This document shows positions 1 to 64,000 of a stretch of DNA of 64,000 nt, piece by piece; position 1 is the first letter of the stretch, and every line of letters begins with the position of its first letter. A program made the translations under genes and the position numbers. Source of the DNA: a virus. The stretch covers positions 36,075-100,074 of IMG/VR virus record IMGVR_UViG_3300025012_000045; one strand, 5' to 3'. The notes beneath the pieces were generated by a model. The model saw only the letters and a program-made list of their open reading frames with translations. It was not told the DNA's origin and made no database searches.

Positions 1-71
1 ACATTGGTTACACTTGAACCGTGAGGATTAAGTTTTGTTGAATCTTGTTGTATTTGTGAACCGTGTGGCAT
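1..71 (-). CDS. 5' part of a gene running off the window (MPHGSQIQQDSTKLNPHGSS...)
   Basis: ATG at 69-71 (minus), open to the edge, TATTTATA motif about 15 nt upstream. Confidence 0.5.
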   Translation of the reverse strand, partial: MPHGSQIQQDSTKLNPHGSSVTN

Positions 72-93
72 TAAAAGTATTTTTATATAAATA

Positions 94-127
94 TTTGTTT
101 TTTTAATTTATTTTACTTATCTTTGTA
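94..127 (+). promoter_or_regulatory. Bacteroidota-type (early) promoter, TTTG...TAtcTTTG
   Basis: TTTG 94-97 and TATCTTTG 118-125 match the Bacteroidota -33/-7 consensus. Confidence 0.6.
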
Positions 128-193
128 TTATTAAAATGTAAAACATGGAATCAAAAAGAAAATGGTATAAAAATAAAAAAAATCACTTGGGGC

Positions 194-226
194 TTGACTT
201 TGTCATTTATTATGTTTATCTTTGTA
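194..226 (+). promoter_or_regulatory. Bacteroidota-type (early) promoter
   Basis: TTGAC at 194, TATCTTTG 217-224. Confidence 0.6.
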
Positions 227-270
227 TTTTAAAATTAAATAATTTATTAACTAAAACAAAAAATAATAAA

Positions 271-543
271 ATGACAGCAACAATCAAAAGAGTGCCAAAA
301 GAAACAAAATTGGCAAGAATTATTGGAAAAAATCTTCCAGATGATGTTCTCACATATTTGAGAAAGAACCCTAAACAAGTTTACACAAACTTTAGAAGGG
401 GGACTTCCATATTTGGAAGAAGAACACCTGATGTTTCTCCAGTAACAGTAAAGAGGGTTTTAAAGGATAGAAAAACTATCCGTAAAGAGTGGGAATCTCT
501 TTATACCCCAACACAACTTAGAACGTTTTCACTTTATAATTAA
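271..543 (+). CDS. hypothetical early protein, paralog of 27229..27660
   Basis: start moved to ATG 271 downstream of promoter; YLRKNPKQVY..FGR..W..LY...QL shared with 27229 ORF. Confidence 0.65.
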   Translation: MTATIKRVPKETKLARIIGKNLPDDVLTYLRKNPKQVYTNFRRGTSIFGRRTPDVSPVTVKRVLKDRKTIRKEWESLYTPTQLRTFSLYN

Positions 544-574
544 TTTTTTAAGTTTCATGGTTTTTAAGTTGGTT

Positions 575-615
575 AGACCCCCACTCTTTAATTAGTTTGG
601 GGGTTTAATTTTTTA
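575..615 (+). terminator. intrinsic terminator
   Basis: AGACCCCCA/TGGGGGTTT stem followed by T-rich run. Confidence 0.6.
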
Positions 616-626
616 TTAATAGAATA

Positions 627-660
627 TTTGGAAATGTGATTTATTTTACTTATCTTTGTA
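627..660 (+). promoter_or_regulatory. Bacteroidota-type (early) promoter
   Basis: TTTGGAAATGT...TTTTACTTATCTTTGTA, same core as 6357, 8130, 8684, 27895, 63876. Confidence 0.7.
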
Positions 661-868
661 ATTAATTAACTAAAAACACAAAAAATATGAAAACAATACA
701 AATTTCAACAGTGGAAAATATTCTTCTTAATATGCAAGGAGGATTATTACCAAAAGATTTAACAAAAAAAGAAATTAATCTTTTAAAAAAAGAGTATGGT
801 GAAAATTGGTTTGAAGAATTGGGATATAATGAACCAGAATATAAAAAACCAAAATATTAGATAACACT

Positions 869-1171
869 ATGAAATGGATATTATTTATCTTATCAATAAT
901 TATTTTTGGAAGTTTATTATCACTTTACCAATCATTTATTATATTGGAGATTTCAAGGTATTTTTCCATTGGTTTTATCTCACAATTCACAATTTTTCAA
1001 ATTTTTGCTATTTTATGTTTAATTAATATAATAAATTACAAACATAAAGATAAAGAAACAAAACCATTTACTGGGCAAGTTCAAATGGCCATTAAAGACC
1101 TTACTGAAAAATTTATAAATCTTTCAGTAGGTTGGCTAATTATATATGTGATATCATTAATAATATTATAA
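869..1171 (+). CDS. membrane protein
   Basis: ORF with about 3 hydrophobic segments. Confidence 0.7.
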   Translation: MKWILFILSIIIFGSLLSLYQSFIILEISRYFSIGFISQFTIFQIFAILCLINIINYKHKDKETKPFTGQVQMAIKDLTEKFINLSVGWLIIYVISLIIL

Positions 1172-1174
1172 AAA

Positions 1175-1486
1175 ATGAAAGAGTTTTACTATACATATTC
1201 GAGAAAACATAAATTATCTGTGGTAGGATATGTCAATAAAAAAGAAAATAACTTCCAAATTGGAATTTCCAAATGTTCAGATAAAGATGAATATAATAAA
1301 AAATTTGGTAGAGAGATAGCAAAAGGAAGATCAATAAAAAATCCTTTTTCAATATTTAGTTTGGATAATAAAGAACAACCTGAACTTCTTCAAATACTTT
1401 TTGATACAAGGGATACAATAATTGGAAAATCTGATAAATATATTGAAACATGGAAAAAATATAAACTTTTAAGTAAAATAATATGA
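1175..1486 (+). CDS. hypothetical phage protein
   Basis: G.SKCS..D.YNKK.GREIA..R motif typical of small phage proteins. Confidence 0.7.
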   Translation: MKEFYYTYSRKHKLSVVGYVNKKENNFQIGISKCSDKDEYNKKFGREIAKGRSIKNPFSIFSLDNKEQPELLQILFDTRDTIIGKSDKYIETWKKYKLLSKII

Positions 1487-1767
1487 AATTATTAGATAAA
1501 ATAAAAAAATTAAAAGAGGGGGGTTTAATTACAGAAAAGGAATATAATGAGATTAAACAAACCCTTAAAAATCAAGGTCTTCAGGATTTAACAAAAAATG
1601 ATTCTTATAATGTTGATAATCATGAACTACCAGAACAAGGGAAATTAACAAATCACGAACAAAAAATAATTAATAAATATAAAGATAAAGGAATTGATTT
1701 TACAAATCTTGTATTAATCTTAAATCAATTTGAAAAAGAATACAAGGAAAAATATAATAAGAAATGA
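1483..1767 (+). CDS. SHOCT-like domain protein
   Basis: LKEGGLITEKEYNEIK. Confidence 0.6.
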   Translation: MKLLDKIKKLKEGGLITEKEYNEIKQTLKNQGLQDLTKNDSYNVDNHELPEQGKLTNHEQKIINKYKDKGIDFTNLVLILNQFEKEYKEKYNKK

Positions 1768-1861
1768 AAATAATTCTTTGGATAATTGTTTTTATTTTGA
1801 TTATAGTTCTGTTATTTGGACGTGATGATGATTTCATGGGTTATTCTTAACCTACTAACCT

Positions 1862-4234
1862 TTATTTATTATAATAAACTCTTTCAAATTGAACTTCTGC
1901 AACGGTAGATGCTGTTTTTTTACCAACTACAGTTGAATCCATCTCCGCAGTAAAATCTATATTTAATGCAACATTTTTATCCTTAAATTCAACCTGAAGA
2001 GGTCTTGAACCAAATAATTCACCCAAACCACCAAAAGCACTTGCTGCAATTGCCATATTTCTTAATGATTCTGCAGTTTGTCTTATTTCTTTTAATTTAC
2101 TTGAATCTATTGCATTTACTGATGTTTTAATTGTATCAAAACCCTTACCAATATTTGGAATGTTTGCCTCAGATAATGTTTTCATTGCACCCCCAACAAC
2201 CCATAACGAAGCACCCATCGCTGCCAGACCAGCAACTCCAGCACCAAATATAAGAGCACCAATTCCACCAGTCGCAGTGAATGTTAAACCCAAACCATAA
2301 ATTGCAGATGTTAATCCTAAAATTGCAGTACCAGCAATTCCCAATGTTTCCCAACTTATACCTTCAAATTGTTGTAATGCTAAACCAACTAATGATAATC
2401 CGCCGGCAGCAATAGAAAGTATTGCTGCCCCTTTAACTATTCCACCAAAACCAATTCCACCAAATAAATTTCCAATAATGCCACCTTTAGGCATACCTTT
2501 TGACATTGCTGAAAATTTACCCATATTCTTACCCATTATACTCATTTGTAAATTCATTTTTCCCAAAGAGATTAAAGAACTTAATATTGTTCCTCCAAAC
2601 ATTGTAAATGCACCCATTGCAACAGTACCAAACATAATAAATCCTTTACCTAAACCACTAACACCTTCTGTTACTTTTTGAATCCAATTTGTTACTTTAT
2701 TTAATCCACTTAATAATGGTAAAAATGCACTTTTTATTGTGTTTGTTAAATTAATCCAAACCGCTTGAAAATCTTGGGTATCTTTTGCCCTTTGTTCTAT
2801 TGATACTCCAGCAGATTTAAATGAATCAAGTTCTGTTTTTGATATTTTACGAATATCTATTGCTCTTTTTGGATTGAACGGATCAACAATTTCAAATATT
2901 TTTAAATCTTTATTCCACTCAGCCTGACCTTCAATTAAATTTTTATATTCTTTATTTGTTCTAGCAAATCCAGGAATACTTTTTTGCATAATATTAATTT
3001 GTGCTGTTCTTCTGGCTTGCTCTGCAAGTTTTTCAATAGGAATTGATGTTGCTTCTGAAATTATTTTTAATCTATCAAATCCAGTGCTAAGAATCTCAAA
3101 TTCTCCTTCTTTATTTAAAATAGAAATATCTTTTGTCATTTCTTTTATCATTTCGGCAAACTGTTTAGGAGAATTCCTTGCAGCAAAAAGAAGCTTAAAT
3201 GGATCAGCAACAGCACTTGCGGCACCACCTGCAAGACGAAGTTGGGCTGAAAGTTCTACGACTGATCCAAGATATCTTCCTTTTTCCATTGAGCTTAAAG
3301 TATCAGAAACATCCATTTTAAATTTGGTTGAAAATACAACAAGTTCAGATAATTCTTTTATTCCTCTTTTAAAATGAAATTTTGATAATGCTGAAAAATT
3401 ATTTGATATTGATTTTAAAATTTTATCAGCATTTAATGCCATTCTTTCTGAAGTATTTAATACATTTTCTATTTCTTTATTTGCTCCCATTGCATTAACG
3501 CCAATTTCAGAAAATTTTGCAGCCAATCTTCCAGCCTCAACATTCCCAAGAGACGTTCCAGCTGCGAGTTCTGCAATAAATTTTTGAGACTGCTGTGTCA
3601 TTAATCTGGCACGGCCACTTTCATCCGCATAAGAGGTTATCATTTCAGTAATATCTTTAAGTCCCTTTCCTAAATTTCGAACTTCAAAGGTGGTATTAGC
3701 AACAGATTCCTGTAATATTTTTGATTTTTGACCTGATATTGCAAGTTGAAGATTTGTTTGTTTTACTGCTTTTTGTTGTTCAATTAAATGACTTAATATA
3801 TATTTTACTGAAAGTTCTTTTTCTATATCAAGACCAGATAATTCTTTAGTTACTAACCACATAGAATTTAATCCAGCCCCAATTAACTTTCCTAATGTTA
3901 CTTGTTTACTTAAAGAAGATAATCTTGTATTATCATACCGTATAAGATATGATACAGTATCAAGTTCTTTCTCTAAATTTTCTAATTTTTTAGTTTGAGT
4001 TTTTAATTCTTTACCTTTTAATCCTTTTAATTTTTCTTGTTGTTTATTTGCTTGTTCGTTTAATGACACCCATAACTTTTGTTGTATATTAATTTGTTCA
4101 TTTAATTTAGATATATTTTTTTGAGTGTTAAAATATTGATTTAAATTCATAGCAATATCTTTTGAATATTCATTTTCTTGTTTTAATAAATCAAGTTTTA
4201 TTTTTAACTCCCTTATATTTTTTTCATCTGCCAT
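1862..4234 (-). CDS. tape-measure-like virion protein
   Basis: 790 aa, coiled-coil N-terminus, Ala/Gly-rich hydrophobic C-terminal third, TATTTATA upstream. Confidence 0.65.
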   Translation of the reverse strand: MADEKNIRELKIKLDLLKQENEYSKDIAMNLNQYFNTQKNISKLNEQINIQQKLWVSLNEQANKQQEKLKGLKGKELKTQTKKLENLEKELDTVSYLIRYDNTRLSSLSKQVTLGKLIGAGLNSMWLVTKELSGLDIEKELSVKYILSHLIEQQKAVKQTNLQLAISGQKSKILQESVANTTFEVRNLGKGLKDITEMITSYADESGRARLMTQQSQKFIAELAAGTSLGNVEAGRLAAKFSEIGVNAMGANKEIENVLNTSERMALNADKILKSISNNFSALSKFHFKRGIKELSELVVFSTKFKMDVSDTLSSMEKGRYLGSVVELSAQLRLAGGAASAVADPFKLLFAARNSPKQFAEMIKEMTKDISILNKEGEFEILSTGFDRLKIISEATSIPIEKLAEQARRTAQINIMQKSIPGFARTNKEYKNLIEGQAEWNKDLKIFEIVDPFNPKRAIDIRKISKTELDSFKSAGVSIEQRAKDTQDFQAVWINLTNTIKSAFLPLLSGLNKVTNWIQKVTEGVSGLGKGFIMFGTVAMGAFTMFGGTILSSLISLGKMNLQMSIMGKNMGKFSAMSKGMPKGGIIGNLFGGIGFGGIVKGAAILSIAAGGLSLVGLALQQFEGISWETLGIAGTAILGLTSAIYGLGLTFTATGGIGALIFGAGVAGLAAMGASLWVVGGAMKTLSEANIPNIGKGFDTIKTSVNAIDSSKLKEIRQTAESLRNMAIAASAFGGLGELFGSRPLQVEFKDKNVALNIDFTAEMDSTVVGKKTASTVAEVQFERVYYNK

Positions 4235-4253
4235 AATATAAAACTATTTTTTA

Positions 4254-4318
4254 TATAAATATTTTGTTAAATTTTTTTTATAAAAATTGGTTTTTTTCTA
4301 TTTTACGATATATTTATA
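4254..4318. promoter_or_regulatory. divergent pair of putative late promoters (TATTTATA)
   Basis: TATTTATA on minus 4254-4261 and plus 4311-4318, each shortly before an ATG. Confidence 0.5.
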
Positions 4319-4354
4319 ATATACAGTTAAATAACTATAAAAACATATATTAAG

Positions 4355-4528
4355 ATGAATAAATATAAAACAAAGAAAAGAATTAATTTAACAATTGATA
4401 AAGAAATATGGAAAATATTTAATATATTATCAGAAGAAAAATCAATTAACAAGAGTAAATTTTTTCAAAATTGTTGTAAAATATTTATTGAAAAAAATAA
4501 GAACTATGATATTAACAAAAAAAGTTGA
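4355..4528 (+). CDS. small ribbon-helix-helix-like protein (not in ORF track)
   Basis: MNKYKTKKRINLTIDKEIWKIFNILSEEKSINKSKFF; beta-strand then two helices; overlaps next start. Confidence 0.6.
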   Translation: MNKYKTKKRINLTIDKEIWKIFNILSEEKSINKSKFFQNCCKIFIEKNKNYDINKKS

Positions 4529-5939
4529 AGTAAAAATTAATAATAGTGCAATAAATTATTATAAAAATTTAGGATATAATGTTAAAACGGGGCAAGTAAT
4601 TACCATTCCAATCAAACATTTATCAAAAGGCAGTAATATAAAAATAAAAGTACAATGCCAAGAATGTGATAAAATAAACACAACTGGATATAGTAGTTAT
4701 AACAGACAGATTAAAAAACATGGATATTATACTTGTAAAGGCATATGTAGTACAAAAAAAATTATAAAAACGAGTCTTGAAAAATATGGAACAAAAAATC
4801 CAGCGCAATCTGACAAAGTTAAAAATATAACAAAAAAAAATAATATGAAAAAATACAATGTTGAATATATAATGCAAATAGATGAATTTAAAAATAAAAT
4901 GATTAATACAATGTTTAATAGATATGGGGTTAGTAGTTTTACACAAACAGAAGAATATATTATAAAAACCAATGAAACTAATATGAAAAAATATGGAGTA
5001 CCTTGGTCACTTCAATCTGAAAATAATAAAACAAAATCTAAACAGACTAAAAAAGAACTGTATGGCAATGAAAATTATAATAATCCAGAAAAAAGAGATC
5101 AAACAAATATAGAAAGATATGGAGTAAATACCCCATTACAAAATAAAGATATTAAAAATAAAATAGAAATTTCTAATATAAAAAAATATGGTTCCAAATA
5201 TCCAATAACCACGCCAGAAATCAAACAAAAATCAAAAAATACACTATTTAAAAATTTTGGCGTTAAAAATACTTGGGATTCAAAAGAAATTAGTGATAAA
5301 GGAAGAAAAACTAAAAAAGAACTGTATGGGGATGAAAATTATAATAATCCAGAAAAAATATCAAAAACACTTCTTAATAAAACAGAAGAAGAAAAACAAA
5401 TATCAGTAAAAAAAAGAAAAAAAACTAAAGAAAAATTATATGGAGATCCTAACTATAGTAACAGAAAGCAATCAGAAAAAACTTGTTTAAAAAAATATGG
5501 AGTAAAAAATGTGTCTCAAGATATAATAATATATAAAAAAATATTATCTAAATTATTTACAACAAAAAATTACATTTTACCCTCTGGCAAAATTGTTAAA
5601 ATTCAAGGATATGAAAACATAGCATTAGATTTATTGTTAAAAATTTATAATGAAAATGTTCTGGTAGTTGAAGATAAAAAAATTGAAGATATTATAGGAA
5701 AAATATATTATATAAAAGAAAACAATAAAAAAGGAAGATATTTTCCAGACATTTATATTATTTCAGAAAATAAAATAATTGAAGTTAAAAGTGATTATAT
5801 TTTTAAACTTGATAAAAATAATAATTTATTAAAAAAACAAAAATGTTTGGAAATGGGAATAAATTTTGAATTTATGATTTTTAATGGTAAAAAACAACTA
5901 TTAACTGAACAAGAGGTTAATAGTTTAATTAATACTTAA
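4506..5939 (+). CDS. KYG-repeat protein with C-terminal PD-(D/E)XK nuclease, putative homing endonuclease
   Basis: CxxC pairs, many (K/R)YG repeats, RYFPDIY...IIEVKS; start probably ATG 4506. Confidence 0.7.
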   Translation: MILTKKVEVKINNSAINYYKNLGYNVKTGQVITIPIKHLSKGSNIKIKVQCQECDKINTTGYSSYNRQIKKHGYYTCKGICSTKKIIKTSLEKYGTKNPAQSDKVKNITKKNNMKKYNVEYIMQIDEFKNKMINTMFNRYGVSSFTQTEEYIIKTNETNMKKYGVPWSLQSENNKTKSKQTKKELYGNENYNNPEKRDQTNIERYGVNTPLQNKDIKNKIEISNIKKYGSKYPITTPEIKQKSKNTLFKNFGVKNTWDSKEISDKGRKTKKELYGDENYNNPEKISKTLLNKTEEEKQISVKKRKKTKEKLYGDPNYSNRKQSEKTCLKKYGVKNVSQDIIIYKKILSKLFTTKNYILPSGKIVKIQGYENIALDLLLKIYNENVLVVEDKKIEDIIGKIYYIKENNKKGRYFPDIYIISENKIIEVKSDYIFKLDKNNNLLKKQKCLEMGINFEFMIFNGKKQLLTEQEVNSLINT

Positions 5940-6313
5940 ATAGACAATTTTCTTCCCAACAATCTTTCAAGCCTTTTATCCCCCGCAGCCCTTCCTGTTA
6001 ATTCAGTAATTAAATCATCAACCACATCAGACATATTTTTATTTGATTGTTGGGATATTTTAGGACGATTTGCAATCTCATCAATAGTTGGGGCATCATC
6101 ATAATAATCAGGACCTTTTTCTGATTTTTCTTTTCTTATTGCTGATAGTTCTTTTGCATGATTTTCCATTTGAATATCCTCAGAATTCAAAATTTTTACA
6201 TTTTCATCAGAAGATTTCAATATTTCTTCTTTAAGACCGTCAAATTCCTGTTGGGTAATAACTTTATCCTTTAAAAGTTGTCCCAGCTCCGTTAATTGTT
6301 CAATTTTTTTCAT
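5936..6313 (-). CDS. SHOCT domain protein
   Basis: LTELGQLLKDKVITQQEFDGLKEEIL. Confidence 0.65.
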   Translation of the reverse strand: MKKIEQLTELGQLLKDKVITQQEFDGLKEEILKSSDENVKILNSEDIQMENHAKELSAIRKEKSEKGPDYYDDAPTIDEIANRPKISQQSNKNMSDVVDDLITELTGRAAGDKRLERLLGRKLSI

Positions 6314-6387
6314 TGTTTTTATGTTTTAATTATTAAATAAATATCATTTTATAGTACAAAGGTAAGTAAAATAATTGACATTTCCAA
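6311..6387 (-). repeat. 77-nt promoter/5'UTR cassette, copy 1
   Basis: 70/77 identical to 8084..8160; contains TAccTTTG. Confidence 0.85.
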
Positions 6388-6434
6388 GTAAAAAGTGAAT
6401 TATTTTTAAAATAAATAGATATTTATATAAGAAT

Positions 6435-7469
6435 ATGAATATTTTAACAAGAGACTATTTAAAGAAATTTCATAAATTATCAAATTATGATCTTTCAGGT
6501 GAAATTATAAAAGAAGAAAAGGAATTGCTTGAAGAAGGCTGGCTGGGAAGAATTGCTGGTCTTTTGGGTATTACCGTTGCCTCATTTAGTTCAGCAATAT
6601 CTCAAAAGGTGGATGTGCAACAATTATCAAATAAAGTTGATTCAGAAACATTAAATAAAATTGAAATGGCAATGAAAGATCCATCAGTTGAACAAAAACT
6701 CAATCAACTGGGTGTTCCTGATAATAATATTCAAAGAGTAATTAATAGATTAGAAAAAACAAGAAAAGTTAGTGGAGTTAAAGAAAAACAAGTTTTAAGT
6801 GATCAGGAATTAGTAAACTTATTAAAACGAGAGTGGAATTTAACTGGGGTACAAACTGATACAATAATTGATACTTTAAAAGTAATAGCACCAGATACCA
6901 CATCCTCTCAATACTTATTAAATTTTGGAGATTCTACATTTTTTGAAAGTGGTGGATATAATTTAAATAATCAAGAAATACAAAAAATAAATAATGTTGT
7001 TGATTTTATACAACAAGAAGGGAATGTTCTATTAAATATAACAATAGAAACTTCAACCGATAAACAAGGATTATCTATTAATTTACAAAATAAATTAGAA
7101 GATCTAGGTTATTCAAAAAATAATAATGGTCTTTCTCAAGCAAGAAATAATCAAATAAAACAAATATTAATTAAGCAAGGGATTAATGATAGTTTAATTG
7201 GACAGGTAATATTATCAGAACAAGGAACTCAAACAATTGATCAAAATGCAAGATATGTTAAGGTTAGATTTAATATTATTAATATTAAAAAAGATATAAC
7301 ATTTAAAGAGAAAGAAGAAATAAAAACAACATATAAAAATACTTATAATCTAATATATTTTTATGCCAAATCAAAACAAATAAAAGAAAAACCTAAAATT
7401 AAATTACCTTCTTGCAAAATAAAAATAAAATTGTTTAAAAAGGAAAGTTATTGCCCAGCATATCAATAA
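6435..7469 (+). CDS. leader-bearing protein with OmpA-like C-terminal domain
   Basis: FFESGGYNL...IETSTD...N..LSQARN...ARYV resembles OmpA_C; leader ending LLEE/G; TATTTATA at 6420. Confidence 0.6.
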   Translation: MNILTRDYLKKFHKLSNYDLSGEIIKEEKELLEEGWLGRIAGLLGITVASFSSAISQKVDVQQLSNKVDSETLNKIEMAMKDPSVEQKLNQLGVPDNNIQRVINRLEKTRKVSGVKEKQVLSDQELVNLLKREWNLTGVQTDTIIDTLKVIAPDTTSSQYLLNFGDSTFFESGGYNLNNQEIQKINNVVDFIQQEGNVLLNITIETSTDKQGLSINLQNKLEDLGYSKNNNGLSQARNNQIKQILIKQGINDSLIGQVILSEQGTQTIDQNARYVKVRFNIINIKKDITFKEKEEIKTTYKNTYNLIYFYAKSKQIKEKPKIKLPSCKIKIKLFKKESYCPAYQ

Positions 7470-7474
7470 AATTA

Positions 7475-8086
7475 TTAATTTTTATTAAAAACGTGCTCAG
7501 CATTATTTGTTGTTTTTTCACATATCCCATTAAATGTTGACCAATACATTTTAACTGATGAAGTAATTATTTTATTATTAAAATTTATTATGTATTTTTT
7601 TTCTATAATGCTACATGCGCCATATATTAGATTTTTATCTAATAAAAATTCATTATGTCCCCTTGAAGTTTTCCATCCATCCATAATTTTTTCTATAATA
7701 TAAAACATATCACGGATATTAGTATCATAAGTCCCAAAGTAAAAATTTTCACCCCAGCACATAATATCATTTTTATTTTTTACATATTTATTAAATCTAT
7801 CTTTTAATGTTTTCAATTGTAAAAAATTATCTTTTTGATTTTCTTTATGCCCAGCATATGCAATTATAGAATCTTTATCATCTATTATTGAATCGGTTTG
7901 TAGTGATAAATATGTTGAATGATGGACAGACATATTATATACTTCTTCGTTCCAAATAAGTTCATTTAGTCCATTTGATACTCTGTATTCATTAATTTTT
8001 TCAAATAATAGAGAATCATATTTGGTTTGTGAGAATAAATTAAACCAAATAAAAGTTAAAAATAATATCATTATAAGTTTTTTCAT
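7475..8086 (-). CDS. secreted CAP/SCP domain protein
   Basis: signal peptide; INEYR..NGL, HS, GEN, W..S.GH..LL. Confidence 0.8.
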   Translation of the reverse strand: MKKLIMILFLTFIWFNLFSQTKYDSLLFEKINEYRVSNGLNELIWNEEVYNMSVHHSTYLSLQTDSIIDDKDSIIAYAGHKENQKDNFLQLKTLKDRFNKYVKNKNDIMCWGENFYFGTYDTNIRDMFYIIEKIMDGWKTSRGHNEFLLDKNLIYGACSIIEKKYIINFNNKIITSSVKMYWSTFNGICEKTTNNAEHVFNKN

Positions 8087-8160
8087 TGTTTTTATGTTTT
8101 AATTATCAAATAAATATCATTTCATAATACAAAGGTAAGTATAATTTTTGACATATCCAA
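8084..8160 (-). repeat. 77-nt promoter/5'UTR cassette, copy 2
   Basis: 70/77 identical to 6311..6387. Confidence 0.85.
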
Positions 8161-8161
8161 A

Positions 8162-8644
8162 TTATTTCAAAGAAAAATCAATTATATTAACTAATTCATT
8201 ATCTAGAAATTCTTTGTTTATAGTACCGTCAGATAATTTTTTAGATACCCTATCAAAAAATCCCCTTACTAAAGGTATTAATCCCTCAATGTTAATATTT
8301 TCTTTTGAAACTAATCCTTCTTTTTTAATCATTGCTATCTCTATCCATTTTTCAAAATTTTCTTCTTCTGGTTCTACTGGTCCAGTATATAATAAATCAA
8401 AGTAGATTTCTTTTTTTAATCTTTTGTTATTAGGCTTTGTTCTATATATATTTAATTGAAGTAGTTTTCCTACTATTTCTTTTTTCCAGTGATTTACATT
8501 TTCTTTTTCATGTGGAAAAGTTATAATATAAAATATATGATTCAAAATATCATCAGAAATATTATTTAAAAGAATTTCCAGTCTTTTCCTCTCAACTGCC
8601 AATTCAGTCATAAGAATTGATTCGTATATGGACATTAATTTCAT
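8162..8644 (-). CDS. DUF29-like protein with short leader
   Basis: ILNHI...NHWKKEI pattern; leader MKLMSIYESILMTE. Confidence 0.5.
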   Translation of the reverse strand: MKLMSIYESILMTELAVERKRLEILLNNISDDILNHIFYIITFPHEKENVNHWKKEIVGKLLQLNIYRTKPNNKRLKKEIYFDLLYTGPVEPEEENFEKWIEIAMIKKEGLVSKENINIEGLIPLVRGFFDRVSKKLSDGTINKEFLDNELVNIIDFSLK

Positions 8645-8681
8645 TTTCTTTAAATTTAATATTTTTAATTGTTAATTAGAA

Positions 8682-8714
8682 TACAAAGGTAAGTATAATT
8701 TTTGACATTTCCAA
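8682..8714 (-). promoter_or_regulatory. Bacteroidota-type (early) promoter
   Basis: TTGGAAATGTCAA...ACTTACCTTTGTA on minus. Confidence 0.7.
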
Positions 8715-8731
8715 ATATAAAGTGAATTATT

Positions 8732-9148
8732 TTAATAGTTAATTAATGTTTTCATTCTATTCAATTGTTCATATAAACCAGACCCATAATAAATTTTTTT
8801 ATTTATTTCTTCTAATATTTTTTTAAAATTAGTCCAATATTTTTTATCTTGTGGTTTAGATTTTTTTATTACTACTTCTAATTTTTCAATTAAACATTGA
8901 TTAATATCGTATTTATTACTTTCTTTCCAACACATATTATAAGCTTTTGTTTTTTCAAATTCTTTCATTTGAGCCGTATAAGTATCCTCACGAATTCCAA
9001 ACCTTTTTAAAATTTCTAGTATATCAGAATTATCTAATGTTTTTTTATCAAAATAAGTCCCACTCCCACCAAGTTCTCTTGATAATTTTTCTGCTGTACT
9101 TGCGGCTCTTATTAATGGCTCAAATTCATGTGGTTGTTTTTCTGGCAT
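8732..9148 (-). CDS. hypothetical protein with C-terminal copy of the leader motif
   Basis: ends LYEQLNRMKTLINY; TATTTATA at 9165-9172. Confidence 0.75.
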   Translation of the reverse strand: MPEKQPHEFEPLIRAASTAEKLSRELGGSGTYFDKKTLDNSDILEILKRFGIREDTYTAQMKEFEKTKAYNMCWKESNKYDINQCLIEKLEVVIKKSKPQDKKYWTNFKKILEEINKKIYYGSGLYEQLNRMKTLINY

Positions 9149-9315
9149 CTTAAATATATTTTTATATAAATATCACTTAAATATAAAAAATTAATTATTT
9201 TTGCTATTGACTTTTTCAAATATTATGTTTATCTTTGTATTATATATTAAAAAAATAAAGAACAATAAAATGAAATTTTTATTGCTATTCTATAATCTTT
9301 AGAATTAAATAAATT

Positions 9316-9555
9316 ATGAAAAATATATTAAATAAAATTGGAATGTTTTTGATCAAAAAACTTCATTTATTGTTAGTTATCACACATTTTAAAAAAGGGG
9401 AATTTATAACAGAAGAATCCATACAAATATTAAAAGAATGTGTATTAGACCTCAAAAAATGTAATCAAACATTAGACAGAATAGACAAGGGACTTGAAGA
9501 TTATGAAATGAAATTAATAGAGGACGATTTTAATAATAAAATAAACTACAATTAA
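9316..9555 (+). CDS. hypothetical protein
   Basis: ORF after TAtcTTTG at 9230-9237; VITHFKK shared with 9808. Confidence 0.55.
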   Translation: MKNILNKIGMFLIKKLHLLLVITHFKKGEFITEESIQILKECVLDLKKCNQTLDRIDKGLEDYEMKLIEDDFNNKINYN

Positions 9556-9557
9556 TA

Positions 9558-9725
9558 TTACCAAATATGTTCTCTTTTTAAACTACCCATTTTTTCTATT
9601 GACTTATTATGATAATCTCTTAATTTTTCAACACGTTCCTCAATTTTATTTAGTTTCTCACTTAATACTTTGACTTCTTTTTGAAGTTCCTGAACTATTT
9701 TATTGATATTGTTTTCCATAGACAT
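9558..9725 (-). CDS. small coiled-coil protein (not in ORF track)
   Basis: MSMENNINKIVQELQKEVKVLSEKLNKIEERVEKL... Confidence 0.5.
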   Translation of the reverse strand: MSMENNINKIVQELQKEVKVLSEKLNKIEERVEKLRDYHNKSIEKMGSLKREHIW

Positions 9726-9807
9726 TTTTGTTGGTGTTTACAAATTTACAACATTTTACTCTTTACAAAAATAAAAATTAGATTATATTTATAAAAAAAA
9801 TAAAATT

Positions 9808-10080
9808 ATGAAAAAAATAATTTACTTCTTTATACAAGTTATCACACATTTTAAAAAAACATTTCAGTATTTTGACAGACATTTTAAAAAAAGACGACAG
9901 AAAAGTGAATTTAGAAAAATGACATTAGACCATCTTGACACACTTAAAAGTTTACCAAAACAAAATAGAAAAGAATATTTAAAAAGATTGGATTATATGG
10001 AAAATACATTAGGATTTCTTGGACGAGATTTTGTAGCCAGAAAACGTTTCTTCAACAGACTTCAAAATTTCTTCAATTGA
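9808..10080 (+). CDS. hypothetical protein
   Basis: ORF; VITHFKK shared with 9316. Confidence 0.5.
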   Translation: MKKIIYFFIQVITHFKKTFQYFDRHFKKRRQKSEFRKMTLDHLDTLKSLPKQNRKEYLKRLDYMENTLGFLGRDFVARKRFFNRLQNFFN

Positions 10081-10380
10081 AATATAATCCATTAAAATTA
10101 TGTTTTGGAATTCATATAAGTTTTTAGGTTTTATTTGTTCTTCAAAACGTCTCATAACATCACCGTTACGTGAAGATAAAATATTATAATACATATCATC
10201 AGTTATGACTGTAAATTTATTAGGGTTGTTTCTTTTGACAATATCAAAAATTTTATATGAATATGTGTCAAAATTTTTATTTTCAAACAAATTTCTTAAC
10301 TCTTTGACTTGACTTTTATTAAAATATTTAATACCAAATAAAAAACGATATTGTTTACTTGATTTAATTTTGTTAAACAT
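10009..10380 (-). CDS. hypothetical protein
   Basis: 123-aa ORF downstream of HTH gene. Confidence 0.45.
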   Translation of the reverse strand: MFNKIKSSKQYRFLFGIKYFNKSQVKELRNLFENKNFDTYSYKIFDIVKRNNPNKFTVITDDMYYNILSSRNGDVMRRFEEQIKPKNLYEFQNIILMDYISIEEILKSVEETFSGYKISSKKS

Positions 10381-10429
10381 ATTAAAAAAATTAAAGGGGT
10401 GTTTTATCCGATTAAACTACAGGGACATT

Positions 10430-10657
10430 TTATTCATTATCAAATTCATTAAAAAATTCCTCAAATGTAATATTCAAATATTTACAAATCAAATCCAATG
10501 TTATTATCCCAATATTTCTGTTTGCCAGTTCAATTCTTCCTATGTTTATTCCAGTATCAAAAAAAAATACTTCCTGTGTTATTTTTCTTTCCTCTCTTAA
10601 CTGTTTTATTCTCAAACCTATTTTCTTCAACAATATCTCATTTTTCCTCTTTCCCAT
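10430..10657 (-). CDS. XRE-family HTH transcriptional regulator
   Basis: IGLRIKQLREERKITQE...IGRIE...N....TL..IC..L.IT..EFF. Confidence 0.85.
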   Translation of the reverse strand: MGKRKNEILLKKIGLRIKQLREERKITQEVFFFDTGINIGRIELANRNIGIITLDLICKYLNITFEEFFNEFDNE

Positions 10658-10753
10658 GATAAAAAATTTGTGGGAAAGAACAGATTAAATAAAAAAATTA
10701 TTAAATACCATTTGGTATTTTCAATAATTATGTTTTTCTTTGTCGGTTTAAAA

Positions 10754-11191
10754 ATGAGAAAAAAAAGTCAAAATATATTTTTTCATATTATTTTTCCTTT
10801 ATTTGTTGGGGGAATGATATATATTCTGTTTCGTAATGAAAATCTATTAATGTTCAGATGGTTTGAATTTTGGGGACTAAATGATTTAATATTGAATATA
10901 AGAAGATTGGTTAATGGTATTCAATTATTTGAATGGGTTTTATATTCTTTACCAAATGGTTTATGGATTTATTCTTTAATATCATTTATGATAATATTAT
11001 GGAATAAGAAAATAAATTTGGATAATATTTTATGGTTTATTATAATAATATCATTGGGGATTTTTTGGGAAATATGTCAGGGAATTGAAATTATAAGTGG
11101 TACATTTGATTGGATTGATTTGATTTTTTGTTTTGTTTTATCCGTTATTTCTTTATTTCAAATTAAAATTATTAACCTTAAAAAAATATAA
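10754..11191 (+). CDS. multi-pass membrane protein (VanZ-like)
   Basis: 4 hydrophobic helices, SLPNGLW, EICQ...GTFDWIDL. Confidence 0.7.
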   Translation: MRKKSQNIFFHIIFPLFVGGMIYILFRNENLLMFRWFEFWGLNDLILNIRRLVNGIQLFEWVLYSLPNGLWIYSLISFMIILWNKKINLDNILWFIIIISLGIFWEICQGIEIISGTFDWIDLIFCFVLSVISLFQIKIINLKKI

Positions 11192-11195
11192 AATT

Positions 11196-11459
11196 ATGAA
11201 AACAATAAAACATTTAATTTCGGTATTGATTATTGGGTTTTTTATTATTATAGGAGTAGGAAGTAATAATGATAATAATACAACCAAAACAGAGGAAAAA
11301 GAATATAATTATGTACAATGTTGTAAAAATTGTAAAGGTAAGGGTACTGTTAGAGAATTTAGTAACAAAACTTATGATTGGGTGTACAGTTCTTGTCCAA
11401 ATTGTAATGGTACGGGAGAAAATATTTATAAAGAAAAAGGTCAATGGAGATGTTTGTAA
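11196..11459 (+). CDS. exported DnaJ-type zinc-finger protein
   Basis: N-terminal hydrophobic helix, CKNCKGKG and CPNCNGTG. Confidence 0.75.
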   Translation: MKTIKHLISVLIIGFFIIIGVGSNNDNNTTKTEEKEYNYVQCCKNCKGKGTVREFSNKTYDWVYSSCPNCNGTGENIYKEKGQWRCL

Positions 11460-11501
11460 CTAGAAATTATAAATTCTCCTTTGTTATAAAATCTATAAAT
11501 T

Positions 11502-11762
11502 ATGAAAACAATAAGACACATTTTATCAGGGTTATCTATTATATTTTATATTTTTCTAGGATTTGGAAGTGATGATTCTACTTCATCAACTGATGAAACA
11601 AAAGATAACTCAACAAGAGAAAAAAAATCAACATGTTGTTGTCATTGTTATGGGTTGGGTAAAAGATTAAATGAAATAACAGGTGAATATGGAATATGTA
11701 ATTCTTGTGATGGAACTGGTAAAGATATATATAATGTAACTGGTAGATGTAATTGTAACTAG
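11502..11762 (+). CDS. exported DnaJ-type zinc-finger protein, paralog of 11196
   Basis: MKTIRHILS.L.I.F.I..G.GS, CCHCYGLG and CNSCDGTG. Confidence 0.75.
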   Translation: MKTIRHILSGLSIIFYIFLGFGSDDSTSSTDETKDNSTREKKSTCCCHCYGLGKRLNEITGEYGICNSCDGTGKDIYNVTGRCNCN

Positions 11763-11786
11763 TAAATATAATTATCATTAAAAATT

Positions 11787-12401
11787 ATGAAAAATTTATT
11801 TTTAATAGGATTTCTTATAATACAAATAATAAATACATATTCACAAACATATTCAGTGGAATATATTCGGTCTGAAACAACGAAATACTTGGAAAGATGT
11901 AAAGGAAGTATGTTATATCTTTATGGAGATAAAACTCCTTCTATGTGTAAAAACTCTCCTTACTGGGGTAAGAAAAAAATATACGAGCCAGAGATGATTG
12001 ACGAAACCACCTATTCAGGTAAAATGATCAGATATTTTGAGGGGACAAATAATATTTGTACAATTTCCTATTACTCAACTGGAAAAGAAACCAAAGATAT
12101 TTTATTTCATCCAGATGGGACGATTTATTCAATAATAAAATATCAATATGGGAAAAAAGAAGGGGAAGTAACTTTTGTTGACAGAAAAGGGAAAATAATA
12201 TTAATAGGTAACTATGAAAATGACGACCCTGTTGGTAATTGGTATACTCCTACTTGGTGGGATAATGGTTTTCCTATTACAAGTTCTTATGCCCGTAATC
12301 AATTTCCAGGTGCCATAGATGAAATGGTTCAAATAATACAATTTTATAAAAATAGTCATTATAGATTTATAGGTAATTTAGATATTCAAAATTGTGAATA
12401 A
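11787..12401 (+). CDS. exported MORN-variant (YwqK-like) repeat protein
   Basis: signal peptide; FHPDG..Y..GKKEG...G.Y..D...G.W. Confidence 0.65.
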   Translation: MKNLFLIGFLIIQIINTYSQTYSVEYIRSETTKYLERCKGSMLYLYGDKTPSMCKNSPYWGKKKIYEPEMIDETTYSGKMIRYFEGTNNICTISYYSTGKETKDILFHPDGTIYSIIKYQYGKKEGEVTFVDRKGKIILIGNYENDDPVGNWYTPTWWDNGFPITSSYARNQFPGAIDEMVQIIQFYKNSHYRFIGNLDIQNCE

Positions 12402-12711
12402 ATTATTTCTTTTCATCATTTTATTATTCTCGTTAAAATCAGACAGAATATTTATTAACACTGACTGTTCTTTCAAAGGTCATAAACTATACGGAAAAAT
12501 ACAATATGTTGACAAATTCCCTGACGTTAAAGTACAGGTAGTTGATAATTTTCCAGATTTAAAAGTACAAATAGTTGACAATTTCCCAGACAAGTGTGGA
12601 AAATGGAAGATTGTTAAAGAATTCCCAGACCTTAAAGTTCAAATTGTAAAATCTTTCCCAGATATTAAAATTCAGTATGTTGACAAATTTCCAGGGTTAA
12701 ACAAAAATTAA
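12394..12711 (+). CDS. exported protein with V(D/K)xFPD(L/V/I)K(V/I)Q repeats
   Basis: about 5 tandem ~10-aa repeats. Confidence 0.7.
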   Translation: MNKLFLFIILLFSLKSDRIFINTDCSFKGHKLYGKIQYVDKFPDVKVQVVDNFPDLKVQIVDNFPDKCGKWKIVKEFPDLKVQIVKSFPDIKIQYVDKFPGLNKN

Positions 12712-12715
12712 ATCT

Positions 12716-12991
12716 TTGTCTCTAAAAAAAGAACAAGTCAAAGAATTGTCTGAATTATTAACAGATGAGGATATTTTTATAGTTTTTATAAAACTTGTAG
12801 AATTTTTACAGTCAGAAATTAATGAGTTTATTGGTTCCAATAAAAATGAAATTGTTAAAGATTTTATGAACTCTAGTTTTGTTAAACATGATTATTCTGA
12901 AATATCAAATGAAAATAAAGAAGAAATTTTAAAATTGACCTATTATCACTTAAAACAATACTTTCTAAAAAAACTAGATAGAACAACTTAA
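12716..12991 (+). CDS. hypothetical protein
   Basis: ORF continuing the operon (TTG start). Confidence 0.5.
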   Translation: MSLKKEQVKELSELLTDEDIFIVFIKLVEFLQSEINEFIGSNKNEIVKDFMNSSFVKHDYSEISNENKEEILKLTYYHLKQYFLKKLDRTT

Positions 12992-13174
12992 TTTTTTCAA
13001 TCTATCATTAACGTCTTTAATTATCCAAGAAATTGTTAACATATCATAAAGTATTTTTGATTTTTCCATCTCACATTTGACACCTTTTGTTTTCCATAAA
13101 TAACATGGATGAACTAACATTTTTTCAATAGTATCAGTTTTACAATAATCTATTTTTGGTTTTTCATTTTTCAT
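12974..13174 (-). CDS. hypothetical protein
   Basis: ORF with TATTTATA at 13180-13187 (minus). Confidence 0.5.
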   Translation of the reverse strand: MKNEKPKIDYCKTDTIEKMLVHPCYLWKTKGVKCEMEKSKILYDMLTISWIIKDVNDRLKKLSCSI

Positions 13175-13241
13175 ACACCTATAAATATACAGACAAGGAA
13201 TTTTTTAATATTCTGACAATAACGGAGGACATTAAAACGTG

Positions 13242-13375
13242 TGATAACAAAGGGTTTAAGAAATGGTTTAGGATTGTGTGTGAGGTTATTTTGAATTATT
13301 CACTTACTTTTGTGTTTATATGACAGTTTTGTAATTTTTTAAACCACCACTTCTCAAACCCTTAAAACGTTATTT
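13242..13375. repeat. attC-like imperfect inverted repeat
   Basis: TAAC..GGGTTTAAGAAATGGTTTA / TAAACCACCACTTCTCAAACCC..GTTA. Confidence 0.6.
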
Positions 13376-13437
13376 TTTGTTAAATATTATTTACTTTTAT
13401 TATTTTATTAGTATTTTTGTATTAAATAAGTAATAAA

Positions 13438-13659
13438 ATGAAAAAAAATAAACAAACATTAAGTCAGAGAAGAAGAAAGGCAACAAAACAAAAGAAAAAA
13501 CATGATAAGGATTCTAAAAATAGGCCCAAAAGATTATTAAGTTTTAAAAGGGGACGAGCACAAATGGCATATACTTTCAATAAAAAAAGAATTGAGGAAA
13601 TTCAAAAGATTCTTAAAGAACAATCAGAAGGGAAAGAAAGTATTATTGAAAATAAATGA
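13438..13659 (+). CDS. small basic protein
   Basis: ORF after TAttTTTG 13412-13419. Confidence 0.6.
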   Translation: MKKNKQTLSQRRRKATKQKKKHDKDSKNRPKRLLSFKRGRAQMAYTFNKKRIEEIQKILKEQSEGKESIIENK

Positions 13660-13733
13660 AAGGTCAATAAATAAATGATTTTTTTGAAATTAACTGATAT
13701 TTATATAAATAAAATAATTATTTTTAATTAAAA

Positions 13734-14135
13734 ATGAAAGGAGTAAAAATTATGAAAAAACTGTTTAAAATATTTCTTGGTATTGTAATGTTTATGTTTG
13801 TTACAATACAAGTGAAAGGACAAGATTCAATAGTTGATAATAAATCAATTTCTAATCTTAATGGGGTAATTACTTCATTAAAAGAGTTAAACGATAATAA
13901 TTTAGTAAATATTATTAATACTTTAGAAAAATTATCTACTGAAACATTGGGAGTTTGTCAATTTCAAGAATTATCTTCAAGGGAAAAGGAAGAAGTTGTT
14001 TTTGTTATAGATAATGTTAATTTTACTTTGAGTAAAATTAATTATGGTTCCTATGATAGTGTTATTGTAAATTTGGAAGAAATATTAAAAGAATATAGCT
14101 CATATGGAAATTTGAAAAACAGTATTGTAAAATAA
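13734..14135 (+). CDS. exported hypothetical protein
   Basis: signal-peptide-like N-terminus; TATTTATA at 13698. Confidence 0.65.
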   Translation: MKGVKIMKKLFKIFLGIVMFMFVTIQVKGQDSIVDNKSISNLNGVITSLKELNDNNLVNIINTLEKLSTETLGVCQFQELSSREKEEVVFVIDNVNFTLSKINYGSYDSVIVNLEEILKEYSSYGNLKNSIVK

Positions 14136-14164
14136 AGTATTGCGTCTCAGGGGTGAATGTTATC

Positions 14165-14198
14165 AAGGTTAGATATTAATTTATCTAACCTTTTTTTA
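14165..14198 (+). terminator. intrinsic terminator
   Basis: AAGGTTAGATA/TATCTAACCTT stem plus T run. Confidence 0.75.
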
Positions 14199-14280
14199 TG
14201 CGTTTTTTTGGGAAATAATTGGGTTTTTTTGATTTAATAGATATTTATAATATGAAAAATAATACATCAGTTAATTACTG

Positions 14281-15600
14281 ACATATTCTTTTAATTAAGA
14301 ATACATATTATTAATAATGAAACTTGTAGAACGACATATTAGATTAAATGATAAAGCAATAAAAGATATTTGTTTTAAATCAGCTCGTCTTTATAATTTC
14401 TGCAATTATTATAAACGACAGGCATATTTTGGTAAAATAAGTAAATTCGGGGAATATGAATTATCAAAATTACTTGGTGAATTTAATCAGGAAGATTATA
14501 GAAATTTACCAGCACAAACATCACAACAAATAATAAAATTACTTTTTAAAAACTGGAAATCATATTTTAAAGCATTAAAAGAATATAAGAAGTATCCAAG
14601 TAAATTTAAAGGAAAACCCAAGCCACCAAAATATAAAAAGAAAGATGGATATTTTATTTGTATTTTTACCAATCAGCAAATAAAATTAAAAGATAAGAAT
14701 ATTCATTTTCCAAAACAAACAAATATTAAACCATTAAAAACTAAAGTAAATAATATACAACAAGTTAGGATAATTCCACAAGCAACTTGTTTTATAATAG
14801 AAATAATTTATAATAAAAAGGAGGTAAAACATGAAAACATAAAAGAAGAAAATATTTTAAGCATTGATCTGGGAGTAAATAATCTTATCACAGCAATAGA
14901 TAATGTCGGTAATTACCCTTTCATTATTAACGGTAAAGGATTAAAATCTATAAATCAATATTTTAATAAAAAGAAAGCTAAGCTAATGAGTTATGTTGGA
15001 GACAAAGGTACTTCAAACAAAATAAAAAAATTGACATTTGACAGAAATAATAAGATTGAAAATGCCCTACACCAGGTGAGCAGTTTTATACTTAAATACT
15101 GTTTAAAGAATAATATTGGGACAGTTATTATTGGCAAAAATGAACAATGGAAACAGAAAATAAATATTGGAACAAAAAACAATCAGAATTTTGTTTTTAT
15201 TCCCCATTCTAAACTTATTAATAAAATAAAATATAAGTTGGAACTAAATAATATTAAACTTATTGAGCAGGAAGAAAGTTATACAAGCAAATGCGATAAT
15301 CTAGTATTAGAACCAATACAAAAACAAAAAGTATATCTTGGCAAAAGAATAAAACGAGGCTTGTTTTTAAGCAGCATAGGTAAGGTAATAAATGCAGATG
15401 TTAATGGTGCAATTGGAATAATGTTAAAATCAAAAGTAATTCCTGAGTGTGAAAGATTTATTCAGAACATAAGGAATACGGGGTTGGGGTTTAATCCATA
15501 TAGAATTAATTCTATAAAATCATTTGAACTCAAATGTAATGTTTGATGTAAAAATGAATAACCTCTAACATGTTCTTTTTAATTAAAGAACACATATTAT
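14281..15600 (+). mobile_element. TnpB-only IS200/IS605-family element (ends approximate)
   Basis: tnpB flanked by two related hairpins, 14284-14303 and 15571-15592; no tnpA. Confidence 0.6.
14317..15546 (+). CDS. tnpB: RNA-guided endonuclease TnpB
   Basis: SIDLGVNN, EESYTSKC, NADVNGA, PKPPKYK motifs. Confidence 0.9.
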   Translation: MKLVERHIRLNDKAIKDICFKSARLYNFCNYYKRQAYFGKISKFGEYELSKLLGEFNQEDYRNLPAQTSQQIIKLLFKNWKSYFKALKEYKKYPSKFKGKPKPPKYKKKDGYFICIFTNQQIKLKDKNIHFPKQTNIKPLKTKVNNIQQVRIIPQATCFIIEIIYNKKEVKHENIKEENILSIDLGVNNLITAIDNVGNYPFIINGKGLKSINQYFNKKKAKLMSYVGDKGTSNKIKKLTFDRNNKIENALHQVSSFILKYCLKNNIGTVIIGKNEQWKQKINIGTKNNQNFVFIPHSKLINKIKYKLELNNIKLIEQEESYTSKCDNLVLEPIQKQKVYLGKRIKRGLFLSSIGKVINADVNGAIGIMLKSKVIPECERFIQNIRNTGLGFNPYRINSIKSFELKCNV

Positions 15601-15608
15601 AAATATAA

Positions 15609-16349
15609 ATGGGTTATATAACTAAAATAGATGCGGTCCGCCAACTTAAACAATTTTCCGGTACAACAATAGTTTTAAGTGGTTCCACTAATATTAAAGA
15701 AAATTTAACTGTTATTGGGAATTTCTCAGGTGGGACAATCTCTGGTGGGACATTATTTTCTGGATCATCAGATATAGATACATTATTTATTCATAAAGGA
15801 GTTTATGAGGATTTTTATATTGATGCTATTGGGTTTACTGAATTACAAAATAGTGGAGCAACCCAGAATTCTGAAGAATATACAGGAACATCATTAAATA
15901 CAGATAATTTGATTTCTGATTATTTTTCATTTACAGCCCAAACTAGGGACGAAGCAATACAGGCGAGATTAAAATTTCCAGATATCTGGGATTTGGGAAC
16001 AATAAAAGCTAAAATATATTGGGATACGGATGTTGGTTCAAGAGTAGGCGATGGAGTTACATGGGGAGTTAAGGGTGGGTCATTATCAAATAGTGATGTT
16101 TTAAGTGGAGAAACAATATATGGTACTGAAGTTAATGTTTCTGATACAATAATTAATCCAAAAACTTTACATATTTCATCTGCTAGTACAACAATAGCAA
16201 TAGGGGGGAATCCCATACTGAATGATCTTATTTATTTACAGGTAAGCAGAAAAGTAAATGATGGAAATGATATATCAACAAAAAGTGCAAAATTTCTGGG
16301 AATGTCTATACAATATAAACAAAAATTAACAGGAACAACTCAGTGGTAA
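15609..16349 (+). CDS. putative virion structural protein
   Basis: S/G/T-rich beta-type sequence next to LamG gene. Confidence 0.55.
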   Translation: MGYITKIDAVRQLKQFSGTTIVLSGSTNIKENLTVIGNFSGGTISGGTLFSGSSDIDTLFIHKGVYEDFYIDAIGFTELQNSGATQNSEEYTGTSLNTDNLISDYFSFTAQTRDEAIQARLKFPDIWDLGTIKAKIYWDTDVGSRVGDGVTWGVKGGSLSNSDVLSGETIYGTEVNVSDTIINPKTLHISSASTTIAIGGNPILNDLIYLQVSRKVNDGNDISTKSAKFLGMSIQYKQKLTGTTQW

Positions 16350-16374
16350 AAAAAAATATAAATTAACTTAAATT

Positions 16375-17151
16375 ATGGCATTTACGGTAGCAAAAGGAAA
16401 ATCATTTAGCTTTAGATATAAAAACAATTACTCTTATTTATTTGATGGGGTTAATGAACGGATAAATATTAATTCTGTTAGAACTGCTCTAGCGGCAACA
16501 ACTGTAGGAACTTGGAGTTGTTGGGTTAAACTTGTTGATGCAACACCTGCGGACTTTAGTGTATTTATTTCATTTGCAAATGGGGATACAACAGATATGA
16601 TACAAATTTTAATTAATATTACTACTGGACTATTAAGAGTAATGGGTGTTAATAACGGAATAATTTTGTGGGATTTAAATACGGATGTTGCTCCATTTTC
16701 TGATAATGTTTGGGCGCACGTTGCAATAGTTCAAAATGGGGTTTCGCCCGTATTATATGTTAATGGGGTTGCCCCGGCTCAAACATTTAGTGTTACAACT
16801 GATAAAACAATATGGTTTAATAATTTGGTTTTAAATAATGGAAGAATCGGGGCCAGGTTTTGGGCTGCTGCGGCAGGCGATGGACAATATCCTTTTAACG
16901 GAAATATTGATGAGGTAGGATTTTGGAACACAAATTTAACCTCAACACAGATAAGTGAGATATACAATAATGGAAAACCAAAAAATTTATTAAAACATTC
17001 AGCAAACCAAAATTTGGTTTCTTATTTCGGAATGGGAGATAAAGATACATTTGACGGAACAAATTGGACCTTAATAGATAAAAAAGGAACAAATAATGGG
17101 ACAAGTGTAAATATGGAAGAAAGTGACCGTAAGCAAGACGTACCTGGTTAA
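16375..17151 (+). CDS. LamG/concanavalin-A-like domain protein (tail/decoration)
   Basis: FDGVNE, WSCWVK, WAHVAIV, LYVNG, FNGNIDEV.FWN..L...I..IYN. Confidence 0.85.
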   Translation: MAFTVAKGKSFSFRYKNNYSYLFDGVNERININSVRTALAATTVGTWSCWVKLVDATPADFSVFISFANGDTTDMIQILINITTGLLRVMGVNNGIILWDLNTDVAPFSDNVWAHVAIVQNGVSPVLYVNGVAPAQTFSVTTDKTIWFNNLVLNNGRIGARFWAAAAGDGQYPFNGNIDEVGFWNTNLTSTQISEIYNNGKPKNLLKHSANQNLVSYFGMGDKDTFDGTNWTLIDKKGTNNGTSVNMEESDRKQDVPG

Positions 17152-17209
17152 AAATAATAATTTAATAAATAAGTTTTTTAGTTAATATTTATATAAAAAA
17201 ATAATATAA

Positions 17210-18505
17210 ATGAATAGTAAATTAGATTTTGAAGAATACTTTGATATTGAACTGGCAAATTCAGATGATTATGATAAAAATATTATTAATCGTACAACTC
17301 ATATTGAAGATGATTTGGCAATATATTTTGATACAAATGATTCAAGGTGCTTCTCAGGTTTTAATAGTAATAATTTAACAACTCTTCTTTCTTTAAGTGC
17401 CTGGACTGGTGCCAATATTACAAATAATTTTACTCTTTATGATGTAGGATTAACAGGTATTGATAATGGTAGATTTAAATCATTAACAGGAGAAACTTTA
17501 AATATTAATACAGTAGATACAAAAATTCAATTATTTCAAATTACAGGGAAAACAGGTTCCACATCTTATAATATAACATCAGCAACAACAAACGGATATA
17601 TATATATATCACTTTCAGGGGGTGGAGGTTTTCAAGGATTTTATAAATTAGCAGGATATGACCAGTATAATATTTTCCCAAATAGAACAGAACTTGGATG
17701 GTATGTAGAACAATGGATAAAATATTCTGGTGTTTCAAATAATACAAATTCTAATTTCTTTTTTTATATGGGAGCAAAACAAGAGAATAAATTTTGGAAT
17801 ATTTTCAGTGGCGAGACGGGCCTCACCACAACTTCTGGAATTTCTATAAGTCCTTCTGTAAGCGCCAATACAGATCTGGATTTAAATGGAAATTGTATTG
17901 GATTTAGGTTTTCTGGTTCATCTTTAGGTGTCCGTTGGCTAAGCGGTACAACCGATTGTAATAATAATATAACAGGAATCACAATGCAAGAATCATATTC
18001 AAAACATGGCATATTTGATAATTTTTCTGGAAATTCCGATTCAACAGATTGGATAAATATTGGAATAAGATTTAGAAGATATAATTTAATTGATGATTGT
18101 GCAATAAAAAGTGGAACAACCGCATATAAAGGAGATTTAACATTTTATTTAAATGCCAGGCCAATATATGAAGTTAAAAATTTTGAAGAACCAATATTTA
18201 AATCATTAAACACACATAAAACAAAACAGCAGGGTGTCCCATTTAATTTATCATGGGGTTTTGGAAGTATTGGTTTAAAGGAATCTCAAACTTTTTCTGG
18301 TCCAGATAATTCTGATTCTGGTTTAACAATATCAAATAATTTTGATGGAAATTTAACTGGCGGATTAAGTCAATTAAGATTTTATGTGAAACCCTTATCA
18401 TTAGATAAAATCATTCATAATTTTGAGTTAGAAAAATCAAGATATAATCGTAATGAGAATTTCGGGTCAAGAGTTGTGAGAATAAATCGGGGGATATCCA
18501 CATAA
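17210..18505 (+). CDS. putative structural protein (LamG-like C-terminus)
   Basis: S/G/T/N-rich; GGLSQLRFY..PL....I.HNF; TATTTATA at 17186. Confidence 0.6.
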   Translation: MNSKLDFEEYFDIELANSDDYDKNIINRTTHIEDDLAIYFDTNDSRCFSGFNSNNLTTLLSLSAWTGANITNNFTLYDVGLTGIDNGRFKSLTGETLNINTVDTKIQLFQITGKTGSTSYNITSATTNGYIYISLSGGGGFQGFYKLAGYDQYNIFPNRTELGWYVEQWIKYSGVSNNTNSNFFFYMGAKQENKFWNIFSGETGLTTTSGISISPSVSANTDLDLNGNCIGFRFSGSSLGVRWLSGTTDCNNNITGITMQESYSKHGIFDNFSGNSDSTDWINIGIRFRRYNLIDDCAIKSGTTAYKGDLTFYLNARPIYEVKNFEEPIFKSLNTHKTKQQGVPFNLSWGFGSIGLKESQTFSGPDNSDSGLTISNNFDGNLTGGLSQLRFYVKPLSLDKIIHNFELEKSRYNRNENFGSRVVRINRGIST

Positions 18506-19207
18506 ATGGAAAATTTGAAAGAACAAATATCCAGAATGAAAGAATTGATTAATTATAATATTAATTATGGATATATAAATGAAGAAATGCAGATTTCTGA
18601 TGATTTTAATGAAGAAAATTTTATTTTAGAAAAAGAAAATAGAAGAGTTTATATAGATGTTGGAATTGATATACAAAATGAAAAAGAACATAAATCGTAC
18701 TTAATTGTACTTTTTACTAATAAGCAAGGGTTTGAAGAACTAATGTTTTATTTCATGGTTTTAGATAAGAATGATCGAGCAGTTCCTGGATTAGAAACTA
18801 TTTATGATAGAAAAATAGCAAATAAATATATTCCAGATGAATTAAAGGGAACTGGAAAACTTAAAGATAAAATAATAAAAATGACACAAAAATTATTAAA
18901 TATGGAAAATCCAGCAAGATTTATTGTTCAAACATATGAGGATTATAAAGATGAAAAACAATTAGATTGGCATCAGCCAATAATTGATTTATTATTAAAA
19001 AATGGATATATGCTAAAAAATAAAGGATTAACTTATGATAAAAAAAATTACTACTGGGAATTTGTTCAAGCAACTAAAGAAACATTACCAGAAGGATATG
19101 AGCCAATTAAATGGAAACCAAGAGATAAAGAATTTTATGATAATATTCGTGGGATATCGGAATCTATTGCCAAAAATATAAGAGAAAGAAATAAAAAAAT
19201 TATTTAA
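18506..19207 (+). CDS. leader-bearing hypothetical protein, paralog of 59480
   Basis: LKEQISRMKELINYNINYGYINEE leader. Confidence 0.8.
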   Translation: MENLKEQISRMKELINYNINYGYINEEMQISDDFNEENFILEKENRRVYIDVGIDIQNEKEHKSYLIVLFTNKQGFEELMFYFMVLDKNDRAVPGLETIYDRKIANKYIPDELKGTGKLKDKIIKMTQKLLNMENPARFIVQTYEDYKDEKQLDWHQPIIDLLLKNGYMLKNKGLTYDKKNYYWEFVQATKETLPEGYEPIKWKPRDKEFYDNIRGISESIAKNIRERNKKII

Positions 19208-19216
19208 CAATAAAAA

Positions 19217-19507
19217 ATGAAAATAAGATTAACCGAAAGTCAATTAAGACAATTAATAGAGAATATTATTAAAGAGGAGGATAAAGAATTTTCAACTAAA
19301 TTACTAAGTATTGATCCAATAACTGGTGAAAGGTCTTGGGATGTAAAATATAAAACAAATTTAAATACTATATATAAAGATATTGATGATATTGTAAATA
19401 AAATAGAAAAATTGGTTGTTAAAAATAGAAATGATTTGGAAGCAAAAGAATTATTGAAAATATCCAAATTATTGAGAAATAAATTTTCAAGGTATATATT
19501 AAAATAA
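19217..19507 (+). CDS. leader-bearing small protein
   Basis: MKIRLTESQLRQLIENIIKEE. Confidence 0.75.
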   Translation: MKIRLTESQLRQLIENIIKEEDKEFSTKLLSIDPITGERSWDVKYKTNLNTIYKDIDDIVNKIEKLVVKNRNDLEAKELLKISKLLRNKFSRYILK

Positions 19508-19512
19508 AAATT

Positions 19513-19908
19513 ATGCTATTTACAATTAGAAAAAACAGTACATTACCAATACTTAGAATGAAAATAATTGAAGATTCCAATGTTGATTATAATAAATTTA
19601 TGACTATGTTAGAAAATAGTGCTATCACTTTTTCAATGAGAGATAAATTAACAGGAATTTATAAAATAGCCAATAAAAAAGGAAATATTGTTTTAAGGAA
19701 AAAAAGAGTTAATAATGCCCAACCAGATGAATATTATATTTATTATAAATGGGCAAAAAAAGATGTTGATAAAGCAGGTGTGTTCGAAGGACAGTTCTCA
19801 ATTGATTTTGTTGGTTCAGAAACCGGGAATTTGGTTGTACCAATAAATGAAGAATTAATAATTCATGTTTTAGATTCTTTTACTTTAACAACAGTTACAT
19901 CAGTTTAA
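19513..19908 (+). CDS. BppU-N-like structural/baseplate adaptor protein
   Basis: F.IRKNSTLP...Y.W...D....G.FEGQF.I.F......VP. Confidence 0.55.
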   Translation: MLFTIRKNSTLPILRMKIIEDSNVDYNKFMTMLENSAITFSMRDKLTGIYKIANKKGNIVLRKKRVNNAQPDEYYIYYKWAKKDVDKAGVFEGQFSIDFVGSETGNLVVPINEELIIHVLDSFTLTTVTSV

Positions 19909-20027
19909 AAAAATGAAAAAATAAGTAATTTTTCTAATATTTAAACTATTTATATAAAAAAATCTTGTCCTAAATATAGTATATGAATGGGACAAATAAA
20001 TAATTTAATAAAATTAAAAAATATATT

Positions 20028-20261
20028 ATGAGTAAAATTGAAGATATAGGTAATGAACAAAGACCTAAGAATACCAGTATTAATAAGGCGAATCAGAATA
20101 ATGAATATGATTCAAATAATCCTGATGCCATTTCAGATGGAGATGAACCAGGAAAAGGGTTAAATAATGGTCAAGCTGGTGGAAAAACCGACATTAAAAG
20201 AAGAGAGGAATTAAAGAAAATTAATTTATTTTCTGGTGCCAATGAGTATCCTCTAGCGTAA
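20028..20261 (+). CDS. small hydrophilic protein
   Basis: ORF after TATTTATA 19947, flanked by hairpins. Confidence 0.7.
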   Translation: MSKIEDIGNEQRPKNTSINKANQNNEYDSNNPDAISDGDEPGKGLNNGQAGGKTDIKRREELKKINLFSGANEYPLA

Positions 20262-20309
20262 TAATGTAACTTTAGTCAATTATTGAGATAAATTGACGTT
20301 TGTTACATT
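20262..20309. terminator. long hairpin between 20028 gene and WYL gene
   Basis: AATGTAAC..GTCAATT / AATTGAC..GTTACATT. Confidence 0.45.
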
Positions 20310-20326
20310 TTATAAATATTTAAAAA

Positions 20327-20728
20327 ATGATGCTATTAGAGGATATATTTAAGGAGATAATTACTGAAACGGTTGCTAGAGATAAAATAAATAGAGCAAT
20401 TGATGAACGTGATGTTGTAACTATATATTATAATGATCCTTCTGATGAGGTGTTAAATGGATATAGACGATGTGAAATTTGGTGCTATGGGCGTAATCAT
20501 TACAATAATGATGTTATTAGGGTATGGATATTACCAAAAAGTGTTTCAAAATCATACCCTCCAGGTAAACCATATGACCCGCTCACATTTAAACCTGGCT
20601 GGCGAATGATGAGGACTGACAGGATCAATAGTATTAGGCGCATAGGGTTGAAGATAAAACAACAAAGACCAAAATTTAATGCTCAAGATAAGGACATGCA
20701 AGTTGTATATAATTATATGAAAATATAA
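20327..20728 (+). CDS. stand-alone WYL-like domain protein with short leader
   Basis: IYY...R.CE..CYG...IRVW...GWRMMRTDRI. Confidence 0.7.
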   Translation: MMLLEDIFKEIITETVARDKINRAIDERDVVTIYYNDPSDEVLNGYRRCEIWCYGRNHYNNDVIRVWILPKSVSKSYPPGKPYDPLTFKPGWRMMRTDRINSIRRIGLKIKQQRPKFNAQDKDMQVVYNYMKI

Positions 20729-20740
20729 TATTTTTTTATT

Positions 20741-21556
20741 ATGGAAAAAACAAAAATATGTATTAAATGTAATATTGAGAAATCAGTAGAAGAGTTCTAT
20801 ATTGATAAAAAACTTAAAGATGGATATCGTAGTTATTGTAAGGTATGTGTAAAAGAAAGTAGTAAAAAATGGAAAGAAAATAATCCTGATAAAGTTAAAG
20901 AAATAAGTAAAAAAAGTAGTAAAAAATGGAAAGAAAATAATCCTGATAAAGTTAAAGAAAGTAAAAGAAAATATAGAGAAAATAATCCTGATAAAGTTAA
21001 AGAAAATAATAAAAAATGGAAAGAAAATAATCCTGATAAAGTTAAAGAAATAAGTAAAAAAAGTAGTAAAAAATGGAAAGAAAATAATCCTGAAAAAGTA
21101 AAAAAAATTAAAAAGATTTGGTATAAAAATAATCCTAAAAAAGTAAAAGAAAATCGTAAAAAATGGAAAGAAAATAATCCTGAAAAAGTAAAAGAAATAA
21201 ATAAAAATTACATTAAAGGAAGAAAGAAAATTGATATCAACTTTAAAATATTAATAAATTTAAGGAGTAGATTAATACACGCATTAAGGGGAAAACTTAA
21301 AGCTGATACTACAAAAAAATTACTGGGCTGTTCAATTGAAATATTAAAACTACATTTGGAAAATCAATTTGATGATAATATGAACTGGGAAAATTATGGA
21401 ATATATTGGGAGATTGATCATATTTTACCCTGCAGTTCGTTTGTTTTAACGGATGAAATAAATCAAGAAAAATGTTTTAATTGGGCAAACTTGCAACCAT
21501 TAACCGTTAAAGATAATAGAGAAAAAAGTGATAAATTAAATTGGAAGAAAATGTAA
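20741..21556 (+). CDS. HNH homing endonuclease with KKWKENNP(D/E)KVKE repeats
   Basis: CxxC...CxxC, tandem repeats, NWENYG.YWEIDHI.P...NLQPL...N. Confidence 0.85.
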   Translation: MEKTKICIKCNIEKSVEEFYIDKKLKDGYRSYCKVCVKESSKKWKENNPDKVKEISKKSSKKWKENNPDKVKESKRKYRENNPDKVKENNKKWKENNPDKVKEISKKSSKKWKENNPEKVKKIKKIWYKNNPKKVKENRKKWKENNPEKVKEINKNYIKGRKKIDINFKILINLRSRLIHALRGKLKADTTKKLLGCSIEILKLHLENQFDDNMNWENYGIYWEIDHILPCSSFVLTDEINQEKCFNWANLQPLTVKDNREKSDKLNWKKM

Positions 21557-21664
21557 AATATAAAAAATATTTAAAAAATGAAGTAGTTGAAGAATATGAT
21601 AAAACAATAATTAAACAATAATAAACTATTTATAAAGACAACAAAAATTAAAAAAAATTAAATT

Positions 21665-22198
21665 ATGGCAACAATACCAGTACCAATAGAACAATTAGCC
21701 CAAAGATTAAACATTGAAGCAATAAGAAAAATAACAGGAAAAGTAGAGAAAAAAGAAGTTAAAGATTTTAAAATAGATAATAAAACACTTTTAGAATCAA
21801 TAAGGACAAGAAGAAAACCAATGAATGCATCAATCACAAAAATGCCAATAGCATTTTATGAAAATATGATGCCATCATTATCAGAAGAAAGAGAGCCACC
21901 TCAAGATAAATTTGAAACCATGAGATTAATCAATGAAAGATTAAGTAATAAAACCTATCCAACATCAGAACCAATTAATAATTATAATGGAAACGGAAAC
22001 GGAAAACAACAACAATCTTTACCTATTTCAGAAGAAAGAATAAGAGAACTCATCAGAGAAGAAATATATAACGTATTAGAGAAAATAGTAAAAAAGGAAA
22101 ATGAAAATAGATTAAATGAAGAGACTATTCAAATAAGGGTGGGGGAATCGTTATTCAGTGGTAAATTAACACCATTAATTAAATTAAATAAAAAATAA
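21665..22198 (+). CDS. hypothetical late protein
   Basis: TATTTATA 21627; several [IL]xE sites. Confidence 0.7.
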   Translation: MATIPVPIEQLAQRLNIEAIRKITGKVEKKEVKDFKIDNKTLLESIRTRRKPMNASITKMPIAFYENMMPSLSEEREPPQDKFETMRLINERLSNKTYPTSEPINNYNGNGNGKQQQSLPISEERIRELIREEIYNVLEKIVKKENENRLNEETIQIRVGESLFSGKLTPLIKLNKK

Positions 22199-22204
22199 AT
22201 AATT

Positions 22205-22606
22205 ATGAATATAGAAAATTTAAATCAAAAAATTGAAGAAGGAATTAAAAAACTGGTCAAAGAGAGGGCTAAATCAAAAAGTCAAAGGAAGTTATTTGCT
22301 TTGGCAAAATCAGTAAAATCTGGTGAAACACTAAGAAGTGAAGTATCAAAAGATGTATTGGATATTGCAGATAAAGTATCTGGAAAAGAAATTGATAAAT
22401 TTGCAAGTACAAAAGAAAAAGGATTACCAGAGAAAGTAAAAAAAGATAAAGTAGAAGAAACAAGTAATGACAATCTTGCACAGGCATATGGTGGAGACAG
22501 TAATTCTTGGCCATCTGGAACTGGGGAATGGAATAATTTAGAAGAAGAAAGTGAAATTCCAACATTAAATCTTGATGATGTTGATTTAACAGAAGATGAC
22601 AAATAA
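22205..22606 (+). CDS. DUF3008-like protein with leader
   Basis: AKSKSQRK...A...KSGE...FASTKEKGLPEKV. Confidence 0.7.
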   Translation: MNIENLNQKIEEGIKKLVKERAKSKSQRKLFALAKSVKSGETLRSEVSKDVLDIADKVSGKEIDKFASTKEKGLPEKVKKDKVEETSNDNLAQAYGGDSNSWPSGTGEWNNLEEESEIPTLNLDDVDLTEDDK

Positions 22607-23534
22607 AATTATAAAAATTAAAGAATCAGAACTAGTTCAATTATTAGTAGAAAGTTTAGGAGTTAATATTGATGTTGACATATTGTCAAAATTTTTAATA
22701 GATTATTTAAAAGATAAAAAATATGACCAACATATAATTAATAAGAATCAATTACTTGAACTAAATAAAGTTAATATAAATAAAATTATTATTGATTATA
22801 GTGATAAAAATCAGGTAGATTATTTTGATATTAAAAAATCAAGGAAAACAAATGATGGTGAAGTTCTTTATTTTCATTTTGACGATTTAAATCCTAATTC
22901 CATATATCATGAAATAAATCATGCATTGCAATTTTTTATTATGGGTAAAGAAAGAAATAAAGAACAATTAACATCAATAAAGGCATCAAGAATATCCAGA
23001 ATTTTTATTGATAAAAATAATGAAGTAATTAAAAGATTTTCTGATTTAATATATAAATCTACCGAGCAAGAAATTAATTCAGAGGTATCTGGTTTATATG
23101 GTGAACTAATAACACATCTTAGAAATAAAGGATGGAAAAAAGGTCAATTTAAAAATGATGAACATTTTAAATTAATATTTGAACAATATGTTAATAATAG
23201 TGAAGCATATAATATTGCATTAAATATGATTAATTATAATATTTTTGAAGAGTTTGATATTAAAAATTTAATAGGTATTGATGATTATGATAAAAGAGTT
23301 TATTTCACTATCATGCAAGATGTGATTAAATCAAAACCTTTTTATAGTGGAATATTAGATTTGTTTAGATTATTTAAAGAATTATTGACATATAAATATA
23401 ATCAAATGTTTAATGTGAATATTTTAACAGAAGAACAAGTTAATTCCTTAATGAAAAAATATCAATTATTTATTAATAAACAGGGAGAAAAATTAAAAAG
23501 AAAATTATTTAGACTATATTATTTATTTTTATAA
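22596..23534 (+). CDS. leader-bearing HExxH (putative zinc metallopeptidase) protein
   Basis: IKIKESELVQLLVE leader; YHEINHA plus downstream EINS. Confidence 0.6.
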   Translation: MTNKIIKIKESELVQLLVESLGVNIDVDILSKFLIDYLKDKKYDQHIINKNQLLELNKVNINKIIIDYSDKNQVDYFDIKKSRKTNDGEVLYFHFDDLNPNSIYHEINHALQFFIMGKERNKEQLTSIKASRISRIFIDKNNEVIKRFSDLIYKSTEQEINSEVSGLYGELITHLRNKGWKKGQFKNDEHFKLIFEQYVNNSEAYNIALNMINYNIFEEFDIKNLIGIDDYDKRVYFTIMQDVIKSKPFYSGILDLFRLFKELLTYKYNQMFNVNILTEEQVNSLMKKYQLFINKQGEKLKRKLFRLYYLFL

Positions 23535-23617
23535 TTTAACTGATATTTATAATAAAATAAATTATGAAAAATAAAAAAATAATAAGATTAACAGAAAGTC
23601 AATTAAAATATTAGATA

Positions 23618-24967
23618 ATGAAAACTAAAGATAAAAAACAAATAATAAAAGAGGAAGCAAGTCCAAGATATTTACCACAATTATCAGCCCCATTCACAGA
23701 TATTGTTAATGGGTTGGAACAAGAAAATATTTCTTGGAGACCTGTAATTGTCAGAGTTGGACAACTTAAACCACTTCAAAATACGGTTGAAGTTTCAAAA
23801 ATGAAAGATATTTCTCAAGAATTTAAAAACGCTGGTGAATATAATATGGATCCCGTTTTCATTTCTAATGATGACTATATTTTGGACGGTCACCATCGGA
23901 CTGCTGGGCTTATTAATTCCCTTGGAAAAGATGCAAAAGTCAAATGTATAAGAATAGATTTGGATGAAAAAGAAGCAGTAAGAACAATGAATAAAATAGA
24001 GGACATATACGAATATAAACAAAAAAATAATAAAAATGTTAAAAGATTAAAAAAATCTGATTTGGAAGAATATGCAAAAAAAGTTATTGAGCAAAATTTG
24101 GAAGAAATTGATTTAAATGATGATGATACTATGAATCATGTTGATTTGTTAGATGAATATGTGGCTTATGCTGAAACCCATCATGAAGATGTAACTATTT
24201 ACAATTTTATTGATTTTACTGATAGAGAGTATCCAGATATAGATCCAAAAATAGTACGTCTGGCAATGAAAGATGTGGAAATAATAGAAAGAGAAAATGA
24301 AGATAATCTTGGAAGAATTTCTGAAAATGATTTGGAAGAAGGTCCAAGAACCCATTCTTCTTTAAGAACACAAAGATTGAAATCTCAACCGGAAAAACAA
24401 TATGCCAAATCACGCATAAGACCAGCAGAAAGAGATTTATCAGAAGAAAATATTGAACAAGAGAAAAATTATGTTGTAAGTGCATTTAATAGAAATACTA
24501 ATCAAAGAGAAATTTTAAATAATCCATCAACAAGAGAAGAAGCGGAGGGATTTAAAAGAGATTATGGAAAAATGGGAATGGGAAAGTATAGTGATTTTCA
24601 AGTTGAACCAAGAGCAGTTTATGATGCCAAAATGGAAAGGCATAGAGGATTTGAAGATTTTTATTCATTAAATGAAAAAGATATTTCAGAAGACAAAATT
24701 AATAAATATTTAAAATTAAAGGAGAAATATGATATAAAAGGTTTACCTTCTGAAGAACTTGATTTGAATGAGCAAGAAAGATTTATGGAAGAATTTAATT
24801 TAGGTGATAATGAAGATAATGTAAATAATCCTGGAAGAAGTGATGAAATAAATAAAAAAAATACTGTAAGATTGTCAGAAATACAATTAAAAGAAATAGT
24901 TGAAAAATTAAAAAAAGAGTATGCAACCCCATCAGTACCTATTGCTAATGAAATGCCTTCTATGTAA
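23618..24967 (+). CDS. ParB/Srx-like N-terminal domain protein; upstream in-frame leader from 23564 cut by TAG
   Basis: LKPLQ...PVFISNDDYILDGHHR; acidic tail rich in [IL]xE. Confidence 0.7.
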   Translation: MKTKDKKQIIKEEASPRYLPQLSAPFTDIVNGLEQENISWRPVIVRVGQLKPLQNTVEVSKMKDISQEFKNAGEYNMDPVFISNDDYILDGHHRTAGLINSLGKDAKVKCIRIDLDEKEAVRTMNKIEDIYEYKQKNNKNVKRLKKSDLEEYAKKVIEQNLEEIDLNDDDTMNHVDLLDEYVAYAETHHEDVTIYNFIDFTDREYPDIDPKIVRLAMKDVEIIERENEDNLGRISENDLEEGPRTHSSLRTQRLKSQPEKQYAKSRIRPAERDLSEENIEQEKNYVVSAFNRNTNQREILNNPSTREEAEGFKRDYGKMGMGKYSDFQVEPRAVYDAKMERHRGFEDFYSLNEKDISEDKINKYLKLKEKYDIKGLPSEELDLNEQERFMEEFNLGDNEDNVNNPGRSDEINKKNTVRLSEIQLKEIVEKLKKEYATPSVPIANEMPSM

Positions 24968-24973
24968 AACTAT

Positions 24974-25102
24974 ATGATTAAAAAAATAAAATATTTTATT
25001 ATTATATTTTTAATATTTTTATTTATTACTAATGGTTGTAGGGTAACTAAATCTGGATCTGGCCCAAAGTTCCCAGGGATTGAACAAAAAAATAAGTTTT
25101 AA
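24974..25102 (+). CDS. small putative lipoprotein (not in ORF track)
   Basis: MIKKIKYFIIIFLIFLFITNGC. Confidence 0.45.
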   Translation: MIKKIKYFIIIFLIFLFITNGCRVTKSGSGPKFPGIEQKNKF

Positions 25103-25141
25103 GGCATTCATTACTATTTATCATTATAAAAGAAATAGTAA

Positions 25142-25834
25142 ATGAAAAATTTATCCCAAAACTGGTTTTTTGATAGACCAATAGACCTTGAACATAAAAC
25201 TTATGTTCTTCTTGATTACCTTCAACAAGTTAATAAATTTTATGAACAAAATAAGTTATATCCATATTTAAAGGAACTTATTTTTCATTATAACAATATT
25301 AATATTTTTTTAAATAATAAAGAAAATTTTAAAAATAAACTTAAAAAAGATTTAATAGAATTTGATTTTGATAATTATTTTTTAAAATATTGTGATTTGG
25401 AAGATATTAATGAATTAAAAGAGGTTGATAATATTTTGAATTATTCTTTTTCAAAACTTAAAGATTATATAGATCAAGGAAAAGAAATTTATAATTTTAT
25501 TGAAAAAAATTTAATAATTGAACCTGTTGGTATTATCCCTATCAATAAACGAGAAGGTTATATACTTATAAAAAATGATAAAAATATTTATGTTTTTAAA
25601 TATGATAATTTTGTTTTGAGAGAAGATAAAGATAACACTATTATTATAAAAACCGAATTTTATAAAATGTTTAATATTAAAATATTTGAAAAGGTAAAAG
25701 AAAAATTGTTGGAGATAAATAAAGAATTACCAAATCCAATGGTTTTTGGGATTGAATCAAAAATTAAATTTCCTTTAATGGAAAGTGTCTTACCTATTGT
25801 GAAAAGAAGAATGTTTAAATTATTGGATATTTAA
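25142..25834 (+). CDS. conserved hypothetical protein
   Basis: 230-aa ORF, WF...IDLEHK.YVLLDYLQ. Confidence 0.7.
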   Translation: MKNLSQNWFFDRPIDLEHKTYVLLDYLQQVNKFYEQNKLYPYLKELIFHYNNINIFLNNKENFKNKLKKDLIEFDFDNYFLKYCDLEDINELKEVDNILNYSFSKLKDYIDQGKEIYNFIEKNLIIEPVGIIPINKREGYILIKNDKNIYVFKYDNFVLREDKDNTIIIKTEFYKMFNIKIFEKVKEKLLEINKELPNPMVFGIESKIKFPLMESVLPIVKRRMFKLLDI

Positions 25835-25855
25835 TTTTAAAAGTTAATAAGGGAA

Positions 25856-26833
25856 TTATTTTCTCGTATCATAATGTTTATTAATTATTTTAAACGATCC
25901 ATTTTTGTGTTTTATAACAACCCCTTCAAATGGTATTTCATCAATTTTTGTAATTACTGAAGAATAGTTTTCAATTAATTCTTTTGATAACATAACATTT
26001 TCTTTCAATAAAGGAACAATTTCAATGTCTAATTCCTTACAAACATCAATATAATAAAATTTTGATCCCTTATTTTCATATTTTTTTTCTTTTAAATTAT
26101 AAACAGAAAAACATGCAAAGGATTTTTGTAATTTTGAATGTGGGTTATATTCTCCTTTTTGTATTCCTTGTCCATAACATTCACCCCTTAATGCTAAACT
26201 AACCTTATGTTTTTCACAAAAATTGATTAATTTATCTTTTATTTTTGGAATGTGCAAAGTATAATTATTTATTGATTCTGGTTTAATTTCAAGATTTCTT
26301 CCACAAACACCAAAAACTTTATCGTCAAAATTATAATAAAATGTACAACTTGTTCCATCAATTTTTAATGTAACATCAACAATTTCTAAAAAAGGTATAT
26401 TTTCAATATTTTCGTAACGTTCTTCATCTGTTGGTCCAAGACCAAAAGGTAAATAACCTTTTGCTTGTAAATCTTGTGGTATTGGTGGTTCATATTTTAT
26501 AACTCCAAGTTCTTTTGAATAATCTTTCCCCATTTCTAAATTTGATGGTAATAAATCTTTAATTAAATCAAGAGGAACAATAATCCCTTCTGACCACTCA
26601 TTTCTTAATTTTATTGCCTTAACTCTTTTGGGGGAATATTTTTTATATGTTTCAGCCCATTTGGAATCCGGTAAAATTGTATCTGGCTGAATAAATATAA
26701 TTTCATTTCCAGATTTATATTGTTCTTTTGGAATGATACATTGAAATCCAAGAACAGTTGCAATTTCCAATTTATCAGCATTTGGATGCTCTGATATTTT
26801 TTGAATTAGCTCAAGAGATGATAATTTTTTCAT
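25856..26833 (-). CDS. ATP-dependent RNA ligase (DRB0094-type, N-terminal tRNA-binding OB fold)
   Basis: HPNADKLE, KIDGTS, GECYG.GIQ, EGVV, FKIIN. Confidence 0.85.
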   Translation of the reverse strand: MKKLSSLELIQKISEHPNADKLEIATVLGFQCIIPKEQYKSGNEIIFIQPDTILPDSKWAETYKKYSPKRVKAIKLRNEWSEGIIVPLDLIKDLLPSNLEMGKDYSKELGVIKYEPPIPQDLQAKGYLPFGLGPTDEERYENIENIPFLEIVDVTLKIDGTSCTFYYNFDDKVFGVCGRNLEIKPESINNYTLHIPKIKDKLINFCEKHKVSLALRGECYGQGIQKGEYNPHSKLQKSFACFSVYNLKEKKYENKGSKFYYIDVCKELDIEIVPLLKENVMLSKELIENYSSVITKIDEIPFEGVVIKHKNGSFKIINKHYDTRK

Positions 26834-26852
26834 ATTTAAATAATTATTTAAA

Positions 26853-27083
26853 TTAGTCATTAAAAAATATTTTAACTAAAATTACAAAACAAACAACAAT
26901 TAGAATAAGTTGAATTCCCATTAAAAAATATAATCCAAGACCCATTAAAATAAGTTCTTGCCAAAACCCCTCTGGTTGAAATAGTGTTCTTGTTAATAGA
27001 TATAACCACGTTGGGATAAATGTTAACCCTATAGTTAATAGAGCAGTTCCTATTTTAATTAAGAAATTTGTTATTTTTTTCAT
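26853..27083 (-). CDS. small membrane protein
   Basis: two hydrophobic helices, PEGFWQ. Confidence 0.7.
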   Translation of the reverse strand: MKKITNFLIKIGTALLTIGLTFIPTWLYLLTRTLFQPEGFWQELILMGLGLYFLMGIQLILIVVCFVILVKIFFND

Positions 27084-27228
27084 TGTTTTTAATGTTTTAA
27101 GTTAATAAATTAATTTTTATTGTTTTAATTTCCTCAAATATTTTAAAAAATTCTTCTGGTTCTTGTAGGTCAAGATTTATTCCAAATGGAGTTCTTCTTA
27201 AATTTTCATATTTTATATGAATTAATAA

Positions 27229-27660
27229 TTAATTATTTTCATATTCAACTAATTGTTCTCTATCATATAGTTCTTTCCAAATTTTCATATTGGTATCAAT
27301 TCCCTGATATGTATTTGATACTATATTATGTCTGCCAAATACATATTTTTTCTTTTTATAATTTTTATAAACTTGATGTGGATTTTTTCTCATATATTTT
27401 GAAACTTTATTAGATAATTTATATTCAAATAAAATATTAAGTTTTTGTTCTTTATTTGTTAAATCTGGGACCAATTCAAATTTGTTTGAATGTATTTTAT
27501 TAAAATGAATTAATATTCTTTTTATGGAGGATAACAAATCATTGAAACTAAATTTATCTACATGGTCTTTTTGGTCTGGATAAAGTTTAATCATAAAATC
27601 AGATAATGATTGTTTATTGGTTAAATCAGGTATGTTAATTTTTGTTTTCATTTTATTCAT
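27229..27660 (-). CDS. hypothetical protein, paralog of 271..543
   Basis: YMRKNPHQVY...FGR...W..LY...QL. Confidence 0.65.
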   Translation of the reverse strand: MNKMKTKINIPDLTNKQSLSDFMIKLYPDQKDHVDKFSFNDLLSSIKRILIHFNKIHSNKFELVPDLTNKEQKLNILFEYKLSNKVSKYMRKNPHQVYKNYKKKKYVFGRHNIVSNTYQGIDTNMKIWKELYDREQLVEYENN

Positions 27661-27862
27661 CGTTAAATTTTATATTTTTAATTACTTTATCCCATTTTTT
27701 AAAAAAACTTTCTTCTTTAATGTTTTCTTTTGATTTCTTTTTAGATTTTGAATTGTTTTTATTTTTTCTGACTATTACCTTAGTAGATTTGAGTTTTTTA
27801 TTGATGAGCATTTTCAATTCAATAAGTTCTGCAATTGACATATTTTTGATTAAGTTTTCCAT
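27653..27862 (-). CDS. small basic protein
   Basis: first ORF after early promoter 27895. Confidence 0.6.
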   Translation of the reverse strand: MENLIKNMSIAELIELKMLINKKLKSTKVIVRKNKNNSKSKKKSKENIKEESFFKKWDKVIKNIKFNDE

Positions 27863-27892
27863 GATTTTTAAGGTTTTGACAGTTAATTATGA

Positions 27893-27925
27893 CACAAAGG
27901 TAAGTAAAATAATTGATATATCCAA
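27893..27925 (-). promoter_or_regulatory. Bacteroidota-type (early) promoter
   Basis: TTGGATATATCAATTATTTTACTTACCTTTGTG on minus. Confidence 0.7.
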
Positions 27926-28016
27926 ATAAAAAATGAATTATTTTTAAAAAAATATTGGATTTTTTCTATTTAAGATATATTTATATCATATAAGATAATA
28001 ATATATTGAATATTTG

Positions 28017-28817
28017 ATGAATAATTTTAAAAATTTGTATGAACAACTGGAGAGAATGGTTGATTTGATTAATTATAATAGTGGGGATTATATTGAAGAA
28101 GATAATGTTGCCATATTATATGAAGGATTAATAAGAACAGTTTCTTTAGGATTGGCAAAAGTAATGTTGAATAGATGGTATAAAACATATAATATCCCCG
28201 ATTATCATGGCGAAGCACTTCAATATAGAAATGTAAATATAAGACAAGACGATACTTTAAGTATGTACATATTAGATGTGGTGGGTGATAAAGAGAAGAT
28301 AGAAGATTTATTATCGTATATTAATAATTTAGGATATGAAGTTTCTTTAATTTTAACTAAAAAAATAAATGGTAATAAAAATGAAACAAAATTTACAAAA
28401 GATAATTTATATTCTTTTGCGGGCCAAAGTAATAATCTAGAATACATATATATTGTTTTGGAAGCAAAATTTGATTTAGAAATAGATGAAAAAGATTGGC
28501 CAGATAAGTTATATCATGTTACAAGACAAGATGTTTTACATAAAATAAAAAAAATAGGAATAACTCCACGAACAGAATCAAAAAAATCAACACATACAGA
28601 AAGAGTTTATTTTGCAAAAAATTATAATTCTGCTAAAATTATTTATCATCAATTTAAAAAAGATTATTCAAATCAGAAATTTGCCATATTAGAAATTAAT
28701 CCAAAATTGGTTAATTATTTAAGATTATTTGACGATCCAAATTTTAAAGGATATGGTTATTATGGGTTGGTGAATGTGCCACCGGATGCAATAAAAATAG
28801 TAAAAGAAAATATATGA
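28017..28817 (+). CDS. leader-bearing ADP-ribosyltransferase-fold (Tpt1/KptA-like) protein
   Basis: LYEQLERMVDLINY leader; LYHVT...I...GI.P...RVYFA...ILEI...NVPP..I. Confidence 0.65.
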   Translation: MNNFKNLYEQLERMVDLINYNSGDYIEEDNVAILYEGLIRTVSLGLAKVMLNRWYKTYNIPDYHGEALQYRNVNIRQDDTLSMYILDVVGDKEKIEDLLSYINNLGYEVSLILTKKINGNKNETKFTKDNLYSFAGQSNNLEYIYIVLEAKFDLEIDEKDWPDKLYHVTRQDVLHKIKKIGITPRTESKKSTHTERVYFAKNYNSAKIIYHQFKKDYSNQKFAILEINPKLVNYLRLFDDPNFKGYGYYGLVNVPPDAIKIVKENI

Positions 28818-28975
28818 AAAATACACAATTTAATTTTAAATTACCCATTGAGTTGTATGATTATTTAAAACATATTTCAGAGAAAGAGTTTACAAATATG
28901 ACCAGATATATAGTCCAACTTATTTTAGAAGATAAGAAAAAGAAAGTTAAAGATTTTATTGATTTAAATAAATAA
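28814..28975 (+). CDS. ribbon-helix-helix-like protein (not in ORF track)
   Basis: QFNFKLPIELYDYLKHISEKEFTNMTRYIVQLI. Confidence 0.65.
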   Translation: MKNTQFNFKLPIELYDYLKHISEKEFTNMTRYIVQLILEDKKKKVKDFIDLNK

Positions 28976-29225
28976 TATAAAATATACATAATCTTGTCGT
29001 AAATTTGGTATATATTTACGACAGAAAATAACATAAAATAATAATTATGATAAGACAAGAACAGGACAAAGAGAATGTTAAAAATATTGTTGCCAAAGAT
29101 AAAAAAGGTGAAAAATTAACATTTGCCGAGAGAAATATTTTAAATATTTTTAATAAAAGAAATAAAAAAAGAAGAAAATAATTTTAATATTTACTTTTTT
29201 TAAAAATTAGTTATATTTAAAAAAT

Positions 29226-30467
29226 ATGGAAATACCAGAAACTACATTTATATATACTTTATCTGATCCAAGAAACAATAATGTAAGATATGTGGGTAAA
29301 ACAGATAGGATTAATAAAAGATTGTGGTATCATATAACACCCACTAAACTAAATAAAAATACTCATAAGAATAATTGGATCAAGAAATTATTAAAGGAGA
29401 ATATAAAACCAGATATTAAGGTTATTGATAAAGTTCCATATAAAGAATGGAAATATTGGGAAACATATTGGATTTCGCAAATGAAGTCATGGGGATTTAA
29501 TCTAACCAATTCAACCAGTGGGGGTGATGGTTTCGGGTCTGGGAAAGACAATCCGATGTATGGGAAGAAAAGACCAGACTTATTAGCAATGAATAAAAGC
29601 GATAATCATCCAGCCAAAGGGGCAAAAAGAAGTGATGAATATAAAGAAAATTTAAGTAAAGTACAATCTAAAATATTATTTAAACAATATACTATAGACG
29701 GTGAATTTATAAAACAATGGAAAGGATTTACTAGAAGTGGCCTGGAGTTAAACATATGTGGTAGTGACATTGCTAGATGTTGTTATGGGGAAAGAAAAAG
29801 CGCAGGAGGATTTCAATGGTGTCTTATTGGGGATGAAGATAAAATAATTGAAAATTATGATCCTATTTTGTATAAATTAAAAAAAGTTATTCAATATGAT
29901 TTAGAAGGAAGTTTCATAAAAGAATGGGATTCAATAATAGAAGCAAAGGAGAGATTAGGAAACCATGTTAATATTTGTGCTGTTGCATCTGGTAAGAGAG
30001 GAACTGCTGGTGGTTATCAATGGAGATATAAAGAAAATGATGATTTTTCTTTAAAAATAGAACCGATAAAATATAAAATAATTTCTAATAAAGCAAAACC
30101 AATAATACAGTATGATTTAAATGGCAATTTTATTAAAGAGTGGCCAAGTATAGAAAAGGCGCAAAAGGAACTTTATATTCATAGCAATTGCATCCGTGCA
30201 GTTTGTTATGGAAGATCTAAAACTATTGGCGGATTTATTTGGAAGTTTAAAGGGGATGAATTAAAATTAAAAGACCATGTAAACTTAAATTTTAAACCTA
30301 TAGTACAATATGATTTAAAAGGTAATAAAATTAAAGAATGGAATTCTATTAAAGAGGCAGCAAATAAATTTGATGTTAGTCATTCTTGTATTAGTACTGC
30401 TATAAGTGGATATAGAGGAAAAAAGAACGCTGCTGGATTTGTTTGGAAGTTTAAAAATAAAATTTAA
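29226..30467 (+). CDS. GIY-YIG homing endonuclease with NUMOD1-type repeats
   Basis: FIYTL...YVGKT...R...E..WI...N; four QYDL.G..IKEW.SI...AGGF.W repeats. Confidence 0.9.
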   Translation: MEIPETTFIYTLSDPRNNNVRYVGKTDRINKRLWYHITPTKLNKNTHKNNWIKKLLKENIKPDIKVIDKVPYKEWKYWETYWISQMKSWGFNLTNSTSGGDGFGSGKDNPMYGKKRPDLLAMNKSDNHPAKGAKRSDEYKENLSKVQSKILFKQYTIDGEFIKQWKGFTRSGLELNICGSDIARCCYGERKSAGGFQWCLIGDEDKIIENYDPILYKLKKVIQYDLEGSFIKEWDSIIEAKERLGNHVNICAVASGKRGTAGGYQWRYKENDDFSLKIEPIKYKIISNKAKPIIQYDLNGNFIKEWPSIEKAQKELYIHSNCIRAVCYGRSKTIGGFIWKFKGDELKLKDHVNLNFKPIVQYDLKGNKIKEWNSIKEAANKFDVSHSCISTAISGYRGKKNAAGFVWKFKNKI

Positions 30468-30471
30468 AAAT

Positions 30472-32834
30472 ATGAGTAAAAAAAATATAATGGTATTAAG
30501 GTCTGATAATTCGGGGGTTGGATTTTTTAGGTCGCTTCAACCGCATATAAATTTGGAAAAATTATACCCAGATGAGTTTCACTGCGAGATGTATACACCA
30601 AATGAAGTTAATTGGAATGATGATGATTTTCTAAAAAGATTTGATTTAATTCATTATCATAGAACAATGTGTGATTATGAACAAATGCCCCCATTACTAG
30701 ATAAATTAAAAAAAATGGGAACTCATTCAATAATGGATTTGGATGACTTTTTTTTTTTCCACACAGATTTCATCCAATCTATCACGTAATTAAAGAAAGT
30801 AAACTTGGAGAAAAGATATTAAATAATGTTAAATCGGCAGAATACGTAACAACCACAACTCCTATTTTTGCAGATTTAATTAAACCACATAATAAAAATG
30901 TTTTTGTTTTACCTAATACAATAGATCCGACTATGGATCAATTTATCCCTAAAAATATAGAAAGAGAAAAAGTTGCTGTTGGATATCTTGCAGGTTCATG
31001 CTTAGATGATCAAACCGAAATATTAACAGAAAATGGTTGGAAATTATTTGAGAATTTAGAAAAAGAAACAGAAAAAGTAGTAACACTAAATCCAGAAACT
31101 AATGAAATAGAGTATCATTTACCAAAAAGATATATTAAAGAAAAATATAACGGTAAATTACATTACATTGAAAACAAAAATGTATGTTATGCTGTTACTC
31201 CAAATCATAATATGTATGCTTCAATACATAAACCAGGATTAAATAATAATATGTCACATAAAAAATTAAATTTACAATTAATTAAGTCAGAAAATCTTTT
31301 TGGTAAGTATTTTCATTGTAAAAAAGATGCTATTTGGAAAGGTGAAGAAAAAGAATATTTTGTATTACCTAAAATTGAATATATTATGTCTAATGGAAAT
31401 AGTTCTAGAATTATTGTTTGTGAAGAAAGAAAATTTAAAATGGATGATTGGCTAAAATTTTTTGGTTTTTGGTTGGCCGAAGGGTGGATATCTAAAACTA
31501 AAAATTTATATCAAGTTGGTGTATCGCAAAAAAAAGATAATGATTATCTTAATATAATGAAAAAAATATTTAAAGAATTTGGATTTAATCCCCTATATAG
31601 TAACGATAAGATACAGTTAAGAGTAATAAATAAACAATTGTGGGCATATTTGAAACAATTTGGTGGAGCTAAGGAAAAATATATTCCAAAAGAAATATTA
31701 AAATTATCTACAAGGCAACTTAATATTTTATTAGATTGGTATATAAAGGGTGATGGGAATACATCAAGAGGTGATCAATATAAAAATAAATTTCAGAGAA
31801 AACATGCTTGGACGGTTTCAAAAAAATTGGCAGACGATTTAATGGAAATTTCACTAAAAACAGAAATTGCTGCATCTATTAAAAATAGAGGCAAAAGAAA
31901 TTCTAGAATGTCAGATGGGAGAGAGATTAGTGCAACTACAGATTGTTATACAATAAGTTTTTATTCACATCCACTAGATAGTAAGAAAAATAAATTAACC
32001 CCACCAATTAGACCTGAACACCAAAAAGAAATTAAATATAGTGGGTATGTTTATTGTGTTGAAGTTGATAATCATTTAATATATGTGAGAAGAAAAAATA
32101 GTAAAAATACTGAAATGGGACTTTGGGTGGGTAATTCCCATTTGATCGATGTAGAAGAAATAAGGGGACTATTTCAAAGACTAAGAGTTGATGATACTTT
32201 GAAAAATAAATTTCAAGTAGCTTTATGCGGATTCGATTTGAGGGGGACACATACGGATGTTGATACAAGAACAGGAGAAAAAAGAACAAGAAATATAGAA
32301 CCTAAAGAAACCAGCTGGTATCAATATGAACGCATTTTTACAGATGATTATAGAATGATTGAAGATAAAAAATATTTAGATTTTTTAATGAAATTTAAAA
32401 GAGAAGATTATCCAAATGAAGAAAATATGATTTATAGACGTGTCTGGACAAAGTTATTGAAAAAATATGCAACTAATTATAATTTAATGGATATTTCTCT
32501 TGCTCCCCTATCATTGAAAGGGAAAGAATTTAATTTAGCAAAAAGCCAGCTTAAATTAATTGAATCCTCTTTTCATAAGAAAGCTGTGATTTGCACATCT
32601 TATGCTCCAAAAATTGGTCCTTATGATATTGATGGGAGGCATGAAAAAAATTGTATATTAATTCCAGAGAGAAAAAATCATAAAGATTGGTTCAAATATG
32701 CAAAAAAACTAATTGAATCAAAAAATATGAGGGAGGACTTAGGAAATCAACTATATGAAGATTTTCATATAAAATATCATATAGATACTGATAGTAAATT
32801 AAGAAGAGAGTTTTATCTTTCAATTTTAAAATAA
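30472..32834 (+). pseudogene. GT-B glycosyltransferase with intein, frameshifted at T11 (30748-30758)
   Basis: GVGFFRS..PH and MDLDD in one frame continue as HP.YH...VTTTTP...LPN.ID in the 30933 frame; DISLAPL..FN.AKS.LK.IE. Confidence 0.8.
30999..32135 (+). mobile_element. intein with LAGLIDADG endonuclease (379 aa)
   Basis: GS/CLDDQTEILTENGW, TPNH, GFWLAEG, YIKGDG, VYCVEV...WVGN/S. Confidence 0.9.
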
Positions 32835-32928
32835 AAATTATTTTTTCTTTCCGCTATTGACAATTTAAATTATTTTATTTATTTTTGTTTTTGAATTATA
32901 TTATTAATATAAATTAAAATTAAATATT

Positions 32929-33177
32929 ATGAAAAAATTATTTTTTTTAATTATTATAGTTAGTTTATTGGGTTGTCAAAATAATGATATTATTATTGAT
33001 GATAACAACAATGTGAATTATGAAATAATCGATACGTTTCGTATTTCAAGGAATGGATTTGATTATATAATGGGATATGAATTAATAATAAAAATAGATT
33101 CTTCTTATTATTCTTGTTATTATGATGGAGAAAGAATAACAACGATTTATAAAAAATTGAATATAAAAGAATTATGA
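32929..33177 (+). CDS. lipoprotein
   Basis: MKK-hydrophobic-LLGC; TAttTTTG at 32880. Confidence 0.7.
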   Translation: MKKLFFLIIIVSLLGCQNNDIIIDDNNNVNYEIIDTFRISRNGFDYIMGYELIIKIDSSYYSCYYDGERITTIYKKLNIKEL

Positions 33178-33587
33178 ATGAAAAAAAATTAAGAGAAAAA
33201 ATAATTAATGAATATTTAGAATGGGTTGACAATTATAATTGTAATGGTAGTGATTATGATAGTAATGATCTACAAACACAAGAATTTGATTTTAATAGAT
33301 TTTTAGATGATATTAAAAATATTAAAAATAATCCTTTATTATATGAATATATAAAACGACAATTTGTAAAAAATGGCTTTATTAATTTTAATATTGAAAG
33401 GTATGTTGTTAAAGTTCCTTATAACACATTAAGTAATGAATTAAAAACAGAAAAACATTATACCTACTTACCAAAAATACATAATAGTTTAATTGATGCT
33501 GAGAATTATGCAATAGATTTAAGTAAAAAAGATTATATTATGTTTGATCATATAAAATTTAATCCATACGTTATAGATATAATTTAA
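33174..33587 (+). CDS. hypothetical protein
   Basis: ORF overlapping previous stop. Confidence 0.6.
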   Translation: MNEKKLREKIINEYLEWVDNYNCNGSDYDSNDLQTQEFDFNRFLDDIKNIKNNPLLYEYIKRQFVKNGFINFNIERYVVKVPYNTLSNELKTEKHYTYLPKIHNSLIDAENYAIDLSKKDYIMFDHIKFNPYVIDII

Positions 33588-33788
33588 ATTATGAAAAAAA
33601 ATATAGAAGTATCTTACGAATTATTAAAAGAACTTAATAATATCCGATAATCTAAATTTAAATTATTTAAAAATTGATAAAATCATATTAAAAACTAATA
33701 ATGATATATTTGAAGTTACTATTAATAAAAAGAAAAAATATAAAATATCTGTTGAACAAATAATTTATAACTCTAAACAATTTAAAAA

Positions 33789-33950
33789 ATGAAAGTAAAA
33801 GAAACATCATCAAAATATGGGGCTGTTATTATAAATTGTAATTGTATCCACGAATTTCAAGATAGAACATATGGAAAGGGAAAGCGTGTTGCATCCTTAT
33901 GTTCCAAGGGAAAAACTAAACGTTGTACTGTTTGTAATAAAGAACAATAA
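33789..33950 (+). CDS. small Cys/His zinc-binding protein (not in ORF track)
   Basis: CNC.H.FQD..YG.G.RV...RCTVC. Confidence 0.6.
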   Translation: MKVKETSSKYGAVIINCNCIHEFQDRTYGKGKRVASLCSKGKTKRCTVCNKEQ

Positions 33951-33979
33951 AATAATTAATTTAAAAATATAATAAAATT

Positions 33980-34597
33980 ATGGCAAAGAAATTTTTAAAA
34001 CAATTCACATTATCAAAAGAAAATTTTGATAAAAATCTTGATAAATTTAAAGAAATTCAAGAAAAATATAAACCATTCACTGAAGAATTATTGGAATATT
34101 TAACTGAAAATGGTTTTTTTTCTTGTCCAGCAACCACAACATTAACATTATATAATTGTTTTGAGGGGGGGTTGATAGATCACATTTTAAGAGTTGGAAA
34201 GTATGCAACACAATTAAATAAATTATTGCCTGTTGATTTACAACAAGAAATTAGTTCAATCATAAAAGTTGTTTTTAATCATTCAATAGGTAAAGTTGGA
34301 CTATATGAGGATAATGATTCAAAATGGCATAAAGAAAATTTATCCCAATATTACAAATATAAAGAAAATCAAGAAGATGCTGCAATGAGAGTTAATGAAA
34401 AAAGTGCATATTTGGCTATGAATTATGGTGTGAAATTAACGGACTATGAATATCAGGCAACTTTAGGATGGGCCAAGCCAGATGAGGACAAACAGGCTAA
34501 ATTTTTCTCTGACCCGTTAACTATTATATTAAAACAAGCAATTCAATTATCAATATTGGAAGAACAATTGATTTTTAATAAATTTCAGAATGAATAA
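33980..34597 (+). CDS. HD-superfamily-like hydrolase (YhaM-like), HD replaced by HS
   Basis: FFSCPA...EGGLIDH.L.V...NHSIGKV. Confidence 0.65.
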   Translation: MAKKFLKQFTLSKENFDKNLDKFKEIQEKYKPFTEELLEYLTENGFFSCPATTTLTLYNCFEGGLIDHILRVGKYATQLNKLLPVDLQQEISSIIKVVFNHSIGKVGLYEDNDSKWHKENLSQYYKYKENQEDAAMRVNEKSAYLAMNYGVKLTDYEYQATLGWAKPDEDKQAKFFSDPLTIILKQAIQLSILEEQLIFNKFQNE

Positions 34598-34970
34598 AAT
34601 TACATTTGAAGATAAATATGTGGATGAATTGATTGAGTTAAGGAAGAAAGCCAGAACAGATAAAGATTATAAGTTATCTGATGAAATCCGTGATTATCTG
34701 GATAGTAAATTAATTTTTATTTTTGATATACCTGATGGAGAACAAAATACTTGGTTTATGCCGGAAACATATTTTAAAAGAATGGAATGTGAGTATTTTA
34801 AAGATAAAGGAATAAGATTTGAAAATAAAAGAAAATATGTTGAATATAGAATTGAAGATGATAGAAAAACAGAAAAGAGTTTTGAATCCTGGCTATTTTC
34901 ACAATTTAAATCAATGGGATATTCTGATGAATATTCAAAAGATGCCATTAAAATAATTTGGTTAAAATAA
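34590..34970 (+). CDS. CysRS C-terminal-like domain protein
   Basis: LIELRKKAR..KDY..SDEIRD.L...I.D. Confidence 0.6.
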   Translation: MNKITFEDKYVDELIELRKKARTDKDYKLSDEIRDYLDSKLIFIFDIPDGEQNTWFMPETYFKRMECEYFKDKGIRFENKRKYVEYRIEDDRKTEKSFESWLFSQFKSMGYSDEYSKDAIKIIWLK

Positions 34971-35281
34971 ATAATTATGGGAAAATCAAAAGAGTTATTC
35001 ATGGAACAAAGAGAAAATGAATTATTAGATGATGAAAAAGAACAAATTCCAATATTAAATATTGATGATATTGAAATTGAAGAAGATATAAAAGAAAATG
35101 GAAATAAAACTTAAAATTATGAAAAAAGTAAATATAATCAAAATAGATTGCGGAACTTTGTCAATTAATAAGACAAAAAAATTATTAAAAAGAATCTCTT
35201 TTTCTAGTGATATTATAAAGAATCAGAAATGGATTCCGGTTAAATTAAAATGAGCGATTTTAAAAAATAGAGAAAAATCAA

Positions 35282-35650
35282 ATGACATTTAAAGAATATC
35301 AGGAAAAATCAAAAGAAACTGCAATATATCTGGACAGATTAAAAAGTAAATATCCAGATTTGCCAAAAGAAATATATAAAATATTATCCTTATCTTATCT
35401 GGGAAATGGATTGGGTGAAGTTGGAGAAATTCAAGGAAAAATTAAAAAAATAATAAGAGATAATGGTGGTTCAATAACTAAAGATATGAAAAAAGAAATA
35501 TCTAAAGAATGTGGAGATTGCTTATGGTATTTAAGTCAATTAGCAACTGAGTTGGAATTAGATTTGGGGGAAATTGCAGGACAAAATTTAGAAAAATTAA
35601 ATTCAAGAAAACAAAGAAATGTTCTTGGTGGTTCTGGAGATAATAGATAA
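35282..35650 (+). CDS. mazG: MazG-like nucleotide pyrophosphohydrolase
   Basis: GEVGEI..KIKK..RD...ECGD.LWY...N..KL..R......GSGDNR. Confidence 0.85.
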   Translation: MTFKEYQEKSKETAIYLDRLKSKYPDLPKEIYKILSLSYLGNGLGEVGEIQGKIKKIIRDNGGSITKDMKKEISKECGDCLWYLSQLATELELDLGEIAGQNLEKLNSRKQRNVLGGSGDNR

Positions 35651-35692
35651 AATGAAAATAATTATTAACCTAAAACTATAAAATTAAAAATT

Positions 35693-35935
35693 ATGGAAAA
35701 AAACACTAAAAAACTTTATAGGATAACTTTAAATGGTATGACTTTTAATAGTACAGGGACCAGATATGGAATAAGCTATGTGGTTGCCGATGATTCTGAT
35801 CAAGCATATAAAAAAGTTAAAAAATTTCTTGATGATAACGATATTGGGTTTTCAAACGAAAGAGGTCTTGATAAAATTGAGCTAATTGCTGAAGAGTATG
35901 AATATACCAATACACAATATATGTTATTTTTATAA
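35693..35935 (+). CDS. hypothetical protein
   Basis: ORF in operon. Confidence 0.65.
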   Translation: MEKNTKKLYRITLNGMTFNSTGTRYGISYVVADDSDQAYKKVKKFLDDNDIGFSNERGLDKIELIAEEYEYTNTQYMLFL

Positions 35936-35959
35936 GAATTAACTTAAAATATTATATAA

Positions 35960-36226
35960 ATGACGTATAGAGGTAAAAATTATCATACCATTGAAGAATT
36001 AGAAGAAAGTATAGATGAGTTATTGGAAGAAAAATATTTAAGAAAACAAGATGATGAAAATAATAAAATATTATTAGATAAATTATCAGAGTTAATTAAA
36101 GAAATATATAATTCGTTTAAAGTAGAACTTGAAGATAAAGATAGTGATTTAAGTAAAGAGCGAATAATAAAAAATTTGATAAAATATATTGAAAATTTTT
36201 CAAGAGACAATAATTTTAGATTATGA
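35960..36226 (+). CDS. hypothetical protein
   Basis: ORF in operon. Confidence 0.65.
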   Translation: MTYRGKNYHTIEELEESIDELLEEKYLRKQDDENNKILLDKLSELIKEIYNSFKVELEDKDSDLSKERIIKNLIKYIENFSRDNNFRL

Positions 36227-36471
36227 AAAATAAAGCAAAAAAATATACTTCCCCTTTAATTCAAAAAATACTAAAAAGTATCCCACTAAAAACTAGAGTA
36301 TTTACTATTCTTCAAATGGAAGATTATGATAACTGGGAAAACGGGGAATATAAAGGTAATAATAAAAGATTGATAAAATTAACTAAATGGATATTAGAAG
36401 ACGTATTTCAATGGATTAAAGATGGAAAATCCGGAGGGGAAGATATAGATTTAACTAAATATGAAAAATAA
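36223..36471 (+). CDS. hypothetical protein
   Basis: ATGA overlap. Confidence 0.6.
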   Translation: MKNKAKKYTSPLIQKILKSIPLKTRVFTILQMEDYDNWENGEYKGNNKRLIKLTKWILEDVFQWIKDGKSGGEDIDLTKYEK

Positions 36472-36479
36472 TCAAAAAA

Positions 36480-36668
36480 ATGAAAATATATAAAGGACAG
36501 AAATTAAAACCCATTCATGATGAAACTGATTGGGAAGATTCTATTGCAGAAGTTGTTAGATATTCTAAAAAACAAAATAAATGGTATATTTTTGAAGATG
36601 GTAATTTCGGTAGATGGTGCGATGAAAAAACAATATTAAAAGAATATATAGAAATAAATGAAAAATAA
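36480..36668 (+). CDS. hypothetical protein
   Basis: ORF in operon. Confidence 0.55.
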   Translation: MKIYKGQKLKPIHDETDWEDSIAEVVRYSKKQNKWYIFEDGNFGRWCDEKTILKEYIEINEK

Positions 36669-36826
36669 TAAAATTATGGATAAAGAATCAATTGAACCAT
36701 TTCAAGATGTTAAATGTAAAAATTGTAATTGGGTGGGAAAAGAAAATGAATTAGAAGAATATACGTTTGATGATGATAGATATTCTGAATTTTATTGTCC
36801 AGAATGTGATACAAAATATAATTTTG

Positions 36827-37000
36827 ATGAATAATAAAACAGGTAGAAAGAAATTACCAGATATTGAGAAAATGCCAAAAATAGGCATTTCTATTAGTAG
36901 AGAAAATTATGACCATCTTAAAAAAGAAGATGAATTACGTTCAAGAATTATTAATAGGTTATTAACAAAATATTTTAAAAATAAATATAAAAAAGTGTAA
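36827..37000 (+). CDS. ribbon-helix-helix-like protein
   Basis: GRKKLP...KIGISISRENYDHL...RSRIINRLL..YF; start at ATG 36827. Confidence 0.65.
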   Translation: MNNKTGRKKLPDIEKMPKIGISISRENYDHLKKEDELRSRIINRLLTKYFKNKYKKV

Positions 37001-37036
37001 CTTTTTCTTTTTTCTGACTATTTATATAGAAAAGAG

Positions 37037-37750
37037 ATGAAAAAAATAAAATGGAATTATGAAACAGCAAAGAAAGAATCTTTAAAATATAAATCAAGAG
37101 GAGAATTTTATTATAATAAACAAGGAGCATATAAACGAGCGTTAATAAACGGATGGTTAAATGAGTTTTTTCCAAAAAAAATACCAGAAGGGTATGGAAA
37201 ATGTAGTAATAAGGATTGTCAGTGTCCAGTGAAGTTGATTTCTGAATTTTATACGTTTAAAAATAAGAATGGCAAAATAAAAAGAAGGTCAGAGTGTAAA
37301 ATATGTAGTAGGAAAAAAAGAACTGGAATACCAGAAGATCATAGAAAGTGTCTAATATGTAAAGAGATTAAATTGATAAGTGATTTTGATAGAAATAATG
37401 TAAAATGTAATAAATGTCATGAAAATAGTATTGATTATAGAATAATTGCTAATTTGAGGACAAGATTATGGCAGTTATTAAAAGAAAAAAACAAATGTGC
37501 AAGCACTATGGAGTTAATAGATTGTACTGTTGAATTTTTAAAACAATATTTGGAAAAATTTTTTTATGATGGTATGAGTTGGAAAAATTATGGAAAATAT
37601 TGGCATGTTGATCATATTATTCCTTGTATATCATTTGATTTAACTGATCCTGAACAACAAAAAAAATGTTTTCATTGGACAAATTTACAACCATTAACTG
37701 TGAAACATAATATGGAAAAAGGTTCAAAGTTGAATTGGAGTAAATCTTAA
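37037..37750 (+). CDS. HNH homing endonuclease
   Basis: several CxxC, SWKNYG.YWHVDHI.P...NLQPL. Confidence 0.85.
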   Translation: MKKIKWNYETAKKESLKYKSRGEFYYNKQGAYKRALINGWLNEFFPKKIPEGYGKCSNKDCQCPVKLISEFYTFKNKNGKIKRRSECKICSRKKRTGIPEDHRKCLICKEIKLISDFDRNNVKCNKCHENSIDYRIIANLRTRLWQLLKEKNKCASTMELIDCTVEFLKQYLEKFFYDGMSWKNYGKYWHVDHIIPCISFDLTDPEQQKKCFHWTNLQPLTVKHNMEKGSKLNWSKS

Positions 37751-37768
37751 TTAATTATATTTTAAAAT

Positions 37769-38539
37769 ATGAAAGATAATAAAATTAAAATTTTAACAAC
37801 AACATATAATAGCGGTAAATACTTTGATTTATGCATGAATTCAATATTATCTCAAAAATATAATAATTTTATATGGTGTATAATTGATGATTGTTCAATA
37901 GATAATACATTTGATAAAATACCTAATAAAAAAAATATTATTAAAATGAGAAATAATATTCATAATGGTGGAGCTTTGCCAAATCTTCATAATATGTATT
38001 TAAATTATTGTGAATCAGATGATATATCAATAGTATGCGATGGAGATGATTGGTTAGTAAATAAAAATGTTTTATCTTATATAAATGATTTTTATAATAA
38101 ATATAACTGCATGATGATGTATGGTCAATGTAGGTGGTATAATCCAGAATCTCAATTTAAAAGATTTGAAGAAAAGGGTTTGGCATATCCAATATCTCAA
38201 GAACAATTTAAAAATTTAAGAAATAGTTTAAGTTGGCCATTCTCTCATATAAGAACATTTAGAGCAAAAGCATATCATGAAATTGAAAAACAAGACCCTA
38301 ATTATGATTGTTTAAAAGATGAAAATGGGAAAATGTATACAATAGGCGCTGGTGATTTTGCTGTATTTCTTCCTGTTGCTGAAATTGTTGGATATGAAAA
38401 TATAAAATACAATGACAAAGTTTTATATGTCTATAACAGAGAAACTAAATTAAATGAAGATAAAGTTTATTCTTTTGATTTACAAACTAAAAATCATTTG
38501 GAAGTAAATTCTAAACCTAAATTCAAACAAATATTTTAA
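37769..38539 (+). CDS. GT2-family glycosyltransferase
   Basis: TTYN...SIL.Q...IIDDCS.D...DGDDWL. Confidence 0.85.
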   Translation: MKDNKIKILTTTYNSGKYFDLCMNSILSQKYNNFIWCIIDDCSIDNTFDKIPNKKNIIKMRNNIHNGGALPNLHNMYLNYCESDDISIVCDGDDWLVNKNVLSYINDFYNKYNCMMMYGQCRWYNPESQFKRFEEKGLAYPISQEQFKNLRNSLSWPFSHIRTFRAKAYHEIEKQDPNYDCLKDENGKMYTIGAGDFAVFLPVAEIVGYENIKYNDKVLYVYNRETKLNEDKVYSFDLQTKNHLEVNSKPKFKQIF

Positions 38540-38541
38540 TT

Positions 38542-38919
38542 ATGAAAAAATCTAAAAATAAAAAAAGTGAATATAGTAATAAAAGGGGCCCAAATTGTAA
38601 ACAAATATTGTGTCCAGAAATTATAAAACAATATAACATTAATGCCGAAGAAGAATTGTTGAAAATTTTCTATTCAGAAATGAATGAATCAGAACAAGAT
38701 TTTTATAAAAGAATAAAAGATACGCTTAACATAGAATCCTTTATGAAAGCAACTAATAATAATTTAGAAATGTTGTTTAATTATATGTATTCACCAACAA
38801 TTGGAATTAGATTATCAAATATTGCTGTTGGTAAATTTATAAAAGATAATTATGATGATGATTTCTATTATAGACGAGAAGTGTTACGTTGTGAAGAATA
38901 TAAAAAACATAAAAATTAA
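38542..38919 (+). CDS. hypothetical protein
   Basis: ORF in operon. Confidence 0.55.
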   Translation: MKKSKNKKSEYSNKRGPNCKQILCPEIIKQYNINAEEELLKIFYSEMNESEQDFYKRIKDTLNIESFMKATNNNLEMLFNYMYSPTIGIRLSNIAVGKFIKDNYDDDFYYRREVLRCEEYKKHKN

Positions 38920-38932
38920 AAATGAAATAATT

Positions 38933-39175
38933 ATGGAAGAAAAAAAATGGTTTATATCAAAAGATAGTGAAACACGATGGGTTAAAGTTTTTATAAACAA
39001 AAATATTAAATGGGATCATTGTGGTACGCATTTAGTTGTTTCTATGGATAGTGATTTAAATGAGGCACATAAATTAAATGATGTAAGGGTAGAATCGATA
39101 GATATTAAAAACTTTTTTAATACTAAAGAAGAATCACAAATGGAAATAATAAGGCGTGAAAGATTTGAAAAATAA
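38933..39175 (+). CDS. hypothetical protein
   Basis: ORF, likely start MEEKKWF. Confidence 0.5.
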   Translation: MEEKKWFISKDSETRWVKVFINKNIKWDHCGTHLVVSMDSDLNEAHKLNDVRVESIDIKNFFNTKEESQMEIIRRERFEK

Positions 39176-39188
39176 TTTATATAATGAA

Positions 39189-40403
39189 ATGAAAAAATTT
39201 AAAACCATAGAAGAAGAATTGTCCAGAATGAAAGAATTATCTGGCATGAAGGAAGATCAAAAATTAATTGATAAATCTGGATTTGCAAGAATAAATAGAA
39301 TGTTATGGGGAGGAGTTTCATCAATTAATTCTGTTGGAATATTAACAGCAGAAAATCCTCAAGGGCAACAGTTATCTCCAGAAGAAAATAATAAAAGAAT
39401 GAAAGATTTAAAAACTGCTTTAGGGACTTATGGGTTTATTGATGTTAGAGGAAAATTTAGGACTAAAGAAGGTAATAATTTAATTGAAAATTCTCTTATT
39501 ATTCCTAATTTACCTAAAGAAACATTACTCTGGTTACAAAAAAAATTTGAACAAGAATCTGTTATTTATGGAGAAAGAAAAGATAAAAATACATTTTTAT
39601 TTGAATATATTAAAAACGGTAATATTGAAGATAAACAAGAAGTCATTTTATCAAAGATGGAAGGTAATGAAGAATATTATTCATATTTACCAAAAACCAG
39701 TAAAAAAGATGGAGAAAAAATAAAATATGAAAGAAGTTTCAGAATACCATTTTTTGATAAAGTTGGTTATAGAAATCCCACAGGTCAAGGAACGTGGGAA
39801 ATAATTGAATATTATGGATTCCTGGGTATAAATTTAGATAATTTACCGAAAGATAATAAGGAAATTAATTTATTGTTAAATGAAATTAAAAAAAATGAGA
39901 AAGAATTGTTGATAGAAGGATTAATTCCAAAATATTATTGGGTAAGAAGAGGCATAATAAATAATTATATTAAAACAATAAAAGACATTATAGAACAAAT
40001 TAATAATAGTTATTTTATTGATATTGAGAATTTACCAAAGGGTAATGAAAAAGTATTAAACATATTAAAGGAAATAAGAGAAAATAAAAAAGAGTTAATT
40101 ATAAATAATTCACTTTCTGATGATTATATTGTTAGAAAATATAGAATAAAAGAATTAAAAAATGAATTGAAAGATTTGATTAAAGAAAATAAAATAGTTA
40201 AATTAACAGAAGAACAGTTGGAAGAAATAACAAAAGATCAAGAAGTATATAATTATTTTTTAACATATGATAAACCATTTATATATTCAAGCCCAGAAGT
40301 TCATTATAAAGAATCACTAAATAAGAGTAAAGAATTGTTTAATCATATTCCAAAAAATTTTAAAAAATTTTGTTTTGAGGAGTATGAAAGACAAAAAAAT
40401 TAA
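39189..40403 (+). CDS. leader-bearing DUF3293-like protein, paralog of 45600
   Basis: IEEELSRMKELSG leader; ILTAENP.G.....EN..R...ENS...FEQESVIY. Confidence 0.75.
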   Translation: MKKFKTIEEELSRMKELSGMKEDQKLIDKSGFARINRMLWGGVSSINSVGILTAENPQGQQLSPEENNKRMKDLKTALGTYGFIDVRGKFRTKEGNNLIENSLIIPNLPKETLLWLQKKFEQESVIYGERKDKNTFLFEYIKNGNIEDKQEVILSKMEGNEEYYSYLPKTSKKDGEKIKYERSFRIPFFDKVGYRNPTGQGTWEIIEYYGFLGINLDNLPKDNKEINLLLNEIKKNEKELLIEGLIPKYYWVRRGIINNYIKTIKDIIEQINNSYFIDIENLPKGNEKVLNILKEIRENKKELIINNSLSDDYIVRKYRIKELKNELKDLIKENKIVKLTEEQLEEITKDQEVYNYFLTYDKPFIYSSPEVHYKESLNKSKELFNHIPKNFKKFCFEEYERQKN

Positions 40404-40415
40404 ATTATTATAAAA

Positions 40416-40673
40416 ATGAAAGAAACAATAGAACAAAAAAAATATAGAATACTAAGAGTAAAATATGAAGAATTTATGAAAAATTATAAAAATGAACATG
40501 AATTGTGTCCTAACTGTGGTGCCAAAGAACATAGTAGTACTTTAGTTGGTTATGTATTTAATCATGATGAACCAGAAAAATATAGAGATTTAAATAGATG
40601 TCAATGTTTGAAATGTGGAAATATACATACGACTCATGAAAGAATAAAAAAAATATTAAATAATATAAATTAA
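40416..40673 (+). CDS. zinc-ribbon protein
   Basis: CPNCG and CLKCG. Confidence 0.65.
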   Translation: MKETIEQKKYRILRVKYEEFMKNYKNEHELCPNCGAKEHSSTLVGYVFNHDEPEKYRDLNRCQCLKCGNIHTTHERIKKILNNIN

Positions 40674-40738
40674 AAAATAATAAGAATTTTTTTAAGTGTT
40701 TTTTCTTTTTCTAACTATTTATATAGAAAAAGAAAATT

Positions 40739-41587
40739 ATGAAAAACACAAAAGAAAAACAACAATGGGAAGAATTAAAAAATATTATACAAGAGAAGAA
40801 AGAAAAGAAGCCAAAAGAAGATGGAATAAAACTTACTATTGGAAAAACAAAGAAAAACTCGATAAACAATCAAGAGAAAGATATTGGAGAAATAAAAAAA
40901 ACAGAAGAAATAACGAAAGATAGATTATACCAAATATATAAAATAGAAAAGAAACAATTGAAAGAGATTGCTAGTTTTTTTAAAGTACCAATTTATACTA
41001 TTAGAAATAGATTAATAAAATATGATATAATACCTAATAAAACCTATACCCATGTCAAGCCAAGAATTGGAGATAAATTTAATAGATGGAAAGTTATAGA
41101 GTATTGTGGTTATGAGGACGGTAATGAATATTGTTTATGTGAATGTGATTGTGGGACCATTAAAAAGGTAGAAATATGGACATTAAAGCATGGAATAACA
41201 AAAAGTTGTGGATGTTATCATGCTGAAATATTAAAAAAAATTAACTGGACGGGGTATAAAGAAATAAGTGGAAAATATTGGGGTTCACTACAATCATCTG
41301 GTAGGCGTAAACGTTTAGAATTTAATATTAATATAAAATATTGTTGGGGGTTATATATAAAACAAGATAGAAAATGTGCTTTAAGTGGATTACCCATAGA
41401 ATTTGAAACATTAAAAAGACGAAAAAAAGATAAATTTATTGCCTCATTAGATAGAATCGACAGTAAAAAAGGATATATTGTTGGTAATGTTCAATGGGTC
41501 GTTAAAGAAATAAATTATATGAAAAGAATATTAACCGATGAAAAGTTTATATTTTTTTGTAAAAAAATAGCTAAAAATAATAAATAA
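40739..41587 (+). CDS. homing endonuclease (CDCG/SCGC HNH-like family)
   Basis: C.CDCG...TKSCGC, CALSG, SLDRIDS.KGY..GNVQWV...N.MK. Confidence 0.8.
   Translation: MKNTKEKQQWEELKNIIQEKKEKKPKEDGIKLTIGKTKKNSINNQEKDIGEIKKTEEITKDRLYQIYKIEKKQLKEIASFFKVPIYTIRNRLIKYDIIPNKTYTHVKPRIGDKFNRWKVIEYCGYEDGNEYCLCECDCGTIKKVEIWTLKHGITKSCGCYHAEILKKINWTGYKEISGKYWGSLQSSGRRKRLEFNINIKYCWGLYIKQDRKCALSGLPIEFETLKRRKKDKFIASLDRIDSKKGYIVGNVQWVVKEINYMKRILTDEKFIFFCKKIAKNNK
40765..40923 (+). CDS. small basic protein overprinted on the endonuclease 5' end
   Basis: MGRIKKYYTREERKEAKRRW...YYWKN...SRERY, homologous to 55093..55242. Confidence 0.7.
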   Translation: MGRIKKYYTREERKEAKRRWNKTYYWKNKEKLDKQSRERYWRNKKNRRNNER

Positions 41588-41605
41588 AATAAAAGTAAAA
41601 TAATT

Positions 41606-42475
41606 ATGAAAAAAAATGTTAAATTAATAATATTCTCAAAGAATAGAGCATTACAATTATTTACTCTATTATCATCACTTGATAAAAACAGTACAATATT
41701 TAAAGATATTTATATTCTTTATAAATTTACAAATGAAGAATATAAACAAGGATATGATAAACTTAAAACTCAAACTTATGAAAATATTGACAAAGATAAA
41801 TCAATATATTTTTATGAAGAAAATGAAGAAGGGTTTAAATCTAACCTAAATGAACTACTTCAATTAAATAGAGAAAAATATGATCATATTTGTTTTATGG
41901 TTGATGACCAGATAATGTACCAGAAACTTGAAAATGAAAATGAAATATTTGACTTAATAACAGATGATGTTTTTTGTTTTTCTTTAAGATTGGGACTAAA
42001 TATTAAATATAGACATTTAACTGATAAATATTTTAATTTACTTAATTATGAGGAATCAGATAATGGAAAATTTATAAAATGGAATTGGAGAGAACAGGGA
42101 CAACAATCAGATTTTGGATATTTTTTTTCTGTTGATTCGCATATTTTTAAATATAAAGATATTGAGAAATTAATTAAACCGTTAAATTATAATAATCCAA
42201 ATACTTTTGAAGCATCAATGCATTTACAATATAATTTTCCAAAGAATTATATGTGTAGTTATAATAATTCAAAAACAGTTAGTTTACCTATTAACAGAGT
42301 GAATGATGTATTTTTAAATAGATTTGGGGTAAAAGTCAATATAACAGAAAAAGAATTAAATGATAGATTTTTAAATGGGGAAATAATTGATTATGAAAAT
42401 ATGCAATATGAAAATATTAATGCATGCCACGTTGAAATCCCTGTTTTATTTAAAAAAGAATTTGAACATGCATAA
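41606..42475 (+). CDS. putative GT-A glycosyltransferase
   Basis: IIFSKNRA.QL..LL.S, FMVDD, FSLRLG, PN.FE. Confidence 0.65.
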   Translation: MKKNVKLIIFSKNRALQLFTLLSSLDKNSTIFKDIYILYKFTNEEYKQGYDKLKTQTYENIDKDKSIYFYEENEEGFKSNLNELLQLNREKYDHICFMVDDQIMYQKLENENEIFDLITDDVFCFSLRLGLNIKYRHLTDKYFNLLNYEESDNGKFIKWNWREQGQQSDFGYFFSVDSHIFKYKDIEKLIKPLNYNNPNTFEASMHLQYNFPKNYMCSYNNSKTVSLPINRVNDVFLNRFGVKVNITEKELNDRFLNGEIIDYENMQYENINACHVEIPVLFKKEFEHA

Positions 42476-42734
42476 TAAAAAAGTTGAAAAATATTGGCAA
42501 GATAATAAAGAAAAAATTTTAACACATTGGTTATTATATAAAAAATATGGTGATAGGGGTTTTTATGTAACATCAGAAAATATTGCTGAAATTGTTGATT
42601 TAATAGCTAACGGAGAAATTCATTTCAATGACTCAAAACTTTTATTAGAAGAATTAGATAAAGAAAGATTAAGAATAGTAAAATTTCATTATGATTGTAT
42701 AGAAAAATTATATCCAAATTTATATAAAAAATAA
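42468..42734 (+). CDS. hypothetical protein
   Basis: likely start MHNKK overlapping previous gene. Confidence 0.5.
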   Translation: MHNKKVEKYWQDNKEKILTHWLLYKKYGDRGFYVTSENIAEIVDLIANGEIHFNDSKLLLEELDKERLRIVKFHYDCIEKLYPNLYKK

Positions 42735-43400
42735 GTGAGTAAAGAATATTATTATACAGAAAAAAGTCAAATTGGTAATTTATCTGAAATATATTTAGAT
42801 TATTTTGGATATAAAACAAATGGTTATTTTGTTGAAGTGGGTGGATATGACGGAACCCAATACAGCAATACATATGGTTTGGCTAAAGTTTGGTGGCACG
42901 GACTTATTTTTGAACCGCAACCTTATATTTTTGATACTTGTGTTAAAAATTATAAAAATTATCCAAATATAAAAATAGAAAAATGTTGTATTGGAAGTTA
43001 TGATGGAAATATTGATTTATATATTGGTGGCCCCTTAACTACCACTAGTAAAGAAATGGTTGAGGTATATAAGACATTAGATTTTTCAAAGGGATTATTC
43101 ATTGGTGATATTTATCCTGTTAAATCTACAATTTATAAATTAGATAATATGTTAGAAAAATATAATTGGCCCATTAGTTTTGATGTCCTTGTTATTGATA
43201 CTGAAGGAACAGAATTAGAAGTTTTAACAGGGTTTTCAATAGATAAATGGTTGCCAAGATTAGTGATAATAGAAATGGATATAAAAAATAAAAATGAATT
43301 TATCAGAATAAAAAGTGAAAAAATAAATGAAATTATGAAAGAAAATAAATATAAAAAAATTCATGAAGATTCAATTAATAGTATATTTGTTTTAAATTAA
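42735..43400 (+). CDS. FkbM-family methyltransferase
   Basis: FVEVGGYDG...SNT...FEP...IDTEG.E..VL.G. Confidence 0.85.
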   Translation: MSKEYYYTEKSQIGNLSEIYLDYFGYKTNGYFVEVGGYDGTQYSNTYGLAKVWWHGLIFEPQPYIFDTCVKNYKNYPNIKIEKCCIGSYDGNIDLYIGGPLTTTSKEMVEVYKTLDFSKGLFIGDIYPVKSTIYKLDNMLEKYNWPISFDVLVIDTEGTELEVLTGFSIDKWLPRLVIIEMDIKNKNEFIRIKSEKINEIMKENKYKKIHEDSINSIFVLN

Positions 43401-43422
43401 AAAATAGATTAATTTATTTAAG

Positions 43423-44280
43423 ATGAAAAGAACACCATTAAAAATTTGTGATTCAGCATTCGCACACACTTTTACAAGTAGTTGGGATAATAAATCAAAA
43501 TATATTGAATGGGTTAGAGATTTTGATAAAAATGCAGATAATGATTTAATATTTTTTACAGATCAAAATATATTTAATTTTTATAACTACCGATCAAAAA
43601 TTAAAATTGGGTGGCTTATTGAGCCTGTCAGCGTAAACCCCTATTCTTATTCTTTTGTTCGAGAAAATTATCAAAAAGAAGGATTCTTCGATTATATATT
43701 AACTTATGATAAAGAATTAATAGAATTAAATAAAAATATTAATAGTGATATTTTCCAGTTTTTTTCTCATGGCGGTTCTTGGATAGAAGAAGAAGATTTT
43801 AAAATTTATGATAAAAATAAAATGGTATCGATAATTGCAAGCGGTAAAAACCAGACTAAAGGGCACCGCCTTAGACATAGCAGTATCGAATATTATAAAC
43901 AAAAACTTGATGTGATGGGTCATGGATACAGAAGTATTGAAAGTAAAAAAGAAGGTTTATGTGATTATAGATATTCTGTTATTATTGAGAATATAAAACA
44001 AAATGATTATTTTACAGAAAAATTAATTGATTGTTTATCAACAGGAACAGTTTCCATATATTGGGGAACTGAAAATATTGGAAATTATTTTGATGAAAGG
44101 GGAATAATTAAATTTGACAATATATCTGAATTGGGGTATATATTAGATAATATTGTATCAGAAAAGGACTATTTATCAAGAATGGATGCAATTAAACATA
44201 ATCTGGAAGAGTGCAAGAAATATAGAATCGCAGAAGATTATATATTTGAAAACTTTTTAGTTAAAAATAATTTAATATGA
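43423..44280 (+). CDS. GT10 (fucosyltransferase-like) glycosyltransferase
   Basis: YRYSVIIEN....YFTEK..D....T..IYWG. Confidence 0.8.
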   Translation: MKRTPLKICDSAFAHTFTSSWDNKSKYIEWVRDFDKNADNDLIFFTDQNIFNFYNYRSKIKIGWLIEPVSVNPYSYSFVRENYQKEGFFDYILTYDKELIELNKNINSDIFQFFSHGGSWIEEEDFKIYDKNKMVSIIASGKNQTKGHRLRHSSIEYYKQKLDVMGHGYRSIESKKEGLCDYRYSVIIENIKQNDYFTEKLIDCLSTGTVSIYWGTENIGNYFDERGIIKFDNISELGYILDNIVSEKDYLSRMDAIKHNLEECKKYRIAEDYIFENFLVKNNLI

Positions 44281-44495
44281 AAAATAAATGTGAACATTGT
44301 AATAGAAATGCAGATTATAAGGTGAGTTCATTTCATTCTACTTATGATTGTTTATTTAAACCAAATCAAAAAGACAGATTACCAACACCCGGTAAGGTTG
44401 AAATGGTAATAGGTTATTGTTGTGGTCATTGTTTGCCAGGGCCAAAAGAACCATATAAAACAGATTATTGTTATGTTTTTGTTGAAAAATTGTAG
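44277..44495 (+). CDS. small Cys-rich protein
   Basis: CEHC...CCGHC. Confidence 0.55.
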   Translation: MKNKCEHCNRNADYKVSSFHSTYDCLFKPNQKDRLPTPGKVEMVIGYCCGHCLPGPKEPYKTDYCYVFVEKL

Positions 44496-44538
44496 TACCT
44501 ATTGACTATTTAAATTATTTTGTTTATTTTTGTATTAT

Positions 44539-45294
44539 ATGAAAGAACATAAAAGTTTTGAAGAATATGTTACTAGATTTAGAGAATTGGCAGGTCTTAA
44601 ACCTGATGATAACCCAATTGATTTTTTACCAAAACAAATTCCTGCTGAAGAATATTTAACAGAAGATAAAATAAAAGAGTTAAATGAAAGTAGTTTAACT
44701 AGAATACGACAACATATATTAAATCACGATATTACAACAATAAGTGCATGGAGAGATAAAAATGAAAATTGTGTAGAATATAGAGAAGGTGCAGAGAGAA
44801 ATAAAATTTTTACAAGAGAAGAAAAAAATGAAAGGAATTTGGAATTAAGTTCTGCATTATTGAAAAAGAGATATGGTGTTACATATATTAGAGGAATATC
44901 ACAAGAAGGAAAACAGATAGTTCAGGAAAATAGTTATCTCGTTGTTAATTTAAATAATGATGAAAAATTTATTGATAATGTAAAGAAATTGGGGCAATAT
45001 TATTGTCAGGATTCTGTACTAATAAAAGAAAAAAATAATGAAAATGCATATTTAATTGGAACAAATAATTTTCATAGATTGGGACTTAATAAAAAACAAA
45101 TATTAGGTAAATTTCATCCAGGAATAGAAAATGAACTCATGTCAAAAATACATGGAAGGCCATTTTATTTTGGTGAGAATGTAGATAGAGAGGGGCCAAT
45201 ACAATTTGAAATATATGATGAATTTAGTATTGGTGCAAGACAAGCAGTTACAAAAACATCAGAAAAAATTTTAAATGAAATATTTAAAAAATGA
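44539..45294 (+). CDS. leader-bearing DUF3293-like protein, paralog of 46838
   Basis: FEEYVTRFRELAG...LNE/SSLTRI; ISAWR, ENS.LVVN, QDSVL. Confidence 0.7.
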   Translation: MKEHKSFEEYVTRFRELAGLKPDDNPIDFLPKQIPAEEYLTEDKIKELNESSLTRIRQHILNHDITTISAWRDKNENCVEYREGAERNKIFTREEKNERNLELSSALLKKRYGVTYIRGISQEGKQIVQENSYLVVNLNNDEKFIDNVKKLGQYYCQDSVLIKEKNNENAYLIGTNNFHRLGLNKKQILGKFHPGIENELMSKIHGRPFYFGENVDREGPIQFEIYDEFSIGARQAVTKTSEKILNEIFKK

Positions 45295-45590
45295 AGAAAT
45301 ATAAAAGTTTTGAAGAATATGTTATTGATACTTTAAAATTGATAATTCCAATAACTACTGGATTTAAATCAAGTCAAATATCATATGTGTTTGATGGTAA
45401 GGTTAATTATTTTACATATTATAAAAATACTAATAAATTATGGATTAATTACAGAGAAATATATTGTGGATTTGTAGATGATCTTGGAATTTTTAGTATA
45501 GAGATATTTAGAAAAATAATAAGAAATAAAATAAAGGAATATTTAAAATTAAATAACAAAGTAAAAGTTTTAAGAAACTCAAATTTTTAA
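45291..45590 (+). CDS. hypothetical protein
   Basis: begins KSFEEYV like 44539. Confidence 0.55.
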   Translation: MKKYKSFEEYVIDTLKLIIPITTGFKSSQISYVFDGKVNYFTYYKNTNKLWINYREIYCGFVDDLGIFSIEIFRKIIRNKIKEYLKLNNKVKVLRNSNF

Positions 45591-45599
45591 TAAATAAAA

Positions 45600-46820
45600 A
45601 TGAATAAATTTAAAACATTAAATGAAGAAATAGACAGAATAAAAGAATTATCTGGAATTGAGAAAAAAGAATCAACTCAATTAATTGATGAATCTGGATT
45701 TGCCAGAATAAATAGAATGTTATGGGGGGGAGTCCCATCAATTAATTCTGTTGGAATATTAACAGCAGAAAATCCCCAAGGGCAACAGTTATCTCCAGAA
45801 GAAAATAATAAAAGAATGAAAGATTTAAAAACTACTTTGGGGACTTATGGGTTTATTGATGTTAAGGGAAAATTTAGGACTAAAGAAGGTAATAATTTAA
45901 TTGAAAATTCTCTTATTATTCCTAATTTACCCAAAGAAACATTATTCTGGTTACAAAAAAAATTTGAACAAGAATCTGTTATTTATGGGAAAAGAAAAGA
46001 TAAAAATACATTTTTATTTGAATATATTAAAAACGGTAATACTGAAGATAAACAAGAGGTTATTTTATCAAAGATGGAAGGTAATGAAGAATATTATTCG
46101 TATTTACCAAAAACCAGTAAAAAAGATGGAGAAAAAATAAAATATGAAAGAAGTTTCAGAATACCATTTTTTGATAAAATTGGTTATAGAAAATCCACTA
46201 ATCAAGGAACGTGGGAAATAACTGAACATTATGGATTTTTAGATATGAATTTAGAAGATTTACCAAAAGACAATAAAGAAATAAATTTATTATTAAATGA
46301 AATTAAAAAAAATGAGAAAGAATTATTGATAGAAGGATTAATTTCAAAATATTATTGGGTAAGGAGAGGTATAATAAATGAATCTATTAAGATAATAAAA
46401 GAAATTTTGGATCAACTTGAAAATGGATTTATTAATATTGATATTGATAATTTACCAAAAGGTAATGAGGAAGTATTAATATTATTAAAAAATATAAGAG
46501 AAAATAAAAAAAGATTGATTGTAAATGATTCATTATCCAATGATTATATTGGAAAAAAACATGAAATAAATGAATCAATCAGAAGATTAAAAGAACTTAT
46601 AAAAGAAAATAAGATATTTAAATTAACAGAAGAACAATTGGAAGAAATAACAAAAGACCAGGAAATATATAATTATTTTTTGATAAATGATAAACCGTTT
46701 ATCCATGCAACTGCCGAACAACATTATAATCAATCAAAAGAAAAAAGTTTGGAATTATTCAATCACATACCAAAAAATTTTAAACAATTTTGTTTTGAAG
46801 AATATGAACGTAATAAATAA
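45600..46820 (+). CDS. leader-bearing DUF3293-like protein, paralog of 39189
   Basis: LNEEIDRIKELSG leader; core nearly identical to 39189. Confidence 0.75.
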   Translation: MNKFKTLNEEIDRIKELSGIEKKESTQLIDESGFARINRMLWGGVPSINSVGILTAENPQGQQLSPEENNKRMKDLKTTLGTYGFIDVKGKFRTKEGNNLIENSLIIPNLPKETLFWLQKKFEQESVIYGKRKDKNTFLFEYIKNGNTEDKQEVILSKMEGNEEYYSYLPKTSKKDGEKIKYERSFRIPFFDKIGYRKSTNQGTWEITEHYGFLDMNLEDLPKDNKEINLLLNEIKKNEKELLIEGLISKYYWVRRGIINESIKIIKEILDQLENGFINIDIDNLPKGNEEVLILLKNIRENKKRLIVNDSLSNDYIGKKHEINESIRRLKELIKENKIFKLTEEQLEEITKDQEIYNYFLINDKPFIHATAEQHYNQSKEKSLELFNHIPKNFKQFCFEEYERNK

Positions 46821-46837
46821 TATGAAATTTTAAAAAA

Positions 46838-47524
46838 ATGAATAAATACAAAACATTAAATGAAGAAATAAATAGAATAAGAGAATTATCTGGATTAGAT
46901 ACAACTATTGAAGAAAGTTCACTTAGCAGAATATTTGAACATTTATCAAAACACGATATTGCCATGATGACAGCATTTAGAAAAGAAAATATAGACTGTC
47001 TTGATGAAGAAAAAAATACAAAAGGAATTATTACAAAAGAAGATAATTTAGTAAGAAATAAAAAATTACAAGTATCATTATTATCTTTAGATTATAGTGT
47101 TACTGCAATAGATGGTTCTGTAATAAAAAATTTTGGTAAAGAAAATGAAAGGGAATTTAAAGAAAATAGTTTTTTAGTTGTTAATTTATATGATGATGAA
47201 AAATTTATTAATAACATAATAAAACTTGGACAATATTTTTGTCAGGACAATGTTTTAATAAAAGAAAAGGAAAAAGAAAATGCTTATTTAATTGGAACTA
47301 ACAATTCAAACGGTCCAGGATTAAATCAAAGATATGATTTGGGAAAATATAAACCAGGAATAGAATCACAATTTATGTCAAAAATAAAAGGAAGACCGTT
47401 TTATTTTGAACAATATGATAATTTTAATATTGGGGCCAAACTTATAATAACTAATGAATCTAAAGAGATTTTAGAAGAGATAGAAAAATATAATATTAAT
47501 GATATAAAATTAAAAAAATTATGA
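46838..47524 (+). CDS. leader-bearing DUF3293-like protein, paralog of 44539
   Basis: LNEEINRIRELSG...IEE/SSLSRI. Confidence 0.7.
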   Translation: MNKYKTLNEEINRIRELSGLDTTIEESSLSRIFEHLSKHDIAMMTAFRKENIDCLDEEKNTKGIITKEDNLVRNKKLQVSLLSLDYSVTAIDGSVIKNFGKENEREFKENSFLVVNLYDDEKFINNIIKLGQYFCQDNVLIKEKEKENAYLIGTNNSNGPGLNQRYDLGKYKPGIESQFMSKIKGRPFYFEQYDNFNIGAKLIITNESKEILEEIEKYNINDIKLKKL

Positions 47525-47967
47525 AAAATAAAAAAATAGATGTTATTGAATTAACTGAATATCAACCTTCAGAATTTAATCCAAAACTCAAAGATTTTGA
47601 GATATTTGGAAAACACGGACTAATGAACGGAAGAATGCTTTCTGGGTCAAAATCAGGTTATCATGATAAGTACCCAGATCATTTAGTTATTTTTAATGCA
47701 AACATTGTTACAAAATCAAAGGGAAAAGTGATTTATGGTGATATTGATATTAATAAAGATATTGATACACTTAAAAAAATATCAGAAGAATTGGGAGAAC
47801 ATTTATATGTTTTATATGAAATGGATTGCAGGTTTGATACAGAGAAAGATGATATTAAAGAATTAATTAAAAATGCACTATGGTCAACAGATCCAGATTT
47901 TAAACCAAGTAGATTGGGTGAATATTGGACTTTTGATAAAAATGGAAAACCAAAAAGAAAAAAATAA
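47521..47967 (+). CDS. hypothetical protein
   Basis: GRM.SGSKS.Y...P...V.FNAN...GD.D...LYVL.E.D.RF. Confidence 0.7.
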   Translation: MKNKKIDVIELTEYQPSEFNPKLKDFEIFGKHGLMNGRMLSGSKSGYHDKYPDHLVIFNANIVTKSKGKVIYGDIDINKDIDTLKKISEELGEHLYVLYEMDCRFDTEKDDIKELIKNALWSTDPDFKPSRLGEYWTFDKNGKPKRKK

Positions 47968-47972
47968 ATATT

Positions 47973-48176
47973 ATGAAAATACAGACAAAAATAATGGTAA
48001 GAGATGTTGGGCATCCAGATTATGAAATTCAATTGGAATTGGATTTCTTATATGTACCCCCACAACAAATTAGTAAAAGAGTAACATTCAATCTTGAAGG
48101 TAAAGAATTTGCATTTTATAATATGGAAGATGTTTTTACCATTCATGGTATTACAAGATATGTATATTTTAGATGA
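47973..48176 (+). CDS. hypothetical protein
   Basis: ORF in operon. Confidence 0.55.
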   Translation: MKIQTKIMVRDVGHPDYEIQLELDFLYVPPQQISKRVTFNLEGKEFAFYNMEDVFTIHGITRYVYFR

Positions 48177-48229
48177 TAAATTGTATGAGATGGTTGAGAA
48201 TATTTAAGTTTTTAAATTAAATTTATCAG

Positions 48230-48547
48230 ATGAAAACAGAAACAATAATAATCGGGAAATTAACTTTGCAGATGTTAAAGGATATGGGCCCAGGTACTAT
48301 ATTTGCAAAAGGAGAAATATTAAATGAGGAATTGCCAACACCGATGGTATCACCATCTGAATATCCAAATTTAAAATTATGCTGGGTAGCAAAAAGAGGA
48401 GGATATTGGGATTGGACAATTTATATGGCTAAAGCAGAACAGGGATATGAATATGCTGAAACTAATGGAGACAAAACATATTCAGAAAATAATATACGTT
48501 TTCTTGTTCCTTGTGATGATGAAGCATTTAAAATGTTTAGAAAATAA
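48230..48547 (+). CDS. hypothetical protein
   Basis: WVAKRGG..DW.IY. Confidence 0.65.
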   Translation: MKTETIIIGKLTLQMLKDMGPGTIFAKGEILNEELPTPMVSPSEYPNLKLCWVAKRGGYWDWTIYMAKAEQGYEYAETNGDKTYSENNIRFLVPCDDEAFKMFRK

Positions 48548-48567
48548 AATTATTAAAACCAAAACAA

Positions 48568-48870
48568 ATGTATCAAATAGTTGAAACTACGCATCAGCAG
48601 AAAATGACAATGTACATGAAATGTACAAAGAAAAAATTAGCAGAAATGTTGATTGCATGCAATGATGCATTAGATTTCCAAAATAAAAATAAAGAATTTC
48701 CAAATGAGCAATCCTATAAAACATTATCTGGATCATGTCATTGTTGCCCAGTATGTGATGGAAAAGGAATAGTTCCAAATGGATTTTATGCATCAGTATG
48801 TGGTTTTGGTACAACAACCTCAACTATCCCTGAAACATGCAGAAGTTGTAGTGGAAATGGATTTATTTAG
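48568..48870 (+). CDS. DnaJ-type zinc-finger protein
   Basis: CPVCDGKG and CRSCSGNG. Confidence 0.7.
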   Translation: MYQIVETTHQQKMTMYMKCTKKKLAEMLIACNDALDFQNKNKEFPNEQSYKTLSGSCHCCPVCDGKGIVPNGFYASVCGFGTTTSTIPETCRSCSGNGFI

Positions 48871-48879
48871 GAATAAAAA

Positions 48880-49410
48880 ATGTTAAATAGAAAAATAATT
48901 TCAAGTAAAAAAGATTGGGGAACACCGTTAAAGTATGTCAATGCGGTTAAAGAAGTTTTTGACAATATAATAGAGTTGGACCCATGTTCCAATGAATATA
49001 GTATTGTTAATGCAAAAAAAGAAATACAACCACCAGAAAATGGTTTAGCTATTGATTGGGATTATAAAACAATATATGTTAATCCTCCGTATGGTAGAGA
49101 TAAAAATGTAAAGACAAATATTTCAGATTGGTTAAAAAAGTGTTCCGATAGTTATGAAAAATATAATAATGAGATATTGGCATTAATACCTGTATCAACA
49201 AATACAAAACATTGGAAAGAAAATATATTTAAAAGAGCAAATGGGATTTGTTTTTTAGAAGATACAAGATTGAAATTTTTAAATAAAGGAATAGAAGAAA
49301 AGAAAGGGGCACCGATATCATGTACAATGATTTATTGGGGGAATAATTATAATAAGTTTAAAGAGGTTTTTAGTAAATATGGGAAATGTTTTAAAATAAT
49401 ATTAAAATAA
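48880..49410 (+). CDS. phage Dam-type DNA N6-adenine methyltransferase
   Basis: W.TP, LDPC, NGL..DW, NPPY, LIP..T.T..W, R..F. Confidence 0.85.
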   Translation: MLNRKIISSKKDWGTPLKYVNAVKEVFDNIIELDPCSNEYSIVNAKKEIQPPENGLAIDWDYKTIYVNPPYGRDKNVKTNISDWLKKCSDSYEKYNNEILALIPVSTNTKHWKENIFKRANGICFLEDTRLKFLNKGIEEKKGAPISCTMIYWGNNYNKFKEVFSKYGKCFKIILK

Positions 49411-49418
49411 TATTAAAA

Positions 49419-50297
49419 ATGTATCATTGTTGTACTCTTTCAGATTATAATTATCTTTTAAAGGGATTGGTTTTATATGATTCTTTAGAAAAATATACTA
49501 AAGAAGATTTTGTTTTATATTATTTTTGTCTTGATAATGAAACATATAATAAATTAAACGAATTAAATTTAAAACATATTATTCCAATAAATTTAAAAGA
49601 TTTAGAATATGATCATTTAGAATTACAAAACATTAAAAAACAAATAACATACCAAAATTATTGTTTTACTCTTTCTTCTTATTTTTGTTGGTATTTGTTA
49701 GAACATTGTATGTTACAAGATATATTATATATTGATAGTGACATAGTTTTTTATGATAGCTTAAAAAAGATATTTGATACTGTTAAGGATAAAAGTATAG
49801 GACTGATACGTCATCGTCATGTTTCCTATGGGCATTATGTGGGGTACTATAATGTAGGTATTATTTATTTTGATAATAAAGAAGGATTAAAATGCTGTGA
49901 ATTTTGGAAAGATTTAATGTTGAACCCCAACAATGAGTATTCAAAAGAATACGGAACTTGTGGGGACCAGAAATATTTGGAATTATTTGAAAAAAAATTT
50001 GATGGAGTTAAGATTATTGATGAAAATGGGATAGGATATTTTGCGCCATACAATCTAGATTTATATTCGTATGAAAATTTTTCAATAAATGATAAAAAAA
50101 TTATTTGGAATGGAAAAGAAGAAAAAATAATATTCAATCATTTTATTAAATTTAAACCAGATTTTGAAAATGATACCTATGTTCCAGTTGAAACATTGCA
50201 AGAATGGAATAAATTATCTAAAATTAAAGAGGTTGTTGAAATTTATAATGAATATTTTGAATTAAATAAAGAAATAAAAAATAGATGGTTGAACTGA
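49419..50297 (+). CDS. GT-A (GT8-like) glycosyltransferase
   Basis: NYL..GL.L..SL, YIDSD, YNVG, GDQKYL. Confidence 0.75.
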   Translation: MYHCCTLSDYNYLLKGLVLYDSLEKYTKEDFVLYYFCLDNETYNKLNELNLKHIIPINLKDLEYDHLELQNIKKQITYQNYCFTLSSYFCWYLLEHCMLQDILYIDSDIVFYDSLKKIFDTVKDKSIGLIRHRHVSYGHYVGYYNVGIIYFDNKEGLKCCEFWKDLMLNPNNEYSKEYGTCGDQKYLELFEKKFDGVKIIDENGIGYFAPYNLDLYSYENFSINDKKIIWNGKEEKIIFNHFIKFKPDFENDTYVPVETLQEWNKLSKIKEVVEIYNEYFELNKEIKNRWLN

Positions 50298-51016
50298 ATA
50301 AAATATATCATGGAGATTGCCTTGATATTATGAAAAATATTCCAGATGATTATATAGATTTAATCACTGTAGATCCGCCATGGGGAGTCAATTTTTGCCA
50401 ATCCAGATTTTATAATGATGATAAACAAAATATTCTTAATATGCAAGAAATATGGCTAAAAGAAATGTATAGAGTTTTAAAAGATAATTGTCATTTATAT
50501 TTATTTACTCCAACTTTGGAAATTGATTCATGGGTATATAATATTAAAAAAATATTTAATTTTAAAAACGTGATTGCATCACAAGTTTTTGTAAACAACA
50601 GATACAATAAAGATAATTTCGGATGGGACCTGCAATTAATATTATATGCATCTAAAAATAAACCCAAAAGATTTAATCAGGTAGATTGGATACCTGCCAG
50701 TGATTCGTGGATTAAAGATAAAAGAAATATTAGTCCAAAGAAATGGACATATAAATATCCATCTTTTATTTCAAATAAAATAATAAGGTCAAATTATAAA
50801 AACGGTTCTGTTAGAAAAAGACAACATCCGAATGAAAAAAATCATGAATTAATTGAAAAATTTATTTTAATGAGTTCAAATAAAGGAGATATTGTTTTAG
50901 ATCCATTTGCTGGATGTTTTTCAACTTGTCTTGCTGCCAAAAATACAGGAAGAAATTATATTGGAATTGAATTAAATAAGGAATATTGTGAAATTGGAGA
51001 AAAAAGATTAAAATGA
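50285..51016 (+). CDS. N4/N6 DNA methyltransferase (beta class)
   Basis: GDCL, DPPW, HP.EK, VLDPFAG, GRNYIGIEL. Confidence 0.9.
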   Translation: MVELNKIYHGDCLDIMKNIPDDYIDLITVDPPWGVNFCQSRFYNDDKQNILNMQEIWLKEMYRVLKDNCHLYLFTPTLEIDSWVYNIKKIFNFKNVIASQVFVNNRYNKDNFGWDLQLILYASKNKPKRFNQVDWIPASDSWIKDKRNISPKKWTYKYPSFISNKIIRSNYKNGSVRKRQHPNEKNHELIEKFILMSSNKGDIVLDPFAGCFSTCLAAKNTGRNYIGIELNKEYCEIGEKRLK

Positions 51017-51022
51017 AACAAA

Positions 51023-51668
51023 ATTTGATTGAAAAAATTGAACGACAATTACTAACTATCTGGTGGGAAGTGGGTAGTAAAACTCACCAGTGCATCGTAG
51101 AGCGGATCATCTTTGAGCGGTTCAGAATAGATGGATGGGACATGGATATAGAAGTAAATTTAAATTAAAAATCAATAAAAATGAAAACAATAACAGGTGA
51201 TTTAATAAAGCAAGCAAACGAGTTTGATATAATTGTTCATGGCTGCAATTGTTTTTGCACGATGGGTGCCGGTATTGCCAAACAAATTAAAGATAATTTT
51301 AATGAAGCACACTTGGTTGATATTCAAACTCAATATGGGGATAAAAACAAATTAGGAACAATAACTTATACAAAAAATACTAAACCGATAATTGTTAACG
51401 CATATTCCCAATATAAATATACAAGAGATGAGGTGGATGTTGATTATGAAGCAATAAGAAGCTGTATGAAAGAAATTAAAAATAAATTTAGTGGAAAGAA
51501 AATAGGTATGCCATTAATTGGGTGCGGTTTGGCCGGTGGGGCCTGGTCAATTATTAGTGAGATTATAGAAGAAGAATTAGAAAATGAAGATATAACAATT
51601 GTTAAATGGGATAAAAATACTAAGATTTGATTGAAAAAATTAAAATACAATTACCAATTATTTGGTGG
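51023..51668 (+). repeat. 44-nt imperfect direct repeat (51023-51066, 51625-51668) flanking macrodomain gene
   Basis: ATTTGATTGAAAAAATT.AA..ACAATTAC.AA.TAT.TGGTGG twice. Confidence 0.75.
51181..51630 (+). CDS. macrodomain (ADP-ribose binding/hydrolase)
   Basis: GDL, HGCNC..MGAGIA, P.IGCGLAGG.W. Confidence 0.9.
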   Translation: MKTITGDLIKQANEFDIIVHGCNCFCTMGAGIAKQIKDNFNEAHLVDIQTQYGDKNKLGTITYTKNTKPIIVNAYSQYKYTRDEVDVDYEAIRSCMKEIKNKFSGKKIGMPLIGCGLAGGAWSIISEIIEEELENEDITIVKWDKNTKI

Positions 51669-51804
51669 AAAACAGATAGCAATATATATGGCATTAAAAT
51701 AAAAGATTCATCAGGAAAAATACATTATTTTAACAAAGATGGTACTTATGATGGTTGGTCAAGAGATGTGAATATTAATGAGAATTAAATTATAAAATAT
51801 AAAA

Positions 51805-52626
51805 ATGAAAATATTAAAAAGTGAATATATGTCCTGGGGGAATGATCCAGATCTTGGAGAGAAACTTATTGGCCATGGGTTAATTAAGAATAAACATTTA
51901 CTATTTGAAGATTACTCTTACGTGTTCATTGCTCTTTCTCCCTTAATTAATAACCAAGGAATTTTTAAGACACAACAAATAATTGATGATATTTGTAAAG
52001 AAAATAACAATACAAAATTAATATTTGTTTGTCAGCATATATTTGTTGATAAAATAAACTGGCATAATAATATCGTATTTTCAACACATGTAATAAAAGA
52101 TAATAAAAATATTATTCCAATACCGCATTATAGTGCAACATATAATAAAGCATTAATAAAAGAAGAAAGAGATATATTATTTAGTTTTGTGGGTCATTCT
52201 GGAACACATCCAATAAGAGAATATTTTGTTAAAAAATATCCAGACAAATGTTTTTCAACAGAAGGAGAATGGATGAGTAAAAAATATAAGAATAAATATA
52301 TAGAATTGTTAGGAAAAAGTAAATTTAGTTTATGTATCCGTGGGACCGGTCCAAGTAGTCTCAGAATTTATGAAAGTTTATATATGGGGAGTGTACCTAT
52401 TATTATTTCAGACGATTTAGTATTACCTTTGAGTAATATATTTAATTGGGATAGGGTTTCTGTTAGAATTAATGAAAATGAAATTGATAATTTGGAAGAT
52501 ATTTTATTTACATATTCAGATGAAGAAGTGAAAGAAATGTCAAAATTGGGTCAAAATTTTTGGGAAGAATATTGTTCTGACGTAAACTTGTATAAAACAA
52601 TTATTGAAATTTTAAAGAATAAATAA
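51805..52626 (+). CDS. exostosin/GT47-like glycosyltransferase
   Basis: FSFVG...HPIR, S.FSLC.RG.G.SS.R.YE....G.VPIIISD...LP. Confidence 0.85.
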   Translation: MKILKSEYMSWGNDPDLGEKLIGHGLIKNKHLLFEDYSYVFIALSPLINNQGIFKTQQIIDDICKENNNTKLIFVCQHIFVDKINWHNNIVFSTHVIKDNKNIIPIPHYSATYNKALIKEERDILFSFVGHSGTHPIREYFVKKYPDKCFSTEGEWMSKKYKNKYIELLGKSKFSLCIRGTGPSSLRIYESLYMGSVPIIISDDLVLPLSNIFNWDRVSVRINENEIDNLEDILFTYSDEEVKEMSKLGQNFWEEYCSDVNLYKTIIEILKNK

Positions 52627-52830
52627 TGAATAAAAAAGAAATAAATTGGAATAAAATATTAACTCCTTTGGTTATTGACAAATTGACAATAGTTAGGAAC
52701 ACAATGAGATGGGAAGAATATAATATTGCCAGAGAGGTAACTAATAATTGGATGAAATTTATTAAAAGAAATTTTAAACCAAAAAATAAATAATTACTAA
52801 GGGGGGATTGATTATTTAGATTATTTTATT

Positions 52831-52838
52831 TATCTTTG
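52831..52838 (+). promoter_or_regulatory. Bacteroidota-type -7 element
   Basis: TATCTTTG with TTG about 23 nt upstream, before 52892. Confidence 0.55.
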
Positions 52839-52891
52839 TGATTAATTAACTGAATTATTAACTATTTAAAAAATAAAAATATGAAAAAACA

Positions 52892-53740
52892 ATGAAAACA
52901 ACAGCATTTAAATCAGAATATACTGGAGAGTTATTTGAAACAAAAAAGGAATATAATCTTCATATAAAAAAGTATAAAATACAAAAAAAAGAAGCAGAGA
53001 AGCAAAATTTATTTATTTTAAAATCAAAAGAAATGAGACAAATGCCACGCTTAACCGCAGTTTCAATAGAAGATTTTAGAGAAAAAGCATTTAATATTAT
53101 AAACGTATTAAACGACAATAATCCAGATAAATTTTTAGGATTATTTATTGAGGCTAGGAATTTTGGTTGGGTAAGCGATACTCATTCTGCACCAATTGGT
53201 GGGGAACAAAATTTTTCACAAAATGATGATAAACCAAAAGGATATAATGGTTGGAATGGGCGAATAACTTTTATTCTTTCAGAAGAAAAAAATACAGGAG
53301 AAAATAGAAATAAAATTGAAAATCTTATACAAAGGTTTCCAGGAATAAATATTGGCTGTGGCGGATATGGAGGAAATGAATATGACGGAATAAAGGGATA
53401 TGTTCTTTCTTATGAACTCAGATTATATCTTGACGATTTTCCTATATTAAAATCAAAATATAAAAAATATTTGAAATTACAAGATAATTATCAGCAATGG
53501 AATGAAAAAGTTAATAAGTTGTTTGAAGAAAAAAATAATTCTGATGAGGAAATGATTTCATATAAAAATGTAGAATCTGAATTATCTGACCAATTTCATA
53601 AAATAGAAAATAAATTAAATAATATTAGTAAATCAATAAATTTACGGCAACAAACAAATAACCAGCAAATTTTATCTGATAATCCTTTTGCTGAACTCGG
53701 AGATCTGGAAGACCTAGAAATTAAATTAAAAATTAAATAA
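52892..53740 (+). CDS. hypothetical phage protein
   Basis: VS.THSAP..G..N...GY.GW.G. Confidence 0.7.
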   Translation: MKTTAFKSEYTGELFETKKEYNLHIKKYKIQKKEAEKQNLFILKSKEMRQMPRLTAVSIEDFREKAFNIINVLNDNNPDKFLGLFIEARNFGWVSDTHSAPIGGEQNFSQNDDKPKGYNGWNGRITFILSEEKNTGENRNKIENLIQRFPGINIGCGGYGGNEYDGIKGYVLSYELRLYLDDFPILKSKYKKYLKLQDNYQQWNEKVNKLFEEKNNSDEEMISYKNVESELSDQFHKIENKLNNISKSINLRQQTNNQQILSDNPFAELGDLEDLEIKLKIK

Positions 53741-53741
53741 A

Positions 53742-54050
53742 ATGAAACTAAATTTAATCAGTACCAAAGAAATTTTGGAATTAGAAAAAGAAATCGGATA
53801 TGAATTAGAAGTGAATGAACGCCCAACACATTCGGGATTGAGTCGATACTATGTAAGTTTCAAAGAAGGTGAAAGTATGGAAGGTGGTTGTTTGGTGGGG
53901 TATTCTGGAAACGGAAATACCATTGATGAGGCATTACAAGATTATTGTAAAAAAATTAGTTGCCGAAGAATGGCATTTGGTGCTTGTACAAATAGCCGAA
54001 AAGAAATTTTATTTCCAAAATTGGTTCATACAAAATTGCTCAGTCAATAA
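53742..54050 (+). CDS. hypothetical protein
   Basis: GNG.T.DEAL.DY. Confidence 0.65.
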   Translation: MKLNLISTKEILELEKEIGYELEVNERPTHSGLSRYYVSFKEGESMEGGCLVGYSGNGNTIDEALQDYCKKISCRRMAFGACTNSRKEILFPKLVHTKLLSQ

Positions 54051-54082
54051 TTGTGTGGTTGGGCTTGTTGTAATACAAAAAT

Positions 54083-54949
54083 ATGAAAAAAAATAAAAAA
54101 CAATCTTTATTTTACAATGACATGATTTCCATAATGAAAAAAATATTAAAGGATTTATATGAAAATACAGAATATTGGGGGAAATCAGAATATGGAGTTG
54201 AGGGAATAATTAAACCAATAACAAATCAAGATAATGAAGAATGGTCAAATTATAATTTTATAAATACAAATACTTCAACAATATGGAAAGTTATTGACCC
54301 ACATATGAAAGAATTATATGAAACTGGAAATTATAAGATAAATGGATGTTTGAATTTTCCTATTCCAAACAATAATAAAGGAATTGAAGAATTTAATGAA
54401 GATGAATATAATCCAAATAAGTATTGGTTTGAATTTATGTGGGAAATGAGAGAAGAATTATATGGATTAAATAGTAAAATAAAAGATGATATTATTTCAA
54501 CAATTAATATAACAAGAGGAAAGGGAAATAGATTGGAAAATTATCTTGTTAAATCATTAAATGATTCTGAAATTACAAATGATGCAGAAATATCGGGTGG
54601 TGCAGGAAACCCATCAGATTTTAAAGGAATTGATGTTACTTTTACTTTAAACGGACAAAGAAAAGAAGCACAAGTAAAATCTCTTATTGATATAAGTGAA
54701 ATTGAAAATGATTATTTGATTAAATCATTAATGTTAGATAAAATATATCCACAAGATATATTGATATTATCAAAAGAAATTGAACAAAATGAAATATATG
54801 AATTTTATATATTTAATAATCCAAAAGATGATATTAAAAACTTGGGAAATAACCAATATATGATTGATAAAACATATTTGTTATATGGGTTGAGATATGA
54901 TAATGGAAAAGTTCAACATAAAAAAATAAATAATTTAATATTAAATTAA
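54083..54949 (+). CDS. putative PD-(D/E)XK nuclease-fold protein
   Basis: G...E...D.KGID......AQVK. Confidence 0.5.
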   Translation: MKKNKKQSLFYNDMISIMKKILKDLYENTEYWGKSEYGVEGIIKPITNQDNEEWSNYNFINTNTSTIWKVIDPHMKELYETGNYKINGCLNFPIPNNNKGIEEFNEDEYNPNKYWFEFMWEMREELYGLNSKIKDDIISTINITRGKGNRLENYLVKSLNDSEITNDAEISGGAGNPSDFKGIDVTFTLNGQRKEAQVKSLIDISEIENDYLIKSLMLDKIYPQDILILSKEIEQNEIYEFYIFNNPKDDIKNLGNNQYMIDKTYLLYGLRYDNGKVQHKKINNLILN

Positions 54950-55066
54950 ATGAATAACTTGAAAAAACAATTAACCAGTAAAAATTTATCAAAGATATTT
55001 GATAAGTATTTGAACTTTTTTTAAACTTTTTTAATTTATCGACTATTTATATAGAAACGATAAATT

Positions 55067-56011
55067 ATGAAAGAAACAAATATTAAACAACAATGGGAAG
55101 AAAAAGAAAATACTTTACAGAAGAAGAACAACTCACAGCAAAGCGAGAAAGACAAATGCGGCATTATTGGAGAAATCAAAAACGACTTCAAAAAGAATCC
55201 AGAGAACGGTATTATAGAAAGAAAAAAGAAGATTTGCACTAAATGTAGAATTGAAAAATTATTATCAGAATTTAATAAACATTCTAGTACAAAAGATAAA
55301 CGGCAATCGCAATGCAAAAGTTGTACAAAGAAAAGTAGTAAAAATTGGAGAAAAAATAATCCTGATAAGGTAAAAGAAAATTATAAGAATCGGAAAGAAA
55401 ATGATCCAGAATATAATAAAAAATATTATTACAAAAATAAAGAAAAAGAAGTTAAAAGATCTTTAAAATGGCATAAAAATAATCCTGAAAAATCAAGAGA
55501 AAAAAGTAAAAAATGGCAAAATAATAATCCTGATAAGGTAAAAGAAATAAAAAAAAATTGGAGAAAAAATAACCCTGACAAGGTAAAAGAAGATAATAAG
55601 AATTGGAAAGAAAATAATAAAGATGCTATTTTAAAATATAATAATAATTATTTTAAACAGAGAAGAAAAACCGATCCATTATTTAAATTAAGTGGAAATA
55701 TAAGAACTATGTTACATAAGTGTTTAAAATTAACTAATACAAAAAAAGAAAATCATACATTTGAAATATTAGGATATACCCCTGAAAAATTAAAACTAAG
55801 ACTGGAAATGAATTTTACAGATAAAATGAATTGGGACAACTATGGAACATATTGGGAGATTGATCATAAATTACCAATTGATTATTTAATAAAAAAAGGA
55901 ATAACCGACCCAAAAATAATAAATGCTTTATTAAATTTGCAACCATTAACTTGTGAAAAAAATAGATCCAAAAAAAATAATTATGAAAAAAAATATAAAA
56001 CAATTAAATAG
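55067..56011 (+). CDS. HNH homing endonuclease with NNPDKVKE repeats
   Basis: CTKC..CKSC, NWDNYG.YWEIDH..P...NLQPL. Confidence 0.85.
   Translation: MKETNIKQQWEEKENTLQKKNNSQQSEKDKCGIIGEIKNDFKKNPENGIIERKKKICTKCRIEKLLSEFNKHSSTKDKRQSQCKSCTKKSSKNWRKNNPDKVKENYKNRKENDPEYNKKYYYKNKEKEVKRSLKWHKNNPEKSREKSKKWQNNNPDKVKEIKKNWRKNNPDKVKEDNKNWKENNKDAILKYNNNYFKQRRKTDPLFKLSGNIRTMLHKCLKLTNTKKENHTFEILGYTPEKLKLRLEMNFTDKMNWDNYGTYWEIDHKLPIDYLIKKGITDPKIINALLNLQPLTCEKNRSKKNNYEKKYKTIK
55093..55242 (+). CDS. small basic protein overprinted on the endonuclease 5' end (not in ORF track)
   Basis: MGRKRKYFTEEEQLTAKRERQMRHYWRNQKRLQKESRERYY, homologous to 40765..40923. Confidence 0.7.
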   Translation: MGRKRKYFTEEEQLTAKRERQMRHYWRNQKRLQKESRERYYRKKKEDLH

Positions 56012-56252
56012 TAAAAATATAAAAGAAATAATTGATAACTATCCTACGAGGTACAAAGAGGGGTTTATGGGGGCAGAAATAAATTCTTTTTTGGAAGAAT
56101 ATAATCTTGATAAAGAAAAATTTTATGAAAAATTAGGTATAAATACTGTCATGGTTATTGGTGGCGAGACAATTACATATCATTGCGATATTTACATTGC
56201 GTTAAACTGTTTAATAGGGAATAGGGAAAAAAATATACATGAATGGGATTAA
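55983..56252 (+). CDS. hypothetical protein
   Basis: likely start MKKNIKQ. Confidence 0.6.
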   Translation: MKKNIKQLNSKNIKEIIDNYPTRYKEGFMGAEINSFLEEYNLDKEKFYEKLGINTVMVIGGETITYHCDIYIALNCLIGNREKNIHEWD

Positions 56253-56264
56253 AATAATTAAAAA

Positions 56265-56651
56265 ATGAAATACACAGTTTTTAAAGAAGTTATTACAAAA
56301 CTTCAAGAAGTTAATGATAAATGTCATAAATTATATGACCTGGGTGTTGATTTAACAAATTCTATTGAAAACGATTATAATGAAATAATAACACATATTT
56401 TACGTGCCCATTATGGGGAATTTGGTGAAGATTATATTTCCTGGTGGTTATATGAAGATGTTAAAAAAGTTCTTTATAATGATAAGGGAAAAATAATTAA
56501 ACAGTTAAAAACCATTAAACAATTATGGGAATATGTTGAAGAATTAAGAAATTCAAAGGATTTTAAGGAATATGAGTTACCAAAGAAGATAACAGATGAA
56601 GAAAGAAATAATATTTTAAAAGAAATGTCTAAACAAATGTTTAAAAAATAA
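56265..56651 (+). CDS. hypothetical protein
   Basis: D.ISWWLYE motif. Confidence 0.65.
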   Translation: MKYTVFKEVITKLQEVNDKCHKLYDLGVDLTNSIENDYNEIITHILRAHYGEFGEDYISWWLYEDVKKVLYNDKGKIIKQLKTIKQLWEYVEELRNSKDFKEYELPKKITDEERNNILKEMSKQMFKK

Positions 56652-56662
56652 AGAAAAAATGA

Positions 56663-56902
56663 TTGGCAAATATTTATAATTTATATGTTAAAAATAAAAA
56701 AATAAAAAACAATTTAAAAGATAGAATATATCCAGGGAATTCTGAATGGTATGAGTGGGTTATAGAGATAATGGAAAATGGTGGTACTTTGTGGGTTGCA
56801 GAAGCAAATATAAAATTAAATATAAGTAATGGCCAAATTTCTGGCGTTTGTAAAGGAAAAAATAATACTGCTGGGGGGTTTATTTGGAAATATAAAAAAT
56901 AG
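56663..56902 (+). pseudogene. NUMOD1-type homing endonuclease remnant
   Basis: EA...L.I....IS.VCKGK..TAGGFIWKY without a nuclease domain. Confidence 0.5.
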
Positions 56903-56906
56903 AAAT

Positions 56907-57539
56907 ATGAGTGAAAAAATTAATAAGGATACCTGCTGGTATAATAAAAAATTTTTGTATAAAAAAATGAATGATTCCATAAAAAACCATCAACCATTGA
57001 TTGAAATAGAACATGGTAAAGTCCTTATAGAATTGATAAATATGATTGATAATTATGGTTTAAAATTTATTGATGTTGGAACTGGGGGTGCGCTATCTAA
57101 TACGATAGTTAAAAAATCAAAATTTTATGGTTGTGATTTATCTCATGTGATTGAAAATATAAGTAAACATAATTTTCCACACTTGGATTATATACCAGCA
57201 GATATTATAGAGGACGATTTATCATTTATCAAAGAATTTGATATTGTTTTATTAAATGCTATTATTGATATTATGGAATCTCCACTAGAAATCCTTGATA
57301 AGATTCTTAAAAATTGTAATAAATATGTTATAATTCACAGACAAGATATAACAAATATTCCTTTACTAGGGGGATTTATACTTACAAAACAGGAATCATA
57401 TGGTGGCTTTACATATCATACAATATTAGAAAGAATAAAATTTTTAGAGATAATTAAAAATAATAATTTTTCAATTATAAAAGAATTAAATTCTGGATTG
57501 GGATTATTAGATAATTATAGTTTTTTGTTAAAAAAATAA
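56907..57539 (+). CDS. class I SAM-dependent methyltransferase
   Basis: FIDVGTGG, YGCD, ADI, FDIVL. Confidence 0.75.
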   Translation: MSEKINKDTCWYNKKFLYKKMNDSIKNHQPLIEIEHGKVLIELINMIDNYGLKFIDVGTGGALSNTIVKKSKFYGCDLSHVIENISKHNFPHLDYIPADIIEDDLSFIKEFDIVLLNAIIDIMESPLEILDKILKNCNKYVIIHRQDITNIPLLGGFILTKQESYGGFTYHTILERIKFLEIIKNNNFSIIKELNSGLGLLDNYSFLLKK

Positions 57540-57552
57540 TATAAAATGAAAA

Positions 57553-58140
57553 TTATTTAGATGGAATAAATAAAATTAAATTATTAGTTTCATATTTTCT
57601 ATTATCTTTAATTTTATTAATTTGGTTTAAAAAATTATCAATATTCATAGTACTTTTCATTTTATTACAAATACCACAACAAGGAACACAATTTTCTATT
57701 GTATATCCTTTATTATTATCTTTTCTGTCAATTCCATTATAAATGTATTTACTATGTTCTATCCCATGTGTCGTTTTAGAATGATTATGTTTTATGTTTG
57801 ATGGGCTTTCACCACAATAATAACAATTTGAAGATGTTAGTTTTTTAAATTTTTCTTCTGTGATACTAAATTTTAAATTTCTATTTTTGGCACTTTTTTT
57901 ATAATTATTTAATAATCGTCTAAACCCAACTGCCCCCTTTTTATGTTTAAGATATCTTAAACAACCACAGGATTTTGTGTGTTGATTTACCAAATCAACA
58001 CCAGATATGGTTTTGATAATACCACAATCGCATTGACATTCCCATATTGATTGATTATGTTTGTTACTATCTTCAATACTAGATAATACTGTTAGGCTCC
58101 CAAATTTTTGTCCTATTAAATTAAATCTATTATGCCCCAT
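57553..58140 (-). CDS. homing endonuclease (CDCG/SCGC HNH-like family)
   Basis: GQKFG.LTV, C.CDCG, KSCGC, CYYCG, GIDR.DN.KGY...NCVPCC..CN.MK. Confidence 0.85.
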   Translation of the reverse strand: MGHNRFNLIGQKFGSLTVLSSIEDSNKHNQSIWECQCDCGIIKTISGVDLVNQHTKSCGCLRYLKHKKGAVGFRRLLNNYKKSAKNRNLKFSITEEKFKKLTSSNCYYCGESPSNIKHNHSKTTHGIEHSKYIYNGIDRKDNNKGYTIENCVPCCGICNKMKSTMNIDNFLNQINKIKDNRKYETNNLILFIPSK

Positions 58141-58165
58141 AATTTTTATTTATTTATATTTTTAA

Positions 58166-58281
58166 AATAAAATCCCTCACATTTATTTTGAAGATTACAC
58201 AATGATAGTCATTGGAAAAGAATAAATGATATTGGGATTTTATTATGTTTATTTTTTAACTATCATATTATATAATCTTCA
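58166..58281 (-). ncRNA. structured 5'UTR element (possible pseudoknot)
   Basis: nested stems AAAATCCC/GGGATTTT and CATTTATT/AATAAATG; loop complementary to the 5' segment. Confidence 0.45.
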
Positions 58282-58362
58282 TTATATAAATATCACATTA
58301 AATAGCAAAAGACCATTTACTTTGAAGTAATTTTTATTATATTTACATATTAGTTGAAAATT

Positions 58363-59430
58363 ATGAAATTTATTGATTTACAAGCAGAATATGAGTATTT
58401 TAAAAAAGATATTGACAAAATTATATCAGAGGTATTAAATTCTGGTCAATATTTATTTGGAAAACAATTAGAACAATTAGAAATTAATTTTCCTAAATTA
58501 TTTGGTAAAAAATATGGAGTTGCTGTTAAAAATTGTACTGATGCCATAATTCTTGTTTTAAAAAGAATTTATAAACCAGGAATGCCAATAATCCTGCCAA
58601 ATTTTACTGCACATCCAGACGGGGTTGCTTGTAAAAATGTTACTTCAAATCTTTATTATGTTGATGTTGATTCTTCTTTTACCATTGACGTTAATAAGCT
58701 TCCTTCAGAAATTAAAAACGGAATTATTGTTCCAGTTCATTTGTTTGGGAATAATGCTAATTTATCTCTAATTGAAAAATATGCAAAAGAAAATAATCAT
58801 ATTATTATTGAGGATTGTGCCCAATCCACTGGATCAGGAAGTGGTTTAGATGGTGATTATTCTGTGTTTTCTTTTTATCCGACTAAACCCTTGAATTCGG
58901 CTGGTGATGGTGGAATGATTTTAACTGATAATAAGGAAGATATGGAATATTTCAAAAAAATAAGATTTTATGGTCAATATAATAATAAAGTAGAATTACA
59001 GGGGGGCGTGAATAGCAGAATGGATGAATTTCAATCAGCCATAATAAACGTAAAAATAAATAAATTTCAAAAATTAAATGATGTTAGAATATCTATTGCA
59101 AATAGATATAAAAAAATTGTAAAAGGGATGAAGATAAATGAATATGGGGTAGGACTTACAAGAAATCCAAAATGTGTTTATCATCAATTTCCTTTATTAT
59201 TTAATAATAGAGATAAAATTATTAAAGAATTAAATAAAAAAGAAATTCCTTTTATGATACATTATCCATATCATGTATCTGAAATGGAACCATTAAAAGG
59301 GAAATATAATAAAGTTGATTATAGAGTTAATGATAAAATTATTTCTTTACCATGTCATCCATTTTTAAAAGAGATAGAAATTCAACAAATAGAAGAGTTT
59401 TTGGAAGAATTTAAACAGTATGAGGTTTAA
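58363..59430 (+). CDS. DegT/DnrJ/EryC1/StrS sugar aminotransferase
   Basis: PVHLFG, EDCAQS.G, FSFYPTKPL...GDGG, NSRMDE.Q. Confidence 0.9.
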   Translation: MKFIDLQAEYEYFKKDIDKIISEVLNSGQYLFGKQLEQLEINFPKLFGKKYGVAVKNCTDAIILVLKRIYKPGMPIILPNFTAHPDGVACKNVTSNLYYVDVDSSFTIDVNKLPSEIKNGIIVPVHLFGNNANLSLIEKYAKENNHIIIEDCAQSTGSGSGLDGDYSVFSFYPTKPLNSAGDGGMILTDNKEDMEYFKKIRFYGQYNNKVELQGGVNSRMDEFQSAIINVKINKFQKLNDVRISIANRYKKIVKGMKINEYGVGLTRNPKCVYHQFPLLFNNRDKIIKELNKKEIPFMIHYPYHVSEMEPLKGKYNKVDYRVNDKIISLPCHPFLKEIEIQQIEEFLEEFKQYEV

Positions 59431-59479
59431 TTTTGTGTTCCTTAAATTTTTTTAATAAAAATAGGTATTTATAATAGAA

Positions 59480-60178
59480 ATGAAAGACCAAATATCCAGA
59501 ATGAAGGAATTAATAAATTATAATATTAATTATGGTTATATTAATGAAGAAATGATAACTTCTGATAATTTTAAAAATAATAATTTTATAAAACAAAAAG
59601 AAATTAGATCTGTTATATTAGAAGTTGGAATTGATCCAGAAAATGAAAAAGAATATAGAATAGTTTTAATATTATCTTTTACAAATAAAGGTGGGTATGA
59701 AGAACTTGTATTTGCCTTTTCATTATTAGATAAAGATAATCAGTTTGTAAAAGGAAAAGAAAGTATTTATAATAGAGAAGAAGTAAATAAATATTTACCA
59801 AAAGAATTACAAAAAAGTATTATTTTCTTTGGTAAACTAAAAGAAATGTTTAAAAAATTAATAACAATGGAAAAACCAATCAGATTCTTCATTGAAACAT
59901 ATGAAGATTATAAAAATGAAAAATTAATAAACGCATATGGGCCAATTATTGATTTAATATTGAAAAATGGATATATGTTAAAAGATAAAGGAATAACACA
60001 TGATAAAAAGAAATATTTCTGGGAATTTATTCAAGCAACCAAACAAACACTGCCAGAAGGATATGAACCATTTGATATTTCAAAAGTTAAAAAAGATGAC
60101 GCATATTGGCAACATAGAAAAGAACTTACAATGGAAGCAGTTAGACTGATGTTAGAGAGTGAGAAAAAAGTTATTTAA
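59480..60178 (+). CDS. leader-bearing hypothetical protein, paralog of 18506
   Basis: QISRMKELINYNINYGYINEE identical leader; TATTTATA 59466. Confidence 0.8.
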   Translation: MKDQISRMKELINYNINYGYINEEMITSDNFKNNNFIKQKEIRSVILEVGIDPENEKEYRIVLILSFTNKGGYEELVFAFSLLDKDNQFVKGKESIYNREEVNKYLPKELQKSIIFFGKLKEMFKKLITMEKPIRFFIETYEDYKNEKLINAYGPIIDLILKNGYMLKDKGITHDKKKYFWEFIQATKQTLPEGYEPFDISKVKKDDAYWQHRKELTMEAVRLMLESEKKVI

Positions 60179-60188
60179 AATATATAAT

Positions 60189-60845
60189 ATGAAAAAACAA
60201 TGTACTAAATGTAAAATTGAGAAACCATTAAGTGAGTTTTATAAAAATAAAAAAATGAACTTAGGGGTTAGATCTTGGTGTAAAGATTGTCATAAAGAAA
60301 GTAATAAAAAATGGAGGTTAAATAATCCAGAGAAAGTTAAAGAAATTAAAAAAAATTATAGGTTAAATAATCCAGAGAAAGTTAAAGAAATTAAAAAAAA
60401 TTATAGGTTAAATAATCCAGATTATTATAAAAATTGGAAATTAAATAATCCAGATTATAAAAAAAATTATAAAAAAAATTATGATAAAGAAAGAAAGAAA
60501 ACTGATCCATTATTTAAACTTTCTTGTAAAATAAGAGAGATGATTCATAGAGTTTTAAAATTGAGCGGGGAAAAGAAAAATGATTGCTCAATTAAATTAA
60601 TTGGTTTTACCCAAAAACAATTAAAAGACCATCTTGAGAATAAATTTAAACCAGAAATGAACTGGGAAAATCATGGAACATATTGGGAAATTGATCATAT
60701 AGTCCCAGTGAGTTGGTTTATTGAAAACAGTATAAAAAATCCTAAAATAATAAACTCCCTAACAAATTTACAACCTCTAACAGTTGAAGAAAATGGACAG
60801 AAAGGCGATAAATGCATTAATCAATATTTTAATTTAAATATTTAA
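60189..60845 (+). CDS. HNH homing endonuclease with LNNPEKVKE repeats
   Basis: CTKC..CKDC, NWENHG.YWEIDHI.P...NLQPL. Confidence 0.85.
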   Translation: MKKQCTKCKIEKPLSEFYKNKKMNLGVRSWCKDCHKESNKKWRLNNPEKVKEIKKNYRLNNPEKVKEIKKNYRLNNPDYYKNWKLNNPDYKKNYKKNYDKERKKTDPLFKLSCKIREMIHRVLKLSGEKKNDCSIKLIGFTQKQLKDHLENKFKPEMNWENHGTYWEIDHIVPVSWFIENSIKNPKIINSLTNLQPLTVEENGQKGDKCINQYFNLNI

Positions 60846-61048
60846 ATAAAGCTTATAAAATTTTTTATATTTTAAGTTAAGTAATTCAAGTTAATTAATC
60901 ACAAAAATATGTATAATATTTGTAAAAATCAACCCTCTCCCGATGATTTTTTAAAAAATAATTAGGGGTTTACTGGGTATTGTAATAAAAACGGATATTC
61001 AATTTCAAAAAGATTAAGAGTTTTAATTAAAAAAGATATTGGAAAATT

Positions 61049-61444
61049 ATGATTGATGAACTTAAAAATATAACAGATAAAGATGGCTCATTAACCCCTA
61101 TTGAATTTAAAGATTTATCTTTTATTCCAAAAAGAATATTTTATGTTACCAATGTTCCAATAAATGAACTTAGGGGACAGCATGCTCATTTTGAAACCCA
61201 GCAATTATTAATATGTATTAAAGGGGTTATCGGAGTTAAATTACATGATGGCAACGCTTTAAAACAATATGTGATTAAAGAAGGTGAATCAATATTTGTT
61301 GATAAAATGATTTGGGATTCCCAATCGTTTTTAACAGGTAATGATATTTTATTGGTAATATGTAATACAGAATATGACAGAAAAGATTATATTGAAGATT
61401 TTGAAGAATTTAAAAAATTAAAAAATCAAATTTCCAATTCATAA
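61049..61444 (+). CDS. FdtA/QdtA-family sugar 3,4-ketoisomerase (cupin)
   Basis: G.L...E....F.PKRIFY...RG.HAH....Q...C..G...Y...DYI. Confidence 0.9.
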   Translation: MIDELKNITDKDGSLTPIEFKDLSFIPKRIFYVTNVPINELRGQHAHFETQQLLICIKGVIGVKLHDGNALKQYVIKEGESIFVDKMIWDSQSFLTGNDILLVICNTEYDRKDYIEDFEEFKKLKNQISNS

Positions 61445-62148
61445 AAATAAATTGAATCACCCTTATTATTTTCTTTATGTATTAAGCAATCGATATATGT
61501 TATGGAAGTACTATCATCCTTTTTAATAGTTTCAATATTTTCAATGTTAGTATGACCAACAATCTGATGATAATCTGGCAATGGATCTTTTGACGTTTCA
61601 TTTTTGTCTGCCCAGAGAATACCACCAACATCCATAATTCCTCCTCTTGATGAGCCAACGTCAAATAAAGATTGTTTATTATATTGGTATAATCCATTTA
61701 ATTGGTCAGCAATTGTTTCATTTTCTAAATCACACATAGATATTTGACGTTTTGCTGAATATTTATACCACTCTTCACTAATTCCAGCATGTGTCCATAG
61801 ATAGTTATCTATTTGATAAGCAACTTGAAATAAATTTTTATTTTTTCTGAATATGTCTTGAAAATCCCATAGCATTTCTGGTCTAAACCCAGAACATCTT
61901 TGATTTGGATTTCCACTGATATATTGTTGGTCATGATTACCGATTAATAAAATTACTTTATCCATATTATCCTTTTTAAATTGGATAATATCCAATAAAT
62001 TATGTTTCATAATAATATTGGAAACAGTAAAACTGTCAACATAATCCCCGATAAATATAATCTTATCGTAGTTATTTGGATTTATATTTTTCCAAATATC
62101 ACTACCATGAAGATCGCCACAAGTAATACTTTTAATTTTATTTTTCAT
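61426..62148 (-). CDS. calcineurin-like metallophosphoesterase
   Basis: GDLHG, GDYVD, GNHD, THAG, QIVGHT. Confidence 0.9.
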   Translation of the reverse strand: MKNKIKSITCGDLHGSDIWKNINPNNYDKIIFIGDYVDSFTVSNIIMKHNLLDIIQFKKDNMDKVILLIGNHDQQYISGNPNQRCSGFRPEMLWDFQDIFRKNKNLFQVAYQIDNYLWTHAGISEEWYKYSAKRQISMCDLENETIADQLNGLYQYNKQSLFDVGSSRGGIMDVGGILWADKNETSKDPLPDYHQIVGHTNIENIETIKKDDSTSITYIDCLIHKENNKGDSIYFYELEI

Positions 62149-62181
62149 ATTAATTTTTAATTTAACATTTATAAACAATAT

Positions 62182-62370
62182 TTATTCTTTTATTTCTTTG
62201 TAATGTTTTTTTAAACATAAATTACAAATTTCAATTTGTTCTGGTACGTCATCAATCCACATTGTAATAATTCCACTTGTATTATGTTTATTACAATGAC
62301 TACAATTTATTGTTCCCCATCCACCAACAATAACTTTTGGTTTATTGGATATTTGTTTTTCAGTTTTCAT
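62182..62370 (-). CDS. small zinc-binding protein
   Basis: CSHC...CNLC. Confidence 0.55.
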   Translation of the reverse strand: MKTEKQISNKPKVIVGGWGTINCSHCNKHNTSGIITMWIDDVPEQIEICNLCLKKHYKEIKE

Positions 62371-62401
62371 AATTTTTAAGTTTTTAAATTATTTAATAAA
62401 A

Positions 62402-63838
62402 TTATAGTTTAAAAAATTCAGGTTCGTTTATTGCTTTTATTGTAAGTTTACTTCCAAGTTCTGTTAAACATTCATGATATGAATGTTCATAATGTAACCC
62501 CTCACTGTGCCCAAGTTCGTGTATGATAAGGTCCAACATTTCCTGTTTGATAATATCATTATTATCTGAATTCCATAAAGTTGAACTGATATGTGCAACA
62601 TTAAATCTTAATTGATTTGATTGATTATTATAATCAGCTCTTACTGTTGCATCTGGAGAATCATAGAATGAAACCTTAATATTCAGATTGAGTATTTCAT
62701 ACGCAACTTTTATAGAGAAATCAGCAATTCTTTTTTGTTTTTCATTGGGAGTTACAGATTTTCCTTCTGCTATTCCTGTTTTAAACATTGATGATGTGCT
62801 TACAAGTAAATCATCATTTTTAACTGTCAGCCATTCTTCTTTGCTCATTTCAGATCCATAAACAACATTGAAATTATTACTTATGGCTTCGTCCATGCTT
62901 CTTTTATCCATTGGATTTGCTATAAGAGATTTTTCTCCATATCTTTTTGTTATAACTTCTTTCCTTGTTTCTTTTTGTGCTCTATCAGATGTAAATCCAT
63001 CTCTGACCCATAGTGCACTACTTTGTTCTGGAGTTATTTCATTAATCATTTTGTTTAATACTTCACCATACAAAGTTTTTAAATATTTTGTATCTATTTT
63101 GTCTCTATCATTGGAAAGTGGTACTTTTTGTTGAACATCAATGGAATAATCACAATCTATTTCACAAACAGGAATGCCCATTTCATAAACATAAGGGCCA
63201 AGCAAACCTTTATGAATATGAACTTCAGTTTCTCTTGTAACTATTTTCATTTTATCATTTTCTTTTATTTCTGTTGGTAGTTTAGTAATAAAAGTTTTAT
63301 AAGGATTTCTGTATGGTAGTTTTACTTTATAATCTTCTGCGTTAACATTTATTTTAATATTTTGTGGAACTAAAATATCTAAACAGTAATCTCTACATTC
63401 ATTAAATTCATCTTTTGTCATATTTACAACAACATAAACTACACTTCCTTTTTCTCTCTTTTTTCTTAAAGTAGTTCTTTTCCCTTTTAACATATTAAAT
63501 TCTATACCACCAGTTGTGGTAACAATTCGTGCATAATCAACCAAACAAAGAACCTGTTTTTCCCCAAAGTTGAATCTTCCTCTTTTCTTAATATCGGTTC
63601 TTTTGTATGTATCTTTAAATAAAGTATATGCATCTGATAAATCTCTAAAACCAGTGGGGGAATCATCTTGAACAGTTATATGTGCCTTTCCATATTGATG
63701 AGACATATCAATATTACAAGTGGTGATATTTTCGTCCATTGCATTTTGTAGCAATTCACGAATAATAAACCACTTAGGTTTTCCTTCTTGTAATTGTCTT
63801 AATCCCTTTACATCAACTTCAAAAATTTGATTTTTCAT
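62402..63838 (-). CDS. GHKL-type ATPase with C-terminal HExxH domain
   Basis: RELLQNAMD, DD...GF, RGRF..G.K; IHELGH...H. Confidence 0.75.
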   Translation of the reverse strand: MKNQIFEVDVKGLRQLQEGKPKWFIIRELLQNAMDENITTCNIDMSHQYGKAHITVQDDSPTGFRDLSDAYTLFKDTYKRTDIKKRGRFNFGEKQVLCLVDYARIVTTTGGIEFNMLKGKRTTLRKKREKGSVVYVVVNMTKDEFNECRDYCLDILVPQNIKINVNAEDYKVKLPYRNPYKTFITKLPTEIKENDKMKIVTRETEVHIHKGLLGPYVYEMGIPVCEIDCDYSIDVQQKVPLSNDRDKIDTKYLKTLYGEVLNKMINEITPEQSSALWVRDGFTSDRAQKETRKEVITKRYGEKSLIANPMDKRSMDEAISNNFNVVYGSEMSKEEWLTVKNDDLLVSTSSMFKTGIAEGKSVTPNEKQKRIADFSIKVAYEILNLNIKVSFYDSPDATVRADYNNQSNQLRFNVAHISSTLWNSDNNDIIKQEMLDLIIHELGHSEGLHYEHSYHECLTELGSKLTIKAINEPEFFKL

Positions 63839-63873
63839 GGTTGTAAATATTAGTTAATAATTTGATTTCACAC

Positions 63874-63906
63874 TACAAAAATAAGTAAAATAAATGACAT
63901 TTCCAA
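63874..63906 (-). promoter_or_regulatory. Bacteroidota-type (early) promoter
   Basis: TTGGAAATGTCA...TTTTACTTATTTTTGTA on minus. Confidence 0.65.
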
Positions 63907-64000
63907 ATAAAAAATTAATTATTTTTAATCTACTGGTGAGAAAAAATCTGCATTATCAGATGCTTCACTTCTTAATAGATCAACATATTTTCTATCTTCA

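What the first reader, a model, noticed from the sequence alone, without database searches (positions are those of the whole stretch)
6435..60178. Portable leader peptides on about 14 unrelated proteins: candidate capsid-loading, protease-released effector system
Seen: three leader classes on unrelated domains. Class A, E[EQ][IL]xR[MI][KR]xL(SG|INY): 18506 and 59480 (QISRMKELINY), 28017 (LYEQLERMVDLINY), 39189 (IEEELSRMKELSG), 45600 (LNEEIDRIKELSG), 46838 (LNEEINRIRELSG), 44539 (FEEYVTRFRELAG), weakly 6435 (KKFHKLSNY), and at the extreme C-terminus of 8732 (LYEQLNRMKTLINY-stop). Class B, I[RK][LI][TK]ES[QE]L: 19217, 22596, 23564, with echoes near the C-termini of 23618, 39189 and 45600. Class C, short ML..I[YF]..I..E: 8644, 20327. 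Nearly every leader ends in an [ILV]-x-E-like site right at the domain boundary (YINEE/M, LLEE/G, ILYE/G, LIDE/S, LNE/S, IEE/S, IITE/T, LLVE/S, IIKEE/A, LVKE/R). Payloads are ART-like, WYL, ParB, HExxH, OmpA-like, DUF3293-, DUF3008- and DUF29-like. Many follow a TATTTATA motif. Established: T4 internal proteins carry a short N-terminal capsid-targeting sequence removed by gp21, which cuts after [IL]-x-E. Inference: a modular address tag that lets this phage load an exchangeable set of effectors into the head for injection with the DNA. Unlike T4, the tag appears to work at either terminus. I cannot tell whether these motifs are already described in related huge phages.
Basis: partly seen in the sequence, partly recalled or inferred. 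Interest (0 to 1): 0.9.

Follow-up and report, generated by a model that had tools for sequence, protein, structure and literature searches.

The report
Scaffold-tail tags on phage cargo proteins
An uncultured, very AT-rich T4-type giant phage puts a short helix that copies the tail end of its head-scaffold protein onto many unrelated accessory enzymes. This most likely loads them into the capsid for injection, a new version of a trick known from phage T4, but it has not been tested at the bench.

Summary
The repeated leaders are real. Class A (core R-[MIF]-[KRV]-[ED]-L-x-[GNY]) occurs 11 times in the 100-kb contig against 0.03 expected, always at a protein end (10 N-terminal, 1 C-terminal). 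Class B (I-T-E-S-Q-[LF]-K-R-L-I) occurs on 7 proteins. The "14 unrelated proteins" collapse to about 8-9 payload families. Class C is not supported as a portable tag.

The contig is about 30% of a T4-type jumbo phage and lacks head genes. Close relatives carry a gp21-type protease, a scaffold-position gene and a gp23-type capsid gene. That scaffold-position protein ends in the class A motif (...QIKRMKDLMNY...). The same R-[IM]-x-[DE]-L-[IM] tail closes the scaffold in all 76 relatives read.

In eight further relatives all 11 profile hits are at a protein terminus, four of them at the extreme C-terminus. Payloads include SAM-lyase-fold, Tpt1/ART-fold, OmpA-like and HExxH proteins.

Best reading: class A is a scaffold-tail mimic that addresses cargo to the prohead, like the T4 capsid targeting sequence. 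Cleavage, packaging and the role of class B are inferred, not shown. The scan noted a similar scaffold-tail tag in another genome (e1-6011499).

The parts
18506..19207 (+). Cargo family F1 (233 aa, function unknown). Class A leader at aa 6-17 (EQISRMKELINY).
   Evidence: A1 profile E 2e-11. Paralogs at 59480 and genome 8166-8816. Starts directly after the 431-aa gene 17210-18505, which has TATTTATA upstream.
59480..60178 (+). F1 paralog. Class A leader at aa 3-14.
   Evidence: 66% identical to the ortholog in relative G005. TATTTATA at 59466-59473. The leader differs from 18506 by 5 synonymous and 1 non-synonymous codon out of 22.
28017..28817 (+). Tpt1/KptA-like ADP-ribosyltransferase-superfamily protein. 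Class A leader at aa 7-21 (LYEQLERMVDLINYN).
   Evidence: AF2 model: residues 1-38 are flexible (helix 7-18) and the domain starts after LYE36|G. Top PDB fold matches are Tpt1/KptA. The leader is almost invariant in 9 orthologs: identity 0.73 against 0.37-0.45 in the middle of the protein.
39189..40403 (+). DUF3293/SAM-lyase-family protein with a long C-terminal extension. Class A leader (EEELSRMKELSGM). The ORF could start at GTG 39156.
   Evidence: (PF11697 41 bits).
45600..46820 (+). Paralog of 39189 (81% identical). Class A leader (LNEEIDRIKELSGI).
46838..47524 (+). SAM-lyase-fold protein. Class A leader (LNEEINRIRELSGL).
   Evidence: Pfam PF23780 30 bits. AF2: leader helix 7-17, low-confidence linker 18-27, domain from residue 28. 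Best PDB folds are phage SAM lyases 6ZM9, 8BB1, 6ZNB and 7OCK. Most homologs elsewhere lack the leader.
44539..45294 (+). SAM-lyase-family paralog. Class A leader (FEEYVTRFRELAGL).
   Evidence: (PF23780 37 bits).
8732..9148 (-). 138-aa protein with the class A tag at the extreme C-terminus (tag = 8735-8797, KIYYGSGLYEQLNRMKTLINY-stop).
   Evidence: (E 2e-10). In alignment A5 the tail lines up with the scaffold tail of G005, KVYSDPQLENQIKRMKDLMNY. TATTTATA at 9165-9172(-).
6435..7469 (+). OmpA-like protein with a transmembrane segment. The N-terminus (KKFHKLSNYDLSG) is only a degenerate class A-like motif.
   Evidence: Pfam OmpA 29.5 bits. Not picked up by the A1 profile. The ortholog in G005 is 76% identical and has the same N-terminus. 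TATTTATA at 6420-6427.
19217..19507 (+). 96-aa protein with a class B leader (MKIRLTESQLRQLIENIIKEE).
   Evidence: A2 profile E 1e-14.
22596..23534 (+). HExxH protein with a class B variant leader (IIKIKESELVQLLVESLG).
   Evidence: E 4e-12. Paralog at genome 30631-31527. Ortholog in G005.
23564..24967 (+). Class B leader mini-ORF (23564-23614) ending in an in-frame TAG, followed by the ParB-like gene 23618-24967. A class B-like 'echo' lies at 24866.
   Evidence: ParBc_2, weak; phrog_2859.
20327..20728 (+). 133-aa protein ('class C'). In relatives G008 and G012 its payload family is longer and ends in a class A tag.
   Evidence: L201 and L202 share the ...Y-x-G-P-x-x-E-V... core and end in ...IKRLKKLITY-stop and ...IKRIKELLYN-stop.
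8162..8644 (-). 160-aa protein ('class C' N-terminus MKLMSIYESILMTE). Its tag status is unresolved.
   Evidence: (phrog_31822).
17186..17193 (+). TATTTATA, a late-promoter-like word ahead of the 17210-18505 / 18506 / 19217 gene run.
   Evidence: The same word, in the same orientation, precedes the portal and scaffold-position genes in G005.

Best explanation
Class A is a capsid-addressing peptide copied from the C-terminal tail of the phage's head-scaffold protein. A short helix is fused through a flexible linker to otherwise unrelated enzymes, usually at the N-terminus and sometimes at the C-terminus. It would let them dock where the scaffold tail docks, either on the scaffold core or on the inner face of the gp23-type shell. 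They would then be trapped in the prohead.

The gp21-type protease would cut the tag off at nearby [IL]-x-E sites, as it is expected to do to the scaffold, whose tail is preceded by a conserved L-N-E|S site. The freed cargo would stay in the head and enter the host with the DNA. The cargo includes SAM-lyase-fold, Tpt1/ART-fold, HExxH and OmpA-like proteins.

Class B is probably a second address of the same kind, but its partner is unknown.

Shown: the motifs, their strictly terminal position, their presence on unrelated payloads, their match to the scaffold tail, and the T4-type head genes in relatives.

Inferred: binding, packaging, cleavage and injection.
For: (1) The motif is strongly non-random and strictly terminal: 11 hits against 0.026 expected. 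In 8 further relatives 11/11 profile hits are terminal, 4 of them at the extreme C-terminus.

(2) A profile built only from this contig's leaders finds the C-terminus of the ORF between protease and capsid gene in relative G005. It is the second-best hit in that proteome (E 5.8e-5).

(3) All 76 related scaffold tails read carry R-[IM]-x-[DE]-L-[IM] about 10 residues from the end, e.g. ...FSRMKELMSKIK. A conserved [LI]-[NS]-E-S sits about 20 residues before the end.

(4) The lineage has T4-type head genes. The G005 protease matches Peptidase_S77 at 79 bits and is 30% identical to T4 gp21. The capsid protein matches gp23.

(5) The tag is modular. The SAM-lyase family occurs without a leader, with class A, or with a class B-like leader in different genomes. 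Genome 2365-2925 and 30057-30629 share only the 22-residue leader. G005 has a leaderless paralog of tagged genes.

(6) Selection acts on the peptide. The leader is nearly invariant in orthologs whose middle part is 37-45% identical. Differences between paralog leaders are mostly synonymous. Upstream DNA is not conserved.

(7) AF2 models show a leader helix and a flexible linker ahead of the folded domain.

(8) Several tagged genes share the oriented TATTTATA word with the portal, scaffold-position and large virion genes.

(9) Established precedent: T4 CTS peptides of 10-19 residues target unrelated internal proteins and Alt to the core and are removed by gp21. Alt is trimmed at both ends (PMC9026906, PMC5694885, PMC12373910).
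Against: - No virion proteomics exist and no cleavage has been observed.
- The window's own contig holds no head genes (CheckV completeness 30%). The scaffold link rests on relatives that are 40-84% identical in shared proteins.
- The scaffold is identified by synteny and composition only. hhalign against T4 gp22 is not significant, and there is no PHROG hit.
- [IL]-x-E sites occur by chance in half of all proteins.
- The four SAM-lyase-like genes lack the late-promoter-like word.
- Class B has no counterpart in the head module. It was not found in T4, Syn9 or P-SSM2.
- The complete distant relative G001 has few tagged proteins.
Confidence: 0.55

Rival explanations
1. The shared helix is a docking motif for some other common partner, such as a chaperone, the protease as an inhibitor or regulator, or scaffold-scaffold oligomerisation. 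It would then tie these proteins to head assembly or its timing without making them packaged, injected cargo.
For: The motif match to the scaffold tail shows a shared partner, not what that partner is. The SAM-lyase-like cluster lacks the late-promoter-like word. A conserved core protein beside the replication genes also carries the motif.
Against: The payloads are typical counter-defence or host-modifying enzymes with no evident role in assembly. The tags sit on flexible linkers like T4 CTSs. T4 precedent exists for exactly this architecture (PMC9026906).
Confidence: 0.17
2. There is no common function. The similar termini are generic amphipathic helices that arise easily in a K/E/I/L/N-rich, 25% GC proteome, or are remnants of common ancestry among paralogs.
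For: Many copies are paralogs. The proteome is compositionally biased. Class C and the 6435 copy are weak. The strict motif is confined to this lineage in 1.84 billion representative proteins.
Against: Shuffles that keep composition give 0.03 hits against 11 observed. All hits are terminal in 10 genomes. Unrelated folds carry the tag. The leader is more conserved than the payload. The scaffold match is independent of the training set.
Confidence: 0.1
3. The repeats are DNA-level mobile promoter/leader cassettes that drive recombination, like the PeSL cassettes of T4-type phages. The peptide would be a by-product.
For: T4-type phages shuffle genes through short regulatory cassettes (PMC2839356). 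Earlier notes on this contig propose cassette-like islands (e1-6062885).
Against: Sequences upstream of the leaders are not alike. Leader codons differ synonymously. The motif also sits at C-termini and in the scaffold.
Confidence: 0.05
4. Class A mimics the helix-turn of the ribosomal protein L7/L12 C-terminal domain and targets a host translation factor.
For: The only non-lineage hit of the exhaustive profile search is a protein with three ...IKRVRELTGMGLKEAKD... repeats. I recognise these from memory as L7/L12-CTD-like.
Against: This is one marginal hit (E 3e-4, helped by three repeats). It does not explain the scaffold tail or the strictly terminal position.
Confidence: 0.03

Closest known systems
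Phage T4 capsid targeting sequence (CTS) on internal proteins IPI, IPII, IPIII and Alt, removed by the gp21 prohead protease
   Same: A short terminal peptide is shared by otherwise unrelated, non-essential proteins. The head is T4-type, with an S77 protease and a gp23-type shell in the lineage. [IL]-x-E sites sit at the tag-payload boundary. The cargo has an anti-defence or host-modifying flavour, including an ART-superfamily enzyme that parallels Alt. In T4 too, the CTS (MKTYQEFIAE|A) resembles a scaffold terminus: gp22 starts MLKEQLIAE|A.
   Different: There is no sequence likeness to the T4 CTS. The tag is longer, about 17-22 residues plus a linker. It copies the scaffold's C-terminal tail rather than its N-terminus. 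It is used at either end of the cargo. There are at least two unrelated tag classes. The repertoire is far larger: about 18 tagged genes on 100 kb, against 4 in T4. Nothing has been verified experimentally.
C-terminal capsid-binding tails of scaffolding proteins (P22 gp8; the herpesvirus scaffold, whose tail is also carried by the protease precursor), and engineered P22 scaffold-tail cargo fusions
   Same: A short terminal helix of the scaffold mediates docking. A second protein bearing the same tail is co-incorporated. A protease site just before the tail is expected to release it.
   Different: These comparisons rest on my own knowledge and were not tested here. In those systems the natural passengers are one or two assembly proteins, not a family of exchangeable effectors.
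Encapsulin cargo-loading (targeting) peptides
   Same: Short terminal peptides, usually C-terminal and sometimes N-terminal, address diverse enzymes to the inside of an HK97-fold shell (PMC7925596, PMC8229669).
   Different: Encapsulins are not viruses, have no scaffold or protease, and do not release cargo. There is no sequence similarity.
Long propeptides of phiKZ/SPN3US-type giant phage ejection proteins
   Same: Giant-phage head proteins carry N-terminal propeptides thought to target them to the prohead, cut by a gp21-related protease (PMC5694885).
   Different: Those propeptides are 80-160 residues long, are not one shared short motif, and no scaffold counterpart is known there.

Membership tests
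T4-type CTS / internal-protein system | One short terminal peptide shared by proteins with unrelated mature parts | tested here: met
   Class A sits on at least 5 unrelated payload families and class B on at least 4.
T4-type CTS / internal-protein system | T4-type head: gp23-family capsid protein, gp21 (S77) prohead protease, gp22-position scaffold | tested here: inconclusive
   Absent from the window's own 100-kb fragment. Present in close relatives G005-G007 and in distant relatives G001-G004. The scaffold is identified by synteny only.
T4-type CTS / internal-protein system | Tag removed by the prohead protease after [L/I]-x-E | not testable with these tools
   Sites are present in 16/16 tagged proteins but also in 50% of untagged ones. 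Proof needs semi-specific virion mass spectrometry.
T4-type CTS / internal-protein system | Cargo present in the virion and injected with the DNA | not testable with these tools
   No cultured member and no proteome.
T4-type CTS / internal-protein system | Sequence relatedness to the T4 CTS (MKTYQEFIAE) | tested here: not met
   The A1 and A2 profiles give no hit on the T4 head proteins tested (gp67, gp68, gp21, gp22, gp23, gp24, Alt, Inh). IPII and IPIII were read and compared by eye only. Class B is absent from T4, Syn9 and P-SSM2.
T4-type CTS / internal-protein system | Late expression together with head genes | tested here: inconclusive
   The oriented TATTTATA word is shared with the portal, scaffold-position and large virion genes for some tagged genes, but not for the SAM-lyase cluster. 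The word itself is not enriched.
Scaffold-tail mimic (works like a scaffold C-terminal docking helix) | Tag matches the scaffold's own terminal motif | tested here: met
   E 5.8e-5 in the G005 proteome. The tail is conserved in 76 scaffolds. The 8732 C-tail aligns to the scaffold tail over 21 residues.
Scaffold-tail mimic (works like a scaffold C-terminal docking helix) | Tag binds capsid or scaffold | not testable with these tools
   Only single-chain folding was on hand, so no co-folding was possible.
Phage SAM lyase (payload of 44539, 46838; 39189 and 45600 more distantly) | Pfam S-AdoMet_lyase match and SAM-lyase fold | tested here: met
   PF23780 at 37 and 30 bits, cut-off 28. The top seven PDB fold hits are phage SAM lyases. 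Catalytic activity was not tested.

The most novel reading that the evidence does not exclude
T4-type jumbo phages of this clade use a natural plug-in cargo-loading peptide derived from the scaffold's C-terminal tail. It would bind the inner face of the gp23-type shell or the scaffold core, much as encapsulin targeting peptides bind their shell, and would work from either end of a protein. Class B would be a second, orthogonal address. Together they would let the phage pre-load a large, fast-changing arsenal (SAM lyases, an ART-fold enzyme, a metalloprotease, cell-wall binders) for delivery at the moment of DNA entry. The same logic (CTS = scaffold-terminus mimic) would also explain how the classical T4 CTS works.
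Probability: 0.3. Interest if true: 0.8.

Novelty: new variant of a known kind. Interest (0 to 1): 0.64.

Why it matters
How the T4 capsid targeting sequence finds the prohead core has not been explained mechanistically. The review read here (PMC9026906) says only that the propeptides have affinity for the core.

A lineage in which the tag is visibly a copy of the scaffold tail gives a concrete, testable answer: cargo competes for the scaffold's docking site. The lineage also offers a natural peptide that works from either terminus.

The finding also suggests that giant T4-type phages inject many more enzymes than T4 does, including SAM lyases that would disarm SAM-dependent restriction and BREX-type defences before any phage gene is expressed. 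Such tags could also be used to predict virion cargo directly from metagenomes.

Tried and rejected
- **Phage collection BLAST.** A 10-kb stretch, protein 45600 and the bare leaders found nothing.
- **Peptide-pattern scans of IMG/VR.** Scans for 45600 and 18506 found nothing.
I could not read the contigs of the nearest SAM-lyase homologs or the 112-kb near-identical contigs.
- **Leader-profile searches of the big protein sets.** A 45-residue alignment returned only orthologs of the same families. The exhaustive HMM search gave 8 hits, all from this lineage except one L7/L12-like repeat protein. The breadth of payloads outside the lineage is therefore still unknown.
- **hhalign of the scaffold family against T4 gp22** was not significant.
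- **Class A in four large distant relatives** gave only marginal hits at first. Regexes found few tags in the complete G001.
- **Class B** was not found in T4, Syn9 or P-SSM2, with no positive control. My recollection that ITESQL-type N-termini are common in marine T4-like phages is unverified.
- **Class C** was rejected as a portable tag.
- **Promoter word.** Enrichment of TATTTATA was rejected. Only its orientation bias stands.
- **Co-variation.** No simple co-variation was seen between scaffold-tail subtype and tag subtype.

Full report
**What the DNA is.** The window is the last 64 kb of a single 100,074-bp IMG/VR virus record (24.8% GC). CheckV rates it about 30% complete, which implies a genome of roughly 330 kb. 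The contig encodes ribonucleotide reductase, a DnaB-type helicase, an SSB-like protein, HNH and homing endonucleases, methyltransferases and glycosyltransferases. It also holds several very large late-type proteins of 1633, 1015 and 790 aa. It has no capsid, portal or protease gene.

**The observation.** I translated all claimed ORFs and scanned a 152-ORF gene set of the whole contig.
- The class A core R-[MIF]-[KRV]-[ETD]-L-[ASIMV]-[GNY] occurs 11 times in six frames. Every hit is in a called gene: ten at residues 7-24 and one as the last residues of 8732-9148(-). Residue shuffles of the same proteins give a mean of 0.026 hits.
- A profile built from the leaders separates 11 members (E below 5e-9) from everything else (next best 0.016).
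- Class B ([ILV]-[TKS]-E-x-[QE]-[LF]-x-x-[LI]-[IV]) marks seven N-termini. The strict regex gives 5 hits against none in shuffles.
- All-against-all BLAST shows that many carriers are paralogs. Class A sits on about five unrelated payloads plus the C-terminal case. Class B sits on about four.
- Two proteins (genome 2365-2925 and 30057-30629) share nothing but the 22-residue leader.
- Class C is only two sequences. 6435 is a degenerate class A look-alike that the profile does not pick up.

**Payloads.**
- 44539 and 46838 match S-AdoMet_lyase (PF23780), and 39189 matches DUF3293. 45600 was not scanned; it is placed with them as the 81%-identical paralog of 39189.
- An AF2 model of 46838 (pLDDT 80) has phage SAM lyases as its seven best PDB matches.
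- The model of 28017 best matches Tpt1/KptA RNA 2'-phosphotransferases, members of the ADP-ribosyltransferase superfamily.
- 6435 has an OmpA domain. 22596 carries HExxH. 23618 is weakly ParB-nuclease-like.
- WYL, DUF3008 and DUF29 were not detected.

**The tag is a module under selection at the protein level.**
- Among 62 homologs of 46838, the conserved domain begins at E-S-S-L-S-R. Most have only 5-15 residues before it. The four closest carry the class A leader, one has a related ...ERIGELMG... version, and one carries a class B-like IRLTEGELRGIV.
- Relative G005 has a leaderless paralog of two class B-tagged genes.
- In nine orthologs of 28017, the leader is nearly invariant (pairwise identity 0.73) while the middle of the protein is 0.37-0.45.
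- Leader codons of paralogs differ mostly synonymously, and the upstream DNA is unrelated. This argues against a DNA cassette.
- Both AF2 models show a leader helix, then a low-confidence linker, then the fold.

**Finding the head genes.** The 1633-aa protein has 63 relatives in IMG/VR, on contigs up to 362 kb. Those large relatives have gp23-family capsid genes and Peptidase_S77 (gp21-type) proteases, so the clade is T4-type.

A degenerate DNA pattern for R-[MI]-K-E-L-I-N-Y found three close relatives (G005-G007, 43-91 kb). Their shared proteins are 40-84% identical to the window's. All three carry the S77 protease.

In G005 the gene order is:
- terminase, then a class B-tagged gene, then the portal;
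- further on, the protease at 82346-83092 (30% identical to T4 gp21, E 2e-23);
- a 422-aa acidic ORF at 83182-84450;
- the gp23-type capsid gene at 84480-86174.

**The key result.** The 422-aa ORF sits where T4 has gp22. It ends in ...DPQLENQIKRMKDLMNYSTNGK. The class A profile, trained only on this contig's leaders, hits that C-terminus at E 6e-5. It is the second-best hit in the G005 proteome.

The protein family is conserved in G001, G002 and G004, with invariant K-R-x-x-D-L near the end. I fetched 80 related loci and read 76 tails. Every one carries R-[IM]-x-[DE]-L-[IM] about ten residues from the stop, for example ...FSRMKELMSKIK and ...STKRIMDLINRVEKR. Each is preceded by a conserved [LI]-[NS]-E-S.

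The C-terminal tag of 8732 aligns with the G005 scaffold tail over 21 residues.

The scaffold identity rests on synteny and composition. hhalign against T4 gp22 is not significant, and there is no PHROG hit.

**Generality and either-end use.**
- In distant relatives, a conserved protein of about 250 aa beside the giant lysin-like genes starts with ...LLKEELKRFKVLENY... This is the counterpart of genome 22723-23061.
- A conserved 430-530-aa protein in the same relatives starts with a class B-like MNKKIKITEAQYNRLI.
- A broader class A profile run on eight further relatives gave 11 hits, all terminal. Seven are N-terminal, six of them from the ...NEINERMK[EQ]LMGI... family; one of those six was scored internal by the script and is N-terminal only if the MKKAII start is used. 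Four are at the extreme C-terminus...NENIKRIKELLYN...SETIKRLKKLITY...FEEIKRIKNLMN and ...EEEIEKMKKISSYNEKTQ.
- Two of the C-terminally tagged proteins belong to the payload family of window gene 20327.
- The complete distant relative G001 has only a few such tags. The large repertoire is therefore a feature of this sub-lineage.

**Cleavage and timing.**
- By anchors shared with T4 gp23, read by eye because BLAST aligned only the IIRR/MVRR segment (IAQ.F upstream, the IIRR/MVRR pair downstream), the G005 capsid propeptide probably ends near M-L-N-E|S. This resembles the L-N-E|S, I-E-E|S and I-D-E|S boundaries of the SAM-lyase group and the scaffold's L-N-E|S.
- However, [IL]-x-E occurs at residues 15-50 in 50% of untagged proteins (16/16 in tagged). 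The stricter [IL]-x-E-[SGAT] occurs in 7% against 31%. The sites fit the model but do not prove it.
- TATTTATA lies within 40 nt upstream, in the gene's orientation, of 19-20 genes in each of G000 and G005. The opposite orientation gives 7-8. In G005 these genes include the portal, the scaffold-position gene and large virion-type genes.
- On this contig they include the 1633/1015/790/431-aa genes plus tagged genes 6435, 8732, 28017, 59480 and one DUF6934 gene. The word itself is not enriched, and the SAM-lyase cluster lacks it.

**Comparison with what is known.** T4 internal proteins and Alt carry 10-19-residue N-terminal CTS peptides. These target them to the prohead core and are removed by gp21. 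Foreign proteins fused to the CTS are packaged, and Alt is trimmed at both ends. IP repertoires vary between T-even phages, and T4 Ip1-3 inhibit GmrSD-type restriction enzymes (PMC9026906, PMC5694885, PMC12373910).

The present tags do not resemble the T4 CTS in sequence. Reading T4 itself, however, IPII and IPIII start MKTYQEFIAE|A and the scaffold gp22 starts MLKEQLIAE|A. A scaffold-terminus mimic may therefore be the general principle, with this clade using the scaffold's other end.

The exhaustive profile search found the strict motif only in this lineage. It found no bacterial carriers at E of 1e-3 or below.

**Verdict.**
- The capsid-loading reading is substantially strengthened for class A by the scaffold-tail match and the T4-type head genes of relatives.
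- Packaging, cleavage and injection remain inferences. Class B has no identified partner. Class C is not a tag.
- This is a new variant of the T4 CTS principle.
- The scan has noted similar leader systems, including one 'scaffold-tail tag', on other genomes. I reached the scaffold result before reading that note.

Noticed in passing
window 23564-23620: A complete class B leader (MKNKKIIRLTESQLKY) is separated from the ParB-like ORF by a single in-frame TAG followed by ATA ATG. It could be a recently broken leader, a sequence variant, or read-through/recoding of TAG in a late gene.
   Followed up: partly
window 40197 and 24866: Class B-like motifs lie inside proteins: KIVKLTEEQLEEI about 70 residues before the end of 39156-40403 (and its paralog 45600), and VRLSEIQLKEIV near the end of the ParB-like protein. 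They may be relics of gene fusions, or internal joints of polyprotein-like cargo.
   Followed up: no
P0091, not in the window: The only non-lineage hit of the class A profile is a 224-aa protein with a transmembrane start and three repeats of ...GNKIEAIKRVRELTGMGLKEAKDYVESL... From memory this looks like the ribosomal L7/L12 C-terminal domain.
   Followed up: no
L019:9950-16273 and genome 24514-29415 (L002:6514-11415, minus): The conserved 1633-aa protein, with no Pfam or PHROG hit here, is 2107 aa in a relative, where it ends in endolysin-like domains. Its neighbours (867-1015 aa) have OmpA or tail-lysin-like parts. This looks like a module of giant cell-wall-active virion proteins, with tagged accessory genes inserted between them on this contig.
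   Followed up: partly
L088:8802-11750 and L088:12602-16549 (G005): The terminase large subunit (982 aa) and portal (1315 aa) of the close relative are oversized. They carry helicase- or HNH-like inserts, probably inteins. Window ORF 30933-32834 also shows an intein-like start.
   Followed up: no
window 45291-45590: A 99-aa ORF starts MKKYKSFEEYVIDTL... This is the first half of the 44539 leader (KSFEEYV) without the R-F-R-E-L-A-G half. Many SAM-lyase homologs elsewhere start M-K-[TS]-F-x-[EQ]-[FY]-L-x-E|S, which resembles the T4 CTS.
   Followed up: partly
L066, L067, L068 (G002, G001, G004): A conserved 69-75-aa protein in the distant relatives starts ...KTVKIKESHLVDLIDNIVNEAV... (class B-like) and continues as a coiled coil. 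It might be a small head-core protein that carries the class B address, but its context was not examined.
   Followed up: no

What the first reader, a model, noticed from the sequence alone, without database searches (positions are those of the whole stretch)
40716..55242. Dual-frame promoter/leader cassette fused to two unrelated homing endonucleases
Seen: at 40716 and 55044 the layout is identical. CTATTTATATAGAAA is followed by ATG1 23 nt after the TATTTATA start (40739, 55067), then AAACAACA-ATG2-GGAAGAA exactly 26 nt later (40765, 55093). ATG2 opens a conserved basic peptide of about 50 aa (MGR.[KR]KY.T.EE...AKR......YW.N...L.K.SRERY). ATG1 opens the nuclease frame, which stays stop-free through the same ~150 nt with poorly conserved sequence. 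The two nucleases belong to different families (CDCG/SCGC type vs NPDKVKE-HNH), and neither has another ATG before its nuclease domains. Inference: a mobile expression module in which an overprinted peptide (repressor or inhibitor) and competing starts, or a +1 frameshift, limit nuclease output. The HNH at 37037 has the same 15-mer but no nested ORF.
Basis: partly seen in the sequence, partly recalled or inferred. Interest (0 to 1): 0.72.

Follow-up and report, generated by a model that had tools for sequence, protein, structure and literature searches.

The report
Portable small-gene leader for phage nucleases
Two unrelated homing-nuclease genes in this jumbo phage share a promoter plus a conserved gene for a 50-residue basic protein, read in a second frame. 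That unnamed leader sits in front of many different nuclease and methylase genes in uncultured phages, so it looks like a reusable expression and landing module.

Summary
At 40715 and 55043 the same 15-mer is followed by ATG1 (nuclease frame) and, 26 nt later, by ATG2, which opens a 52/49-aa basic ORF nested in the nuclease ORF.

The small ORF belongs to a large unnamed protein family: 752 clusters, no Pfam domain, no solved relative, and no hit in deposited phage genomes or cellular genomes. It is the frame under purifying selection (pN/pS 0.42, against 0.89 for the nuclease frame).

In 110 distinct relatives from viral contigs it is always a stand-alone 45-75 aa ORF. In 89 of them a long gene overlaps its 3' part in the +1 frame. 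These genes are GIY-YIG, HNH and zinc-finger nucleases, DNA methylases, or a DnaB helicase.

The shared module is discrete, about -50 to +120 around ATG2. Payloads are swapped just after codon 40.

Most relatives start the payload at a +1-frame ATG inside the small ORF. Only the window's two copies, L023 and L107 start it upstream and nest the small ORF fully.

In the window's lineage the promoter lies in the loop of a hairpin that reaches ATG1, as in T4 homing-endonuclease control.

A +1 frameshift fusion is not supported. The function of the small protein is untested; a DNA-binding regulator is my inference.

The parts
37018..37032 (+). Copy 1 of the 15-mer promoter-like motif, in front of an HNH gene that has no small ORF
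   Evidence: Exact match. Alignment of the three sites.
37037..37750 (+). HNH-type endonuclease gene (237 aa, P0003). It shares only the promoter with the other two sites.
   Evidence: phrog_1035, 1.1e-07. C-terminal DH...N...N motif read from the translation.
40688..40899 (+). Shared leader module, copy W1. It runs from -77 to +135 relative to ATG2 and holds a T-rich tract, the promoter motif, ATG1, and small-ORF codons 1-45.
   Evidence: blastn blocks W1/W2 71% and W1/L023 71%, with no similarity beyond them.
40696..40749 (+). Inverted repeat predicted to form a hairpin. The TATTTATA motif is in the loop and ATG1 lies in an internal loop of the 3' arm.
   Evidence: MFE -13.6 kcal/mol, z -2.6, 1 of 200 shuffles as good.
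40715..40729 (+). 15-mer promoter-like motif (TATTTATA core, the phage's general promoter type)
   Evidence: 59 TATTTATA sites in the genome, 21 of them within 60 nt upstream of an ORF start against 9 of 59 for the reverse motif; many are preceded by a T-run.
40739..41587 (+). Nuclease ORF from ATG1 (282 aa, P0001). Residues 1-57 are overprinted on the small ORF, followed by an HTH-like segment, CxC/CDCG cysteines and an HNH-like core.
   Evidence: phrog_3322 4.2e-19, phrog_374 1.7e-16. No other start codon.
40765..40923 (+). Small ORF from ATG2 (52 aa plus stop), MGR-family basic protein, nested in the nuclease ORF. The nuclease frame is +1 relative to it.
   Evidence: AF2 predicts an N-terminal arm plus one long helix, pLDDT 93.
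55017..55227 (+). Shared leader module, copy W2 (-76 to +135 relative to ATG2)
   Evidence: blastn blocks W2/L023 79% over -82..+133 and W1/W2 71%.
55026..55073 (+). Inverted repeat predicted to form a hairpin (arms AATTTATCG / CGATAAATT). The promoter motif is in the loop and ATG1 lies in the stem.
   Evidence: MFE -14.5 kcal/mol, z -4.6, 0 of 200 shuffles as good. The same hairpin occurs in L023 with a G-U change.
55043..55057 (+). 15-mer promoter-like motif
55067..56011 (+). Nuclease ORF from ATG1 (314 aa, P0002). Residues 1-56 are overprinted on the small ORF, followed by a CxxC...CxxC zinc finger, NPDKVKE repeats and a C-terminal HNH.
   Evidence: phrog_1035 6.1e-16, phrog_28061 7.7e-11.
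55093..55242 (+). Small ORF from ATG2 (49 aa plus stop), MGR-family basic protein
57553..58140 (-). Fourth nuclease (195 aa, P0154). It is of the CDCG type, like P0001 and the L023 payload, but has no leader module. It shows that the natural N-terminus of this nuclease type is short.
   Evidence: 73% nt identity to the L023 payload.

Best explanation
The two sites are copies of a portable leader module for free-standing homing-endonuclease genes.

The module, about 210 bp here, consists of:
- the phage's own promoter type (a T-run plus TATTTATA);
- a gene for a roughly 50-aa basic protein that starts MGR and is predicted to be an N-terminal basic arm plus one long helix;
- a start codon for whatever payload is joined just after codon 40 of the small gene, always in the +1 frame.

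Shown:
- The small protein is a separate, selected product and is widespread in uncultured phages.
- Different nucleases and methylases are exchanged behind it at a fixed junction.
- In most relatives the payload starts at a +1-frame ATG inside the small ORF.

In the window's lineage the payload start has moved upstream. ATG1 lies 26 nt before ATG2, so the small ORF is completely nested and the nuclease carries an unconserved N-terminal extension of about 55 aa.

Inferred:
- The two starts compete, and ribosomes translating one frame run over the other start. This keeps nuclease output low and ties it to the small protein.
- The promoter sits in the loop of a hairpin whose 3' arm holds ATG1. 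Read-through transcripts from upstream would therefore hide ATG1 but leave ATG2 free, while transcripts from the cassette's own promoter would expose ATG1. This is the logic known for T4 I-TevI, segB and mobE.
- The small protein most likely binds DNA as a regulator of its own cassette.
- The conserved first 40 codons also serve as the homology arm or landing pad for exchange of payloads.
For: - Layout and chance.
- Family: 80 + 80 viral loci; 195 representative clusters, nearly all 44-110 aa with the match at residues 1-46; 752 clusters, all unnamed.
- Frame rule: 46 of 55 and 43 of 55 distinct small ORFs are followed by a long ORF of at least 100 codons in +1; 9 are in +2 and 12 are truncated or other.
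- Payload families: GIY-YIG, HNH and Zn-finger nucleases, DPPY methylase, DnaB helicase.
- Own start codons: 84 of 89 have a +1 ATG inside the small ORF, commonest at +97, +121 and +169. W1, W2 and L023 have the ATG at -26 and L107 at -5. The fifth exception, L159, has its first +1 ATG 34 nt beyond the small ORF's stop.
- Selection: pN/pS is 0.42 in the small-ORF frame, against 0.89 and 1.04 in the other two frames. G and R of MGR use many synonymous codons.
- Module edges: L031 vs L067 are 97.7% identical only over -50..+120. Loci with the same flanks break at +121-124. The conservation profile agrees.
- Hairpin: z -2.6 (W1), -4.6 to -5.2 (W2), -2.0 to -2.4 (L023). Relatives without ATG1 have none.
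- Promoter class.
- T4 precedent for overlap and promoter-in-hairpin control: PMC2988022.
Against: - No expression data of any kind. No RNA run holds the stretch, and the read-laying run failed.
- Use of ATG1, the position of the transcription start and the hairpin's effect are all predictions.
- The hairpin arms are a T-tract and an A-rich leader, which pair easily. At 37018 the z-score is only -0.6.
- The preference for +1 is partly compositional. The +2 frame of this K/E/N/Y-rich ORF is almost always closed, so any long overlap must be in +1.
- In one phage lineage the small ORF is an ordinary operon gene between an exonuclease and a DnaB helicase, with no nuclease payload. It is therefore not exclusively a nuclease leader.
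- DNA binding by the small protein rests only on its composition, its predicted shape and the nearby repeats.
Confidence: 0.6

Rival explanations
1. The small ORF is simply a conserved resident phage gene, and the stretch just after its codon 40 is a hot spot where free-standing nucleases and methylases insert. On this reading the overlap and shared frame follow from insertion geometry and codon composition, and have no regulatory meaning.
For: - Class-2 loci have the small ORF as an operon gene between an exonuclease and DnaB, with or without an inserted methylase.
- Loci with the same flanks carry different nucleases.
- Class-1 small ORFs (45-55 aa) are shorter than class-2 ones (59-62 aa), as if their tails had been replaced.
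- The +2 frame is closed by composition.
- T4 nucleases also overlap whatever gene lies upstream.
Against: - The module occurs 2-3 times per genome, each copy with its own promoter. L052 carries three tandem units.
- L031 and L067 share only the 171-bp module, at 97.7% identity, in unrelated surroundings. The module therefore moves by itself.
- The payload start codon is usually supplied from inside the module, and the nuclease frame is kept open across the whole small ORF in the window's lineage.
- This rival overlaps with the best explanation, which also uses the landing-pad role.
Confidence: 0.25
2. Translation starts at ATG2, and a programmed +1 ribosomal frameshift, or loss of one A by transcriptional slippage at the A-run near the end of the small ORF, fuses the basic N-terminal domain to the nuclease.
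For: - The payload is in +1 in 89 of 110 relatives.
- W1 has an A8 run and W2 an A6 run just before the nuclease domains.
- W1, W2 and L023 have no ATG in the nuclease frame inside the small ORF.
- A rare in-frame fusion to an MT-A70 methylase fragment exists (P0074).
- A YYxKNKE-like motif recurs inside the P0002 repeats (weak).
Against: - No shift motif is conserved among the loci, and L023 has no long A-run.
- 84 of 89 relatives have a +1-frame ATG inside the small ORF, soon after the last +1 stop. A frameshift would not need one.
- W1, W2 and L023 keep an in-frame ATG1 in the genome's usual start context and keep the frame open across the small ORF (P = 0.17 and 0.023 by chance). A frameshift would not need that either.
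- Among 195 representative clusters almost none are fused in frame to a payload.
- GIY-YIG domains normally sit at the very N-terminus.
Confidence: 0.07
3. The small ORF is a cis-acting leader peptide (uORF) whose translation alone, not its product, controls the payload.
For: Its position at the 5' end of the transcript and its overlap with the payload start. uORF control is common.
Against: - The amino-acid sequence is conserved over its first 40 residues in hundreds of clusters, with saturated synonymous change.
- It also occurs as a normal operon gene.
- It is predicted with high confidence to fold as a long helix.
- Conservation is strongest at the N-terminus, not near the stop codon as in arrest peptides.
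Confidence: 0.08

Closest known systems
Free-standing homing endonuclease genes of T4-like phages (seg and mob genes; I-TevI, segB, Aeh1 mobE), as reviewed in PMC2988022
   Same: - Nuclease genes overlap the upstream ORF by 11-24 bp, which is thought to limit translation.
- A late promoter sits immediately upstream, inside a hairpin that hides the start site on read-through transcripts.
- The window's W1, W2 and L023 copies show both features by prediction.
   Different: - In T4 the upstream ORF is whatever phage gene lies there. Here it is one dedicated, conserved small gene that travels with the promoter as a discrete module and is shared by unrelated payloads.
- Overlaps run from 11 nt to complete nesting.
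- This genome has no Shine-Dalgarno sites to sequester.
C (controller) protein operons of type II restriction-modification systems, e.g. PvuII (PMC2997769)
   Same: - A small regulator gene lies directly upstream of the nuclease gene and overlaps its start.
- There are repeats upstream of the promoter. Most relatives have a tandem direct repeat whose two copies change together.
- The logic is delayed or limited expression of a toxic nuclease.
   Different: - C proteins are helix-turn-helix proteins. This protein is predicted to be one long helix with a basic arm, with no Pfam match.
- The window's own copies lack the direct repeats.
- Binding is untested.
- In PvuII the overlap itself had no measurable effect.
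Overprinted and nested phage genes, such as the MS2 lysis gene in the +1 frame over coat/replicase and Rz1 inside Rz (from general knowledge, not tested here)
   Same: Two proteins are read from one stretch in different frames. One frame is conserved as protein, and the other is constrained mainly to stay open.
   Different: Here the overlapped segment is a mobile 5' module combined with many different payloads, and the extent of overlap varies between relatives.
Integron platform: Pc promoter with a short leader ORF that helps translate cassettes lacking their own initiation region (from general knowledge, not tested here)
   Same: A fixed promoter plus short ORF platform supplies expression signals to interchangeable downstream genes that are joined at a fixed point.
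   Different: There is no integrase or attachment site. Exchange here is probably by homologous recombination or homing. The leader here encodes a conserved protein.

Membership tests
HNH (beta-beta-alpha-metal) homing endonucleases: the two payloads | Profile match to HNH / endonuclease VII-type families | tested here: met
   P0001 hits phrog_3322 at 4.2e-19 and phrog_374 at 1.7e-16. P0002 hits phrog_1035 at 6.1e-16. Pfam HNH models gave no hit at E <= 0.1.
HNH (beta-beta-alpha-metal) homing endonucleases: the two payloads | Catalytic His / Asn motif | tested here: inconclusive
   Read by eye from the translations. P0002 has a C-terminal DH...N...N pattern. P0001 has a DRID..KGY..GNV..V...N pattern. 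No structure or alignment to a solved enzyme was made.
T4-type promoter-in-hairpin control of homing endonucleases | Phage promoter immediately upstream of the nuclease start | tested here: met
   TATTTATA preceded by a T-run is the recurrent upstream motif of this genome, and it lies 15 nt before ATG1. The transcription start has not been mapped.
T4-type promoter-in-hairpin control of homing endonucleases | Hairpin that includes the start region and can form only on transcripts from further upstream | tested here: met
   Predicted for W2 (z -4.6, 0 of 200 shuffles), W1 (z -2.6) and L023 (z -2.4); weak at 37018 (z -0.6). This is prediction only.
T4-type promoter-in-hairpin control of homing endonucleases | Sequestration of a Shine-Dalgarno site | tested here: not met
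   Genes of this genome have no Shine-Dalgarno sequence. Only the start codon region is enclosed.
Programmed +1 frameshift or transcriptional slippage gene | Conserved shift-prone site at the frame junction | tested here: not met
   The tails of the small ORFs differ between loci. The A-run is present in W1 and W2 only.
Programmed +1 frameshift or transcriptional slippage gene | Downstream frame lacks its own start codon | tested here: not met
   84 of 89 have a +1 ATG inside the small ORF. Four of the remaining five (W1, W2, L023, L107) have one just upstream of ATG2. The fifth, L159, has its first +1 ATG 34 nt beyond the small ORF's stop.
C-protein-controlled nuclease operon | Small gene upstream of the nuclease gene and overlapping its start | tested here: met
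C-protein-controlled nuclease operon | Helix-turn-helix regulator | tested here: not met
   No Pfam family matched. AF2 predicts a single helix over residues 10-51.
C-protein-controlled nuclease operon | Operator repeats upstream of the promoter, bound by the small protein | tested here: inconclusive
   Tandem direct repeats are present in 30 of 38 class-1 relatives but not in W1, W2 or L023. Binding cannot be tested with these tools.
Cis-acting leader peptide (uORF) | Peptide sequence free to vary, or conserved only near the stall site | tested here: not met
   pN/pS is 0.42 over codons 1-40. M1, G2 and R3 are invariant; Y7, T9, A16, Y25, N28 and Y40 are at least 90% conserved.
AT-hook DNA-binding motif | R-G-R-P core | tested here: not met
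   The window copies have MGRI and MGRK. There is no Pfam AT_hook hit. Some distant relatives have GRPRKY, and an Atlas neighbour cluster carries AT_hook in 14% of its members at score 0.88, which is a lead only.

The most novel reading that the evidence does not exclude
The MGR protein is a dedicated trans-acting controller that travels with homing-endonuclease and methylase payloads. It would bind the co-varying repeats at its own promoter and set the timing or level of the toxic payload. Its conserved first 40 codons would double as the landing pad through which unrelated payloads are exchanged. That would make it a previously undescribed, widespread 'controller plus docking' module for selfish nuclease genes in phages.
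Probability: 0.3. Interest if true: 0.75.

Novelty: new variant of a known kind. Interest (0 to 1): 0.62.

Why it matters
Free-standing homing endonucleases are toxic selfish genes. How they are expressed safely, and how they spread between sites, is known in detail only for T4.

Here one unnamed small gene with its promoter is found in front of many unrelated nuclease and methylase genes, always in the same overlapping frame, with a sharp exchange junction. If it is a regulator and docking site, three things follow:
- It explains how different nucleases replace one another at the same locus.
- It gives a sequence marker for finding new mobile nucleases in metagenomes.
- It gives a compact two-frame expression device that can be tested with simple reporters.

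It also shows that gene callers will misjudge the starts of these nucleases and often miss either the small ORF or the N-terminal extension.

Tried and rejected
- tblastn of three small ORFs against 50,697 deposited phage genomes found no match or only E about 0.3.
- A scan of 185,579 species genomes found no relative.
- Pfam gave no hit, and PHROGs gave only phrog_17714 at E 0.042. A profile search of solved structures gave nothing below E 0.5.
- No structural fold search was run, because a single helix gives meaningless matches.
- Profile comparison with the P0002 repeats gave a 21-residue match at E 0.008 with probability 5%, too weak to use.
- Homodimer prediction gave no verdict.
- Sequencing runs: no RNA holder is listed, and all holders are groundwater DNA runs.
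- A search for relatives of the flanking genes 41606-42475 and 54083-54949, meant to find cassette-free alleles, found none.
- A pattern scan for the ATG1-type leader in viral contigs found only the L023 contig.
- A eukaryotic-virus, leaky-scanning reading was considered because of the 24% G+C and the many glycosyltransferases. It was dropped because the genome encodes class II RNR, a DnaB-like helicase, a FEN-type exonuclease and an OmpA-domain protein, and because relatives have operon-style overlapping genes.
- Homopolymer sequencing error as the cause of the frame offset was rejected because the same offset is present in 89 independent relatives.

Full report
**What is in the window.** The window is the right-hand 64 kb of a 100-kb viral contig. 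CheckV estimates it at 30% complete, so the phage is probably a jumbo phage. The contig comes from groundwater metagenomes and has 24% G+C. It encodes a class II ribonucleotide reductase, a DnaB-like helicase, a FEN-type exonuclease, an OmpA-domain protein, many glycosyltransferases and at least six homing-endonuclease-like genes. Its genes have no Shine-Dalgarno sequences. A motif made of a T-run, about 13 nt, then TATTTATA recurs in front of many genes, with the ATG 4-30 nt downstream, so it looks like the phage's own promoter type.

The 15-mer CTATTTATATAGAAA is present exactly at 37018, 40715 and 55043. At the second and third sites ATG1 follows 23 nt after the start of TATTTATA, and ATG2 follows exactly 26 nt later. 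ATG1 opens nuclease ORFs of 282 and 314 aa. ATG2 opens ORFs of 52 and 49 aa that are 49% identical. Both nucleases hit phage HNH / endonuclease VII-type families but have different architectures. Neither has another plausible start before its domains.

**The small ORF is a real and widespread protein.**
- A profile of the two peptides finds 195 clusters among 1.8 billion representative proteins. Nearly all are 44-110 aa, with the match at residues 1-46.
- A wider profile finds 752 clusters at 90% identity. All are unnamed or 'hypothetical', without Pfam domains, and come from marine, freshwater and other metagenomes.
- There is no match in 50,697 deposited phage genomes or in 185,579 species genomes.
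- M1, G2 and R3 are invariant. Y7, T9, A16, Y25, N28 and Y40 are nearly so.
- Over codons 1-40 of 53 distinct relatives, pN/pS is 0.42 in the small-ORF frame with saturated synonymous change. It is 0.89 and 1.04 in the other two frames. The same holds for the trio W1, W2 and L023.
- The ATG1-frame extension is therefore not conserved as protein; only its openness is.
- AlphaFold predicts a basic N-terminal arm and one long helix over residues 10-51, pLDDT 93.

**The frame rule.** Two independent scans of viral contigs gave 160 loci and 110 distinct small ORFs.
- In every case the MGR codon is the first in-frame ATG, and the ORF is 45-75 aa.
- In 89 cases a long ORF overlaps its 3' part in the +1 frame. 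In 9 cases a long ORF abuts it in +2. Twelve cases are truncated or unclear.
- The payloads are several kinds of GIY-YIG nuclease, HNH nucleases, zinc-finger nucleases, DPPY DNA methylases and, in one phage lineage, the DnaB helicase of the replication operon.
- 84 of the 89 have a +1-frame ATG inside the small ORF soon after the last +1 stop. The commonest positions are +97 (inside the codons for EDEK), +121 (inside YYE or YHE) and +169 (inside LYGE). Others lie at +19, +31, +55 and +64.
- W1, W2 and L023 lack such an ATG and have it at -26. L107 has it at -5. L159 also lacks one; its first +1 ATG lies 34 nt beyond the small ORF's stop.
- The window's fully nested layout is therefore the extreme of a continuum.
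- Part of the +1 preference is compositional, because the +2 frame of this K/E/N/Y-rich ORF is almost always closed.
- Even so, the nuclease frame is open across the whole small ORF in only 17% and 2.3% of synonymous randomisations for W1 and W2, and in 9 of 55 relatives. ATG1 sits in the genome's usual AAATTATG context. Both points argue that ATG1 is used.

**The module is discrete and portable.**
- L031 and L067 are 97.7% identical from -50 to +120 relative to the small-ORF start and are unalignable on both sides. Their flanks and nucleases differ.
- W2/L023 and W1/W2 share -82..+133 and -77..+135.
- Loci with the same flanking genes but different nucleases lose similarity at +121-124 and regain it about 1 kb downstream.
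- The position-wise profile of 35 loci rises from background at about -40, peaks within +1..+120 and returns to background by +150.
- The module therefore comprises the promoter region plus the first 40 codons. The tail of the small protein is set by whichever payload is joined.
- Modules occur one to three times per genome. L052 has three tandem units, set among glycosyltransferase genes as in the window.

**Two regulatory features.**
- Direct repeats. In 30 of 38 relatives with their own promoter there is a tandem direct repeat at -53..-39, spaced 11-14 nt. Its unit differs between loci, but its two copies agree within a locus, which looks like an operator. The window copies lack it.
- Hairpin. 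W1, W2 and L023 instead have an inverted repeat around the promoter motif. The predicted hairpin has the motif in its loop and ATG1 in its 3' arm (z -2.6, -4.6 and -2.4). The arms differ between W1 and W2 but remain complementary. Relatives without ATG1 show no such structure.
- This matches the T4 arrangement, in which a late promoter inside a hairpin frees the endonuclease start only on its own transcripts (PMC2988022). On read-through transcripts ATG2, 26 nt further on, would remain free.

**Mechanism and rivals.** My reading is a two-frame leader. One transcript region yields a small basic protein and a nuclease from competing starts, so nuclease output is limited and coupled. The same conserved segment serves as the recombination arm for payload exchange.
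- A +1 frameshift fusion is unlikely. There is no conserved shift site, own start codons are nearly universal, and in-frame fusions are nearly absent.
- A pure insertion hot spot next to a resident gene explains the class-2 operon loci. It does not explain the independent movement of the 171-bp module or the start codons supplied from within it.
- A cis-only leader peptide is contradicted by the protein-level conservation.
- What the small protein does is not shown. DNA binding as an autoregulator is inference from its charge, its shape, the neighbouring repeats and the analogy with C proteins of restriction systems (PMC2997769).

**Limits.** There are no expression data. The dimer prediction gave no verdict. 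All loci come from one viral-contig collection searched with peptide patterns, so distant branches of the family are under-sampled.

Noticed in passing
window 30933-32834: A 633-aa ORF has a LAGLIDADG_3 hit in its middle (residues 270-323). Its N-terminus gives thymidylate-synthase/RNR-like PHROG hits and its C-terminus a glycosyltransferase-like hit. It looks like an intein or a nuclease insertion in a host gene.
   Followed up: no
window 57553-58140 (minus strand): A fourth nuclease of the CDCG type, 73% identical in DNA to the L023 payload. It starts directly at the nuclease core, with no leader module.
   Followed up: partly
window 4395-5939, 14317-15546, 29226-30467: Further mobile genes: a homing endonuclease (phrog_12131), a transposase (phrog_506) and an HNH+HTH protein (phrog_20162). 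This stretch of the phage is unusually rich in selfish genes.
   Followed up: no
window 39156-40403 and 45600-46820: Two paralogous proteins of about 410 aa with DUF3293 / SAM-lyase-like domains flank the first cassette region.
   Followed up: no
whole genome G000 (e.g. window 4311, 6420, 14242, 17186, 27978, 59466): A general promoter-like consensus, consisting of a run of 6-7 T, about 13 nt, then (G/T)A TATTTATA (T/A)A. The ATG often lies only 4-7 nt downstream, which suggests leaderless or near-leaderless mRNAs.
   Followed up: partly
L050 and L066 (class-2 loci): In one phage lineage the small ORF (59-62 aa, ending LYGE) is an operon gene: SSB, UvsX-like recombinase, exonuclease, small ORF, (methylase), DnaB helicase, RNR. 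It overlaps both neighbours. The methylase, where present, uses the same embedded ATG as the helicase does elsewhere.
   Followed up: partly
L052:1437-5690: Three tandem units of small ORF plus nuclease within 4.3 kb, interleaved with glycosyltransferase genes. Two payloads are in +1 and one in +2.
   Followed up: partly
proteins P0004, P0079, P0110, P0113, P0144: The same motif ((G/P)R.(R/K)KY.T.EE...A.R.....YY.RN) occurs at the N-terminus, or repeated, in longer proteins that look eukaryotic, some with a true GRPRKY AT-hook-like core. The motif is therefore not confined to phages.
   Followed up: no
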